Shown: positions 1 through 64,000 of the stretch, piece after piece
Layout: the number at the start of each line of letters is the position of its first letter
Numbering within the stretch: the first letter of the stretch is position 1
DNA from: Lepidodermella squamata
Lineage: Eukaryota; Animalia; Gastrotricha
DNA length: 64,000 nt
Direction of reading: 5' to 3'
NCBI GenBank assembly: GCA_047495785.1
Contig: JBLDXI010000105.1
Location: 1-64,000 of the forward strand
Program-made: the position numbers and the translations under genes
Notes under the pieces: generated by a model
What the model was told of the DNA's origin: nothing
The model's input: the letters and a program-made list of their open reading frames with translations, nothing else
The model's database searches: none

Positions 1-13
1 ACAAGTTCGAATA

Positions 14-478
14 CCGTAAACTACAGTATAAAGGCCGCGGCGATTAATTTTCCTGATTTTTCAGAAAGGGGTGAAAAATGCGGCGATTATTCAGGTGCGG
101 CGATTATTCGAGTGCGGCCTTTATTATCTTGAATTTTCAGCCGTCACGCTGAACTAGCAGTTTATTCACTACTAACGGGTGTAACAGGTACGCCACCCGG
201 ATTTTACTGGGCGGATTTTACGGGCGGATTTTACTGTAATCAAGATCTGCAGCTAGCGTAATGAGTTTACATATTCGCTAAGAAGTGCGGATAATCCGTC
301 TACTCGGAGTCACCCCAGGTGTCTCATTGAGGGTGACTGCTAATCGCTATTAAGGAGTGCGGCGATTATTCGCGCGCGGCCTTTATTATTGCCAAATTGT
401 TGAAAATGGGGTGTTTTTGCGGGGATTATTCGAGTGCGGCCTTTATTCAGGATGCGGCCTTTATACTGTAGTTTACGG
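14..478. mobile_element. Tc1/mariner-pogo-type MITE
   Basis: Perfect 25-bp TIR CCGTAAACTACAGTATAAAGGCCGC, TA at 12-13 and 479-480, internal GCGGC(G/C)(A/T)TTATT repeats, no ORF. Confidence 0.9.
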
Positions 479-979
479 TAAATCTTGTTTATAACACGTA
501 ACGCGTTTATTCTAACGTTTCGGTTATACTCCCATAACCATCTTCAGGGATTGGTTAGGAAATCGAAATTTGAGGTTAAGTTAATAAATAAGAATGTTTT
601 AAGGCATCTTGAAATTGTAATCTGGCTAGTTCTCCATCTTCTTTTTACACCTTCTCATGGAATATCGGCTCTATGGAATATTCAGCTAAGTTATTTACGG
701 AGCCGATATTAAACCCTGATTAATCGTTAGAGGTTCGGCTCGGTTAACGTGCGATGTTCGGTGAACCATGATAACCTTAGGCCAACCCGGTTGAACTTAT
801 CCGTCATTTACCTGGGCATAGCCGCCGAGCAGCAGCTAAGAAATGTGAACTCGCAGCAACGAACAAGCAGCAGCAAGAAATTTGATGTCACCAGCTTATT
901 CGGATAAGCCGTCTCTTATCGAACCATAACTGTTACATGATACCAAACCTCCAATTTTATTGAAACAAAAACTAAACTT

Positions 980-2785
980 CTATTTAATATTGAATGTCAA
1001 TTTAGCTAGCTCTTGTTCGTCCCTGCTTACCAAAGCAGCTCGCCGCTGAGCAACAGCCGCACCGCTTTCATCAATGGCAGATGCTGTCACAGATAACAAT
1101 TGTTCGATTGCAGTCGTTAGCTTCATGACATCAGCCGAGTTCTGACCATGCAGCTTTGAGCACATCAGCGCGAAAGCAGTGTCTATGCATTTTTGAGCTT
1201 CTGTTGCTTTCGAAGATTTTTTAGCATCGTTGTAACCTAAAATGATTTTCCCGGTCAAATCGGATGTGTTATTGAAGAGTAGATACATACCGCGGAAGAA
1301 TAGCTTACACGTGAACAGTGCCGCCTCGATTAGAGTGGGGCTCCAAGATGCAAGGGCTCTCGAGGTCTCGTCCTCCGCTTGGATAGCCGGCTGAAAGCAA
1401 TTGTAATAGGTTCGGATGAGGAATTATTAAAAAAGGCTTCTACCAAAAATTCAGGATTCATATCAATAAACAGTGGCATACAATCAGGGTGCACATAAAG
1501 CCGCCCTGGTGTCCCGGGCATAGCTGAGAAAGCGACTGTTATCAACTTCCAGTTTCGAGACAGCAATTCCCTGGCTTCAGATTTACTTAATTGGAAAGAA
1601 CCTGGAACCAATCAAAATGTCAACAATATTGAGCATTACGCATTAGGAATATTTGCAAACTGAACATTTATTCTATTAACCCTTAGCCGCCAAAGACGTG
1701 TACACGCGTTAATTCCGGAGAAAATTCACCGTGATCGGAGGATTTGGGCTATCGAACCCATTGTTGCGTCATAAATTATGATAAATCAATAGTAAGAAAC
1801 AAGCACTCCCCGAAAATCCAAATTTTCCAAGCCATTCTGACCAGGTCGAAAATAGTGAGAAAATTTTTAAATGACTTGTTAACACGTCATGAAAACGCGT
1901 TAACACGCCATAGCAACGGCGACCTAGGTAAATTTCTTCTGAAAAAGAGGTTCGGCTTTCAATCTAAGACTTTCTGCCGACTCAGAATTTGATTTTAGCC
2001 TCTTCTTGATTTTCTGGGATTTTCTGAAAGGTGCTCGAGTTAACACGTCATTGCGCCGGCGGCTAAGGGTTAATTGAGTAAAACAAAGCTTACGTTGCAC
2101 GAAGGTTGAAAATATCTGCTTTTTCCGCATCAATGCAATGATGTTACCGTACATAAGATCGTTCAAAGAGCTTCGATCGTGGAGAACATTCAAAGCCGAG
2201 TTTGTTCGCAACGGCAGCTGAACGAGGAAAGAATGAGTTAATCTCGGGGCAGGTTTCTTTAACATAACAACTCACGTGTTCTAGATCATGAAGCTGAAGT
2301 TGCGTATCAATAGCTAGCTTCAAAGTCATTTCTACGTTCGAGCCATTTATTTTTTGAGGAATGTGATCGATTGGTGCGGAATATTCGAAAGATTTATCAG
2401 CGAGGAATTTGCCTGGAATTAGCAATATTGTGTCAAATAATTATCGGGAAAACTGGATCGAGGGGAGCGATCAATTATGGGCTATAGAAAAATTAGGGTA
2501 AGACTCACATTTCATTCCAGCATTTAGACATCGCTGAAATCGGCATTTAGAGCACATAGATCGCCGATGAGCACGGCTTGTCTGAGACTTGCCAGAATTC
2601 TCGTTTTTATGACGGCATTTCAAGGTACGCCAATTTCCAGCATTCCGTCGGAAAAACTTCTGACAAGCGTGGCAGACTCGCGGCTGGTAACGCTGCCGCC
2701 TAAGAACCGTAAGGCCACATACCCTGCACTTGATAGCATCTTCTGAAGAAGCTTGGGACACTCCATTGTCCAAGCCATCCGTCAT
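980..2785 (-). CDS. Divergent nuclear receptor-like gene NR1, 6 exons, 350 aa
   Basis: Exons 2785-2509, 2412-2276, 2217-2094, 1601-1444, 1390-1291, 1236-980; all introns GT-AG; 1053 nt in frame. DBD CRVC..CHACQKFFRR..CSKCRFQRCLNAGM. Confidence 0.9.
1680..2069. mobile_element. piggyBac-type MITE in intron 3 of NR1
   Basis: TTAA at 1676-1679 and 2070-2073, 12-bp TIR CCCTTAGCCGCC. Absent from the equivalent intron of paralog NR5 (23283-23363). Confidence 0.88.
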
Positions 2786-4502
2786 TTGAAATCAATAAAC
2801 GATGTTTAAACCTTCTTGAGCTATTTTAATAATGAGCGAGTTAGCATGTGGATGAGAAATTGAATGTAATAATAGTTTCAACTATTTAGCCTCTTCCAGA
2901 CTGTCGTCTTACGTCATATACCGTTTTGTTAATTAATCCTTCCACGTCACAGTCACGTGTGCCCGAAATACCGCAGTTTTTCTACGGCTCACTTCAATGA
3001 GACCGACGCGCAGAGCTACCCCTATGTCTATGTCAGAAATGTAGAAATGTAGAAATTAGATGGATACTACTACATATTGATCGGAGCATTCCTTAAAGTT
3101 TCCCATCGTCAGCAAAAGCTAGTAGATTTAGAAAATCGGCCTTGCTAATAGGAAAGCTCACTTTTTCTAAAGATATTTTCCGCGAATTTTGTTGCAATCT
3201 TGCCCCAAGCCCTTCGTGCTCATGAGAGCTCAGAGTCAACTCTAGCCGCGACTTTATTTATTTTATATAAACTTTGAATAGCTTAGATTAAACTGGCATC
3301 TACATCTACCGCCATGTTGTGTGGAGGATGTATTCATTACTGAATTTCAATGAGAAATTAAGATAAGAAATGCAAACTCATACAAACAGGAGATTTTACG
3401 CCGAATTACCTATAATATAAATTAAACTAGGATGCGTTCTACTTTTCACAGTTAAAAACATGTAGCAGCTTCTCAATAAAGCGCGCACGCATAATAAAAA
3501 TAATATATATGTTATGCATTCGTATGAATGAAGTACTTGCATGTTTAAATTGAAATGAAGGTATAGCTTAGCGTTCTTACAAAACCAGCACTGGGCTATG
3601 CTCTGTCATGGCAGGTAAAAGCGTTTATTGTAAATCGATAGAAACCCGCGCAATGCAGTAGGCGACATCCGAAACACTTCGCATGGCTTGCGTTTAGGAT
3701 GGATGTTGTTCCCAAAAGCAAATGATCATGAAAATGGCAGTATTTCCGTAAAAGATGCTGATAATCGAAATAGGTTACGAAGGCATTTCAGCTTTTCATT
3801 AGATTAAGTATTTAGCTATAGTATTTATATAAGACAGGAATAAGTGAGAAAAATGTAACTAGCTTAGACTGCTGTGAAGAGAGCTAGGTTTATGGCAACG
3901 ACTTAACAATGAATCCAAAGGAAAAAACACATAATTACACTATATAACTAGAAACTATAACATACGCCCATTGATAAAATGGCGAGCACGTGCTTTCCAA
4001 TTTTTCACAACTCCTCTGACCTCTCGTGTTCATTATTTATTATAGGAATTCCACGAATTTTTAGAATCTAGAATTTAAACCTATTGGGTGGAATGTTTTG
4101 AAAGCAACATTCGAGCAATGTCAGAAAAATGACCTCAGGCCACCAAAAAATTCGAAAATGTTGTTCCGCTAATGTTGATTAGGTTCTCCGGTGGTAAGAA
4201 GACCCCTATCCTATTATTCGGCGTACAATGCCACAGCGCACATGGCCTGCATGGCCACACACGTTGTAACTGTAACGGCTTCGTAGAAACGACGAACGGC
4301 GCTGCTTCATTGCGGTTATAATTGCAGAGCGCTGTTGCCGTAATTTGATTGCTCAAGCATAGAAATAAGCATTTAATTTATCGATCCGTATTGACTGTGT
4401 ATGCTGACGTATATACGTAAGCACGTGTGCATGAATAAATCCGGGCTTTTCCCGCAGCGATGTTTTGTATACTGTATACTTAATTCAAAAAGCATCCCTA
4501 AA

Positions 4503-5255
4503 ATGGCCAACAATATTTGCCGCGAGATCCAAACCTGCTCGTTTTTACCAAAAATCATTGGCAACAACTTCTGCGTGGGGAGTCACAAGGAGATATGATG
4601 TTGGTCGCCCTTTACTACGACAAGGCCCTCGCGCACAGCTTGTCAATATCGGAGTGAAAGGAAGAGTGACAACGGCTTTCATCAACAGCTTCGACGACAA
4701 TTTCATCATGAGTCTCCTTCGAATCTGGTGTATTGGAAGCGGAGGCCGGCAGTGGAATGACGATTCTCCATTACGCTTGCAAAAATGACAGAAAGGAACT
4801 AGTTGCTCGTTTGATCAATCTGGAGCTAGGATCTTCATTGCTTAAAATGGTATCAAGCAGCGGCCGCAGCGCTCTGAATCACGCGATTGATGCTGGGAAT
4901 TTCCAACTTGCAAAGCAACTTTTGACTTCTCCTGAATCGGAGATAATATTCTGTTAACCCATATATATACCTTGAATTCTTCCAAGTATTACCTTGTAAT
5001 ACTAACCAAATTCTTCCAAGTACTAACCATGTATTACCTTGAATTCTTCCACGCTTCGAAAAGAAGGATGAGCTCAGGGAAATCTTACGGTGTGAATTCC
5101 AAGCGATTTTCGCAGAGATTCGAAAGCATTAGCGAGGCAAGTTATCCTCGAAAGTTTCCCCCTCGGATTCTGCACCAGATTATCTGCCATCAATCAATCA
5201 AGTCTTTCAGCTCACTTGCCAAGCGACATTTTCAATTACTTGCTTGTACAATTAT
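4503..5255 (+). pseudogene. Ankyrin repeat/SOCS-box pseudogene
   Basis: High nucleotide similarity to 25230-25946 but split over several frames. Retains GMTILHYACKNDRKELV and SALNHAIDAGNFQLAKQLL. Confidence 0.85.
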
Positions 5256-5452
5256 TCATATGATTTCAGAGTACATCAATTCTACCCAGTGAATAAATAC
5301 ATTTCCCATAGTAATTTTCAATGCACAGATTGAAGGCCTTTTCAATTCCGGTTTCAATTCCGATTTGTTTCATCAATTCTTAAGTTTAACGACGGTGAAT
5401 CTGAGCTAGAAAATCAAAGCTTCAAACAAGCACACAGCACACAATTTGCTGT

Positions 5453-7212
5453 TCACTTCACGTTGAATGTCAATTTCGCTAGTTCGGATTCTTCCACACT
5501 GGCCGTTATCAGCCGCTTCCGGGCAACAGCCGCGCCGCTTTGGTCAATGACGCGCGCTGTAATTGAGATCAAATTCTCGACAGCGGCTACTTGCCGCATG
5601 ACTTTCGCCGAGTTCGCGCCATGCAACTTCAAGCACGTCGCTAAGAACGCTGTCCTGATGCTTTCGTGAGCATTCTTCAATGCTGGGGAATTCCCAGATT
5701 CTGCGAAACCTGCAAGAAACGAATATAGAACGGAAAAGGTTGATGCTTCATGAATTCGCTAACCTCTAACAAATAGCTTGCAAGTAAACAGAGCGGCTTC
5801 GATCAGTGTTGGATTCCAAACTGCCAACGCTCTTGAAGTCTCTTCTTCGGCCTGAGCGGCTGGCTGAAAATCATAGATGAAATTAGTCGAGAACGGCATT
5901 GGCTTGAAAAAATTTACCGAAAAATCCGGATATATATCAAGGAAAACATTCAGGCAGTCGGGATGAATGTGAAGGCGCGCTGAACTGCTTGGCATAGCTG
6001 AGAATGCAATAGTTATCAGCTTCCAGTTTCGAGATAGCAAATTTCCAGCCTTGGCATCATCCAATGCGAAAGACTCTGAAACGAAAACAGTGTTTTAATA
6101 TGTCGAATTTGCCAGCCCAATTACTGAGCCATGATCAATTAAATGGTCATATAACTTTACAACAGAAACCCCGCCATGTTTTTATGGCCAAAAAGCTTTC
6201 AAGATTTAAGAGAGTGCGAATTGCGAATTTCCGCTTTTGGGATTTTTTTACATCCGGAATGCAGCGGTGGTTGCTGCAATGTGATTAGGATTAAAGGATT
6301 AAAGGATTTCACATGCGGACTTCTACTACTTCTAGGCTTACTTTGCATGAATTTCGAGAAAAGCTGATTTTTCGTCATTAAAGCGGCAATGTGACCGAAC
6401 ATGAGGTGATTCAAACAGGTGCGATCGCGTATGATTTCGGGTTCTGACATAGTTCTCATCGGCAGCTGTTCAAGAAAGCGATTCAATGAAGACAAGTATA
6501 TCAAATAAAACGTACATGCTCAAGATCGTGAAGCTGAAGTTGCGCGTCTATAGCTAGCCTCAATGTATTTTCGAGGTTCAGACCATCGAATAGCCGTGGA
6601 CTGCACTCGATAGAAGATCCGCAATCAAAAGGCTCGCCCGAATAAAATTTGCCTGTAAGTAATTGAAGCAGGAGACACAGATGCAACTCCAGAGAAGGAT
6701 TCCCTGAGCGTCATGGAGGGGAGGGGGACATTTTTGGGTAATGCTCATCCCATTTCAAGCCGAATTCCATTCTCTAGAGTTGTCTACATTTATTTCTAAA
6801 ATGTTTACTTTGAAATTTGACCAATCTCAGACAGATTGTCAAATGACTGTCAAATTAATCAAATGATTTTCACTTCAAACACCTCCATTTTTCGATTAAT
6901 CGTTTTGCGGGGCTTACTTTTCATTCCCACGGCGATGCAGCGCTGGAATCTGCATTTCGGACACACGATGCGGCGGAGGGTATAGTTTGTTGGCAACTTG
7001 TCGTCAGAATTCGATTGTGTATGATAGCATTCCAGGGATCGCCAATGTTCCGCATTCCGACGGAAAAACTTCTGGCAAGCGTGGCAGACACGCGGCTGGC
7101 AATGGCGCCGCCTTGGCACCGCAAGGCTGCATACCTTGCACGTTGGTGCATTTCGCGAAGACGCTCCATTCGTTTCATTGGCTTTGAATACCTTGTCGTG
7201 CTTAAAATCCAT
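5453..7212 (-). CDS. Divergent nuclear receptor-like gene NR2, 6 exons, 356 aa
   Basis: Exons 7212-6918, 6652-6516, 6465-6342, 6075-5918, 5863-5764, 5709-5453; GT-AG, in frame; P-box CHACQK. Confidence 0.88.
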
Positions 7213-8711
7213 TCGCCTCTAGATAGTCTAAAATTGGGAGAAAAAGAAGCGATGCATTTAACAAGGCTACTGAGGTTTTCTCGCATAGTAGCGCCGTTGA
7301 ATGCGCTTTTCTTTATTTAGTTTCGGTCGGCGGGTCGCTTCCCTCAAAATACGAACATAATTAGCCTCGACCGTCAATATACCGGAATATAATTGAGGAT
7401 CTGATAAGAAGGGAGGATCTATTTAAAAGAGAGGAGAGCTAAGGGCTATTGCAAAGCATTCGAAGTATTTAAAGGCAGGGCCTAATAGAGAGACGATCTG
7501 ATTCCAATGCTCATGCCGTCATCAGCAAAAACGTGCGCAGAGATGAAAATGTGCTTTTCACCTCAATCTCTCTTAATCTTGTTTGTTTACAACTTGGATG
7601 AAACTTGATGTAGCCCCGTATATGCAGGCTGCAGGGCATGCCGCTGTAATACCGAGGTATACATTGCATACATTCGAAGCGTTGTAAACTAGGTACAAAT
7701 ATTTCCCAAAATGAGAATCTATAAAGCAAGTTATTGATTTAATACTTCAAATGTATGATGACACATTCGGACGTTAGGGAACTTTATACTCACAGCAACT
7801 GCTGCGAAATTCGATCATTATTACTACTGCTGACATGAGTATACTTGCATGACATAATTTATGTCTTAGGCCTAAGCCTGACATGTGAAATAATGCTCAG
7901 CGACGACTGCGTAGCATGCACGCAAGCACGAAGAGGCGTTACTTTGATGTCCCCATAAAACTAGCGACGGATCTAGAACTTTCATAGTATCAACATGTTG
8001 ATGAGTCATTGCCTTTACTGCATTTAAATCGCATTGTGATTGTGATTGATAACGAATGACGGTTACGCGGCCTTTCTAGCAGCCTCGAATAGAAATAAAA
8101 TAAGACATCAATTTGAACAAAAAATATCAATAATTGATATTTTGAAAACAACAGCACTAAACAAACACTTATGACCTTCATAATAAAAGCCGATCAGCTC
8201 ATGCAGAGAATAATAAATTTTGATTTTTTACAGAGGTGGGATCCTCGATTGTTGACATGTTTTTACTTGCCGCGTGATTTAGAAAATCGTCAACAAAATT
8301 ATTGATAACCGGACCGGGCGCACTTTGAGGTTCGAATGGTAAGTAACCCGATTTTGTGATCAGTGCCATGGGAATCCTGGTCGAATTTGCGGATCTTAAG
8401 CCGAAAATCTTGTCGATTCTTTGCATCATTCTCTATCTGCGCCATTTTCGAACGGGTCCATGTTAATTCTACGGACATACATGTGTAGGCCATCATAAAA
8501 TTCGGGGCCGAAAAATTAACCGAAAGCTGGAGGATCCTACATCGCACACTCATTCATACATGATAGCTTCGTTCGTGCAGTGTTCCCGTGTTGGAAATAA
8601 TCATGATAGCGAGCAATTATATTAGCTTGACCTGACGATGGAATCCACGATTTTTCGAGACGGTTGACATTTAGGTGATCTGCAAGTCTCTCAACGATCC
8701 GCAACGAATAA

Positions 8712-10858
8712 TTAATGGTTGAACCTCAATTTTACTATTTCCAGTTCTTCGCTGGTCGCCGTAGGTCTTAGACGCCTTGCAACAGCTCCGCCGCTTCGAT
8801 TGATGACGCAGGCTGCGACTGATATTGAATTCTCGACTGCAGCCAGCTGCTGCATGACTTTTTCCGTATTTCCCCCATGAAGCTTTGAGCTCATCATTAG
8901 GAAAGCTGTCTCAATGCTTTGTTGAGCTTCCATTATTTTCCACGACAGCCTTGAATCGGTACAACCTAACGGGAGAAAATAACAGGCATTGAAGAATCAT
9001 GAATTTCCCCGAGTTTTCATAGGTTTGGTATCAGCCAGCCTATAGCCTGAAAACATGGAAAAAACCAGGCACCAGGTGCTTGGGAAATGTTGGTATTAGC
9101 AGAGAGCAGGACGCTTCCAATTTGAAAAACGTTGGGGAAAATTAGGAGAAAATCTTGCGTTTCGGAAATCGTGATATTTCCTTCTTATATCTGAGTCGCG
9201 CAGCATTTCCTAATAGTTTAACTTCGTCGTAGAGAACGCAGTGAACGAAGTTATAGATCACTACGTTCACTATGAACTTCGTTATATTTGTGTACCTCGG
9301 AAAAAGAGCCTGCAGGTGAACAGAGCGGCTTCGATCAGCGTAGGATTCCACACTGCCACTGCATTGGAGGTCGCTTCTTCCGCTCGAGCAGCTGGCTGAA
9401 ATCGAGAGAAGCAATTAATTCATAACAGATAAGTGAGAAATTTCACCAAGAAATCGGGATTCATTTCAAGGAAAACATGTATGCAGTCGGGATGCACGTA
9501 TAGACGCGACGACGTTCCGGGCAAAGCAGCATATGCGTTCATTATCAGCCCCCAGTTCTGAGACATCGAATCGATATCTTCGAAGTCATTCATTCCGAAC
9601 GACTCTGAAACGGGAACGATTTTTAATCAGAGTTGAGTCCATGTTTTGAAACTGTCACTTACGACTAGCCTTAATTCTAAGCCGTGTCAACAAAGACATG
9701 GCCTCAGCTCAGATACAATAATATCCGCTCTAAAATAATAATTTTTGGTAATTTGCTCCTGTATCTGTCTATCTCGGGAAATGACAACCCACATTTACTC
9801 AATTTGTTAAACTGGTTATAAACAAATGACGAGAAATACCCAATGAGAGAGCGTAAATGAAAATTATGCACATTGTACATTGGTAGAAGAGACAGGTTGA
9901 AAGCTTCCGTCTATTCCTAACTGTTTATCGTCGGGATATGTACCAGGAATAATTTATTAGAAAGCAAACTAAAAAGCCTTACGTTGCATGAATCTGGAGA
10001 AAATCACGTTCATCCTCATCATACCGGCTAGGGTGCCGTACATGAGACCGTTTAAGTAACTGCGATCACGCAGGGCAGCAGCATCCGCCATAGTTCTCAG
10101 TGGCAGCTGTGCAAGAAGGCATACATCGTTAGCGACGCGCCAAAACAACCACTTTGATGACTCATTCGATGGTACATTGACGAGCCGAACGTTAAGAAGG
10201 AGTACGTTTAGCTTATTTGAGCACTAATCTTACTTGTCGTAATTTGAATTTACGTTTAATGGTCGAATAACTTTCCAAAACAATCTATTAACAGTAAAGT
10301 GGTTGTTTTGGCGCGTCGCTAACGATATTGGGTTCATTGGTATGTGAAAAAGCACAAAACAATTACGTGGTCAAGGTCGTGTAGTTGAAGTTGTGCTTCT
10401 ATAGCTAGACGTAACGTCTGCTCGACTTTAGAACCGTCAACTAGTTGCAGACTGCGTTCGATTCGCGTGGGAAAATCCAAGGATCCACCTGCCAAATATT
10501 TGCCTGAATAATCATTAATAAGACGTAAGTACATGGATAGGTAACGAAAAAAGCGAATTTAAATCTGCCATATATATTTGCAGGGCTCACTTTTCATTCC
10601 AGCTATAATGCAGCGCTCGAATCTGCATTTCGAGCACATGAAGCGGCGGAGTTTAATGTTGTTAGGCCGCTCGCCGAAATCTGAGTAGTCATGGCGGCAT
10701 TCCAAGGTGTGCCAATTCTCCACTTTCCGACGGAAAAACTTCTGGCACGCTTGGCAGACGGTTGGCTGATAATGTCGCCGCTTTGCCACAGCTAGGCCAC
10801 ATACCTTACAATCCGGCGCATTCGACGAAGAAGTAACTTCCTTGTATTGACAAGACAT
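8712..10858 (-). CDS. Divergent nuclear receptor-like gene NR3, 6 exons, 346 aa
   Basis: Exons 10858-10591, 10503-10367, 10106-9983, 9604-9447, 9395-9296, 8965-8712; P-box CQACQK. Confidence 0.88.
10125..10326. mobile_element. MITE-like inverted-repeat insertion in intron 2 of NR3
   Basis: 31-bp perfect inverted repeat ATCGTTAGCGACGCGCCAAAACAACCACTTT. This intron is ~260 nt versus ~55 nt in paralogs. No clear TSD. Confidence 0.8.
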
Positions 10859-11799
10859 TCTAGAGATGAGTAATTTGTTTAGAATCTTGATTTAAGACGG
10901 GTTCATTCTGATAAAATTAATTGACGCCTTGCGGGACTGTCAAAGATTTTTAGAATCGTAGACTTTAGAATCTGAATTAGAGAAAAATGGTGTCTTGAGC
11001 AACTTAAGCATGAAAACTCAGGAAAAGCATGAAACAATACTGCAAGATTTCGAAAATAAATGGATAAAGAAGGTGTTAAAATCGCTGATTTTTAAATAAG
11101 AAAACCAACAAATCTTATCTTCAGATTCTAGCACATGAAAACCTCCGAGATTGGTACCTTCAGGCATTTCAGGATCTATGGCTTAGTATTCCCGATCCCC
11201 TAGTCTGTTGTTTTAGCAAGGCCCCATGAAAGCTTCACTCTCGAAATGTTAGAGAAAGCAATTAAACACTAATGCTAGCAGCGATTTCGACATCTGGAGT
11301 CATCTGAACGAGAGAAATATCATAGCCGAGCCACAATTTGTTTTTGTGTGTGTGCAAAATATGTACTTAGTAGAAAGCTGACGATGGCACCTTTCATTGG
11401 TCGATTGATGACAAATTTTCCCGTTAATAGTCAACGATAGAAAATGTGTTCCTTTGAACAAGATGCGTATTAAATTTGAGTCGAACAATCGATCGGGACA
11501 CACGCAAACACTCTAATGGAATAATGTTAGCCTGTCGCATGTTATTAGTGAAAGTGCGAACAGGACAGAATGGGGAGATGAGAGTACTGCATGGAGAGAT
11601 ATTCTAAAAAGGGAATCATTGCGTTTCTAATTGTATGATCTGAATAACCCTAAAAACAAGCTGGATCCCCATCAAGATGCTACATATGTCTCCACAGCAC
11701 TTTTGATTTCACGTTTTTTAAACTTAAGACCTTACAACACGCAGCCTTTTTCAGTGTCTTGTTTGTTGAAATGATCTGGAATGCAGGGCTGAAAAATCA

Positions 11800-12010
11800 C
11801 CTAGGCGGAAAACATGCATAGCGGAACTGTCAGTTGGCGGAACTCTCGATAGCGGTGTGTCATAGCGGAAATGTATGTCGAAACTCATTTTGCAGCGGAA
11901 ATGCCAATAGCGGAAAACGCAATAGCAGAAATGGTCGTTGGCGGGCGGAATAAATGTAGCGGAAATGAAATAGCGGAACTTAAAAAGCGGAAAAGTAGCC
12001 AAACCCCCGA
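11800..12010. repeat. Cluster of (A/G)GCGGAA motifs, probably a MITE remnant
   Basis: About ten irregularly spaced AGCGGAA/GGCGGAA copies ending in GTAGCCAAACCCCC. Confidence 0.5.
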
Positions 12011-13036
12011 ATAACAGCTTTTCGGCCAGGCCATTTTAAGGAATTGGATCAAATTATTATCGCATATTTCGATTGCCTTACCCTCCGTAATCGGTACACT
12101 GGTTACACTTTACCTAATACCTAGTACTTCGTTCGATGGTTCGTTTCCATTCGAATTTACCTACTTTTGAATGTGCTAATTTTCTCCAACTTTTTGCCTT
12201 CGAAACCAGAATTCAGACCGCGAGATTCATACTCTTCCGTCGAGAGATCACATTGTTCTCTGACTTCGATTACGTCATCGATAAAATCGACATTTTGGGG
12301 GTTGCTCTATTTTTAACCACAACAAAGTAAAAACTTCAATTTTGGCCGCGGTCTGCTTTGCGTTCCGATGAGAGTTCATATTGTTCTCAGATTCTGATGA
12401 CGGATAGCTTGAGACTCGAGTGTGCGGATATTTGGGCTGGAAAATTTAGTTTAGCAGATTAATTGGTGGAGACGACTCGCTTTTAATAATATTCATAAGT
12501 CGCTTTCTATAGTCTTTTATATTGCTTTAGGTAATCGCAATGAAATCGATCAATATTCATTTATCGCCCTTCTTTCATCCGCTTTGAACGCCTCTCAATG
12601 AGAATTCTGAGAAAATAATAGGTAAATGGCATGGATAACATCATAAATGATCATAATAAGTAAAGCCAGTAAACCCGATGATTGAAATTTCTCATCTAGT
12701 ACGTTTCAGGATCCTACATCGCGCACTGTGAACAACAAAAACGCGAAGAAGTTCGTAAGCTTGTTTATTATTATGAACGGCTGCGACGTTTCGATGTTCG
12801 ATGTTCCATATTGGCATCATCTTGGCGTAAACTTGGCATATCGAGATTTTATTTTTCAGCCATACGCCTCGCAGCGCTCTCGGCGCGATAACTTGATGCC
12901 ACGATGATTCAGGGGGTACAATAACATTTCATAGATATAAAATTTGTGTGTAAGTAGACAGTGTGTATAATGTAAAGCTTATAAACAAGAGATCATGGTT
13001 GATGTTTAGTGTTTGTTTTGATCGTTTTTATGTCGT

Positions 13037-15937
13037 TTATTCAATGATCAGCCAATCTCTGGTGTCGAATCGGAGGCGGTAGTCGGGCTTTGGCAGCTGT
13101 CTGATATGCCACGCTGGGCAGCGTTTTTCCAGTTCTGTCGCGATTTTGTCTGTAGCCGTTAAATGAGCGATGTATTCGATATATTTAGCAATATCGAGTT
13201 CTGCGGCAAGAGTTCGCTCGCCGTAGCGTTGGGTAGCGGTCTCAAACCGCAGGTCAATACCAGTGACGCCGGCGAAGGCGATCACATCGATAGGGTGCGT
13301 TTCTTGGGGGAGGTTCAGTAGGGCTCTAAGGGCATAGGCTTGAAGGTCCACAAGGCGACTCAGGGCTGAAGGGCTCATGCAGGACCAGGCCGGGGCACCA
13401 TACAGCAACACCGGTTCTATGAGTGTCTGGTAAAATAAAACACAAACTCCTTTTGGCAAATTTTTAGCTCGGCAAAGGCCATACAGAGATCCGACGGTCT
13501 GTCGGATCTTTGACGAGATGACGTCGAGATGCGTCGACCATGAAAGGAGCGGCGTTAGGTGCAGACCTAGGTACCGGACTTGGGTAACCTGCGGGATGGC
13601 TTGGCCGTACAATCGTAGGTTGACAGTGGGTGGTGTGTTGCCGTAGTGGCCGAAGACGATCGCCTCGCACTTGGCAGGATTAAGTTTGAGGCGCCAGCGG
13701 TTGCACCAGCTTTCGATGGCGCAGAGCCGCCTCTGAAGGCGATGAACGCAGACGTGGTATTGGTCCCCGAAGGCCCAGTTGATGACGTCGTCGGCGAAGG
13801 TGCCCTTACCAACACGCCGAGCACCATCGTCAGGGAGACAGCTTTTGGGCTGCATGTCGCTGGTGTAAAAAATAAATAGCAATGGCGACAAAGGCGACCC
13901 TTGAGGCACGCCACAAAAAATATTTCTGGACTGAGAAAGTTCGTTTCCGACTCTGACTTTAAAACTCCTGTCCCGAAGGAAATCTGAAACCCACCTGGTA
14001 ATAGGCGACGGAAGACCCGACTGCTCCAGTTTTCTGCGAAGGCCGTCGTGCCAGATACAGTCGAAGGCCGCTTTGAAATCGAGCAACATGGCAACAAGCT
14101 TTTTCCGTTTTGCAATTGATAAACCTACATCGCTAATAAATAGAAAAAGGGGATCGGTTGTGGAGTGTAACGGCTGAAAGCCAAATTGGTGGCGTGGTAA
14201 TAAATTGTGCATGGCTAAAAAATGGTATAAATATTTGGCAACAACAACTTCCAAACCTTTGGCAATGGCCGGTAACAAAGACACCGGTCGGTAAGAATCG
14301 GGAAGGCGTGAATCTTTACCTGATTTTAAAATTGGAACGATGATCGCTACCTTCCAGTTTCTCGGTACAAAGCCACTGTTGAGGCTGAGTTGGTAGAGAT
14401 ACCGCAAGTGCTTCGCCAACTTTTTACCGCCGTGCTTTATGAGGACGTTGGAGACGTTGTCGTGCCCGGGCGCTTTCCATTTCAGTGCTTTCATCATTTG
14501 CCGCACGGCCCACTTCGGAACACGGACTTGGACCCTGTTAGGGATCGTACGGAGAGGGCGCATCTTGTCGCTGCTCACCATCTCTTCGCTGGTTGCGTTC
14601 CAGAAGAGCTGATCTTCCGGCGACTTAGATGTCATAGGCGGGCCCTCTAAAACCTTACCAAAAGTTTGCGCCAATAGCTCGCATTTGGCCGCATCCTCTG
14701 TGACACCTACACCATTTAGGTTGGTGAGAACGGCGATTTTGCGGTTTCGGCGGCGGCCTTTCAACCGCCCGTTGACGGCCTGCCACGCTTCTCTAGTTTG
14801 GTGCTGCTTAAAAAGCTTTGCAAGTTTTTTCAAAAATTGTTCGCAAGCCCTGAGTTTTTCCTGGGCGATCAAAAATTTGATTTCTTTGTTGAGTTTGTTG
14901 ATTCGAGTTTTGGCTTCAGAAGATTTTGTTTTGTCAAAAATTCTTTGCAATTTATTTCGTTGATCAAGTAGGATGGCTATTTCCTTGGTTAAACGCCAGC
15001 TCGACAGTTTTGAGTACTTACATTTAGGGATCGTTTCGTTCGCCGCTCGTTGGATAGCGTCGACGATGCTGTCGGCATAAGTTTCAATGCTTTCCACTGG
15101 GTCGCCCGGCTTCGGCTTCACCGGGTCGGCAATCGTGGCGAGCCAATATGCGAGTCTTTCGGCAAAACGGTCCCAGTTTGCTTTGTTGAAATCGAGTCGA
15201 GGCTCGCTCGCAGAAGTATCTTCCTGCTCAGGACTGGCTTTGAAGTCGACCTGCAGGCGGGTAGCACAATGGTCACTGCCGTACTTGTCCTCGACGAGGG
15301 CTGGTCCTGTAAGGAAAGGCAGAGCCGCCTGATTAGCCAGCCAAATATCAATTTGACGACCGTAGCCATATGTGGAAAAGTGCGTGGGGGTACCGTCGCT
15401 CATGACGGTGTGACCCTCATTCTCCAGCCATGCAGCGAGTGCAGTTCCAGCCGGATTTTTGCTAATAGGGTCCGATAAAGTCGGATGCCAACAGTTAAGG
15501 TCGCCGGCGAAGATGCACGGGTGATTAGGATTTGCTGCTGAGCCACCTAGACACAAGTTCAAAAAAGTCAAGTCAAGGGGGTAGTTGGGAGAGCTGTAGC
15601 CCGTGGCTACGGTGAGTTTTTTGCCATTCTTATCGGCCACAACCACGGCTAGCCACTCACTGTGATCTGTATAATATTCATAAGTCTCTGTGACTCGGAT
15701 GGAGTTTCTTACAGCTATTGCGACGCCACCATACGTGACGTTATTGGCAGCTTTCGCTTTCCTTTCTAGACTGAAAATGGTGAATCCTGGGATTTCAAAA
15801 ATATCTTCATCATCAAGCCATGTTTCGTTGATCAACAAAATATCAAGCATTAGCGTTTCAATCATCAAAATAATTTCAGCAAGTGTTAAAGTTACTTTTT
15901 TGCCGTGTCCAGAATTCCACTGTCCAACCCAGGTCAT
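13037..15937 (-). CDS. LINE-A ORF2: AP endonuclease and reverse transcriptase, 966 aa
   Basis: APE motifs NETWL, GDLN, SDH. RT motifs KAPGHD, YRPVSLL, QFGF, LDFKAAFD, GVPQGSPLSP, FADD, YLG. Confidence 0.97.
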   Translation of the reverse strand: MTWVGQWNSGHGKKVTLTLAEIILMIETLMLDILLINETWLDDEDIFEIPGFTIFSLERKAKAANNVTYGGVAIAVRNSIRVTETYEYYTDHSEWLAVVVADKNGKKLTVATGYSSPNYPLDLTFLNLCLGGSAANPNHPCIFAGDLNCWHPTLSDPISKNPAGTALAAWLENEGHTVMSDGTPTHFSTYGYGRQIDIWLANQAALPFLTGPALVEDKYGSDHCATRLQVDFKASPEQEDTSASEPRLDFNKANWDRFAERLAYWLATIADPVKPKPGDPVESIETYADSIVDAIQRAANETIPKCKYSKLSSWRLTKEIAILLDQRNKLQRIFDKTKSSEAKTRINKLNKEIKFLIAQEKLRACEQFLKKLAKLFKQHQTREAWQAVNGRLKGRRRNRKIAVLTNLNGVGVTEDAAKCELLAQTFGKVLEGPPMTSKSPEDQLFWNATSEEMVSSDKMRPLRTIPNRVQVRVPKWAVRQMMKALKWKAPGHDNVSNVLIKHGGKKLAKHLRYLYQLSLNSGFVPRNWKVAIIVPILKSGKDSRLPDSYRPVSLLPAIAKGLEVVVAKYLYHFLAMHNLLPRHQFGFQPLHSTTDPLFLFISDVGLSIAKRKKLVAMLLDFKAAFDCIWHDGLRRKLEQSGLPSPITRWVSDFLRDRSFKVRVGNELSQSRNIFCGVPQGSPLSPLLFIFYTSDMQPKSCLPDDGARRVGKGTFADDVINWAFGDQYHVCVHRLQRRLCAIESWCNRWRLKLNPAKCEAIVFGHYGNTPPTVNLRLYGQAIPQVTQVRYLGLHLTPLLSWSTHLDVISSKIRQTVGSLYGLCRAKNLPKGVCVLFYQTLIEPVLLYGAPAWSCMSPSALSRLVDLQAYALRALLNLPQETHPIDVIAFAGVTGIDLRFETATQRYGERTLAAELDIAKYIEYIAHLTATDKIATELEKRCPAWHIRQLPKPDYRLRFDTRDWLIIE

Positions 15938-17445
15938 GATAGTTTACGAGAGGTTTTCGGACCAGTGTTGCTGCCTCTGGCACCGCGATTGTTTCCGCGA
16001 GACGACGCCCTGGCAATGGGTGGTTCATACCAGTAGTCGCTGTTACCTACAGCTAACTGCGACGATGAGGTGGTCTTCGTCAATTTCTTTCCAGTGATGG
16101 AGTCCTCTAGATTCTTTAGCCTGGCTTCTAGGCGGGCTACAGAGTCGGATAGCGTCTGGAGAGTGGAATGCAAATTGCCGAGCAGCTCGTTCCGTGCTTT
16201 TTCGGCCACGATTGGCGCCAGTTTGCAGGCCAGCTTTTCGATGAGGTTGTCGTTTTCGATGATGCTTTTGAGTTGACCTTGCCAAGCAAGGCCCGATGGC
16301 TGAGGTGCTGGCTTGAAAACCGGCTGTGGCTTATCCTTTGACGTGCCTGGCGGAGTGTTTGATTCCCTTCTGCCCTGTGCTTTCTCGATTTTCGCTTGCA
16401 GGCGCTGTTCATCTCGTTTGACTGCGGCTTGAACGGATTTGCAGCCCCCGTAGTTGGCAGAGTGCGGACCATCGCAATTGGCACATTTCCGCGCGTTCAG
16501 GTTTGATTTAACTTGGCAGTCTCTGGTGTAATGGTCGCCCGCACACCAGCCGCATTTCTTTATCGTTGACTTGCAGTTTTTGGTGAGGTGGTCATGGCTT
16601 TGACAGGCGTTACACCTGATAGGATGTTCGACCGCTTTCACCTCCTTGCCCTTGATTCGGCAGATGCTAAATAGCAAGCCATCGCCTTTGGTGAGAATTT
16701 TCGCCATCTCGACAGTTCTCATGTAGCAGAATACTCTTCCGTTGGAGATCGCGACATCGACAACTTTGTCAGCCCATTTTTCCTTTATCAGGTCAGCTGT
16801 GACAGTGCTGGGGAAGCCCTGGCATTCAACTGCCCGGCCTTCGTCTTGTGCCGTGCGGCGGATGTTGGACGGTTGCGGTTTCCGCTCGTTGATTCTTTCT
16901 TCGTCAGGAAAGTACTTGTAGTACCTATCGGTGCGGTGTACGCGGATGTCTCCGCCGAAGGCATCTGCTTCCCAACCTTTGAGTGTCATCGCATCAGCCG
17001 CCATTTGAGGCGTTTCGAAGGTCACCCTGGCTCCACCCATGCCGAGTACTTCCAATCTAGTGATTAGAACTTTGCCGTGAGTGGCTCTTTCGATCTCCGC
17101 AATCATTTCGCCGTCCTTTTTGTAGTCGGGCGAGATATCATCAATAATTACGACGCATCTTTCGCGTTCTTTGGCCTTCGCTAGCGCCGCAGCTTCGGCG
17201 ACGGCAGCTGCAACAGCTTCAGCCTCTTTTCCGGAGGCGCCTGTGACCGAGGCCGACCTGTCTCTCTGTGCCGGTACTTTCCTTCGAAGTCCATCGGCAC
17301 TTGCTTTCGAAGCTGTGCCACCAGAACCGATGCTCATTTTCGTCGCCGGTTCGCCGGTTGGAGATGGTATGGGGGCTTTGTGAGCAGGAGGCGAAGGAGG
17401 CTTTGACTTTGATTCACCGTGAGGTTTGATGTTATTTTCAGACAT
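15934..17445 (-). CDS. LINE-A ORF1: gag-like protein with three CCHC knuckles
   Basis: CNACQSHDHLTKNC, CGWCAGDHYTRDC, CANCDGPHSANYGGC, followed by a coiled-coil-like segment. First ATG at 17445 (MSENNIK); the frame is open to 17520. Confidence 0.92.
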   Translation of the reverse strand: MSENNIKPHGESKSKPPSPPAHKAPIPSPTGEPATKMSIGSGGTASKASADGLRRKVPAQRDRSASVTGASGKEAEAVAAAVAEAAALAKAKERERCVVIIDDISPDYKKDGEMIAEIERATHGKVLITRLEVLGMGGARVTFETPQMAADAMTLKGWEADAFGGDIRVHRTDRYYKYFPDEERINERKPQPSNIRRTAQDEGRAVECQGFPSTVTADLIKEKWADKVVDVAISNGRVFCYMRTVEMAKILTKGDGLLFSICRIKGKEVKAVEHPIRCNACQSHDHLTKNCKSTIKKCGWCAGDHYTRDCQVKSNLNARKCANCDGPHSANYGGCKSVQAAVKRDEQRLQAKIEKAQGRRESNTPPGTSKDKPQPVFKPAPQPSGLAWQGQLKSIIENDNLIEKLACKLAPIVAEKARNELLGNLHSTLQTLSDSVARLEARLKNLEDSITGKKLTKTTSSSQLAVGNSDYWYEPPIARASSRGNNRGARGSNTGPKTSRKLS

Positions 17446-17878
17446 AATAACACCTGAAAATCGGGGGGAAAGGGGACAAGAAGGGTCGGGGATGAGGGGG
17501 ACTGGGGGCGGTAATCCCAAATGATGACTGGGACAGAAAACGCCGAAAATTAGGGTGATATAATTAAAAATAGGGTGGAATAAGTAGTATTTACTAGTTG
17601 GCCTAGTGCCAGTATGTTATTTTTTATTGAAAATATTTTACAGAGAAGGTTGAAGAAAAAAGAGAGAAAAAGGCTCGTGCTTTTCAGAACGAAATTTGCG
17701 CAATTCTTGACTCAAAGGTGATTGTCCTAACTAGTAGCAGCAGGCCACGTTGAAAGCAATCAAATCTTGGAAAAGGCAAGCAATTTTGAAAGCAATTTTG
17801 AGATGGAATCATGACAATAAAATAATACATAACACACAAATTTATTGAATTAAAGTCTTCATTTGTTGATAGGCGACA

Positions 17879-19450
17879 CTATTTAATGTTGAATGTCAAT
17901 TTAGCGAGCTCTCGCTGTTCTCTAGTTGCTGTAGCACCTCGCCGCTTACAAACAGCCGCGCCGGATTGGTCAGTGACAGATGCCGTCACAGAACACAACT
18001 GTTCAATAGCAGCCGTTAGCTTCATGACTTCAGCCGAGTTAGGACCATGCAGCTTTGAGCACATCACCGAGAAAGCAGTGTCAATATATTGTTGAGCTTC
18101 TGTTACTTTCGAAGATTTTTTAGCATCGTTGCAATCTAAAATTATTTTCTCGGTTAAAGAGGAATCTTATTGAAGCGAATTCACAAACCGCGAAAGAATA
18201 GCTTACAAGTGAATAGAGCCGCCTCGATTAGTGTAGGGCTCCATGATGCAAAAGCTTTCGAGGTCTCTTCCTCGGCTTGGGCAACCGGCTGAAATAAATT
18301 GCAATAGGTTTGGATAGGAATTTCTAAAAAACCTTCTACCACAAATTCAGGATTCATATCGAGAAACAGTGGCAGGCAATCAGGGTGCACGAAAAACCGT
18401 CCTGATATCCCAGGCATAGCTGAGAATGCGATTGTTATCAATTTCCAGTTTCGAGACACCAATTCCGCTGCTTCAGAGTTATTTAACTGGAAAGACTCTG
18501 GAGCATGCACAATTAAAATGTAAACATAACATTGGGCATCACCGTTTGAGAATAATTCGTCGCATTGCGTTTGAAAGGAGCCACTATTTAAAATTTCATG
18601 ATGGATTTCTTATGAATAATAATGATTGAGTAGCCCCTTTCAAACGCAACGCGACGAATTATTAAACTGAACATTATCTCTAAAACTTGATTGAAAGAGA
18701 GCTTACGTTGCATGAAGGTTGAAAAAACGAGTGCTTTCCGCATCAATGCACGCAGGTTGTCGAACATTAAGTCGGTCAAATTGGTTCGATCGCGAAGAAC
18801 AGCCTCCAAAGCCGAGTTCGTCCGCAACGGCAGCTGAACGAGAAAGGACTTACATTACCCAGAACCCAGAGGTTTCTCTAGTATTACTCACGTGTTCAAG
18901 ATCATGAAGCTGAAGTTGTGTATCAATAGCTAGTTTCAACGTCGTTTCGAAGTTTGAGCCGTCCTTTGTTTGAGGACTGTTATCGATCTGTGCGGAAACG
19001 TCCAAGGATTCATCAGCGAGGAATTTGCCTAAAATGAACAATATTGTCTAATAATTGCTGGGAAAACAAATGTTTCGGGAGCGGAGAGAAATTAATTAAA
19101 TTAAGGGCTATATTAGTTCATCAACTACGGTCTTCCAGATATAAAATCACACCCATTACGTATTAGGACTCACTTTTCATTCCAGCATCTAGGCATCGCT
19201 GAAATCGACATTTGGTGCACATAGATCGGCGTAGAGCGCGGTTTGTTTGAAGCTCACCAGAATTCTCGTATTTATGCCGGCATTCCAAGGATCGCCAATT
19301 TTCCACATTTCGCCTGAAAAACTTCTGGCAAGCGTGGCAGATTCGAGGCTGGTAACGGTGCCGCTTCATAACCGAGAGGCCACATACCTTGCACTTGGTA
19401 GCACCTGGTGGAGAGGTTTGGGAAACTTCATCGTCCCAGCCATCCATCAT
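17879..19450 (-). CDS. Divergent nuclear receptor-like gene NR4, 6 exons
   Basis: Exons 19450-19174, 19028-18892, 18833-18707, 18497-18340, 18288-18189, 18135-17879; in frame; P-box CHACQK. Confidence 0.9.
18551..18663. mobile_element. Short hairpin/MITE in intron 3 of NR4
   Basis: 28-bp inverted repeat AATAATTCGTCGC(A/G)TTGCGTTTGAAAGG with one mismatch. Confidence 0.7.
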
Positions 19451-20759
19451 TTAAAATGAATGAACGATGATTGAAGCCTTCGAACTGTCTAAATTCGAGT
19501 ATGTTAAATAGAGAATACCTAGAGAGCTAGCATTTGTATGAGGTATTTTTAAATGTAAGTACTAATTCCTAAAATCGGGCGATTCTGCGATTCTAGACTA
19601 CGGTCTTCACAGGATAAGCGATATTTTCTATTTGCTATAATGGGCGATGCTCGAGGGTTACTATGGATGATGGTACATCATAATCGATTGCTGTAATGAA
19701 GAGGTATCGATTGATGTCCGATCGAAGACCACGCGACACATTCAGGGTCACGTTTTGGCCAATAACGGGAATATTGCGAATTGTTTTATTGAGGGTTTTT
19801 AGCTTAGAAGGCAAAAATCACAATCTTAAAAGTTCCGCACGGAGTTCGATCTGACACCAATAGATAGCTTTTGATCACAGCAATCGATTGATATATAATG
19901 ATACTTACAAAGAACTACAAAGAACATCTAAGTGCCGCCTGGGCTTGTATTTCGGAATTTACGGTACTTGCATAAATGAAGTACTTGAATGTTCATTAAA
20001 GCTATGTAATAGCAGAGCGCTCTCACTATTCAATAAGCAAGCCAATGTATTTTCTCTGTCATGGCACACGTGTTTTTTGTAAATCGATATTAGCAAGCCA
20101 CTCAGTAGGCGACATTACAAACCCTTCTTCCTAATGTGTTCTTAATTCAGATGGACAAGCTGTTCACTGAAACGAGGGATGCATAAAGTAAGATTAAAGT
20201 AACGGAACAGGGGATGGATAAGATTGTGAATGCATTCAGTTTCAGATGGATTTCAAGCATTTGTATGAGACTGTCCACAAGTAAAGGTAAAAATGATATT
20301 TAATGGTTTGTCTAACCTAAACATAACGCTGATTGTCACTCATCTCGCCATTGTGCCAATTTTCTTCCGATATTTCTTCCACACACTCACAAAATTAAGG
20401 CGATGAATCGAAATTCTACAACCCGCAATGACTACGAAGAGCATCGAATTTGATGCAACATAGATTAATAAAAAAGAGAGATCTGGCACGCTAGTACGTC
20501 TTGCAACGACTAGATACAAACGTAGATTAATTTCACCGAAAAAATCACAGAATCACAGTATTCTACTATAAAATGACGATTCATCGATAAATTGGTGCGC
20601 ACGTGCTCTACATTTTATTTGGCTGGAATCTGGCTTTAACCTCGAGCCTTCATTATTTCTCACAGAACTTTCAAATACCTTTCACGAATTCCGAGAACAT
20701 ATTGAAGATTAATTGAAAATCAAATAGGTATGACGAGTGTCATAATATTTGGCACAGTG

Positions 20760-21040
20760 ATAACTGTAAGTGCTTCGCAGAAACGACGCTGCTTCATTGC
20801 GGTTTTATTTGCAGCGCGGTGTTGCCGTAATTTAATTGCTCATGCATAGAAGTAAGCCTGTAATTTATCGATCCGTATTGGCTATAATGTATACTGACGT
20901 TGTGTACGCACACGCATGAATACACCTAGGCTCGGCACAAAGTAGCTTTTTATTCCCACAGCAATTATAGCGCAAAAGCTGTTTTTTCAAAGCTACTTTC
21001 AAACAGTATTCATACAATGGCCAATGCGTTGAACTTGTGA
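20760..21040 (+). pseudogene. 5' stub (upstream region plus ATGGCCAAT) of a third ankyrin/SOCS copy
   Basis: Similar to 4270-4510 and 24985-25240; similarity stops a few codons after the ATG near 21017. Confidence 0.7.
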
Positions 21041-21049
21041 ATTAAGATG

Positions 21050-22400
21050 CGCGAAAAAATTGAAGTTGTCACTTTTCGGTAAAACGTTTTTACCTCTCAT
21101 CTTCCTCGGCCGAGGGCAAACAATCAGCGAGTATCGTCATCTCAACGTTCGCCTTACGGCGCCCGCGTCTGACTGTGGAAGGAAAGCGCATGATTTTTCG
21201 GTTGACAAAACAGTCAAGCAGGTGTTTCCGCCTGACAGACGCATCAAACGTAACTCCTGTCGGGTCACTATTTAGAACGATGGCGAAGACGCCGCCATGT
21301 GAATCATTGTATTGCAAATTAACAGAGCAAAGAATTTCGACTTCCAACTTTCCATTCTCGACTGCGGCGAGTTTTGGAGAAGTTGCCGGTTGAGGCTGTC
21401 AATTATGGAAAATGTTCTGTCCATCATGATGGCTTTGAAACGCGAGCTGATTTTCCGCTGTGACATGACAGAGATTCCGGGTCCTTAAACGGGTGCTCAA
21501 ATCGAAGAAGCTTTTGAACAGCATCGATATGCCGATCGTTAAACCAACCCGAAGGCAATATCGCCTCGTCTTCCGGTTGAGCGCTGAGCACCATTCGGGA
21601 AGATCAACTTCATTTTCCGATTCAGAATCGATAGAACTTTAGTTGTTTTGGGTTTTGGGTTGTATCAACAAACTCGACCCGTGGCACTGGCGTAGGCGCG
21701 ACCAGAGATGCTTCATCACAGCATTCCGTCGCAGAGATTGCAGCTCCGGTCGAAGAGTTGAAAGGCAGTTGCCGATCCGGTCGAACAGAATCGCAATGAT
21801 TGTCGATCGCTCTGTAATAGTGGTCGAACAAATCGCCGGTGTTGTTTGATATCAGCTCCGCCAATATTTCCGTGCACTCGAAAATCTTCCGATGACAGCT
21901 TCTTCGATTTGACTGTTCAAAAAGGAAATGAGTGCAATTTTACAAAGATAATTTCAAGAAATGGATAGAATGCATTCGGAGTCAAATGTGACTTGTGACT
22001 CAAAATACAGTAACGACTTACTTGTCTTATGCCTTTAGCCTTTTCTATCATTTTCAGTTTTCGGCTGGAATTGTAACGGACAAACCAGTCTTTATGCAGG
22101 GGGTGATTGTGGCTCGGTTCCAGTTTTCTGACAAGGACCTGACAATTTTTGCAGATCGAAGCACGAACATTTGCCGGACACTCGCGTTGCAGCATCGTAA
22201 CTGCGCGGCGCCTGCGTGGCACGCCATGGAGGCGAAGATGGCGCAGTCGCTTCGTGTCGGAGAGGCAAGCAAAAGGTTGGCAAGTTTCCTTGGTCAAAGT
22301 GAAACTTAGACTGTATGCGCGAAAAGTTATCAATTTTGGCTGACAGCAGATGCCTCGAGACAATGCTTTGTACCAAAAATAATGAATTCCGATGCTAGGT
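21050..22400 (-). mobile_element. Decayed DNA transposon remnant with FAR1/MULE-like Zn finger and Ulp1 (C48) protease-like segments
   Basis: Minus-strand translations: ECPANVRAS..LVRKLEPSHNHPL (FAR1/WRKY-like), EDEAILPSGWFNDRHIDAVQKLL, IIDSL, and LQYNDSHGGVFAI..DP..FD..RKHLLDCF..FP (Ulp1-like). Broken by frameshifts and stops. Confidence 0.65.
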
Positions 22401-22660
22401 ACTATCCCCGGCTCCCGGCTCTACTCTACCTCTATTATTATTTTAGACAAAATTCGAAAAATAGATGGGAAAATAGTCCAATCCATAGTACGGGGAGAAT
22501 AGGGATAACGTACCCCTTTGCTCGAGGATCCTACTTTGCGCAATGAATAGAATCTTGGGAAAGGGCGAAAAAGTGCGACAGAAATTTTGAGATGGAAGCA
22601 AAGTAATAAAATAATAACACACAATTTATTGAAAAAATTATTCATCTTTGATAGGTGACA

Positions 22661-24054
22661 TTATTTGACGTTGAATGTCAATTTAGCTAGCTCTCGTTCT
22701 TCTCTGCTTGCCGTAACAGCTCGTCGCTGAACAAATGCTGCGCCGCATTCATCAATAACAGATGCCGTCACGGAACACAACTGTTCGATAGCAGCCGTTA
22801 GCTTCATGACTTCAGCCGAGTTAGGACCATGCAGCTTCGAGCACATCACCGAGAAAGCAGTGTCAATATATTGTTGAGCTTCTGTTACTTTCGAAGATTT
22901 TTTAGCATCATTGCAGCCTAAAACAATTCCCCCAGTCAAGTTGTTATGTCATCCAAGCGAATTTACATACCGCGGAAGAGTAACTTGCAAGTGAATAGAG
23001 CTGCCTCGAGAAGCGTGGGGCTCCATGTTGCAAGTGCTTCAGAGGTCTCCTCCTCCGATTGTACAGCCGGCTGAAATCAATTGCAACAAGTTCGGAAATG
23101 AATTTTCAAGAAATCTACTAGTACCACAAATTCAGGATTCATATCGAGAAACAGTTGCAGACAATCAGGGTGCACGAAAAACCGCCCTGATGTCCCGGGC
23201 ATAGCTGAGAATGCGATTGTTATCAATTTCCAGTTTCGAGACAGCAAATCCCCAACTTCAGACTTATTCAACTGGAAAGACTCTGAAACGCAATTAACAA
23301 GTATCTAATAATGAGCATGCTTAGTGAAAATTCTCTCTGAAATTTGAATAAAACAAAGCTTACGTTGCAAGAAGGTCGAAAAAATCTGCCTTTTCCGCAT
23401 CAATGCAATGATGTTGCCGTACATTAGGTCACTTAAAGTGCTTGGATCGCGTAGTACCTCCAAAGCCGTGTTTGTTCGCAAGGGCACCTGAAAAAAATAA
23501 AAAGAACTTACTTATTTAATCTATAGAAGTTTATTCAGCATAACTCACGTGTTCAAGATCATGAAGCTGAAGTTGTGTATCAATAGCTAGCTTCAATGTC
23601 ATTTCTCGGTTTGAGCCGTCTATTGTTTGAGGACTATGATCGATTATCTCGACGATCTCGAAAAGTTCATTAGCGAGGAACTTGCCTAAAATGATAAAAT
23701 TATAAATGTAATGATACGCAAATAAAATGGCTCTTTGACTACGGCTTTCCAGCGATATAATCGAAGCCACTATAGGTAAGACTAACATTTCATTCCAGCA
23801 TCTAGGCATCGCTGAAATCGGCATTTGGTACACATAGATCGCCGATGAGCACGGCTTGTTTGAAGCTCACAAGAATTCTCGTATTTATGCCGGCATTTCA
23901 AGGATCACCAATTTTCTGCATTTCGCCGAAAAAACTTCTGACAAGCGTGGCAGACTCGAGGCTGGTAACGGTGCCGCTTTAAAACTGCGAGGCCACATAC
24001 CCTGCATTTGATAGCCTCTTGTAAAAACGTTTGGGACACATGATCGTCCATCAT
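22661..24054 (-). pseudogene. Nuclear receptor-like NR5 with one in-frame TGA in the DBD exon
   Basis: Exons 24054-23787, 23685-23549, 23487-23364, 23282-23125, 23070-22971, 22917-22661. TGA at 23907-23905 where NR4 has CGA; the rest is open. Confidence 0.88.
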
Positions 24055-25229
24055 TTCAAAAAAATAACTACTATAAAAACCTCTTTAGCTAATTCAACTT
24101 CTGAAGTATGATAAATAGCGATATTTAGCATTCTGATAAGGGATTTTTAATAATTTGTATAATTCCTTAAACCGGGAGATTTTGCGCCCGAAAGCAAGAA
24201 AGAGAAGAATTGGAAAGTAAGTTCTACAAATAGTAAAGCACTGAAGCACTTTGAAGTTTCTCAATAAAGCGTGCACAAATATATATGAATTATGTTTGTA
24301 TGAATTTCGAAGTACTTTTATGTCTAAACTGAAATGAAGAGATAGCTTAGCGTGCTCACTTTTCAATGAGCAAGAAAGGGGCTATGCTCTGTCGTGGCAG
24401 GTTAAGTAGAAGTCATGTGTTTTGTAAATCGATAGGAACTGGCTAAATGAAGAAGGCGACGTTCGAAGCAATTCTTCTCATTCGCATGGTGCGCATAGAA
24501 TGAAAATGTAGGATGTTCACAAAAGCAAGGGATCAAGAAAGCATTTCCGCATTGGATGATGACGATTCATACCCCTTCGTAACTTTCATAATTGAGAATA
24601 GGTTACATAGCTTTTTTTGCTTTTTACAAGCAATTATTTATTATGAGACATTGGCAAAAATAGGTACGAAAATGTAGCCTGCGAAGCCAGCTAAGTTAAT
24701 TGCAACGGCCAGGATAACAATTCGAATAAATTTAACGAAAAAACCCCAAAAATGACTTTGCCATACGCCCATTGATAAAATGGTTGGCACGTGCTGTCAA
24801 TTTGTTTGCGCCTTCTGGCATTCAGCGGCTTCTGACCTCTCCTGTTCATTATTTTTATCCCAATATTTTTAACAAATTTGTAGACTCCAGAATAGGAACC
24901 TAAAGGTGGAATGATTTGAAAATTTGATAGGAATGGGTTTATTTAGTTATGTTATTATTCAGTGTCCGTGTCACCTTGATTAATGTAACAGCTTCGCACG
25001 AGCATACACCTTCATTGCAGTCAAATTTGCCGCGCGTTGTTGCCGTAATTTGATTGCTCGTGCATAGAAATAAGCCTGTAATTTATCGATCTGTATTGCC
25101 TTCATATACTACTGACATGTATGTACGCACACGCATGAATACATCCGGGCTGATCACAAAGCAGCTTTTTATTCCCGCAGCGATTATAGCGCATAAAAGC
25201 TGCACTCGCTTTCGAACAGCATTCATGAA

Positions 25230-25946
25230 ATGGCCAATAAGTGCCACGAAATCCAAACCTGCTCATATTTATCAAAAACCACTGGCAGACGCGTTTCCAT
25301 GGGAAATCAACTTGAGGATATGATGTTGGTTGCCCTTTACTACGATAAAACCCTCGCCAATACTCTTGTCAATATTGGAGTGAAAGGGAGCGTGATAACG
25401 GCTTTTATCAACCACTTCGACGACGATTTCATCATGAGTCTCATTCGAAATGGTTCGGATGTATTGGAAGTGGAGGCCGGAAGCGGAATGACGATTCTCC
25501 ATTACGCTTGCAAAAATGACCGCAAGGAACTAGTTGCCCATTTGATCAAACTTGAGTTTGGATCTTCGTTGCTTAAAATGGTATCAAGCAGCGACCGGAG
25601 CGCTCTGAATCACGCGATCGATGCTGGGAATTTCCAACTTGCAAAGCAACTTTTGACTGATCCTGAATCAGAGATGATTTTCTGCTACGGCGTAAACCCA
25701 TGTGTTACCTTAAATGGCTGTAAGCTTCGAAAGGAAGAGAAGGATCAGCTCAGGGAAATCTTACGATTCTCCGGTGTCAATTTCAAGCGATTCTCGTGGC
25801 AAGTCGAGAGCTTGCAAGTTTTAGTAAGACAAGTTATTCTCGATTGCATTCCCCCTGGATTCTTCACCAGATCATCCTCCATAAAGCATTCAAGCCTTTC
25901 ACATCTCTTACCATGCGAAGTGTTCAAATATTTGCTAGCACCTTAA
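25230..25946 (+). CDS. Ankyrin repeat and SOCS-box protein (ASB-like), intronless CDS, 238 aa
   Basis: Two ankyrin-like repeats (GMTILHYACKNDRKELVAHLI; DRSALNHAIDAGNFQLAKQLL). C-terminal SLQVLVRQVI..LLPCEVFKYLL resembles a SOCS box. AATAAA near 26004. Confidence 0.8.
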   Translation: MANKCHEIQTCSYLSKTTGRRVSMGNQLEDMMLVALYYDKTLANTLVNIGVKGSVITAFINHFDDDFIMSLIRNGSDVLEVEAGSGMTILHYACKNDRKELVAHLIKLEFGSSLLKMVSSSDRSALNHAIDAGNFQLAKQLLTDPESEMIFCYGVNPCVTLNGCKLRKEEKDQLREILRFSGVNFKRFSWQVESLQVLVRQVILDCIPPGFFTRSSSIKHSSLSHLLPCEVFKYLLAP

Positions 25947-27636
25947 TATGATTTTTATAAAATGTTTCAATTCAAATGATATCAAGCTACCCAGTACCCA
26001 GTGAATAAAGACATTGTCTAAAACGGTTTCATCAGCAAGATTTCAATATACAGTTGTAGTACAATGTACAGTCTGTAGTTAACGCGAGAAAAATTCGAGG
26101 CCGATTTGCTTCAACAATTCTAAAGCTTGCACCGTAAACATTTCATCTTGTTACGGCAGTGAAAATTCAAGCACACTTTAATTTTGGACGGTTGGTCGCT
26201 TCTCTCTCTCTCTCTCTGTATACGGCCATAATTAGCGCCGACCGTAAATATACCCGAATATAATTGAGGATCTTATAGGAAGGGAGGACCTATCAAGAAG
26301 AGTGGTTTGCAAGGCATTTAAAGTAGCTGAAGGCAGGACCTGGATTGTAATAGAGAGGATCTGAATTTAACTCTGAAAAACTAATCAAGAAAGCAGTGAT
26401 TAGGTGAATTGCAAAACTATGCAACGAGATTGTTGGATGAGATGTTCGTAGACCAAGTGCCTGCACTGGTCGGCGGTGGATGCTGCTCGGATCTCGTCTG
26501 GAAGGCTGTTCCAGAAGACTGCCCTATAGTACGGTAGACGGTAGGCAACGTTCCATTGTTGTCGATTTTTTTTTGGGTTGTTGCAGGATGTTGGTCAAGC
26601 CATTTAAGGCTGATTGTTTTCGAGTAGGAGCCGTTGGTTCTCGTACATTGAAAAAGGCAGTTAGGGCATCCGAAGCTTCCCCATTCAACCATCGCCATCA
26701 AAGCGGCCAAGTGAACCTTGCGTTTTCCGTCTAAATCAAGCCAACGCAGACTTTGTCGCATCGGTGTCGGGTCGGCGTTCGCTGGAGTACTTCGAATCGT
26801 ATGAACCGTTATTTTCAGATTTTGCGAGCAGGCGATCACGTCACGGATATTAATTGTTCAATGTTGATTGCCGATCTATGCGGGGAAGGTGTCAATTACG
26901 CCTCGCTTTCTGCCTAACAATCACAGTTCCCTATCTGCTAGCTTGAAAACATCAGACTATCCAATTTAACGGCAGCAGTTATCGACAGAAGTCGGCGCGA
27001 GCAGCTCTATAAACCACCGATGACGTGTTATCTGAGTGCATTATCCATACAACTTTTCTTATAATGCACTCCTGTCAAATTGCGAGGACCTTACTTTAAA
27101 TTATAGGCAATAAAAGAAAAAGACGGTTAGACCGGATGCGCGCGCTTTTATTACACCACAAAAACCTCAAGTAATCCAGTGTTTTTTTTAAGCATGTTAC
27201 ACATGTTACAATGTAACAACCAATCGGAGCAAGTGTAACAACCAAAATCGAAGTAACGCCTGGAAAAGACTGCTGTAACCTCATTTTTAGGAGGTTTCAG
27301 AGCCTTTTCTAGTGGAAAATCCTCAAAAATTCCTCGCTTCGCTCGTATTATCGGTAAAAATAACATTTAATTTTTACCAATGCAGCTCAAAAAATTTCGC
27401 TTTCGAGCGAGGTAACTACCAAAAAATCGTTTGTAACAACCAATCGTTTGCTTAAAAAAACCCTGAGTAATCTTCTTCGTACTGTCTTCGACACAATGAC
27501 CGTCTCTTTCTCTCGTGAGCACAATACCGTCAAGCGCGCGCGCGCACGCAATTGATTGCCCGCAATAACATTTGAAAATTCAAATTTTATGGCCCAGCTG
27601 TCAACCCTGTCTGGCGGCATCGGTGGTTTATATCAA

Positions 27637-27749
27637 ATAAACCGTGGCTATCGGGCAGTATTCTCGAAATGCGCAATAACGCCCTCGGCATACGGCCTCG
27701 TGCGTTATCCGCGCATTTCTCGAATACTGCACCGATAGCCATGCTTTAT
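27637..27749. repeat. Long imperfect hairpin, probably a transposon terminus or MITE
   Basis: GGCTATCGGGCAGTATTC..AAATGCGC..ATAACGC pairs with GCGTTAT..GCGCATTT..GAATACTGCACCGATAGCC. Confidence 0.7.
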
Positions 27750-27960
27750 ATAATACATAATCGCCCGCATTACCATCAATTATTTTGTATGAAGATATCA
27801 TATCAACGATCTTGCAATGAGAATTATTATCAAGTGCGCGACATAAATTTGACCTTAGAGTTCCTATATCGATTTAACTCGTGTTCAATTTTTAGAAATT
27901 TTGTGGGATATTTGTTTGGACAATTCATCTGCGGGCTTGGTTCAAGCATCTTTAGATTGT

Positions 27961-29497
27961 ATGAAAGCGATGAGTAATATCTACAATAACTGCAAAGCTT
28001 GTGGCGTTCCGGTGCCGAAACGCCTCACTTATCAACCTCGAGTCTGCTCGGCGTGTCACAAGTTTTTCAGGCGAAATGCCGCGAATTGGCAATCACTGCA
28101 ATGCAACCACAATAGCGCAAATGCTGATCAAGCTAATATCAACAGAACTCTCAGGCGCACCATGTGCACGAAATGCCGATTCGACAGATGCCTTCGAGCT
28201 GGCATTAAGAGTAAGTTCGATGCATAGACAAATCAATACTCTATATAGATCGAAAAATAACGATCTTCTTTAAAATTGGGCACGCGACCTCAATTCTTAT
28301 TCACTCTTCTGCCCATGCAATTTTTCCATTTTTAATTATTTTTTAAAATTCCCAGAGAACAACTTTCATTTTCCCCAAATTCCAATACTTTTCCCGAACT
28401 TTCCCGGATTACTACTGCAGCGCTCTTCTGACGAATGAGTCCCGGCTTTCCAACTTGTTTCAGCACCCTATTAACGATTTATTTTAATCACATTTAGGTA
28501 AGTTTTTGACGAGTTACGGGATGATAGACCACTTCCCAACACTGGTCGATCTCTCCCTTGCGGAGGTGACCTTCAACAAGGCGATCGATGCGCAACTTCA
28601 GCTCCACGGACTGGAACACGTGAGTATCAGGAATTTAGGTCAGCAATTTTTTACCCTATTTAATTTCAGCTGCCCATGAAATACTACTACAACAAGGACA
28701 TGATGGACTTCAATTTTCTGCGAAAACTGATGGCGGGTAACGTTGCCGGCCTAGTCCGCCTCAGCTCGGATTTCGCAGGAAAAGTTCAAGGTTGGACTGA
28801 TTTACTGAAAGATGTGAAGTGAAAATTCTTAGACGATTGTTCAGAATCCTTCGAGTTGAGCCCATATGAAGCTCAACGTTTAGCTGCTCGTAACTGGAAA
28901 CTTGTCACGGTCGCTTACTCAGCTTTACCGGCAACTAGCGGGTGTTTATTAGCAAATCCCCATATTCTGCCGTTTTTTCTTGAGTGCAATCCTGAACTCT
29001 TGGTTTGTTTTTCCTCTTTCCGCTTCGATGCGATTTCAGCTATTTTCGATTGAAATCATTTTTTTATTATATTTTAAGCCAGCAAACGAATTCGGAAATA
29101 AAGTTGCAAGGGCTATGAGCGGGTGGAACCCATCGCTTATCGAAATTGCTCTCTTCACCTGTCGGCTGTTTTTCAAAGGTAAATTGTCGTCCAGTTTGAC
29201 TCAGTCTCATGAATTCACTCGGACACTTCAGATTGCGATGACGAAGGACAATCACCGGGCGCGCGATATGCAAAAGATTGCGTTTCAAACGCTTTCGAAA
29301 TGATTTGCAGGAAGCTGCACGGACCTAGATGGAGCCAAGTCATGCAGCAAGTTTCTGTTGTCGAGAATCTCATCGCCATATCTGCACGAGTTATTGAAAA
29401 CTGCGGGGCAGCGGTCTTGAAACGACAAGCGGCCTCTTCAAGCCGCGAGGAACTCGCCCTTGCAGTCAAATTCACTAAGGGCGTTCCTATTATATGA
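27961..29497 (+). CDS. Divergent nuclear receptor-like gene NR6, 6 exons
   Basis: Exons 27961-28210, 28498-28619, 28670-28790, 28845-29002, 29079-29178, 29232-29497; P-box CSACHK; start may be 27970. Confidence 0.87.
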
Positions 29498-29634
29498 AAA
29501 GCATCATAAACGCTTTTATAACCTGCATGATAACAGCAGCTGGTCAGCTCAGGAACACATTAAATATCGTGGTGAATATCTATTATTGTAAGGCATTACA
29601 CCTTGATCATTGCCTTTTATTTTTCTATTATCCA

Positions 29635-29850
29635 GGATTCAGAATTTGATGAAATGGATGGATATTCGGGCAGCTCGTGACTGCATCAAAAGTAGCTTCG
29701 CGGCGACTCGTCGGAAACTTCACGGCCCCGACTCTTGAAAGGCTAAGCGCCGCGTTGCTGCTTCGAAAATCTTGTCGAAATAGCAAAACAGTCACTAGAG
29801 GTCACTAGAATTGAATTTGCAAGCTGCGGTTCAATTTAAATGAAAAAATT
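29635..29850 (+). pseudogene. Orphan degenerate copy of receptor exon 6
   Basis: Follows an acceptor-like TTTTTCTATTATCCAG. Translates IRAARDCIKSSFAATRRKLHGPDS*, matching exon 6 of paralogs (LRAARESVDKAFEMTCRKLHGPKS). Confidence 0.7.
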
Positions 29851-30851
29851 ATCAAAACTTTTCTTCATTTTATATGAAAAGTGCTGCCGATTTCATCCGG
29901 AATAAAGAGTTGGCTAAACAAAAGTTCATAAAGCAATTTTGAGATCCTTTTTTTAGCCCTGCCCAATTCTTAAAGTATTCAAATCTGAACATGAAGTCTA
30001 GCAAACTACATGACCGTTCAATCTCGGCTGCCTTATGATTAGCCTGATTTCGTAGTTTGAAAGCTCGAGTTCGGAATCGCGCGTACGAAGTTCCTATCAG
30101 TTCGAGGATCCTACTTCGCGTACTGCGCGTGACACTATTGAAATACCTTAAGGCACCAGATCTTAAACTCTGAATCGCTGCCATCCCCGAATTGCCCTTG
30201 TGATATTTCACGATATCAGATGGTTGCACTCAAAATTTAGTACCCGACATGACTAGCCTATCTATGTCATTAGAGTATTCAGTCATCTTTCATTCTAACC
30301 GGCAGTTTCAGGTCGGAAAGACATTTCATACAATGTCCCTAATTGCCTGGACAAATTCATGCAAATTCATATGCACAAATTGTTCCACGTTGTATGTCAG
30401 GAAAATAATGTTTGTGTCTACGGCGTTTAGGAGCTTTTCAAATGTACAGAAATCGATCGTGTATGCACTTGTATGCTTCCTATCTCAGGTCATTTCAGAC
30501 TACGCTCCGAAAATAAATCAAATTAGCAATTATCTGCCTCGTGCATTATTATTTCGCCTGGGTTGTATACAGGATAAAGCGAATTATAGCCTCAGTTCTC
30601 AAGCGCATGATAGAGTTTGTCTTTATGAATATTTCCTCACATTTCGCCAGCACCTTTCGCCAGGCGGAAATTCCATAACATCTTCTAGGCCCGAAAAATA
30701 CCCCCTATTTCGAGGATCCTACTTCGCGCACTGCTAATAAGGCGGTGCGATCTCGGATCCCGGGACAATTTTGTTTGCTTTGTTTGCTAGGCAAATCTAA
30801 ACGCTTATCATTGGACCTCAGTTAAATTGTGTTTAATCTGTCAGCTGAATT

Positions 30852-32370
30852 ATGGACGCAGAAAAATCATTCCCCAATGAAACCAAGCCGCGTTTAAGGC
30901 AATGCGGGGTTTGTGGTCTCGAAGTGGCGAAACGTCGCGGTTACCAGCCCCGAGTCTGCTCCGCTTGTCACAAGTTCTTCAGGCGTAATGTCGAGAATCG
31001 GCAATCACTAAAATGCAAGCATACATCTGCAAGTGCTGGCGAGTCGCAAACCAACAGCGCAGCCATGCGGCGTAGCATGTGCACGAAATGCCGATTTGAC
31101 AGGTGCATTAAAGCTGGCATGAGGAGTAAGTTTTTCTCCACAATTTCAATCAACCCAGTCCTGTAGATAACAAGCTCGTAACTGGTATAAAAGCTAATGA
31201 GTATGTGATGCGAAGCATGGCTGCATGTCTGAAAAATAGAAATTTCAATTTTAAATTCGAAACCAGGCCTATCTTTCCGTCCTTTTAATACCTAAAGAAA
31301 AAAGAGGTAAATAACCCTAGAGGAAACAATACGAAGAGTAATTATGGCCTCAGTGAATATCGAACTCATCTTAGTCCAGCTTGATTGCTAACAGGTAAAT
31401 TCTGGTCTGGCGCAACGGTGCAAATTGACCAATGCCCACCAGCATTCGAGTACGCACATGTCGAGGGAACTCTAAGAAAAGCGATTGATGCTCAACTACA
31501 GCTTCATGGTTTTGAACACGTGAGATTTCTAATATTCCGAAAGGCCGAAGTACTAAACCTTTCATTTCAGCTGCCAATGATGTGCCATCACAACCCCAGA
31601 GCCCTGAGGGACGAAATGTTCTTGCGAAGCCTTATGACCGGAAACGTTACTGGCATCATGCGCCTCGGCTTGTTGTTCGCAGCTTATATTGAAGGTTTGA
31701 CCATTTCTGTTATTGAGAAGTTTCACTCTCAGCTATGCTATAAGAATCTTTCAAATTGAGCCAGTTGGAAGTTAATAGCCTGTTAACGCGTAACTGGAAG
31801 CTTATCACGGTCGCTTACTCAGCTTTGCCAGGCACTAGTGGATGCTTGCTGGCGAGTGCCGATGTTCTTCCGTTATTTCTACAAAGCAATCCCGAACTCT
31901 TGGTGGGGTGTACGATTTCCTGACCGAGATAAGTAATGATGTTTTTGCGTTTCAGCCGGCGAACGCTACCAGCAAAAAAGTTGCTGATTCCATGGCGGAG
32001 TGGAGCCCATCGCTGATCGAAACAGCTCTTTTCACGTGTCGACTGTTTTTTCAAGGTAAATTCTAGCGCCATGATTCGATGAAATATTTTACAATACCTA
32101 GACCTGAATGCCGAGGAACCATCCAGCGCAAATTTACGAGCTGCACGGGAGAGTGTCGATAAGGCATTCGAAATGACTTGTCGGAAGCTTCACGGCCCTA
32201 AATCTGGTCAAGTGATGGCGCAACGCTGTGTAGTCGAGAACCTCATCGGAATAACGGCGCAAGTTGTTGACGAATGCGCCGCAGCTGTTTTGAGGCGGCG
32301 AGCAGCAGCGTCCAGCCGCGAGGAACTCGCCCTAGCCGTTGAATTCACCTTAGGCATCCCTTATCTATGA
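30852..32370 (+). CDS. Divergent nuclear receptor-like gene NR7, 6 exons
   Basis: Exons 30852-31125, 31395-31519, 31571-31694, 31745-31902, 31956-32055, 32102-32370; in frame. Confidence 0.9.
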
Positions 32371-34739
32371 TGGCAACGCTAAAGAAAATAAGTGGAAGTG
32401 ACAAAAACACTGTAAAGAATTAGTTCGGAAATTCGACATTGAAAATTTACATCAAATTGAAGTTGATGAATTCCAGACCGCCCTTTCGAGGAATATTGCT
32501 TTTCGATGGCTTTGAAGACAAGGGTTTGAGACCAGGACACCGTTATCACGATATTTTTTGATCCAACAAAAAAAAACATCAACGACTCGGTTCTGGGATA
32601 TGACTTGCGGTGTGGGAGAATATCGGGGGCATTCAATGGCGTAATTTAGAATCTAAAATTCCAAGGCTGAATTCATCTGACACAGAAGTTAGGGTGCTCG
32701 AAAAATCGCCTGAAATCAGCTGGGCGGATAGGACGATTGCGGCCAGTTTATGTAGAGCCTCAACGGTGATAGATAGAGAGGGATAAGCGGATTTCCGAAA
32801 TCCGATTTCCTAATCGTGATCTGGGCCGAAAACCGCTAGAACTGCCATCAAATATTTTTCCCGCGGATAAATGAATAATCGCGGATAAATAATTCCGCCA
32901 TAAAAGGTTAAGCATGCTACACTAGAAAAAAATCGGGTTTATTGGCTCAAAACTCAAAACCCTCAAAATGCTCTTGCTAATAAACCCTTTTAAAAAGCCA
33001 AAACTCAATACGGGACATGCATGATATGCGTCTTTTTCACTGAAATTTCGTCGCAGAATTCTTTGCATGTAGGTATATTATTGCTAGGTAAAACCGAATA
33101 AAAACTGTCTCGGGTAGTTTTCAATCACACTGGCGAGCCTCTTGATTTGACAATCACCATTGCCGTCACTATGCTCATGCACTCCCTCGATCGCCATTTC
33201 TTGTCGTGCTCCACCCTCGCTGCTCTTTTGTGAGGTCGCGTATCTGACTGCTTTCGAACACCTCAGAACAGATCTCGTATAAATTCCGATCTGATTGATC
33301 AAGGCTGTGGAGAATCGAGAATGCATAATTTTGATATTGATTCCAGGGAAAATGTAATGTCCGTTTTTAATCAGCTCTTTGAAATGAAACTCATTGCTAT
33401 ATTCGTATCTTATCTAATTTAAATCATGCACCACATGATTTCGGTATCAAAAGAAAGCTCATAAAATTCTGCATCGATCACATTAGTACCATTCTGGATT
33501 CCGAGATGGGGCAAATTGCAAGGCAGGCTCTCAAAGTTTTTAAAGCCCTGATTTATAAGGAAATATTTATGATACAGCTTTAAAATTTATATGGTTGAAT
33601 AGAGCGTGAGCTACTGCCTTTTATGGTCACGGCTCGTCCACAACCGATGAAAACTGTCTTTGCAACGCCAGGATATAGTGAGGGCTGACATTCGTAAATA
33701 TCCTTGAAAATGTGCTTAAGGAGGAATTTTAAATTGTAAATTCGAATAATTTCGGCAGTATTGCAAAGGCAAGAGTGTCCAGTCTCTTATTATTTGTCTA
33801 TGCTAACAGGATAAAACGACGTCATGCCCGAAAATTTCGTGCAAGTAGGAATTACGCAGTCCAAGCAATATTCGACAGATGAGATTCCCCGACATATCAA
33901 TCAGTTAATGCCGCGTCTGATGATTACTGAAAATCATAATAACCCATTTCAGACGTCGGCTGTTAGTTAGCACGATGTCGCCTGTGATAATAAGAATGTC
34001 GATTTCTGATTAACTGGCATTTTCTTGGCATGAATTTCACTTCAGAAGAGGCGAATAAACTGAAAGTGAGGCAAAATCTAGTTCGTCGCAGATAACTCAT
34101 CACCCGCGAAGGCTATTTGATTTGTTTGAGCGGGACGTCCCCACGCTAATTTAAAGTTTCCCATTTTTACGCAAATTGTGTATAAATTGGGATAATCGTA
34201 TTAGGCGGGTGATAATCAAGCAGATCACAAGCCAGCCGTATCCAGCTGCAAGCGAATTATGAGCTACGAGCTACGGGCAACGGAAGTATGCGGCAGAAAG
34301 TAACGAAAACAACAATTTCCGATACCGCAGTCCTTGGTCGGAGGTATTTTGACTGCCTTAGAAACACAAGCATTTATCTACAAATCTGTAAGAAATCCGA
34401 TGAAATAACAGAGGATAACAATCGGTATCATGGGTTTCTTGGTGTTTTTACAGTTTTACGCGATGTTCTTTGACGAAATCGTGAACAAGTGCTGCTGCAG
34501 GCGATTTCTGATAGTCCATTAATCATTGTTAATTTATTGATTTATTCATGAGGGGAAAATATAGTGTAACGCTAAGATGATGTTAGTAATTTTATCAGCT
34601 TCGTAAATAGTGATAGGTAAAGCGAAAAAGTGTTGCGAATACGAAGTTACGTCGGGTAAAATATAAGTCTATATACGACATCATAGCGTGAATCCTTGCA
34701 GGATGTCGATGCTGGTCTAGAATTGCTTTCACTGCTGTG

Positions 34740-35221
34740 CTAGTTGCCAGAGAGAATTTCCTTTGCTCGCATTTGAGCCCAAACGTAAAAGCCGACCGTT
34801 TGGTTGCAAATCGACCTGGATCGTAGTTCAGCAACGCATTTGGCCATGCGCATTTGCCGCTGGCGCTCTCGAGCTTCTCGAACCATCGCTACTAAACCTC
34901 TGAAGTCTTTCCGCTCAACCAACATCTTCACGCGCGATTCTGCGAATATAAATATTCTTAATTAAGTTCAGTCCGGAGAGAAGTGTTATAGTGCATTACC
35001 CAGTAATTCTATTTGCTCAGCAGTGTTGAGCTCGCTTCCTCCAGCGGGGAGAGGGGCAGCTTCTATCGCTGCTAGAATGAGCAAAATAGTTACCGTAACA
35101 AAGAGAAAACAATCATCAGCAACGATGGGCGATAAACCTGCGTAGGGTGCTGCCAGAAAACGGACTGATATCGCTGATCCTTAACATCTCGCGTGCCTAT
35201 AAGCTTCAGTTATGTACCCAT
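34740..35221 (-). CDS. Candidate small secreted protein or peptide precursor, 3 exons, 113 aa
   Basis: Exons 35221-35218 (frame open from ATG 35266), 35137-35000, 34939-34740, joined by 80- and 60-nt GT-AG phase-1 introns. Hydrophobic signal-like FLFVTVTILLILAAIEA-APLP. AATAAA on the minus strand at ~34533-34546. Confidence 0.6.
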
Positions 35222-36074
35222 GCGTGGCAGGCGCGAAGCGTGACAATAACTACCCGAATCCATCATTTAACAGCATATTTAACAGTCCTCAGCATGCGAC
35301 GTAATGATTCACATTTTACGGTAAGAAACCTTTATTTAATTCGTTAAAGGTTCTTTCAAATCGTGCGTGGGTTCTGTTTGTGCGAGGTTTTTCAGATTAT
35401 TTTTCGTGTCTTTCCCGTGACTGACTGGTCTAAAAGACATTGGCTTCATTAAGTATCGGGGTATCGACGTCTTTATTGATGGAGAAGTTCTAAAACTGAA
35501 TTGGATATCTGGATTCAGCGTAAATAGTTACAGCGCAAATTACAATGCGCCATCCATGTGCAAAGGGTCGGGAGACACGCGTTTGCATTTACGGAGGGTT
35601 GGAGTTGTAGTTAGAGAGGGCCATTGACATAATTCAGTGGAGATCGCCCACTCGCGTGAAAAAGGGTGTACGTCATGGGCGCCAGATGGTGTGCTGATTC
35701 ATCAAAATCAGAATCGCTTGCTAATACGGAGGTTTTCCATTAACACAGATTGCATTTATGGAGGGAGCACTGTAACGCAAACATTCGTGATAGTGACTGA
35801 ACGACGCAATGAACTTGAACACTTAAAAGGCACTTTATTGCCGTGCTAGCGTCATATGCATAATTATAGCACGTGGTAATGCGGAATTGGAGTGCGCGCG
35901 TAAAACTTCCAAGCCCTTTGACATTTCAAACCGAGTGGTGTTTTTTTATTTCTTTTCAATCGAAGAAGTCGATATCTCAAACATTGTGCTTCAAGTAGTA
36001 AGTAGCACTTTGACCCGCGCGCTGATTGGTCAATTTATTGTTGCTATGACTCCGTTGTTGCTATGAAACAATTT

Positions 36075-36769
36075 GCACATTATCAGGCCCGCCTACGTTA
36101 CGGCTCTGCGCTCGCTACTATTGGCCGGCCATTTCGCGCACACTGTTACGCAACATACGCGCGCCGTAAGTGCGTGCGTGCACAACTGAATCAATTTTAA
36201 CCCAAAAAAGTCGCGCATTTCGCATATATTTCATCAGATTTATAAATCATAATTTCAACCGAAAAAATCTTCATCTATCGATATAAAATTTGCATGGTAG
36301 GTACGAAAAATAAGCAAACTTTGCTAACTTTAGAATATATTTACAAGGCTCACTCGCCCAAGTCGTGCGCACTGTTATTTATCGCTAATTTTACCGCGCG
36401 CGCAGTTGTCAAAGAGTAATTTTTTGTGTCGGTTTTTATGCCAAAATGAAGAGGATTTGATCCTCTATCGATTGAATATAGGGTTCTCCCTCGAAAAATT
36501 TAAAGGGAAAAAGTTTTACGTGCACTGAAAAATTAGGGCGGGTACCTCACGCAAGCGCACCACCTAGTAAAAATTGTGCACGTAAATTGTTTAATTCTCA
36601 AATTTCAATCGTAACAAATCCATATTCAATCGATAGAGAATTCAATTTACTTCATTTTGATGTAAAAGCCGACGTTAAATTCATAGATTGCCCTTTGATT
36701 TTAGTTCAAAATGAGCTGACCAATAGGAGCGCGCGCAGAGCCGTAACGTAGGCGGGCCTGAAAATGTGC
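36075..36769. mobile_element. Non-autonomous Mutator-like (MULE) foldback element
   Basis: ~60-bp TIR starting GCACATT(A/T)TCAGGCCCGCCTACGTTACGGCTCTGCGC. Exact 9-bp TSD AAACAATTT (36066-36074, 36770-36778). Second internal inverted pair at ~36443/36658. Confidence 0.88.
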
Positions 36770-37273
36770 AAACAATTTAGTCGTGCAATCCACTAATAAA
36801 TTATTTTCTCAACTTGCTGGCAAGCACCGTAGCCCGAAACGAGAAACTGCGAAGGGCGAATCTTCGAAAACTTCAGAAGAATATGAAATTATCCCCGTTG
36901 GCATCGTCAACCCTTTCAGCGCCAGCCTGTATTAAAACCCAGCCTTTCCAGGTTTTGTCTTGCGGGGACTAAAATACTACATGTCTTTGAACGGACAGGA
37001 AAAACGCATCTAACTTTCTAGCGAATTTTTAATAGTTGCTGAAAACAGGGAAGTGCACGTCGGATTCGATAAACTTGATTGTGTCCTCACGTACTTGTCA
37101 TAGTGCAGTGCATGACGTCTAGCGCAGGAGAATACTACTAGAAAATTTGAATCTCAGGTAAAAGGAATCCATGCGCTAAGTGGGCAAATCTGCTTTCACA
37201 ACAACTTTGATTCTGTCTTTTTAATCGTGTCAAATTTCACGTTTCCAGCCGCGCAATTTTCGGTAAAAGCCAA

Positions 37274-39339
37274 ATGAAATTTGTACCTATCAGAACTCAA
37301 GAAATGACAGAGGATAGTAAGGATTTTAAAGACAACCCGGCGATCGTAAAATCTGCTGTAGATGGGAAGCCTCACCGATGCAATGTCTGCGGCCTTCCAG
37401 TGGCAAAGCGCCGCGATTACCAGCCGCGAGTTTGCTCCGCGTGTCACAAGTTTTTCAGGCGAAACGCCGAGCACTGGCAGTCGCTGCGATGCCTTCACCG
37501 GCACGACAACGCCAGCGGCTTGCAGACCAACTCGGCCATGCGGCGCAGCATGTGCACGAAGTGCCGCTTCGAGAGATGCATCAACTCCGGAATGAGGAGT
37601 AAGTTCTATTCTTCCACTTTTCCTTTCCTCAAGCATCGCAAAGCTGGCTTCGGAAGAAGCGTTGCTAGAATAATCCACAATTTATTTTCTAGTTCGACGT
37701 TATTTAACCTGAATTTTTGTTTATTTGGCTTGCTAATAACGCATTTCTTTGCTAATTGAATGCTCTGGAATCAATACCTCATCAAATATATTTGAAAATT
37801 ACGGTTATTTTCAGGTAAATTTATGGCTAAGAAACGAAATGCTGCAGAGCTGAATAACGACATGGAAGTTGCAACAATTGAAGGTACGCGATTAGAAGGT
37901 ACGCTGAGGAAAGCAATCGAGATGCAGTTACAACTACACGGTCTGGATCATGTTAGTACTGTGCTTGATATTCGATATGATTTATTCGAACCCATGTTCT
38001 TTAGCTGCCGATGAGATTTCAATACTGCAGGGAGCAAATGCGCGACAGTGACTTCACTGCGCAGCTTCTGATTGGCAATATTTCTGGAATGTTGCGGCTA
38101 GGTTGGGTTTTTGCCAGACACATTCAAGGTAAGCAAACCAGAGCCGCAAGGCTAAACCGTCAAGGAAGTAGATTTCACCTGAGATCAAATGTTGTGATGG
38201 GTGTTCAGCGTTTCACCTTAACGTTTTAAGCGCCGTGGATTTTAACGTATACTGTACATGTGATGCCGAATGCCGAGGTTCAACCCCTATATTACTATAT
38301 TTTCTTGTAGGTCTTTGAATTCTAAGATTATCCGTCTCGATTGTTCTAGCTCATCCTTATTAAGTACGGGCTGAAAAAAACCTACTCTTATTACAGTATA
38401 CGGCGTTTGGCAAACTATTCGCAACTTGCATGGTACATACTATACTTCTGTTCTGCTCTTTTCACAGATTGCTTTCATTTAAAAGAGTCTACAGTTCGAA
38501 CTCTTCTGGCTCGCGGCTGGAAGAACATTTGTTTGGCATACTCAGTCCTGCCCGGAAACAACTGCTTCATGCAAATAAATCCTGAAATCCTACCAACGTT
38601 TCTCGATCAGTACACTGAACTTCGTGTGAGTTCTTATAGACATCATTTGACAGGTTATACTATAACAAAATTGTTTCTAGCCAGTAACCGCTGCGGGAGA
38701 AAACTTGGCGGCTGCTATGAGCAAATGGAACCCAAATCTCGTCGAGGCCGCTCTGTTCACTTGCCGGCTGCTTTTCCAAGGTAATTTCATGCCACGAATT
38801 CTCAAGATTTTCGTGTTTGTTTCAATTCAACATAGTAGAGAGATACTGACCTAGGTTCTAAATTACTCGTCACTGGGCAAAGCTCGGTGACAGAAACTTA
38901 AAGAAACGCCCGGACTGAGGCATGTGGCTACGAAGAATACGAAGATTATTCGGAGGTTATGCCATGAGAAAAGACGGAAATAACATTTTCAGAGGCAAGA
39001 TTTATACTATTGGACAATGCCAGTCAATTTACGTTCGATATAACTAAGCTTTTGTATAATATTTTATTTCAAGGCGCCAATGCAATTAATGATTCACCCG
39101 AATTGCTAACGGCGCAGGAATCCGTTGAGAAAGCTTTCGTAGCAATAAGCCACAAGCTGCATGGGTCGCAATTGCAGCAGGTCATTCATCAGGCGCACGT
39201 GGTTGAGAATCTTATCGGCATAACCACGCACGTGCTCAACGAATGTGCTTCGTCAATTCTGATGCGTCGGGCCAAATCCAGCGGTCGAGCTGAAATGCCG
39301 CTCAGCGCGAGATTCACACTTGGCATCACAACTATTTGA
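37274..39339 (+). CDS. Divergent nuclear receptor-like gene NR8, 6 exons
   Basis: Exons 37274(or 37304)-37598, 37815-37951, 38005-38128, 38468-38625, 38681-38780, 39074-39339. Confidence 0.88.
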
Positions 39340-40619
39340 TTAACCGAAAGACTTCGACAGCAAACTGAATGCAACGAGTTGTGAAACATTAAGCTGCGCT
39401 TGTTATAATCTCATCAGCTGTTACGAGGCATGTCGGTAGCGTTTTTGAATAACTCCGATTTAGGCTTGTTTACATCCGTTTCAAGATAACGTGTGACAAG
39501 TGAAAAGCGGATTTTTAAGGTGAATGAAGAGACAAAAAAAACAAAAGACTTTTTACTTGTCACCTATCACCCCGAAATGGATGTAAACAAGCTTAAATAC
39601 GAGTTATTCAACGAAGCTACCGATGTCTATTCCAGAACCCCTCGAGTTGTGTTTATTCATATTCGTAATTCGTTTTCACTGTTTATGCCGCGTTCTGCTA
39701 GCTGATTGCTACTGGTATGGTTTCTCGTCGTTAACAACTCTGGCTCGTTTTTTATGTGAAATGAAACAAGGAATTTTTTTTCACTTGCCCAGCTGATTGC
39801 TAGTCTCCGTCCGGTTTGTACATAATATCATAGTCTCGAGACGTCTCGCGTTGTTCAGTCGCGGAGATCGATGAAGCGGAAATCACCAGGAACTTACAGG
39901 TAATCTATGAAGTAAGTTGGTACATAAAATCCTCAGTTCGACTTCTGCAGAGTTACATACTTACGTTATTACCATTGACCGATAAAAGATATAAGCCCCG
40001 ACAATGTCTGAAACAGAGAACGGAGATCAATCGGTAGATCCTCCGGAATCCTCTCAGAATTTATGTCTTTCGAACTAGGGGTGGTGTAATACACATGAAA
40101 GGTGTAAACGCTTAATGTAAACCATGCATATTTCTGAGGCATAAACGAAATAAAAGCTTTGCTGGCGAGTGGCTCTTAAATAATTCAAATATAATATATT
40201 ATAGTTATGATTGAAATATATATGGATCGAGTCTTTTAAGATCGATTTTGTTATATTTTATTATATATTAGGTAAAGACCTAGGTAACTTGGACCTAATG
40301 CATCATGTTTCTGTATTGCAGGATCAAAGTCCGCGTGGTCACGTGGTATGAATAGCTAGTTGCTAGTTCTGAGGCGTTATTTTTTCGTTGCTTTGTCGTT
40401 TCGTCACTTCGTCATCTTTTACAAAAAAACTTACGAAACGAAAAAAGGGAGTAAAAGGAGGATTTGATCCCGGAACATTAAGGATAAGAACCATGGATTT
40501 GAGCCACTATACAATAGGAGGCTTTCTATCTGCAATCGGCAAAAAACGCTTTGCAAAAAGCAAAAAACAAAAGTAGCGTTCGTTTAGTATACAAAAATGC
40601 CGAACGAGGATGACTACCA

Positions 40620-41491
40620 CACAATAAAAAAAAAACTCGGTTCTCACCCAGTTGGAAAAACGGAAATTACCGTGCAGCTTTTATACGGAACCCAGTAAAA
40701 ACCAGCTGACAACCGAGTTTTGCTACTTTTCGCAGTTACCGACCTAGTACAACCCAGTTAGAACCATGCATCTACGAAATATCGGTTATGAACCTGGTTT
40801 GTACCGACTTTGTACCGACTTTGCCGCATTTTAACAAAAAATATTTCCAAGTCCCTATTTCCATTGGATCGCATGTTGAATTGCACTACTCCTCGAAAAT
40901 TGGGTAGGGTATGCAGTGGGCAACTTCATACAGCTGGCATACAGTTCGCAAGCGCTAATTGGGACAAATTGAAAAAATTCATGAAAAAATTAAGAGTCGC
41001 TATTAAGGTCATGTGTAGGAGCCGTGGTCTAGTGGTAAAGCGCGCGCTGTATGATGCCAAGGTCCCGAGTTCGAGCCTCGCTGATGACGTAAGTTAACTT
41101 ATCATTTAATTTGTTTAATATTCTTTCAAATATCGTTTCTGATCGATATTAGGCGTAATCTGGGTTACAGATGCCAATATCGATTAGAAAAATCGATTTT
41201 TTATTGTTATCGATGAATTTTAATAATCGGGATGCCGATACTCAGTAAATACCGAGCTCACAGCTATATCGATAAATACCCATCCGAAAGCTGAATGGGT
41301 TATTACCGTGTTTTCGAAGCTCGGTTAGTTCCAGCCCGGTTTTAATCGTGTTCGATGGAACTCGGTAAAACTCCAAAACCCGGTAATGACTGTATGTGCA
41401 CAAGGTTTTTTCCCTTTTTGATTAACATGTAAACTGGTTATTACTGGGTAGCTTATTTGGCACGGTAAGCACCGAGTTTTTTTTTACTGTG
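40620..41491. mobile_element. CACTA/CMC-like non-autonomous element nested in the above
   Basis: TIR CACA(A/G)TAAAAAAAAA(A)CTCGGT, 2-bp CA flanks at 40618-19 and 41492-93, internal ACCGAG/AACCCAG repeats. Confidence 0.7.
41018..41085 (+). other. tRNA-derived Pol III promoter-like segment, not a functional tRNA
   Basis: A-box TGGTCTAGTGG 41025-41035 and B-box AGTTCGAGCC 41068-41077 with a T-stem. Acceptor and anticodon stems do not pair. Confidence 0.6.
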
Positions 41492-42283
41492 CATGACCCA
41501 GCACTATTGCTCAGTGGCTTCGCCTTGTGCGTCAAAACCCAGTGGTCCCGGGTTCGAATCCTCCTTTTACCCAATTTTTTTCTTTCAGTCAGTTCTTTGT
41601 ATAAGATGACGAAGTGGCGAAACGACGAAACGACGAAAAACTAACGACGAAACTTTAGCATAAATTTGCACGAATGTTAGTGAATAGTGAACACATTTTT
41701 GATCAAGTATTTAAAAGTGTTTTCGCTTCGATTTGTTTCATCCCCTTTATTCGCCTCTGCCAGTATAGCTCTTAAAGCGTTACAGTGAATCGAATTTTCA
41801 CCTTTCACTATCCATATTACATGATAATTCACCTTTAATCAACTATCTGCATTTGTATTTTTCGGGTCAATCGAGAATGTCGGGTGTTGTCCTGGGCTGG
41901 GACAAAACTACTCTGTGATGTTTGTCTTCAAACGGACAAGATCGGAAAAACTTGAGCACTGAAAGCAGGCGTTTCTGGAAATGCATGTCGGATCCAAATT
42001 CACTTAATTATGTCACTCAGTATGTGTCTTAGTGCTTAGTGCATGGCACGACGTCTAGCGCAGGGGACAACTTCTATAATTTTAGACCTAGGTAATAGGA
42101 ATCTGTGTGGTGCGTGGGTAAATTCGCATTAGCCAATTTCACAGCTATCTTGAATCATTTAAAAGGCAGATAAGTAGGACATCGATTCTGTCTTTTCAAT
42201 CTTGTCAAGTTCACTTTTCCCGCCAAATCTGATAAATAGATGAATAAATAAAATCAGACCTTTCAAAACATTGAACTCGACGA

Positions 42284-44900
42284 ATGCTCAAGGATTCAGA
42301 ATATCAGATGGCGGTCGCAAAATCTGCAGTAGAACAGAAGCCTCACAGATGCAACGTCTGCGGCCTTCCAGTGGCAAAGCGACGCGATTACCAGCCGCGA
42401 GTTTGCTCGGCGTGTCACAAGTTTTTCAGGCGAAACGCCGAGCACTGGCAGTCGCTGCGATGCCTCCACCGGCACGACAACGCCAGCGGCTTGCAAACCA
42501 ACTCGGCCATGCGGCGCAGCATGTGCACGAAGTGCCGCTTCGAGAGATGCATCAACTCCGGAATGAGGAGTAGGTTCAATTCTTCCACTTTTACTTTTCT
42601 CAAGCATCGCTCGCACATTTTCAGGCCCGCCTAGGTTTCCTCCATGCGCTTAAAATAGGCGGGCCTGTGCGCATCGCAAAGCCGGCTTTCGGTCTAAGAA
42701 GAAGCGTTGCAGGAATAATTTCGACGACAGGTGCACTTCGAAGCATGCATTGTTATATCTCAGGGGGTATTTAGACTAAAGGGGTATTTTCGGTACCCAA
42801 TTTTATGGCCAAAGAGCTCCTCCGGGGTTTTTTCAACTTAGGCCTGGAGATCGAGGAGGGAGTGGGGTACGATACCTCTCATTCCCCCCGTACTTCGCGC
42901 CCTGTTTGTGAACACCTTATTAGCAAATCTACAATTTTTTCGCAGGTAAATTTATGGCGATGAAACACAATGCTGTAGTGTTAAATATCAACTTGGAAGT
43001 TGCAACAATTGATTCCCCACTAGTGGAAGGTACTCTGCGGAAAGCAATCGAGATGCAGTTACAGCTTCACAGTCTGGAGCATGTTAGTTCTGTGCCGCAT
43101 ATTCGATATGATTTATTCAAACCCATGTTCTTTAGCTGCCGATGAGATTTCAATACTGCAAGGAGCAAATGAGGGACAGAGACTTCAATGCGCAGCTTCT
43201 GATCGGCAATATTTCAGGAGTTTTGCAGCTGGGTTCGGTTTTTGCCAGCCGCGTTCAAGGTAAGTAAATTACCCTATATGGACAAAAACATGTAACCGGT
43301 AACCGTAAATGAAGTGGATTCCACTCAGATCACACGGTGTGATGGGAGGTTCTGATTCAAGGCATGTTCTCGTATATGTTGGCTTAGATGGCTGCGTTGC
43401 AATTTATTTATCAATCAAAACTCAACCCTTGCATTATGAGTGGGACCTTCGGCTCTATATTGAGATTAACGTCGCACTGTTGCACAGAACCGCTTTCAAG
43501 CAAAAATTACTAAAAATTTCCGACTGTCACTTCTTTTAAGTGTTGATATGATTGTGTGGAGAGGATTAAGTACTAAGTAGATTAAACTGTCTAACTGCGT
43601 GATTTATGCGACTTTGAAACCTCAAACAGGCTGTGGGGTGCCACTTGAGAAATACAGGTATTTCAGCACCTGTCTTGTAATCCGGTCATGCCCTTTTGGA
43701 ATGATTGACCTCTGCCTTAACGGGACTTCACTTAATTTAGGTTTTTATCGTAGAGGTGGAATGCACGATGTGATGGGGTGGATTAAGTTTTTGTTTTCGC
43801 TCCCGAGTTTATGAGACGAAATTTTTTATTTTTTTATTTATTTTTCTTTCGTCTAGACCTCTCGTATCCCCGTAATTCGCAAGCTGAATCATAGCTTCAT
43901 AAGTAGATAAATTTTCCGCCTTCCAGCCATCAACAGCTTTGTTTTCAGTTCCTTATCTCTTATTGTATAGTATTACACTTCTGTTCTGTGCAGATTGCTT
44001 TCATTTAAAAGAATCCACAGTTCGAAATATTCTGTCTCGCGGCTGGAAGAATATTTGTGCGGCTTACTCAGTCTTGCCCGGAAACAACTGCATCATGCTA
44101 GCGAATCCTGATATTTTACCTATGTTTCTTGATCACTACCCCGACCTTCGCGTAAGTTCATTCGATTAAGATATCATTCGATGGGCAGTATCAAGAATTA
44201 CTCTAGCCAGTAACCGCCGCTGGAGAAAACTTGGCGGCTGCTATGAGCACATGGAACCCAAATCTCATCGAGGCCGCTCTGTTCACTTGCCGGCTGCTTT
44301 TCCAAGGTAAATTCAAGCTACGAATTCTCAAGCTGTTTGTGTTGTTTGATAAAATCAATTAAGCACAGTAGATAGCTATATAGGTTCTGGAATTTTCGTC
44401 ACTTGGCAACGCTCAGTCTTCGCTCAGTGCCAGAAACTAATAGAAGAAACCCTGATAGGACTGAGGCATGTGGCTTTGTTGAAACCCGATTCGGAGAATT
44501 TGCCATTAGATAAAGTCTGAAGTAAAATCAAGCAGCTTGGCGCTTGTCAAGTTTTAATCTCCTGGGGCATGAATTTCAAAACTGTCCCAGCCTGTATACG
44601 TTCGATATAACTAAGCTTTTGTATCTTTCGTTTCAAGGCGCCAATGCAATGGATGATTCACCTGAATTACTCGCAGCACGAGAATCCGTTGAGAAAGCTT
44701 TCGTTGCAATATGCCACAAGCTTCATGGGTCGCAATCGCAGCAGGTCATTCACCAGGCTCACGTGGTCGAGAACCTCATCGGCATAACCACTCACGTGCT
44801 CGACGAATGTACATCTTCGATTCTGAGGCGTCGGGCTAAATTCTGCGGACGAGCTGAGCTGTCCCTCGGCGTCAAATTCACACTTGGCATTATAGCCTGA
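42284..44900 (+). CDS. Divergent nuclear receptor-like gene NR9, 6 exons
   Basis: Exons 42284(or 42308)-42569, 42946-43082, 43136-43259, 43994-44151, 44207-44306, 44638-44900. Confidence 0.88.
42613..42670. mobile_element. 58-bp minimal derivative of the 36075 MULE-like element, in intron 1 of NR9
   Basis: GCACATTTTCAGGCCCGCCTA...TAGGCGGGCCTGTGC flanked by duplicated GCATCGC. Paralog NR8 has the empty site (AAGCATCGCAAAGC). Confidence 0.8.
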
Positions 44901-45617
44901 GTAACCGCAATGCCATGAGGATGACTTAAACAAAAAATTGAATGTCACGTGTTAGGCTGTGCTTTCCTTCTAAACTGTTATGACTATTCCAGTTAAGGCT
45001 CAAATTTTGTTTATCACATATTATTGTTGTTTTCATTTTTGCCTGTTCATGTTTATGTCGCATGATGCTGGCGTTTTCTCTCGTCAAACGGTGAAAGCAA
45101 CTCTGAATGTACCGGGGGAATAAAATTTGGCTTCGTGTATAAAACGCACGATTTTGAACATACCCTTTTGAACACGGAAATGACTACTCGGGTAACAGTA
45201 TTGATTTTTGTTCCTCTCGCGAGTCACTGTGTCCGATTGTACTTAACATAGTAAATTGTGGTGCGTTGTCTAGTCGCGGAGATTAATGAAGCGGAAATCA
45301 TAGACTGAGTGATCTAATGAGTAAGATGATACATCATAATCCTCATTTTTCAAATGACCGGGAAAAAAATAAGCCCCGACATTGCCTGAAAATTGACAGG
45401 AAAAAACTGTGCCTAAGAGCTAGCTGTCGGTGAGAAACAGGCTATTGAGTTTCCTTTCATGTAGAGCGAAGACGAGTCCAAAATGCATCAGATTACCTGC
45501 AGCACATCACAGCTCGTGAAGGTGCGGGGAAAATAAATTGAAAAACAATGCGCATTCTCAAATATATCCTTCTGAACAGCTATCAGTATAGAGGAAAGAG
45601 GTCAGTGAACCTGGGAA

Positions 45618-45766
45618 TGTCGAAATCTGGGGATAAAGTGAAGACTCACAATTGTAACGTCTGTGGACTTCCAGTGGCAAAGCAGCGAAATTGCCAGCCG
45701 CGAGTTTGCTCGGCGTGTCACAAGTTCTTCAGACGCCACGCTGAGCCCTGGCAGTCTCTGCTTTAA
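45618..45766 (+). pseudogene. Truncated receptor locus NR10, first zinc finger only
   Basis: MSKSGDKVKTHNCNVCGLPVAKQRNCQPRVCSACHKFFRRHAEPWQSLL*. No second finger or downstream exons found. Confidence 0.85.
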
Positions 45767-46527
45767 TTAAATCAGCATTTAGCGAAACAAGAACATTTTG
45801 AAGATTTCCCAAATCCTCCTAAAACTCTCCTCGGGTTGAAAAACTGCAAAGCATAAAAGCATATGGCAAACTATTTGGGAAGCGTTGTATAGCGGCACGT
45901 GGTGAGTTGAGAATGGTTCGAAATAATAAGGGTTAGCGGACTCAAATATGAGACAAGAGTTTCGACTTGTTTTGAAAAAATTGAAGGTCAGGCCCAACAC
46001 TTCGGGCAGTACTACGGTATATTTGCTTTGGAAATGGAAAGCAGTTTCAAAGACGCGCTATTTTTGAATTTTCAAACCTCCCAGATTGGCGAAAATCCTG
46101 ATGTGTGATTTATCGTTGTCAGTGATTTGATTTGATTGATTTGGTTCGTGAAAGTGGGACATGCGATCGCTTCACGCTTCACCAAATGCCACGAGCAGTA
46201 CGTGTCGAGCGGCTCGGCAGCTGAGAGGACTGTCCGCTTCGCCTACTTCTACGATGTGATGACCTTGCTGGCGGACGTAGTGATGTACAAAAACAAGTGA
46301 GTTATTCTATTTATTTGTCGGTAATCAATGATCTCGCAGTTTTCATATATTTGTATTTTGAAAATTCAAGAACCTGGTTGATCCACGCAGCAAGGTAACT
46401 GCTTCAGGACCCTCCGAGGTTCCGAGACCCTATCAGAGTAACCGTGGTCAGAGATTCTCCACCCTGGACAACCCGGCAGCCAGTATTACTATCACCAAGA
46501 TGGTTATAGTAGTAACTTAAAGGAATA

Positions 46528-48205
46528 CCGTATTTTATCGAATAGTATCCGACCTCAAATAATAACCCCCTCGAATAATAGCCACAAAAATTCATCCAAA
46601 TATTGGGTCCAAAGGTTAATAATAGCCCACCTCGAATAATAGCCACATTCCATATAGTAATAACAAGTATGATCAGCTCATGTAGAAATATGGGGGAGGT
46701 GGCTAGCGTCCCAAAAGACAATTTAGACGTAGAGAAGAGAAACTGCGACAACGAGGAAGATATCTACAGTGCATTTAAGCTTAATTACTGCGACAAAGAG
46801 GAATAAACTCAACCGAAAATTGACTGAAAATGTCTGTTGAAGGGATGATTTGACGTTTAACCCTTTCCGTGCCGACGTTTTCTCTGCGGAGAATTTATTT
46901 TCTCTGCGGAGAATTTATTCTCTGCAGAGAATCAAGCCTTTACAATAGCTATTTGTATTTCGCAGGTGAAATTCAGGTTTCGGCTTTTGCAATTGTTTAC
47001 TTATCCTTTGTGCAAACACCAAGTTCGCGTGATTTTCACGCGAAACAATGCGCGTGTTGCGTGAGTTGCGCAATCCAAAGCCTGTCATGAATCAGCGGCA
47101 CGTGCCGCTGTTTTGACAATCGCCGCAAAAATTAGTCATTTTACGGGCGTAAATCGGGATGATATTTTTTGCTCAATTTAGGCGATCGCATCAAAATTTG
47201 ATGAAAAAGTAAAGCAACAACATAAGACAACTAAAGATAAAAAACCCGCCAAAGGAGGTAATTACTGTTTCCTCAGCTTACGCCTGACATTCAACTAAAG
47301 CTTTTGACTGGGAATAACTCAAAGATCTATAATTATTTGAGAAAAGTGATGCATACGAGTAATATTTCTTGCGTCGAGCGCGGCACGATTACGCGCACTT
47401 GCGTCGTAGCACCTATAAAAGGGTGACTCTTTGGCGCTCGGGTGCTCCCTATCCGCCCAGTTGATTTTCGATTTTTTTGTGTCATTCGATAGCCAAGCGT
47501 CTAAATAAGATGGCAGGCCACAAGCGCCGGTCGAGAAAAAATCACCAAGCGAGAATCCCCGCGTCGAGCGCGGCACGATTACGCGCATGTGCGTCGTAGC
47601 GTAAAACACATTGCATACATAGGAACAAATTTTGCCATTCTGCCGCCTTTCTAGAATCATCCTACGTTACGCATGGTTTGCGCAAAGTTTTTGAATTTCC
47701 GAATTACATTGATCTGAGAGGAGGCGGCTTTCACAAAAAACGGCCTTCAACAAAAAATTCGACTGCAAAATGTTTGCGCAAAATTGTAGAGAGAGTTTTC
47801 GATGCAGTTTTTTCCACAGGCTTATTATCATTTCCTCGACCGCCTATTTAAATCATGCAAGAGTTTGATTCGACTTTCAAGAGATCATTCTTGATGCGCG
47901 CCCTCCGAGACGGCGCAACCACCAACGCGCGCGCAGCGCTGGGGGACAAGTGATTGCGCAACTTTTGCGCACGCATGCGTCCTGTATACTGTATATATTA
48001 TGTGTCGCGTATAAAGATTATTATTAATAATTTACTCGCGTTTTCCGCAGAGAAGGACAAAATTGTCCGTCGGCACTGAAAGGGTTAAGGATAAATAATA
48101 GCCTGCCTTGAATAAAAGCCCCCTCGAATGATAGCCCGATTTTTTTGACTGATTTTAGAGTTCGGAAAATAATAATATCCCAGGATACTATTCGATAAAA
48201 TACGG
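46528..48205. mobile_element. Tc1/pogo-type MITE interrupted by a piggyBac-type element
   Basis: TIR CCGTATTTTATCGAATAGTATCC, TA at 46526-27 and 48206-07, GAATAATAGCC subterminal repeats. Confidence 0.88.
46861..48084. mobile_element. Non-autonomous piggyBac-type element
   Basis: TTAA at 46857-60 and 48085-88. 17-bp TIR CCCTTTC(C/A)GTGCCGACG. Three TCTCTGC(G/A)GAGAAT repeats. Internal ~40-bp direct repeat at ~47371 and ~47561. Confidence 0.88.
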
Positions 48206-48512
48206 TACTTCTGAATTCAGATAGAGCATCCCCTGACTTCGGACCATTTTTTTCTCGTGTATTATAACGGGTTAGCATAGTGATTCGTTCATGAAATAGC
48301 ACGGTATTCACGTATTTTCGAATAAAAAAGGCGTGAGTGTTCATTCATGATTTTTTTCCGAGACACGTGCCGCAATCGAAAAATTTGGCCGGATTGGCCT
48401 CAAATTTACATTGATTTGTGCGTCATTTATCGCTGGAAACATCACATTATAATGCTGCATGTAATTGCATACATTTTATCTCTTAAATTAGTGCTTCTTA
48501 GAGGTAATTGAA

Positions 48513-50475
48513 ATGTCATGCGAAGTCACTTCAACGCTAGATTCGCCCGAAAAGGCAGAACGAGTACTTGATCCAAAGAACTGTAACGTTTGCGGCCTTG
48601 AAGTGGCGAAACATGGCGCTTATCGAGCCAAAGTCTGCTCTGCATGTCACAAATTCTTCCGACGCAATGTCGAGCATTGGCAGTCGCTGCAATGCTACCA
48701 CAAGCACGGCGCTTTTTCTGGCGAGCGGCAAATCAGCCGTGCCATGCGGCGTAGCATGTGCGCGAAATGCCGTTTTGAGAGGTGCATCCAAGCAGGAATG
48801 AGAAGTAAGTTCGAAATGTATCATTGCTGTCCCAATTTCCCACGCTAAGCATTGAAAAGCGCACTAAGCACCCAGAAAATCATCAACGATGTCCATTCAG
48901 TATTTTAGTATCCAATAATTGTTAGACAAATGCTGAGCATTTCAAAAGTTGAAGCTGATTATAGCCTGAAGTATGCTAGTAGCCTAATGCTTTTAAATGC
49001 TTTTATTTTCATATAAAATATGAAACCAAAAACTAAAATGTACAATTTCCCCATTTTTTCATTATGAAAATAGTCCCAGAGCCTCCTCAAAATGATCAAA
49101 AAACTTCTAACTTCATACCTTGAATTTTGGCTACAAACCGGGTTTTCCACACGAATGATGCGCGAGATTCTTTGCTGCCTCGCTTGAATAATGAACAATA
49201 AAAGAACCCCGATCACAAGTAACTTGTTTCATAATTCAAGAAGCTATCTATAGTTGGCAAGTATTATTTTGCAAATGTGCGCGATAACGGTCAAAAAAGA
49301 AATGCGGCCGCAAGGCACAGCACTCACGGCACCATGCATGATAGTGGAGCTAAAGGACTATGCCACCAGTGGTTTTTTAATATAGTCATCCATAGCTAAG
49401 AAAATCAAGATACTTTCAATTTTGTATACTTTTTAGGTAAATATCTGGTGAGTGATTCTTTGATACTTGCGCCAAAAGTTGACACCGGTTTGAAAACTGA
49501 TGAAATGTCTCTCGTCGAGGAAACTTTGAAGAAGTCGATCGACATTCAGCTGCAGCTTCATGGCCTCGAACATGTGAATTCGTACCCTAAAACTGTTCAA
49601 TGCTTACTCTATGATATTTGTTATATGTTAGCTGCCCTTGAAACGCCAGTACAGCAAAGAGGAACTGCCGAGGATAGACATTATGAAATTGATGTTCGGT
49701 AACATTGCCGAGACCATGAAACTTAGCATCCCTTTCGCGAACCACATAAGAGGTGAGTGATGCAACTAAAATTTGCTACTGGTATAACAGCAGCATATTC
49801 TTGAAGAATCTTTCAGATTAAGCCAGCCCGAAGTTGAGAGACTGATTTTGCGAAACTGGAAACACGTTGTATCCGCATATTCAGCTTTACCTGGCACAGA
49901 CGGATACATGTTAACTAGTCCTCAACTGCTACCAATTTTTCTTGCGGCAAACCCTGAATTTCAGGCGAGTTAAGTCGGAAATCCAAACTACGCCAGTCAA
50001 TTTCGTCGAGTTTTTGGTTTTTGTACATCTCTAATTTTCTTGCATTCTGCAGGCTTTAAGCACTCCTGCAGCAAACACAGCGAATGCTATCAGGTTGTGG
50101 AATCCAACCCTTATCGAGGCTGCTTTGTTTACCTGCCGGCTTTTCTTCCACGGTTTGTTCGGTATTTCTCAGTGAATCAATAGAACTTGGTTTACTTTTG
50201 TTTTCAACCATCAATGTATGGTTTCAGGCTCCTCCGCAACTGACGAGTCGCCGGGCGTGCGGGCAGCGCGGAAATGTGTCGATTCAGCTTTTCATATTGT
50301 TTCTCAAAAGCTCCACGGCTCTGAAACATCGCCGGTTCTTCACCGCGTTTCGGTGGTTGAAAACCTCATCGCTGTAGGGTCAAGCCTTCTTGAAGAGTGC
50401 TTGATCGCTGTGTTGCGCCGAAACGAAAAATCATTCGACCGCAAAGAGCTTCCGCTTGGAATTTCATCGACTTGA
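48513..50475 (+). CDS. Divergent nuclear receptor-like gene NR11, 6 exons, GC-AG intron 4
   Basis: Exons 48513-48804, 49437-49573, 49632-49752, 49807-49964, 50053-50152, 50228-50475. Donor after exon 4 is CAG|GCGAGT. Confidence 0.85.
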
Positions 50476-51302
50476 CTTGACTTAAATTTGTTTTGTGTAG
50501 CTACTAATAATGATGCTGATTCTATGAGTATGTGGCTACGGATAAGCCCTATTTTGTTATCAATTGATTGCGGCTCGAGACTCGAGGTAAAAAACTGAAA
50601 AACTGGAATAAAGGGGCATATCGCGTTCCGTATTAGTGTTTTTTACTTCTCAATTTGAAGAAGTTAGAAATTTGCTGTGAAAGTTTTTCTCTCATTTTTG
50701 CCATTTATGGCTAACGTTGACAGGCTTTGTCAGGATTAGGACCTCTATGTTAAAACTAGCTCCATGACCAGGCCTGACCTGATAGTCTTCCCCTAGCACG
50801 TTAGCACCGCCTGTGCGAATGTCATTCACGGCGGTTATACAAAACTTTCAGACCTAAATTTTGATTAAATGAGGTTTGATTAAATACAGTATTTTTCCAG
50901 TCTCCATTCTGTTGCTAGTAGTTTTAAAGTTCAATTCCTCCGACATGCTTTCCTCCGGTACTCTGCTTGTCGGGGCTTAAAAAAACATGCGAAATATTTT
51001 CAAGCTTAAATGTCTGACAATTATATCGAATTGGTCGTTTTTGCGCCGCTTCGTCGAAAAACCAGAACAAATGCCAGCAGCCGTCCGCTTTCCGAAGTTG
51101 ATCGATCCGCCACATCTGCTGTGCTAATCTAATCCTAATAGGACGAACAGAGCGGATAACTGGCAAACAGTGATTCGACGCAAATTGTTCCAGAGAAAAG
51201 CAAAATGTCGAGGATAAGTGATCAGCTACAATACTTGAACCTGAAAAAGATTGAAATATTTGCTCAGCGATATTCTATTTATTGCTCGTTTCACCTTATC
51301 GA

Positions 51303-54300
51303 ATGTCATTTGAAGAACAAGCAGCAAATGATGGCGCAAAGATAAAGCGGTCTTCAGGGTCAGAAAGGCCCGAAGAGAAGGCTCCCTGCCAAGTTTGTGG
51401 TCTCGCAGTTCGAAAACGTCGCGGATATCAGCCGCGGGTGTGCTCCGCCTGCCGCAAGTTTTTCAGGCGCCATGCTGAAAGTTGGCAATCGCTGAACTGC
51501 AACCACGAGCTAACGCATGCTGATGGACTTCAAGACAGCAGAGCCATGCGACGGTTCATGTGCGCAAAATGCCGATTTGAAAGATGCATTCGGGCTGGCA
51601 TGAGAAGTAAGTGAAATGGGAACCGTGCAGATTACTACTCTCAGCCTTGTATCTCTATCGAATCACATATTCCGAATCAAAACTAATCATTCATTTTGAA
51701 TTTGGTTCGTTACCATCATTTTTGTTCTTCATTTTTGAATTAGAAGACCAAAGATGAGAGGCTCCTTTAACATCAGTGTTAGAAAGATGTATAGATTTCG
51801 GAATTTCAACTTTGAAAATTTGCAGAAAATTCAATTTGATAAATTCTTGATCGCCCTTTTGAGGAATTTGCTTTTCGCTGTTGGCTACGGGGCAGACTTT
51901 TCGGTCTGCTACTTTTTCTATGCCTAGACCTAGACCATACTTTCTGCTAGAAACTAAGACCAACACCAAGACCAAAATCAAAAGTAAGTCTTTCGTTCAA
52001 GACCAAAGACCATAGACCGATAATTTCAATTACGCATGACTTCATTGTTGATTTTTCGCTATTTCTTCTATTTTGAACATTTCTACTGCAAAAGCCAGCA
52101 ACCAGCAATCAATTATTTTAAAAGCTAATTATTGAAACTAAATTTCTTATTTATTGCTGTAATTTCTCTAGTTTCGCGTCTTAGAAAGCATAAACAATTT
52201 TAACTGTACCCACAACACAGGATTAAGGCTTGAGTCCTCAAGAGCGAACGGAGCACAAAGCTGATACCACCTGTTGACAGAACAAACAAATGCCGCTAGG
52301 CTGAGGAGAGTCTTGTGAACTCGGCACCCTAGTCAAATGCTTTCACCGCTGTTGACTTGAAACTCAAAACTTGAAATTTGGGCTCCAGTGACTAGGCAGA
52401 TTAAAATAATTGTTATACTTAATTTGATGCGATTTGTTATTTTTTCGGCTATGCATATGTAAATTAGAAAGCAGTTGGGGCTTTGAGTCACTTATTGATG
52501 CGGCGTTTAGATGAAATCGCCAAGAAGTAGCCAACTCACTGCGCAAGCATTATTTCGAGTATCGAGCTTGGAGAAAACTGTGGTCAAGCCAACCACAGGA
52601 GGACCCAATGGCCAAGGGTCGGGGACGGGCAAGCCAGCCCAGGGTTCGAGCCAGCGAGCAGCGGGACAGCAGTTGAGCAAAAGTCAGCGGAAGAACAGGC
52701 GAAGGCGGGTGCGTAATGCGGCTAAGAAGGCTGCCGAGACTGGTAAGAAGGCACCAGTAGTTGAGCAGGTCGAAGCCGAGGCCGAGTCTGAGTCGGAATT
52801 CGAGGCAGAGTCGTCGATGGATGTGTCGAGGATTAGCAATAGCGGGTCAACGAGCAGTCGCTTGGGTGCCAGTCAGGACGAGCGACGCCAGGATGGTCCC
52901 TTGCGTGCCAGTCAGGGCAAGGGCCGTTCGGGCAGCAAGTTGAACAGTAATTCAAAGGAGCTTTTGAACGATCTGTGGGGTCGCGCGGCAGTCGCAGCGG
53001 CTAGTGTTATTTTTTCGGACAAGTCGGAGAAAGACTTTATCAATCAAGTCAGTATAATTCTGGCTGGAATGGCCGTGATGAAATATCAGGGTCAGAGAGA
53101 TATGACGGAATTTAGCTTCGACTTGGCATTTGTGAAAGCCCAGCTGTATTTTGAAGAATTCCGAAAATGCCAAAAGCAGTAAAACTTGGACTGTGGAACG
53201 GCTACGGAATTGCCAGTAGGCCGTACGAGTTTCAGTTAGCGGTAGATGAGTCAGAGTGCGAGGTGTTCTTCGGGGTAGAGTCGTGGTTCAAGGCAGCCAC
53301 GCAGATAGAGTTGCCTGGTTTCAAGTTGTTCACCTTCAACCAGGTGGTCGACGGAATCGAGGCGGGCAGACGGGGTTTAGCAGCCTGGGTGAAAGAGGGC
53401 CTTGAGGTCGTCCGACAGCGGAACGGCACAGGCGAGAACGTAGAGTGGATGGCGTTAGATGTAGCATGCTCGGGTCAGGAGACGGTGACTTTTGTTACGG
53501 TCTACGTCCCTAACGGCGAGCGGGCCTTCGATGCAACATTCCTACGAGAACTGGCGTTGCACGGGCCGGTGGTGGTTTGTGGTGATTTCAACTGTCACCA
53601 TAGGCGACTGTGGGCAGGAGATAAGCGGGACAACGGGGCAGGTAGAGAAGTGCTCAGGCTTGTAGAGGATGGCTCGTTAGAGCTCATTAGCGCTGGGGTA
53701 CCGACGCACAAGCATGGCGGGCAGCTAGATCTATGGCTAGCTTCGCCGGACTTGGCCGGTCAGTTCGGTGTACCCGATGTGGGCGGGTGCTACGGCAGTG
53801 ACCATAACCTGGTTGCCGTCGATTTCGAACTTAGCGCTAGTCGTTCTCCCTATCCCAAGGTGAGGTTCGACTATAATAAGATGAACGAAGGATTCTATCA
53901 GGCAGTTGTGACAGATAAGCTGCTGAAGATTCCCTTGCCTGCAATAGCGAGTGATGAGGAGGTACGTAGGTTCGATGGCGAAATCAATAAAGCCATGCAG
54001 GAGGCACGTGATAGATCAGTGCCAACGGTGTTAGCAAAACAGCTGAAAAAGTACAGGTCGACACCGCAGATGGCTGCGTTGATCGAGCGTAGACATAAAG
54101 CGTTGCGGCAGTACCGTTCTACGGGAAACCCTGTGTTTCAGGCCAGGGCGGACGCGTTCTATGCTCGTTTCAAAGAGTTAGCAGCCTTAGCTGAAGAGCG
54201 CAAGCACACGCGTAACCTTCAGCGGATGGAAAAGCGTAGAAGGGTAGATTCGGGGGCGTTCTTCCGGGCTTTTCGTGAGATCACAGCGGAGAGTGGGTCG

Positions 54301-57300
54301 GCACCAGGACCAGCGATCCGCACCCTGACCAACGAGGCAGGTGAGCTGGTTGTCGGTGACGCGGCTAGAGCCGAGTTGTTCCGCGATCATTACAAGTCTC
54401 AGTTGAACCCTAAGCCGAAGGTCGAGAATGATCCAGAGATCAAGGCACATCATGCCGAGGTCGAAAGGATTGTTCAAGAGGATCGGGAGTTGTTTAACCC
54501 GATTGAGACCAAGAAGATTGACGTGAAAGTCATGATCTCAAGGGCTGAGATGAGAAGCGCGGTTCGACGTTTGAAGCTCAAGGCTCCAGGCCGTGATGAG
54601 ATTTCGAACGTGCTCATCAAGAAGGGTGGGCCGGTACTTTGGGCGTATCTGCGCCATTTGTACAATTATAGCCTAGCTTGTGGGTTCGTGCCGGAGAGGT
54701 GGAAGTTGGCCGTTATCGTCCCGCTTCCGAGGTCAGGGAAGGACTTGTCGAAACCGTCAGGTTACCGTCCCGTGTCGCTTCTTCCGACAGTTGCGAAGCT
54801 GCTAGAGCTCATTTTGGCTACTAGGCTAGCTCTTCTTTTCAGGTCAAATAATATAATTCCTGATCATCAGTCTGGTTTTCAGATACGCCGATCGACGAGC
54901 GATCAAACTTTCCGATTCTCGCAGGCCAGAGCGATGGCGCGGCGTCGTCGAACGAAGATGGTGATGATCGCGGCCCTGCTGGATTTCGAAGGCGCCTTCA
55001 ACGCGGTGTGTCACAACTCGCTGCGCGTGAAGCTTCGAGACTGCGTCGCTGTTCCAAGATCAATGGTGCGCTGGGTCTCGTCCTTCCTGACCGGCCGGAC
55101 CTTTACGGTCAAGGTGAGTAGCTCCTTCAGTGAGACAGCAGATATCGGCTCAGGGGTTCCGCAAGGATCCTCATTGAGCCCTATACTCTTTGCCTTTTTC
55201 ACAGCGGACTTGATGCCGGACAACAACAGCGACGAGCGCAAGGCCTTCACCGCTTCGTTCGCTGACGACGTGCTCTTGTTCGCTGTGGCTTGCTACACTG
55301 GGATGGCGAAGCAGCGGGTGCAGACGGCGCTGACGCGGGTCTCTCGATGGAGCAGACTCTGGAAGTTGCCGCTTAGTCCGCCGAAGTGCCAAATGCTGCG
55401 GTTTGGCGGACAAGTCAACGACGACGACCGGCTGTTTGTGGGTGACGAGAAGCTGCCGAAGGTCGCTGCGGCGAAGTACCTTGGTGTCACGTTTGACGCG
55501 ATCGGGTCGTGGAAGCCGCATTTCGACAACATCGAGGCGGATGCGCGATCTCGACTCGGGGCTCTTCGCCGGGTCTGCTTTCCGGGTTCGCCGCTTGGCT
55601 TTGCCTCGCGGAAGTTGCTGTATCTGACGATCGTGAGACCGGTTCTTGAGTACTCCTGTGTGGCCTGGTTGGATGCGTCGTATGCGCAGAAAAAGCGCTT
55701 GATCGTGCTGCAGAACAACTGTTTGCGGGCGATCATCGGCTCGTCTATTCTGGACAAGCAGGACGAATCTGAGCTCTACCGCCTAACGGGAGTGGAGCCG
55801 CTGGAACGCCGCTGGCTGAAACTAGCAGTCGGCTTTGCTGATCGGGCTATGCAGTTCGTGCCACCAGTCGCCGCCATGATCGCCGACCATCGTCGAGAGT
55901 GGGGCGTGGCTGGTACCCCGCTCGGACAGTTCATCAATTTTGTGGGCCGTTAGGCCTTGTCTATCTATGTATTTATATGAGCATCAGTCAGTTTAATACA
56001 GAAAATAAAACAACAAAAACCCATACACAATACACATATATACACAAAATAAAATAAAAAACAAAACCACATTAGCCCTGTGCCACGACTGTAAATGAGT
56101 GTGTGCGTTGTCATATATATTTCTTGTTTTTTATAAAAAGATGAAACGCATAACATATGCTGTAATTGTTAAGATTTGCTGCATTTGATATCATTGCTAC
56201 TACTGTCGGTCAGAAGTTGTTAAACAAGAGACCGTTTTTCCAATAAAACAAGACCGTTGGAAGAAAAAAAAAATCGAGCTTGGAGCTTGAGGCTAAATAA
56301 TAGCCCATCAGCCAATTAAACGATAAAAGAAAAGGAAAAGAAAACTATCTTCCTGATGCTGACAGAAAATGTCGCGAGGTAAAACTGGGAATACTGAATT
56401 TAGATCTGAATGCTGAGCCTTTGAAACTTTTCAAATTTAATGTTTTCAGTGATATAAAAGTGAGGAAGAATTTTAGGGACATTCATGAGAGTACAAGAGC
56501 TACAAACCTAAATTTTTCCATCTTCAGGCAAATTTCTAGCAGATGAAAACCCTGATTCAGCGATAATTCCGATCGGCCAGTTCCCAAGCGATCGCAACAC
56601 TTCAGCGATCGAGACGACATTGAAGCAAGCGATTGACGCGCAGCTGCAACTTCACGGTCTAGAACACGTATGTCTTGATAATTGGTTGCAGGTGCCTTAA
56701 TGAGCTAATATACATATGCTATAGCTACCGATGAAATGCACCGATAGGTTAAGCGATTATCGAATTGATGAATTTCTTAAGAAACTAATGATTGGCAACG
56801 TTGTGGGCATCATGAATCTCGGTGGCTTGTTTGCGATTCACGTCAAGGGTGAGTGAGCTGCCAAAGAAAAAGAAACTGAACGATAAAAATCCACTCTCTT
56901 TATTTTTTATAAGAATCCTTCAACTTGTGCGAAATGGAGGTCCAGCATCTAATATCTCGTAACTGGAAGGGCATTACTGTCGCCTACTCGGCGCAGCCGG
57001 GCACAGGCGGCAGCTTGCTAGCTAATGCCTGCATTTTGCCGAGTTTACTGGAGCATAGCCCAGAGCTTCTGGTACGCTTTCATGTTTCATGTTCGAATTT
57101 TGATATTACGTGAATTATCAAACCATTCCTGTTAAAACATAGGCAGAGTTCTCATTTCTTAATTTTGCGTTTTTCAGCCTGCAAACGCATCAGAAATCCA
57201 TGTATCTAACGCTGTGAGCCAATGGAATCCATCGTTTATCGAAACGGCGTTGTTCACGTGTCGTTTGTTTTTCCAAGGTAGGCATTCATTGGCTAGTGCT

Positions 57301-57617
57301 CTATAATCGATCGAGATCTCACACGCTGTTAACCAATAGGGTGTAATGAATTCAATTCATCATCTCCCGGTTTGCTATCAGCTCAATCAAATATCGAAAG
57401 GGCCTTCACTGCTATACGTTGGAAGATGCGAGGTTGTGAATCGCCGCGCGTGTTGCAGCAAGTGTCGATCGTAGAGCATCTGATCGGCATCGCTACTCGT
57501 ATCAACGATGAGTGCGGGGCTGCGATTGTGAGGCGGCAAGCAGCGAATTGCACCAGTGAAGAAATAACCCTTGGCGCTAAGTTTATTCTCGGAATCACTG
57601 CTGTTTGTCAAAGCTAA
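51303..57617 (+). CDS. Divergent nuclear receptor-like gene NR12, 6 exons, LINE in intron 1
   Basis: Exons 51303-51606, 56528-56667, 56725-56848, 56914-57071, 57178-57277, 57340-57617; in frame; P-box CSACRK. Confidence 0.85.
51920..52020. repeat. AGACC-motif cluster, probably a MITE remnant
   Basis: Repeated TAGACC/AAGACCAA units in intron 1 of NR12. Confidence 0.45.
52574..53182 (+). CDS. LINE-B ORF1 (partial): basic and acidic low-complexity protein without zinc knuckles
   Basis: Frame open from the element edge. KSQRKNRRRRVR and EAESESEFEAE tracts. Overlaps ORF2 by 16 nt. The ATG at 52511 in the ORF track lies outside the TSD. Confidence 0.7.
   Translation, partial: KTVVKPTTGGPNGQGSGTGKPAQGSSQRAAGQQLSKSQRKNRRRRVRNAAKKAAETGKKAPVVEQVEAEAESESEFEAESSMDVSRISNSGSTSSRLGASQDERRQDGPLRASQGKGRSGSKLNSNSKELLNDLWGRAAVAAASVIFSDKSEKDFINQVSIILAGMAVMKYQGQRDMTEFSFDLAFVKAQLYFEEFRKCQKQ
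53167..55953 (+). CDS. LINE-B ORF2: AP endonuclease and reverse transcriptase, 928 aa
   Basis: Motifs GDFN, SDH, KAPGRD, YRPVSLL, QSGF, LDFEGAFN, GVPQGSSLSP, FADD, KYLG. Confidence 0.97.
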   Translation: MPKAVKLGLWNGYGIASRPYEFQLAVDESECEVFFGVESWFKAATQIELPGFKLFTFNQVVDGIEAGRRGLAAWVKEGLEVVRQRNGTGENVEWMALDVACSGQETVTFVTVYVPNGERAFDATFLRELALHGPVVVCGDFNCHHRRLWAGDKRDNGAGREVLRLVEDGSLELISAGVPTHKHGGQLDLWLASPDLAGQFGVPDVGGCYGSDHNLVAVDFELSASRSPYPKVRFDYNKMNEGFYQAVVTDKLLKIPLPAIASDEEVRRFDGEINKAMQEARDRSVPTVLAKQLKKYRSTPQMAALIERRHKALRQYRSTGNPVFQARADAFYARFKELAALAEERKHTRNLQRMEKRRRVDSGAFFRAFREITAESGSAPGPAIRTLTNEAGELVVGDAARAELFRDHYKSQLNPKPKVENDPEIKAHHAEVERIVQEDRELFNPIETKKIDVKVMISRAEMRSAVRRLKLKAPGRDEISNVLIKKGGPVLWAYLRHLYNYSLACGFVPERWKLAVIVPLPRSGKDLSKPSGYRPVSLLPTVAKLLELILATRLALLFRSNNIIPDHQSGFQIRRSTSDQTFRFSQARAMARRRRTKMVMIAALLDFEGAFNAVCHNSLRVKLRDCVAVPRSMVRWVSSFLTGRTFTVKVSSSFSETADIGSGVPQGSSLSPILFAFFTADLMPDNNSDERKAFTASFADDVLLFAVACYTGMAKQRVQTALTRVSRWSRLWKLPLSPPKCQMLRFGGQVNDDDRLFVGDEKLPKVAAAKYLGVTFDAIGSWKPHFDNIEADARSRLGALRRVCFPGSPLGFASRKLLYLTIVRPVLEYSCVAWLDASYAQKKRLIVLQNNCLRAIIGSSILDKQDESELYRLTGVEPLERRWLKLAVGFADRAMQFVPPVAAMIADHRREWGVAGTPLGQFINFVGR

Positions 57618-57671
57618 ACGGGAAAAATAAAGGAGAACGAGACGCGGTGTGAGAATTATAGATTATAGATA

Positions 57672-58120
57672 CCGTATTTAGTCGTATAAAGGCCGCATTC
57701 GATTAATCGCCGCAAAAAAGTGAATTTTCAAGAAAACACGCGCAATAAAGGCCGCACTCGAATAATCGCCGCGCGAGTAACAACACCCTTGTCTCTAGCT
57801 CTCCTACCGTGACGCCGAAGGCACCCAAGTACCTCGAGACGCCCAGGCGACATGTTATATATCAGAATTTGTTGTGAGCGCATGAAAGTGAAGGTTTAAT
57901 CCGAGATAAGCACCTCTCGAACAGCTACCTCCCGGTCACTCTATCTGTGTCAACATAGGTCGACACACCCAGCGGTCACGAAACAATGTAAGAACGGGTA
58001 AATGGCAGAAATACACGCCGCACTCAAATAAACGCCGCATTCGAATAATCGCCGCATTTTTACCCCGTTTCCGAAAAACAGGAAAATTAGTAGCCGCGGC
58101 CTTTATACGACTAAATACGG
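57672..58120. mobile_element. Tc1/pogo-type MITE related to the element at 14-478
   Basis: Perfect 25-bp TIR CCGTATTTAGTCGTATAAAGGCCGC with TA flanks. Shares GAATAATCGCCGC repeats with the first element in opposite orientation. Confidence 0.9.
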
Positions 58121-59348
58121 TATAATGCCAGAATCCTCCGCCCTCGGCCCGTAAGACCGGACAAGAGACGAGGAAATGGAAATTTACTCACTGATCGCAA
58201 GACATTTTTCTTCATTTCAAGCACCTATGTGTTAGGTGGACAAAGCGCATCTGGCTGTTTTTCTTAAAACCCATGAGATGAATTAGGGTGTCGTACACCC
58301 CAGTTCGGCAGGCCGGAGTAGAAAATCCCCGAGAAAACCCTTTGGTCACAAAATTAGGGCCCAAAAATAAAAAAGTTCGAGGATCCTACTCGCGCACTTG
58401 ATGCTGGCGAAAAGTTGATCGAAAAGTTTGCTATGTAAGTCGGCGAAAGTGGTTGAATAGGTCCGTAATTCTCTTGAAAATTAAAGGTCCAGCAGTAGCA
58501 ACAAATGTCAGTATAATCGGTTGCGAAGTTAAGCCTAGCCGCCTCGTGCAATTTTTGTTTTTCAAACTCCAATTCCCGTCGCTATGCATTTTTCAACAGG
58601 AAATGTCGTTCAATCTTCAATCAGAGAAGATATAGAGTAGGCGAGTAGATTTTGCCTTTTATCGATGGAGAAATCATTTGGGAAACCAGAGATCCTTGCA
58701 CTCATCAGGGCTACAATCCTAAATCCTGAATCCTGACAATAAGGCGGATTTCAACCTACTATAGCTACCAGCATAGCCCTAAACAGAAACTGTGGGTCGA
58801 GAAACCTCGGAAAATTAAGAAGGAACATGTTCACTCCATTTTCAATCTTTTATTTATCCCTTTTCTGCGTGAAATTTAAAAAAACCCACAATTTTTCAGG
58901 TCAATCAGGTGAGATGTCGCATGTTGTCCTTGGCGAGGACAAAATTACTACGTGTCTCTGAACGGACAAGAGCAAAAAACACAGCTAACTGTCTAGCGAA
59001 GATTCAATAATAGCTGCTAAAAGCAGGCGTTCCTGAAAGTGCATGTCGGATTCAATACACTACTGAATTATATATTATGTCCCCAAGTACTTGTACTGTG
59101 TGCGCAGGAGACAACTTATAAAATTTGAAGCACATGTAAAAGGAATCCAAGCGCTGCGTGGTTTGATTTGCATCAGCCAATTTTGCCAGCACAACAACTT
59201 TGAATCATTAGCGAGGAAAATAAGTAGGACATTGATTCTGTCTTTTCAATTGTGTCAAAGTTCATGTGTCCAGCCGCGCAATTTTCGGCAAAAAGCCGGG
59301 AAAACTAAATAAAATAGTTGTCAGAGTTATAGAAATCGATATCGAAAA

Positions 59349-61654
59349 ATGCCGAAGAATAGTCTGAAATATAGCGACAAAATGGTAGTATCAAAATCTG
59401 TTGAAGAAAAGAAGCCTCACCGATGCAACGTCTGCGGCCTTCCAGTGGCAAAGCGACGCGATTACCAGCCGCGAGTTTGCTCGGCGTGTCACAAGTTTTT
59501 CAGGCGAAACGCCGAGCACTGGCAGTCGCTACGATGCCTCCACCGGCACGACAACGCCAGCGGCTTGCAGACCAACTCGGCAATGCGGCGCAGCATGTGC
59601 ACGAAGTGCCGCTTCGAGAGATGCATCAACTCCGGAATGAGGAGTAAGTTCAATTCTTCACATCATCGCAATGCTGGCTTGGGCTATAATGAACTGTTGC
59701 TGGAATAATTTCGACGTCGCGCTCACTTCCAAGTTCTAAAAATGCATTTTTTTAAACATTCCTGGCCATTCGATTTATTTGCGTTGCTAATAACCGATCA
59801 GATTAATTCTCGTTTTTTAAAACAATTTTTAAGGCAGATGGAATGCGTTAGCATCAATGCTTTATCAAATATTGAAAATAGCAATTTTTACAGGTAAATT
59901 TATGGCGGCAAAGCGCAATGCCGAAACGGCGAACATCAACCTGGAAGTTGCAACAACTGATTCTCCGCTAATAGAAGGCACGCTGCGGAAAGCAATCGAG
60001 ATGCAGTTACAGCTGCACGGTCTAGAACATGTTAGTTCTGCGCTTGATATGAGCTATGATTTATTCAAACCCATGTTCTTTAGCTGCCGATGAGATTTCA
60101 GTACAGCAAGAAGCAAATGAGCAACAGTGACTTCACCTCGCAGCTTCTGATCGGCAATATTTCTGGAATTTTGCAGCTGGGTTGGGTTTTTGCCAGCCGC
60201 ATTCAAGGTAAGTACCAACTGGACTAAAACAGGTAACCGTAGATGAAGTACATTTCACCTCAGCAAACGAAGTAGATTTCAATTTCAAAGCATCTAATAT
60301 AATTATAATGAAACCATTCTAAGTAGTTCTATATCTTACAAGTGGAAGAAGTGGGATCTGCGATGCCGAAGGTCGATGAGGTTTTGGGAAGAAGGGCGAA
60401 GGGGTTACGTTTCTGTATTTTCGGTCTCGGGTTTATGAGAATAAAATGGTAACCTTTTTTTTTATTTTTTTCTCTGGCTAGACCTCTCGTACACCCGTAA
60501 TTCACAAGCTGCATGATAGCATCTTAGGAAGATACATGTTCAGCCTACCCACCGTCAACAGTTTTGTTTTCAGTTTCTCATCACTTATTGTATTGCATCA
60601 TATTTATGTTCTGTTCTGTTCGCAGATTGCTTTCATTTGAAAGAATCAACAGTTCGAACTCTTCTAGCTCGCGGCTGGAAGAATATTTGTGCGGCGTACT
60701 CTGTTCTGCCCGGAAACAACTGCATCATGCTAGCGAATCCTGATATTTTACCTATGTTTCTCGATCACTACCCCGACCTTCGCGTAAGTTCATTCGATTA
60801 AGATATCATTCGATGGGCAGTATCAAGAATTATTTTTAGCCAGTAAGAGCTGCGGCAGAAAACTTGGCGGCTGCTATGAGCAAATGGAACCCAAAGCTCG
60901 TCGAGGCCGCTCTGTTCACTTGTCGGCTGCTTTTCCGAGGTAAATTCATGCTACGAATTCTCAAGCAATTGGAAAAAAATATCACGCCGCAATAACCCAA
61001 ATGAAAAATTCGCTAAACGAAGTAGAGCTATACAGGGCTTGGATTTTCTGTGGATTTTCTTGATTTAGCCCCTCTTTCCCCTGAAAGTCTCACACTGAAG
61101 ATGTGTAAGTAAGCTTTGGTCTGTACTAATGCGGACAAATTCACACACCAGAATTTCGAAGATTTCCTATTTCCAGATTTCCTATATCACAGATTTCCAA
61201 GCACTACCCACAAATAGTACCCAAGTTTACATAATTTACGCACCAAAGCTGTCCTTGAAAAAAAACTGGTTGAATCCTGATTCTTTGAAGGATTCATCAT
61301 AAGAATTGTCGGGAGTAACTAAAAAATTGCACGAAGTCAGTCAATTTTGTGTTCGAAATACCTCAGATTTTGTATCTTTCGTTTCAAGGCGCCAATGCAA
61401 TGGATGATTCACCTGAATTACTCGCAGCACGAGAATCCGTTGAGAAAGCTTTCGTTGCAATATGCCACAAGCTTCATGGCTCGAAATCGCAACAGGTCAT
61501 TCACCAGGCTCACGTGGTCGAGAACCTCATCGGCATAAGCACTCACGTGCTCGACGAATGTTCATCGTCAATGCTGAGGAGTCGGGCCAAATCCAGCGGA
61601 CGAGCTGAGCTGTCCCTCGGCGTCAAATTCACACTTGGCATTATTGCTATTTGA
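59349..61654 (+). CDS. Divergent nuclear receptor-like gene NR13, 6 exons
   Basis: Exons 59349-59643, 59894-60030, 60084-60207, 60626-60783, 60840-60939, 61389-61654. Confidence 0.9.
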
Positions 61655-63139
61655 TTTAACGAAACGCTAGCAAGACCTCGATGACCAAATCATTCATACA
61701 GTTCGTTAGGCAGAGCTTCCTCTAAGCTCATAAACTGTTATTACTATTCCATCAGCTTTCTAAGTTAGTCAATTCAATTTATTATGTTAACTTTTCCCCA
61801 GCTCATGTTATATGTCGCATTCTGCTGGTTTTGCTACTGGCGTAGTCTCTCGTTGCACGTCGGAGGCAAATCTGAAATAAAATCTTGCTCCACGTGAAGA
61901 GCGCACCAAATTGCTCGCTTTTTTGACATAAAAACGGTTAGAGTGTTGATTTTCACTTGTCTCGCTTGTCACTGTCCGATTTGTACTTATTATGGTGAAG
62001 AATCGCGCGTTGTTTAGTCGCGGAGATCGATGAAGCGGAAATCATAGGCTTAGTAGTAATGAGTTGGTACATCATTATCCTCCTTTTTACCCCGGAAAAG
62101 TTTCAAATTTTACTATTGACCGATACAAAATATAAGCCCCGACAATGTCTGAAAAAAGTATACACGTGAGAGTTAGCCGCCAGAGAGAAACTTCGCGTAT
62201 CAATTTCGCGAGAAATCGCTATATTGCATTTTTCTAAAGCAAAAGCACTTTACATTTAAAAGCAGGTGTTAATTACAGGAAATCACAGCATATGCTTCGT
62301 TAAATTAGCCTTCAGATTTTTGAATTTTGAATCGCTGTCTGCATATTGAAGATTAAAATCACAGTCGAGCACTTTGCAAACGAAAAACACATTATTTCGT
62401 GACGGGCCAGTCAAAGTCAGTCTGTCCGTCAAAGTTGTCGTGTCAAAGTTTATTTTCCGAAATACCTAGGTTAATATTTCGTTGAGAAATACATTGCGAA
62501 AGGATTTCTGAATTTGAGAATACTACTTTCCTGCCTGGAACGCGAAAACTTGAAATATTCATTGAAACTCGGAATAGATCCTTAGAACTGAGGTGAGCAG
62601 GCACAGATCTGAAACTCGCCAAAATTATTCGAGTTCGAACAATGTGTTCACTTTGAGCCTGAGTACGAAAGAATTTGTCTGCGTACTTGATGAGTAAAAT
62701 GCATCCCGCCTCCGATCCCATAAGTGGCACACGTGAGTTGCCGCGATCGATAATATGCACTTCGCAACAGCGCGAAATTACCATGCAGAAGTTTAGTCTT
62801 GGTCCCGTCAGCTTTCATCATACACGGCAAGAATGAATTCGAGCTGGCTTGATTTCGCATCACGTTTGCGGCGAAGCATAAATAGGTCCATTTGACGGCA
62901 CGGCCAGGTTACAATTTTTCTACGATTACGGTTGAATGTTGCCTCGCACGAATATAGATATTCCTTAGAAATACCTAGCTAACTCAATTCATCTTCTTAC
63001 AGTTTAGGTCTTTTTGCTCGAAAAATGTCATACAAAGCAATGGGAGATTTACATTCTGATTTCATTTTTTAAATAGCTTTAAGAATAATCTACCCTGTGT
63101 ACCCTGGTTTCTACCTGAAATCTCGAATCAGAGCACACT

Positions 63140-63981
63140 ATGTCGACGTCGATTTTACCAGGATCTTCAAATGCTGCTAAAGCGACGAAAAAATACCTCA
63201 ACTGCAAAGCATGCGACGTTCCGGTGCCGAGGCGGCAGTCGCATCAACCCCGAGTTTGCTCGGCCTGTCACAAGTTCTTCAGACGAAATGCTGAGATTTG
63301 GCGGTCACTTGAATGCAATCATAAATACGAACCAAGGGCTGCTGCAGAACTGCAGGACGATCGGGCTAAGCGGCGATCTATGTGCACGAAATGCCGTTTT
63401 GATAGATGCCTGCAGGCAGGCATGCGAAGTAAGTTATGAACGTGGCGCAACAGTTCGGATAGAGCTTAACCCGAAAGCAGAACTCGAATACGACTTTGCA
63501 GTACGAAGGAAGTTCTGCTTTCGGATTATTAAACAGCGATGCCTATTTAATTAGAAGACACGAGCTTTGCTGCTCTGGAAATTTAGGATCATCCTAATAT
63601 TCGCTAATATTCCATCAATCAATATATGAAATCAGCATCAATCGGTTGACGAATCGATAAATGCCCTGACCTATCCTTTGCTCCTTTGCTGTTCTTGAGC
63701 TCAAACTGCTCATAACAAAATTGTTAGTAATAATTTATGGGCCCCATTGATATAGGCTGAAGAGATTTCATTGGGGATGAAAAACACGGTTTTTGTGGGG
63801 TGTACGAAACATTATGGCAACCCACTGTATTTTTATAATACCGGTTTCTATAATAGGTAGATTTTTTGTTGGCTCTGCAGTGGAAATAGAAAAATTCCCG
63901 TCAACTATGGAGTATTCGCTAGTTGAGGGAACTGTGAGAAAATCAATTGATGCGCAGCTACAGCTTCATGGCTTCGAACAT
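63140..63981 (+). CDS. Divergent nuclear receptor-like gene NR14, partial (runs off the window)
   Basis: Exon 1 63140-63428 (DBD); exon 2 63857-63981 ending QLQLHGFEH|GT. Confidence 0.85.
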
Positions 63982-64000
63982 GTGAGAATCTAAAAAAACG

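Follow-up and report, generated by a model that had tools for sequence, protein, structure and literature searches.

A tandem array of divergent nuclear receptor genes in the gastrotrich Lepidodermella squamata

The supplementary nuclear hormone receptors of nematodes represent an expansion derived from HNF4 and have the P-box CRACAA. The P-box of HR96 (NR1J) receptors is CESCKA. Large or divergent receptor expansions are also reported in Macrostomum and amphioxus (PMC8363021) and in spider mites, where an HR96-like expansion (HR96/HR96-LBD) controls detoxification genes (PMC10435515). The original prediction for the present locus described such expansions as best known from nematodes and understated these precedents. 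HR96b of parasitic flatworms has a CHC2 second zinc finger (PMC8363021). The 2DBD receptors (NR7/2DBD-NRA) have CEACKK as their first P-box and no CHC2 motif (PMC10497141). A literature search on gastrotrich nuclear receptors found no paper.

The array described here resembles the nematode supplementary receptors in being a large, clustered and divergent expansion with altered P-boxes and ligand-binding domains (LBDs) that are hard to detect, but it has other P-boxes and a predicted Cys3His finger. It shares lineage-specific duplication, tandem copies and atypical P-boxes with the spider-mite and Macrostomum expansions; unlike these, it has no HR96 P-box and retains the DNA-binding domain (DBD). 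We consider, with a probability of about 0.8, that its genes are tandem copies from a fast-evolving, lineage-restricted subfamily of nuclear receptors whose turnover proceeds by local duplication and loss.

Gene models and neighbouring elements

The window analysed is 64,000 nt of contig JBLDXI010000105.1. A six-frame scan shows exactly 14 first zinc fingers of the nuclear receptor type. The minus strand has five (matches at 2728, 7140, 10810, 19393 and 24006) and the plus strand has nine (27991, 30903, 37379, 42350, 45653, 48582, 51387, 59424 and 63203). A six-exon plan had been proposed for all 14 loci; it is present in full and in order at 12, the exceptions being G10, with half a DBD, and G14, which runs off the edge. 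The proposed intron phases (1,0,1,0,1) and fixed lengths of exon 4 (158 nt) and exon 5 (100 nt) are found in all 12 models. Introns are GT..AG with the sole exception of a GC donor in intron 4 of G11. Eleven models are open and encode 338-369 aa. There is one DBD per gene in every model, unlike the 2DBD receptors with their two tandem DBDs.

Four of the five minus-strand genes are open. G1 (980-2785; exons 2785-2509, 2412-2276, 2217-2094, 1601-1444, 1390-1291 and 1236-980) encodes 350 aa, G2 (5453-7212; exons 7212-6918, 6652-6516, 6465-6342, 6075-5918, 5863-5764 and 5709-5453) 356 aa, and G4 (17879-19450; exons 19450-19174, 19028-18892, 18833-18707, 18497-18340, 18288-18189 and 18135-17879) 351 aa, all three with the P-box CHACQK. 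G3 (8712-10858; exons 10858-10591, 10503-10367, 10106-9983, 9604-9447, 9395-9296 and 8965-8712) encodes 346 aa with the P-box CQACQK. G5 (22661-24054) has six exons (24054-23787, 23685-23549, 23487-23364, 23282-23125, 23070-22971 and 22917-22661) and is interrupted within its DBD by a TGA at 23907-23905. The DNA run also contains a variant sequence with a sense codon at this site, probably the other allele; the stop is probably heterozygous.

On the plus strand, five open genes have the P-box CSACHK. These are G6 (27961-29497, 338 aa; exons 27961-28210, 28498-28619, 28670-28790, 28845-29002, 29079-29178 and 29232-29497), G7 (30852-32370, 349 aa; exons 30852-31125, 31395-31519, 31571-31694, 31745-31902, 31956-32055 and 32102-32370), G8 (37274-39339, 369 aa from the ATG at 37274, or 359 from 37304; exon 1 ends at 37598, followed by 37815-37951, 38005-38128, 38468-38625, 38681-38780 and 39074-39339), G11 (48513-50475, 351 aa; exons 48513-48804, 49437-49573, 49632-49752, 49807-49964 with the GC donor, 50053-50152 and 50228-50475) and G13 (59349-61654, 359 aa; exons 59349-59643, 59894-60030, 60084-60207, 60626-60783, 60840-60939 and 61389-61654). 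A decayed duplicate of exon 6 lies behind G6 on the same strand (29661-29785, nhmmer E 1e-9). G9 (42284-44900; exons 42284-42569, 42946-43082, 43136-43259, 43994-44151, 44207-44306 and 44638-44900) is open, encodes 355 aa and has a DBD identical in protein to those of G8 and G13. G12 (51303-57617) is also open and encodes 367 aa with the P-box CSACRK; exon 1 (51303-51606) is followed by a 4921-nt intron containing a LINE and by exons 56528-56667, 56725-56848, 56914-57071, 57178-57277 and 57340-57617. G10 (45617-45766) is a truncated relic with the first zinc finger and recognition helix, a stop before finger 2 and no downstream exons. G14 (63140-63981) has exons 1 and 2 (63140-63428 and about 63857-63981) and the P-box CSACHK, and the gene continues past the window end. 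The mixture of intact, nonsense (G5) and truncated (G10) states that had been described stands; the supposed orphan exons at 56528-57617 and the DBD exon at 51303 are parts of one gene, G12.

The LINE in intron 1 of G12 (52511-55953) is in the orientation of the gene, with ORF1 at 52511-53182 and ORF2, which has endonuclease and reverse transcriptase domains, at 53167-55953. A second LINE lies on the minus strand between G3 and G4 (13037-17520; ORF1 17520-15934, ORF2 15937-13037 with the same two domains). Target-site duplications were looked for at both LINEs and none was clearly seen. An ankyrin-repeat ORF at 25230-25946 on the plus strand has been co-duplicated with the minus-strand receptor units, with a broken copy at about 4305-5266 and a fragment at 20750-21025. 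An Rfam search gave no match, and a single search for sequencing runs listed no RNA data set.

Zinc fingers and the ligand-binding domain

Canonical receptor DBDs have eight zinc-binding cysteines, arranged as C-x2-C-x13-C-x2-C and C-x5-C-x9-C-x2-C. The window DBDs have variant fingers and lack this set of eight. Finger 1 is C-x2-C-x14-C-x2-C, with a 14-residue loop. All 13 complete DBDs lack Cys6 and have C-x-H-x18/19-C-x2-C as finger 2. The seven cysteines and the histidine are invariant in these 13, and the His codon is both CAT and CAC across copies. The loss of Cys6 together with the invariant C-x-H is the most distinctive feature of the array and was absent from the original prediction. 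The 150 best database matches contain 222 DBDs, of which only one lacks Cys6 (P0002); it too has C-x-H but belongs to an unrelated clade. A literature query for Cys-to-His receptor fingers by that phrase found no paper, and one with the P-box motif returned only noise.

The DBDs are otherwise recognizable. The zf-C4 search that had been proposed gives Pfam matches (PF00105) above the cut-off in the three loci tested (E 1e-8 to 2e-10), PDB sequence matches were obtained, and the domain has the features of the zf-C4 double treble clef. A model of the G4 DBD (pLDDT 81) matches receptor DBDs only, among the 50 rows listed. The most likely zinc ligands of finger 2, judging from the residue pattern, are Cys5, the His at Cys5+2, Cys7 and Cys8; the AlphaFold models contain no metal. 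With such a Cys3His finger and no Cys6, the D-box would be replaced by a longer variable loop. In the RING domain of BRCA1, two of the site II ligands are Cys61 and Cys64. The others, Cys39 and His41, have the identical C-x-H spacing (PMC6406614). Flatworm HR96b also has one His and three Cys in finger 2, but in that case the His takes the very position of the second Cys (Cys6), in a single HR96 orthogroup, whereas the window genes have the His at Cys5+2 followed by 18-19 residues and form a multi-copy family without CESCKA.

The FFRR helix is invariant. The P-box is C[HQ]ACQK in G1-G5 and CSAC[HR]K in G6-G14, and these two forms may represent two specificity classes. In canonical receptors, a Glu and a Lys of the P-box helix read AGGTCA. 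Both base-reading residues are missing from the recognition helix of the window DBDs, so the half-site bound probably differs from AGGTCA.

The LBD is more difficult to detect. The Hormone_recep (PF00104) search, also proposed beforehand, found no match above the cut-off in single-exon pieces of the window LBDs (best E 0.034, 14 bits against 23.5). PDB profile searches with single LBD exons gave nothing significant, Pfam found no LBD match on the whole of P0036, and ESM Atlas returned no usable match for the G1 exon 5-6 read-through ORF. The whole-LBD fold test was made on P0036, a natural, full-length, intronless metagenomic relative that the window LBD profile matches with E 8e-13 over 215 columns. 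The ESM Atlas places its C-terminal domain with Hormone_recep clusters (score 0.95). A model of this domain, weak over its first third (mean pLDDT 58), finds receptor LBDs in all of the top 50 Foldseek rows, with E-values of 0.01 or worse, and in the first 19 rows from VIA, the best with a Z of 9.4 and an rmsd of 4.4 (173 aligned). A profile of the family and its relatives aligns with canonical LBDs at hhalign E 1e-4 over 174 colinear columns, and a window-only profile is at noise level (19.5 against a shuffled maximum of 18.4). By way of P0036, the window proteins probably have the receptor LBD fold, and the view that they are true nuclear receptors, with a DBD and an LBD-fold domain, is sustained.

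Relatives, selection and rival explanations

The nearest kin are CEACQK receptors in ENA metagenome assemblies ERZ27332993, ERZ27333047 and ERZ23486764 (P0008, P0016, P0020, P0036 and P0163), which form one clade with the window genes (support 98/99), in agreement with the proposed lineage restriction. The two groups share the 14-residue finger-1 loop with V-x-R-R-x-x-Y-x-P, the AC[QH]KFFRR helix, the GM-x-SKF tail and a homologous LBD, only about 20-30% identical. Kin loci L002 and L006 share with the window genes the phase-0 intron after helix 1, and the kin too occur in several copies, two of them in tandem on L003. In contrast to the window genes, they retain the full set of eight cysteines and the Glu of the P-box, and their introns are fewer or absent. 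A PITPNM gene that neighbours these relatives has best matches of only about 34%. Their CEACQK is one change from the 2DBD CEACKK; a grouping with the first DBD of 2DBD receptors is neither recovered nor rejected (p-AU 0.41), and the best LBD match outside the family, among the proteins compared, is to a 2DBD receptor, but only at E 0.03. A grouping with nematode-type DBDs is not in the best tree; when forced with a mixed set of divergent DBDs, it is not rejected (p-AU 0.28). CRACAA-type DBDs fall outside the window-gene clade, and the mismatch to the nematode P-box holds. The DBD tree recovers no placement among NR0-NR7, and a length-limited word-based search with the G13 DBD exon gave no candidates. 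The array is apparently an undescribed branch of nuclear receptors.

Array copies are 35-87% identical in protein, with dN/dS of about 0.2-0.3; estimates of omega are 0.22 in the DBD and 0.26 in the LBD (34-88% identical across copies). These values and the copy states bear out birth-and-death evolution, here under purifying selection. Roughly 20% of the sites in the DBD are fitted by an omega close to 1, and the His-Cys7 loop is variable. In G8, G9 and G13 the DBD proteins are identical despite 3-6 synonymous changes per pair, and the LBDs are 82-88% identical, i.e., zero amino acid changes against 28-39 (Fisher p 0.03-0.10). Faster LBD change is not significant in G1, G4 and G5. Our own M0/M7/M8a/M8 code, with a fixed tree and 12 sequences, finds no LBD site class with omega > 1 (M8 and M8a lnL -6424.5 and -6425.0; low power). 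Constant DBDs and divergent LBDs among paralogues suggest several regulatory inputs to shared target genes.

The array is possibly, though doubtfully, a xenobiotic or diet-sensing repertoire like HR96/PXR, in which each LBD would respond to different environmental compounds and switch on detoxification genes. The spider-mite HR96-like expansion offers an analogy (PMC10435515), the G8/G9/G13 LBDs change faster than the DBDs, and a forced grouping with HR96-type DBDs is not rejected (p-AU 0.078, 67 columns). The best tree, however, has HR96-type DBDs as their own clade, there is no CYP, UGT, GST or other detoxification gene in the window, and the lack of CESCKA, of a positively selected LBD class and of a significant excess in G1/G4/G5 also counts against this reading, so the sensing role suggested by the original prediction is not borne out. 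A comparably uncertain alternative is that these are orphan receptors that act in development or cell identity independently of any ligand, as regulators or as dimer partners, the LBD being a scaffold for dimerisation or for co-repressors in which neither pocket nor AF-2 is functional. Alignment inspection shows that the helix-3 charge-clamp Lys and the canonical helix-12 hydrophobic-Glu motif are unconserved and that helices 1 and 8 are the best conserved LBD parts; ligand-independent Nurr1/Nur77 are the top Foldseek rows, a ranking that means little at such E-values. A dozen selected copies with LBDs this diverse would nevertheless fit diversified inputs better than one scaffold.

Improbable is a degenerate DBD, with a zinc-free finger 2 and no DNA binding of its own, in LBD-only modulators. 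DBD-less receptor families exist (PMC10435515), Cys6 is missing, the base-reading residues are altered and the His-Cys7 loop is variable. Against this, every complete DBD keeps Cys5, the His, Cys7 and Cys8 as well as the FFRR helix, and conservation is higher in the DBD than in the LBD. An assembly artefact from uncollapsed haplotypes or amplification chimeras, the former named in advance as a possible refutation, is rejected and has almost no probability. The probable source genome was MDA-amplified and is 3% heterozygous (PMC11660948), and the array contains an inverted block. The copies are not uncollapsed haplotypes because even the closest pair has 87% protein identity and dS of 0.22; the longest matches of the window to itself have 66-95% identity and include no mirror copy, and true alleles in the DNA run differ only by about 5% within bubbles.

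Proposed mechanism and significance

In the preferred reading, that of a lineage-restricted receptor subfamily, an intact gene would encode a transcription factor with a short N-terminus, the DBD, a short hinge and an LBD-fold domain. Finger 1 would be Cys4 and finger 2 Cys3His, and the altered recognition helix may bind two classes of half-site. A fuller account, held tentatively at somewhat below even odds, is of a gastrotrich-restricted subfamily from a CEACQK ancestor in which finger 1 and the P-box had changed. The D-box would then have been replaced by a RING-like Cys-x-His...Cys-x2-Cys and the AGGTCA-reading residues lost, giving a new DNA element and dimer geometry. The array would be one of several in a nematode-scale repertoire, independently built.

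The array reveals no new mechanism. The receptor family is real and its copies are still being gained and lost, but receptor expansions on a large scale have been described before, in other animals. Few folds in animals vary as little as that of the receptor DBD. The selected paralogues, with a probable Cys3His finger 2 and a rewritten recognition helix, and their eight-cysteine sister group represent a natural stepwise series in which the rewiring of half-site choice, dimer spacing and zinc geometry could be tested. With this array, what is probably an unstudied phylum joins the few lineages with massive receptor expansions.

Gene array and its turnover

A six-frame scan of the window recovers receptor-type first zinc fingers at 14 loci, with G1–G5 on the minus strand and G6–G14 on the plus strand, which bears out the 14 receptor loci of the original prediction. 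A search seeded with G7 finds 12 loci with all six exons in the correct order. In all 12 models the splice sites give intron phases 1,0,1,0,1, exon 4 is 158 nt and exon 5 is 100 nt; more than half of the introns are 46–65 nt. The predicted six-exon plan thus holds for these 12 loci; of the other two, both on the plus strand, G10 ends before finger 2 and G14 runs past the window edge. Eleven models are open (338–369 aa). G5 (minus strand) has a TGA within its DNA-binding domain (DBD) and, together with the G10 stub, confirms that nonsense and truncated states are present beside intact genes. A decayed exon-6 duplicate lies behind G6. Splice sites include a predicted GC donor at G11 intron 4 (position 49964) and predicted AAG acceptors at exon 6 of G8, G9 and G13 (39074, 44638 and 61389).

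The public run containing the window DNA is of heterozygous DNA. A short contig in this run differs from G5 at 5 of ~98 sites and from G4 at 8, and has a sense codon where G5 has the stop (23907). It may come from a paralogue elsewhere in the genome, but its density of differences is like that of other allelic bubbles, and the G5 stop is therefore probably a heterozygous null. The alternative form has the P-box CHACHK in place of CHACQK (23938); the changed residue is that of the plus-strand clade.

Protein identity between copies is 35–87%, pairwise dN/dS is 0.15–0.41 for pairs with measurable dS, and self-BLAST reveals diverged segmental units, mirror copies being absent. The array is thus not an artefact of uncollapsed haplotypes, a possibility raised with the prediction. 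Codon models (our own implementation, of low power) give omega values of 0.22 for the DBD and 0.26 for the C-terminal receptor domain (LBD), and a positively selected class does not improve their fit. Self-BLAST also shows a receptor-plus-ankyrin unit three times on the left side of the window. The ankyrin-repeat gene, co-duplicated with the receptor units of G5, G1 and G4, is open at 25230–25946, frameshifted at 4305–5266 and a fragment at 20750–21025. G6–G14 form one clade in DBD trees, and this agreement of topology with strand points to a single inversion followed by local duplication on either side of it.

Two unrelated LINEs have fully open ORF1 and ORF2 (endonuclease and RT) and are therefore probably recent. 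One is between G3 and G4 (13037–17520, minus strand); the other (52511–55953, plus strand) is in sense orientation inside the 4.9-kb intron 1 of G12, itself a single gene, and with a nearby AATAAA (near 56004) could truncate G12 transcripts. At 36072–36772, 39433–39623, 40375–41646 and 46521–48212 the sequence has paired inverted repeats, as is typical of non-autonomous DNA transposons; the last of these lies downstream of the truncated G10. A high-copy interspersed repeat (26400–27700; summed contig depth up to ~40x background) marks the junction of the minus- and plus-strand blocks.

DNA-binding domain

The DBD passes the Pfam zf-C4 (PF00105) threshold in the three copies searched, and the 50 listed structural matches of the G4 DBD model (pLDDT 81) are receptor DBDs. 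Family-wide, the loop of finger 1 is 14 residues long and lacks the usual HYG. The recognition helix is C[HQ]ACQKFFRR in G1–G5 and CSAC[HR]KFFRR in G6–G14, and aligns with CESCKGFFKR of NR5A2. In canonical receptors the P-box Glu and Lys make base contacts; judged from this alignment, both are replaced in the window family.

Finger 2 is C-x-H-x18/19-C-x2-C throughout the family and has lost Cys6, one of its zinc-binding cysteines. The His is invariant, with both CAT and CAC codons used. Among 222 DBDs from the 150 best database hits, Cys6 is absent in only one (in P0002), itself C-x-H and of a different clade. In BRCA1 RING site II, a C-x-H pair holds one zinc (PMC6406614). The invariant His, the C-x-H of P0002 and the RING precedent make a Cys3His zinc site the best reading of finger 2. 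This arrangement differs from the CHC2 finger of flatworm HR96b, where His takes the second Cys position directly (PMC8363021). P0002, a UniParc protein of 876 aa, carries five DBDs, at least one independently without Cys6 and with C-x-H; P0001 carries six. No Cys3His family member is found when 1.84 billion proteins are searched with the DBD profile.

C-terminal domain and sister group

Single LBD exons have no significant match to Pfam or PDB profiles, and the Hormone_recep domain (PF00104) is missed at this level. The DBD profile search does find a sister group in ENA metagenome assemblies, whose proteins have the window-type remodelled finger 1, the P-box CEACQK and all eight cysteines. 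It shares with the window genes a phase-0 intron after helix 1 and forms one clade with them (support 98/99). The suggested order of events has the finger-1 and P-box changes earlier, and the loss of Cys6 and the P-box Glu later. Multi-copy CEACQK receptors of an intron-poor animal are on metagenome pieces L003 (4898–8083), L002 (10001–11218) and L007 (385–1671), and include a tandem pair and intronless members.

The intronless relative P0036 matches the window LBD profile over 215 columns (E 8e-13), and its C-terminal domain scores 0.95 against Hormone_recep clusters. Its model has a pLDDT of 58 and is reliable only from residue 110; a Foldseek search with it lists 50 rows, all of them receptor LBDs (E 0.01 or worse), and in VIA the first 19 rows are receptor LBDs too (best Z 9.4, rmsd 4.4, 173 aligned). 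When the relatives are included, the family profile and canonical LBDs align colinearly across 174 columns (E 1e-4). Through these relatives, by sequence and modelling, the window genes are therefore identified as complete receptors with DBD and LBD. As to position among NR0–NR7, forced groupings with HR96-type (p-AU 0.078), 2DBD-first (p-AU 0.41) and other divergent DBDs (p-AU 0.28) are neither recovered in the sequence tree nor rejected.

Proposed working of the receptors

Separate precedents exist for expanded receptor families, for atypical P-boxes and for a second finger that contains His (PMC8363021, PMC10435515). The particular combination in the window family is apparently undescribed, and the Lepidodermella squamata genome paper (PMC11660948) does not mention nuclear receptors. 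A GC content of 43.3%, against the published 43%, and high heterozygosity agree with that genome.

Domain architecture, conservation and copy turnover are established for the family. Each DBD would hold two zinc sites, Cys4 and Cys3His, and the DBDs would bind a non-AGGTCA element in two specificity classes, probably with altered dimer spacing because the D-box is replaced. The LBDs may sense compounds or may be ligand-free scaffolds, and the two readings carry about equal weight; a xenobiotic role has as its sole basis an analogy with mites (PMC10435515). The DBD exons of G8, G9 and G13 (37339–37639, 42310–42610 and 59406–59654, plus strand) are ~95% identical in DNA and the remaining gene parts 72–86%, which reflects either strong constraint or gene conversion of this exon. 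Their DBD proteins are identical despite synonymous change, and their LBDs are 82–88% identical. Identical DBDs joined to differing LBDs are the basis for proposing that several LBDs would serve shared target genes, to which partial gene conversion is the alternative explanation.

What the first reader, a model, noticed from the sequence alone, without database searches (positions are those of the whole stretch)
37377..37598. Second zinc finger lacks Cys6; invariant C-x-H suggests a rebuilt Cys3His site
Known: canonical NR spacing is C-X2-C-X13-C-X2-C-X15-C-X5-C-X9-C-X2-C-X4-C. Seen: C-X2-C-X14-C-X2-C-X15-C-X-H-X(~17-20)-C-X2-C-X4-C. The His two residues after Cys5 is present in every complete DBD (CRH, CYH, CNH, CKH, CLH) while its neighbours vary freely, so there is no D-box. 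The usual HYG reads YQP. Inference: His is the fourth Zn ligand, and the long variable loop replaces the D-box dimer interface, altering half-site spacing or partner choice.
Basis: partly seen in the sequence, partly recalled or inferred. Interest (0 to 1): 0.85.

Follow-up and report, generated by a model that had tools for sequence, protein, structure and literature searches.

The report
Nuclear receptors with a relocated zinc ligand
The window holds a tandem array of 14 copies of a divergent nuclear-receptor gene whose second zinc finger has lost one canonical cysteine and always carries a histidine two residues after the preceding cysteine, most likely as the replacement zinc ligand; I found the same layout, with cysteine instead of histidine, in a separate bivalve receptor clade.

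Summary
All 12 complete DBD exons in the window read C-X2-C-X14-C-X2-C-X15-C-x-H-X18-20-C-X2-C-X4-C. None has a Cys at the Cys6 position.

- **Genes.** These are real nuclear receptors under purifying selection. They pass the Pfam zf-C4 cut-off, the DBD folds like solved NR DBDs, and they form six-exon genes of about 333-396 aa. The LBD fold is supported indirectly, through a sister protein.
- **The His.** It is invariant, encoded by both CAC and CAT, while its neighbours and the following loop vary freely. The closest relatives, from metagenomic eukaryote contigs, keep Cys6 and lack this His, so the state is derived.
- **Independent parallels.** A bivalve NR1 clade has C-x-C plus a 17-20-residue loop and no Cys6. 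Single domains of two multi-DBD proteins have C-N-H, C-C-H or C-C-C in place of Cys6. Only 7 of 198 canonical fingers have His or Cys at +2.

His as the fourth Zn ligand is therefore the best reading (about 0.6), but it is not shown: the tools gave no coordinates, metal or RNA data.

A CHC2 second finger is already published for flatworm HR96b. There His is described at a canonical ligand position, so this is a new variant of a known kind. This scan had already noted the same C-x-H finger in other arrays of this genome. The claims about the D-box and dimerisation remain inference.

The parts
37274..39339 (+). Focal gene. Six exons: 37274-37598, 37815-37951, 38005-38128, 38468-38625, 38681-38780 and 38993-39339. 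The spliced ORF is 396 aa: DBD, hinge, then a divergent LBD.
   Evidence: Splice sites and open spliced frame. Downstream exons conserved among paralogs by tblastx.
37370..37597 (+). DBD core of the focal gene (76 aa). Finger 1 uses Cys at 37379, 37388, 37433 and 37442. Finger 2 uses Cys41 at 37490-37492, His43 at 37496-37498, Cys62 at 37553-37555 and Cys65 at 37562-37564. The non-ligand 'Cys9' lies at 37577-37579.
   Evidence: Pfam zf-C4 E 3e-9. PDB sequence matches to Rev-erb, AR and GR DBDs. AF2 model with Foldseek TM 0.6-0.67 to RXR, GR and VDR DBDs.
37499..37552 (+). Variable 18-residue loop between His43 and Cys62, standing where the D-box and following segment normally lie. It ends in the invariant Arg-Arg pair.
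   Evidence: Mean pairwise dN is 0.77 in the loop against 0.22 in the rest of the DBD. AF2 pLDDT is below 50 for residues 45-47 and 49-56. The loop DNA holds no GT donor, so no hidden intron.
42284..44900 (+). Paralog, 389 aa, intact six-exon model. Its DBD protein is identical to the focal copy.
59349..61654 (+). Paralog, 375 aa, intact six-exon model. Its DBD protein is identical to the focal copy.
27961..29497 (+). Paralog, 338 aa, intact (CNH).
30852..32370 (+). Paralog, 336 aa, intact (CKH).
48573..50460 (+). Paralog (CYH). All six exons are found as open HSPs. Intron 4 has a shifted phase. The end coordinate is approximate.
51378..57605 (+). Paralog (CNH). The DBD exon is at 51378-51605 and exons 2-6 at about 56515-57605. 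Intron 1 holds a LINE insertion.
63194..64000 (+). Paralog (CNH, 20-residue loop). It runs off the window end; the DBD and exon 2 are seen.
45644..45778 (+). Truncated pseudogene fragment. Finger 1 and the P-box are present, followed by a stop. No downstream exons.
686..2791 (-). Paralog (CRH). The DBD exon is at 2510-2737. All six exons are open and intron 5 is 55 nt. The low-end coordinate is approximate.
5460..7218 (-). Paralog (CYH). The DBD exon is at 6919-7149 and all six exons are open. The low-end coordinate is approximate.
8712..10858 (-). Paralog, 333 aa, intact model (CRH, P-box CQACQK).
17879..19450 (-). Paralog, 351 aa, intact model (CRH).
22664..24084 (-). Copy with an in-frame stop inside the DBD (after W36). 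It still reads CRH, and its five downstream exons are open. Probably a recent pseudogene.

Best explanation
The window is a head-to-head tandem array of a lineage-specific nuclear-receptor subfamily, with five copies on the minus strand and nine on the plus strand. Each gene encodes a zf-C4 DBD, a hinge and a very divergent LBD.

In this subfamily the second zinc module was rebuilt. The canonical second ligand (Cys6) was lost, and a His two residues after Cys5 most likely took its place. Zn2 would then be held by Cys41, His43, Cys62 and Cys65, an S3N site. The first ligand pair would be a tight C-x-H dyad instead of the C-X5-C D-box loop.

The 18-20 residues that follow are no longer closed by the metal. 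They evolve fast and are probably flexible. The Arg-Arg pair in front of Cys7 and the helix after it are kept.

What is shown: the pattern, the NR identity of the DBD, purifying selection, the derived state, and the convergent parallels. What is shown only indirectly: the LBD fold, modelled on a sister protein. What is inferred: Zn coordination by His, loss of a D-box-type dimer interface, and any change in DNA-site architecture.
For: 1. **Pattern.** It is invariant in 12 of 12 complete DBDs.
2. **His codons.** His43 is encoded by CAC x6 and CAT x6, while positions 42 and 44 vary.
3. **Selection.** The median pairwise dN/dS of the DBD is 0.16. Three copies have dN 0 at dS 0.07-0.14. The post-DBD region has dN/dS 0.16-0.41.
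4. **No other candidate.** No other invariant Cys, His, Asp or Glu lies between Cys5 and Cys7.
5. **Derived state.** The nearest relatives are P0005-7, 9, 11, 12, 17-19 and 23, from metagenomic eukaryote contigs. They share the X14 first finger, a C-E-A-C-Q-K-F-F-R-R P-box region, the GMKSKF end and, where full length is available (the P0023 cluster), a homologous C-terminal domain. They keep C-X6-C-X8-C and have Ser, Thr or Gly at +2. In the DBD tree the window clade is one branch (SH-aLRT 100) joined to these relatives (89).
6. **Convergence.**
   - A bivalve NR1 clade (Potamilus, Sinanodonta, Mercenaria, Mactra, Mya, Dreissena) has C-x-C-X17-20-C-X2-C with no Cys6 and carries both Pfam zf-C4 and Hormone_recep. 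In the tree it groups with canonical bivalve NRs, away from the window clade.
   - P0004 domain 5 reads C-N-H, and P0101 domain 3 reads C-C-C. In both, Cys6 is replaced by Leu or Ser at unchanged spacing relative to a sister domain of the same protein.
7. **Background.** Among 198 canonical second fingers, 7 have His and 0 have Cys at +2. In a related family that keeps Cys6 ('KRF'), His at +2 occurs in only 4 of 10 members.
8. **Fold.** The AF2 DBD model (pLDDT 77.5) keeps both helices and matches solved NR DBDs.
Against: - No coordinates, metal or biochemical data were available, so the geometry of His43 relative to Cys41, Cys62 and Cys65 is untested.
- AF2 confidence around residues 41-50 is only moderate (block mean 56).
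- No RNA run holds the locus, so expression is not shown. Selection is the only evidence of function.
- The lower dS in the DBD exon than in the rest of the three youngest copies suggests gene conversion. That inflates apparent conservation among those three.
- The DBD tree includes some columns of the trait itself and rests on 72 columns.
Confidence: 0.6

Rival explanations
1. The second module binds Zn with only three Cys plus water or a variable loop Asp, Glu or His, or it no longer binds Zn at all. His43 is then conserved for another reason, such as a DNA-backbone contact or packing against helix 3.
For: Nothing shows coordination directly. The loop after His43 is modelled as disordered. 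Several copies have extra His, Asp or Glu in the loop.
Against: Cys41, Cys62 and Cys65 stay invariant at saturated dS, which is hard to explain without a metal site. Independent lineages that lose Cys6 always gain a Cys or His within two residues of Cys5, and in bivalves it is a Cys, which is not a typical DNA-contact residue. No loop acidic residue or His is conserved.
Confidence: 0.22
2. The conserved ninth cysteine (Cys70, C-X4 after Cys8) is recruited as the fourth ligand.
For: Cys70 is invariant.
Against: Cys70 is invariant in all 60 DBDs of alignment A2, including the canonical C4 ones, so its conservation is not specific to the loss of Cys6. From my own knowledge of GR DBD structures and mutagenesis (not tested here), the equivalent Cys lies further along helix 3 and does not bind Zn. 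This rival also fails to explain the invariant His or the C-x-C parallels.
Confidence: 0.06
3. The array is decaying or non-functional, and the missing Cys6 marks dead DBDs.
For: Two of the 14 copies are broken. No RNA evidence exists.
Against: dN/dS is 0.16 for the DBD and 0.16-0.41 for the rest, across paralogs with saturated dS. Seven complete spliced models have open ORFs, and four further copies have all six exons open. Indels in the loop are all in frame.
Confidence: 0.03

Closest known systems
CHC2 second zinc finger of parasitic flatworm HR96b / Vitellogenic Factor 1 (PMC8363021, section 3.3; PMC10497141)
   Same: It is a nuclear-receptor DBD whose second zinc module has three Cys and one His, conserved across a clade. 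Its function is also unknown.
   Different: There the His is described as replacing a canonical Cys at canonical spacing, in a single orthologue group with extra DBD introns. Here the His lies two residues after Cys5, the Cys6 position holds Ala, Ser, Phe or His, the loop to Cys7 is lengthened to 18-20, and the family is a large tandem expansion. [quoted passage not shown]
Bivalve NR1 clade with a C-x-C second finger (for example P0097 from Potamilus streckersoni, and P0172 from Mercenaria annotated 'ROR-beta-like'), found here
   Same: The architecture is the same. Cys6 is absent, a ligand-competent residue sits at Cys5+2, a 17-20-residue loop follows, then C-X2-C-X4-C. These are full NRs with a DBD and an LBD.
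   Different: The +2 residue is Cys, not His. The first finger and P-box are canonical (X13, CEACK[AG]FFRR). The origin is separate in the DBD tree. I found no paper that notes this pattern.
Sister family from metagenomic eukaryote contigs (P0023, P0164 and others)
   Same: They share the X14 first finger, the C-E-A-C-Q-K-F-F-R-R region and the intron right after G-M-K-S-K. For the P0023 cluster, the C-terminal domain is also homologous (E 1e-10).
   Different: They keep a canonical four-Cys second finger (C-X6-C-X8-C) with no His at +2.
Nematode supplementary nuclear receptors (HNF4-derived expansion)
   Same: They resemble this family in mode of evolution: large lineage-specific tandem expansions with varied P-boxes and fast-evolving LBDs.
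   Different: No evidence of common descent was obtained here, and I am not aware of a C-x-H second finger being a described feature of them. This comparison rests on general knowledge only.
SWIM zinc finger (CxCxnCxH signature; recalled from memory, not tested)
   Same: It uses C-x-C and C-x-H dyads as zinc-chelating pairs, which shows that i and i+2 ligands are chemically plausible.
   Different: The fold and family are unrelated.

Membership tests
Nuclear receptor superfamily | The DBD matches Pfam zf-C4 (PF00105) above the gathering score. | tested here: met
   Scores are 37.6, 30.1, 22.1 and 39.5 bits against a cut-off of 21.1 for the four copies scanned. Sequence matches to solved NR DBDs reach E 3e-6.
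Nuclear receptor superfamily | The first zinc module has four Cys, followed by a recognition helix with the KFFRR motif. | tested here: met
   C-X2-C-X14-C-X2-C and K-F-F-R-R are invariant. The spacing is 14, not the canonical 13. The P-box is non-canonical (C[SHQ]AC[HQR]K).
Nuclear receptor superfamily | The second zinc module has four Cys (C-X5-C-X9-C-X2-C). | tested here: not met
   No Cys lies between Cys5 and Cys7 in any of the 12 complete copies. In A2 the Cys6 column holds Ala, Ser, Phe or His.
Nuclear receptor superfamily | The DBD has the double treble-clef fold. | tested here: met
   The AF2 model has pLDDT 77.5 with helices at 23-32 and 63-72. The top Foldseek PDB hits are all NR DBDs, TM 0.55-0.67.
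Nuclear receptor superfamily | A C-terminal ligand-binding domain with the helical-sandwich fold is present. | tested here: met
   This was tested indirectly.
- Pfam Hormone_recep is not detected on single exons or on the sister protein.
- An HMM of the paralog C-termini links them to sister P0023/P0164 (E 1e-10).
- hhalign against a canonical LBD profile gives E 9.8e-5, probability 58%, collinear over 146 columns.
- Language-model neighbours of P0023:120-435 are Hormone_recep clusters in 54 of 60 hits.
- An AF2 model of the sister LBD, aligned with window exons (pLDDT 67.8), hits only NR LBDs in the PDB, TM 0.5-0.6.
Nuclear receptor superfamily | The DBD binds two Zn and binds DNA in a sequence-specific way. 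| not testable with these tools
   This needs protein biochemistry.
CHC2-type nuclear receptors (flatworm HR96b/VF1) | His substitutes for a canonical Cys ligand at canonical spacing. | tested here: not met
   Here the His is at Cys5+2 and the Cys5-to-Cys7 distance is 20-22 residues instead of 15. The definition comes from PMC8363021 and PMC10497141.
CHC2-type nuclear receptors (flatworm HR96b/VF1) | Orthology to HR96 (NR1J). | not tested
   No HR96 reference sequences were placed in a tree.
Bivalve C-x-C NR1 clade | Common descent with the bivalve clade. | tested here: not met
   In the DBD tree the window clade groups with the metagenomic sister family. The bivalve clade groups with canonical bivalve NR1 paralogs (SH-aLRT 96).

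The most novel reading that the evidence does not exclude
C-x-[Cys/His] followed by a long free loop is a recurrent, previously unrecognised alternative architecture of the nuclear-receptor second zinc module. It would have arisen independently at least three times: in this genome's expanded family, in a bivalve NR1 clade, and in single domains of multi-DBD proteins. By moving the second ligand next to Cys5 it dissolves the D-box. That would yield receptors that bind DNA as monomers or through a new interface, and it would free a hypervariable surface loop for diversification.
Probability: 0.4. Interest if true: 0.72.

Novelty: new variant of a known kind. Interest (0 to 1): 0.6.

Why it matters
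The eight-Cys scaffold of the nuclear-receptor DBD is among the most conserved signatures in animal transcription factors, and the D-box loop between Cys5 and Cys6 sets dimer geometry on DNA.

A large, selected gene family that lacks Cys6 but always has His at +2, together with independent C-x-C versions in bivalves, suggests the scaffold tolerates a relocated ligand. It offers a natural experiment on how zinc-module wiring constrains DNA-site architecture.

There is also a practical point. Census pipelines that require the C4 pattern would under-count or mis-annotate such receptors.

Tried and rejected
- **Public protein search.** An exhaustive profile search of 1.84 billion representatives gave a best hit of only 80 bits, and no member of the C-x-H family itself.
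- **Metagenome DNA scan.** The JGI scan with A1 found 174 pattern hits, none confirmed.
- **Expression.** The sequencing-run search found one DNA holder and no RNA. Read laying was not used because DNA contigs would not test anything here.
- **LBD by Pfam.** Pfam on single downstream exons and on the sister full-length protein found no Hormone_recep hit. The LBD had to be approached by HMM, hhalign, language-model neighbours and AF2.
- **Hidden intron.** I considered a short intron inside the loop hiding a Cys6-bearing exon. The focal loop DNA has no GT donor, and loop-length differences among paralogs are in frame.
- **Cys9 as ligand.** See the rivals.
- **Published families checked.** Tardigrade 'Group 5' zf-C4 proteins carry a canonical C-X5-C motif. 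For rotifer NR1O only citations were retrievable. The oyster NR1P paper does not mention the cysteine pattern.
- **Organism.** It could not be fixed. Atlas neighbours of the DBD are nematode or rotifer clusters. The LINEs resemble arthropod-type elements. Earlier notes of this scan disagree, saying rotifer or nematode-like.
- **Zn geometry.** The structure tool returns no coordinates, so Zn-site geometry could not be measured.

Full report
**Observation**

Reading the stated coordinates and scanning all six frames shows that 37370-37597 (+) encodes a 76-residue nuclear-receptor-type DNA-binding domain. It ends at a splice donor right after G-M-R. The window holds 14 such exons:
- five on the minus strand, with DBD cores at 2510-2737, 6919-7149, 10592-10819, 19175-19402 and 23788-24015;
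- nine on the plus strand, at 27982, 30894, 37370, 42341, 45644, 48573, 51378, 59415 and 63194.

Twelve are complete. Their alignment (A1) has these invariant positions: C4, C7, C22, C25, C41, H43, C62, C65 and C70. The pattern is C-X2-C-X14-C-X2-C-X15-C-x-H-X18-20-C-X2-C-X4-C, with no Cys between Cys5 and Cys7. All four exons scanned pass Pfam zf-C4, and the focal exon matches solved Rev-erb, AR and GR DBDs by sequence. The loop is 18-20 residues. 'YQP' holds in 9 of 12 copies. Two further copies are broken.

**What the genes are**

tblastx among the units showed five conserved coding blocks downstream of each DBD exon. For the focal copy, canonical GT-AG sites join six exons into an open 396-aa frame.
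- Seven copies gave complete spliced models of 333-396 aa.
- Three more (DBD exons at 2510, 6919 and 48573) have all exons open, and their junctions resolved by eye.
- The copy at 51378 has its exons 2-6 beyond a LINE inserted in intron 1.
- The copy at 63194 runs off the window.
- Two copies are broken. The copy at 23788-24015 has a stop in the DBD. The copy at 45644 is a fragment.

The C-terminal part gives no Pfam hit, but several lines point to a divergent LBD:
- A profile of it finds the C-termini of the sister proteins P0023 and P0164 (E 1e-10 over about 220 residues).
- hhalign aligns it collinearly with a canonical LBD profile (E 9.8e-5, probability 58%).
- Language-model neighbours of the sister's C-terminus are Hormone_recep clusters.
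- An AF2 model of the sister domain, built with window exons in the alignment (pLDDT 67.8), hits only NR ligand-binding domains in the PDB.

The DBD model itself (pLDDT 77.5) has the two expected helices and matches RXR, GR and VDR DBDs at TM 0.6-0.67. These are therefore nuclear receptors in architecture and fold. They fail one defining sequence feature, the four-Cys second module.

**Are they functional?**

No RNA data could be found, so function rests on selection.
- Pairwise dN/dS of the DBD has a median of 0.16, with dS mostly saturated.
- The post-DBD region has dN/dS 0.16-0.41.
- Three young copies have identical DBD proteins despite dS of 0.07-0.14. Their dS is higher (0.22-0.41) in the rest of the gene, which hints at gene conversion of the DBD exon.

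**Is His43 the fourth ligand?**

This could not be tested directly, because the structure tool returns no coordinates. The comparative evidence is as follows.
1. His43 is encoded by CAC in six copies and CAT in six. Positions 42 and 44 carry five and six different residues. The loop after it has mean dN 0.77 against 0.22 for the rest of the DBD.
2. No other Cys, His, Asp or Glu between Cys5 and Cys7 is conserved.
3. An exhaustive profile search found no public member of this family (best 80 bits). It did find a sister family on metagenomic eukaryote contigs. That family shares the X14 first finger, the P-box region, the intron position and, for the P0023 cluster, the C-terminal domain. It keeps C-X6-C-X8-C and has Ser, Thr or Gly at +2. 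In a DBD tree the window copies form one clade (SH-aLRT 100) attached to that family (89), so C-x-H is derived from a C4 ancestor.
4. Other lineages show the same replacement.
   - Following one odd hit (P0097, a Potamilus NR with both Pfam domains) uncovered a bivalve NR1 clade. It includes Potamilus, Sinanodonta, Mercenaria, Mactra, Mya and Dreissena. Its second finger is C-x-C-X17-20-C-X2-C without Cys6. In the tree it lies with canonical bivalve paralogs.
   - In the five-DBD protein P0004 (and its cluster mate P0167) one domain reads C-N-H and another C-C-H. In P0101 one domain reads C-C-C. In the clearest cases Cys6 is replaced by Leu or Ser at unchanged spacing relative to a sister domain of the same protein.
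   - P0016 lacks Cys6 and has His two residues before Cys5.
5. Against this, only 7 of 198 canonical second fingers in the hit set have His at +2, and none has Cys. In a related family that keeps Cys6, His at +2 occurs in 4 of 10 members and so is not constrained.

Taken together, a ligand-competent residue next to Cys5 appears whenever Cys6 is lost. It is invariant only where Cys6 is absent. That is what a relocated ligand predicts. I put this at about 0.6.

**Rivals**

- A three-ligand or metal-free module, with His conserved for another role, stays possible (0.22).
- Recruitment of Cys70 is unlikely (0.06). That Cys is equally invariant in canonical DBDs, and to my knowledge it does not bind Zn in GR.
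- A dead array is contradicted by selection (0.03).
- A hidden intron in the loop is excluded for the focal copy, because the loop DNA has no GT.

**Consequences (inferred)**

With the first ligand pair reduced to a C-x-H dyad, the D-box loop is no longer closed by zinc. The following 18-20 residues are hypervariable, and AF2 models them at pLDDT below 50. The invariant Arg58-Arg59 two residues before Cys7 resemble the basic pair at that spot in canonical DBDs (alignments). A D-box-type dimer contact is therefore unlikely, and monomeric or LBD-driven binding is plausible, but nothing here tests it.

P-box residues differ between the two strands' clusters: CSAC[HR]K on the plus strand, and CHACQK or CQACQK on the minus strand. 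This suggests diversified DNA specificity.

**Comparison with what is known**

A Cys3-His second finger is already published for parasitic flatworm HR96b/VF1, where it is called CHC2 and was said to be absent from other animals (PMC8363021; PMC10497141). There the His is described as sitting at a canonical ligand position. The C-x-H dyad with an extended loop, and the bivalve C-x-C form, were not found in the papers I could search. I therefore class this as a new variant of a known kind.

The same C-x-H finger was noted by this scan in several other arrays of this genome. One of those was followed up as an undescribed NR branch, so the family is genome-wide rather than special to this window.

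The organism remains unidentified. The hints conflict between rotifer, nematode-like and arthropod-type LINEs.

Noticed in passing
window 13037-17520 (-) and 52511-55953 (+): Two LINE retrotransposons. Each has an intact ORF2 of 966 or 928 aa (endonuclease plus reverse transcriptase, Pfam). The first also has an ORF1 with CCHC knuckles. The second sits inside intron 1 of the receptor gene whose DBD exon is at 51378. Their language-model neighbours are arthropod-type elements.
   Followed up: partly
window 37274-39339, 42284-44900, 59349-61654: Three young paralogs have identical DBD proteins. Their synonymous divergence is lower in the DBD exon (0.07-0.14) than in the rest of the gene (0.22-0.41), which suggests gene conversion confined to the DBD exon.
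   Followed up: partly
window 22664-24084 (-): One copy has a single in-frame stop inside the DBD (after Trp36), while all five downstream exons remain open. It is either a very recent pseudogene or an assembly error.
   Followed up: no
window, all DBD exons: P-box residues differ by cluster. Plus-strand copies read C-S-A-C-H/R-K. Minus-strand copies read C-H-A-C-Q-K or C-Q-A-C-Q-K. The two clusters lie head to head around 24-28 kb.
   Followed up: no
proteins P0097, P0168-P0172, P0174, P0177, P0182, P0184, P0186, P0187, P0190, P0192, P0208: A bivalve NR1 clade has a C-x-C-X17-20-C-X2-C second finger and no canonical Cys6, conserved across unionid, venerid, mactrid, myid and dreissenid species. 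It is annotated only as 'ROR-beta-like' or hypothetical. I found no description of this pattern.
   Followed up: partly
proteins P0001, P0004/P0167, P0015, P0024, P0043, P0101: These predicted proteins carry three to six tandem zf-C4 DBDs, more than the published 2DBD receptors. Some domains have non-canonical ligand sets (C-N-H, C-C-H, C-C-C). They could be real multi-DBD proteins or fused gene models.
   Followed up: no
proteins P0022, P0025, P0026, P0028, P0046, P0054, P0055, P0062, P0068, P0144: Another undescribed-looking family has an X14 first finger, a CEACKRF P-box region and a loop of about 20 residues between Cys6 and Cys7, ending in W-R-x-x-C.
   Followed up: no
protein P0067: This DBD has a His where Cys5 normally sits (H-X6-C), a different one-ligand swap in the second finger.
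   Followed up: no
window 48573-50460 (+): This paralog appears to have shifted the phase of intron 4 (donor GTTAAG, phase 1) relative to all other copies (phase 0).
   Followed up: partly
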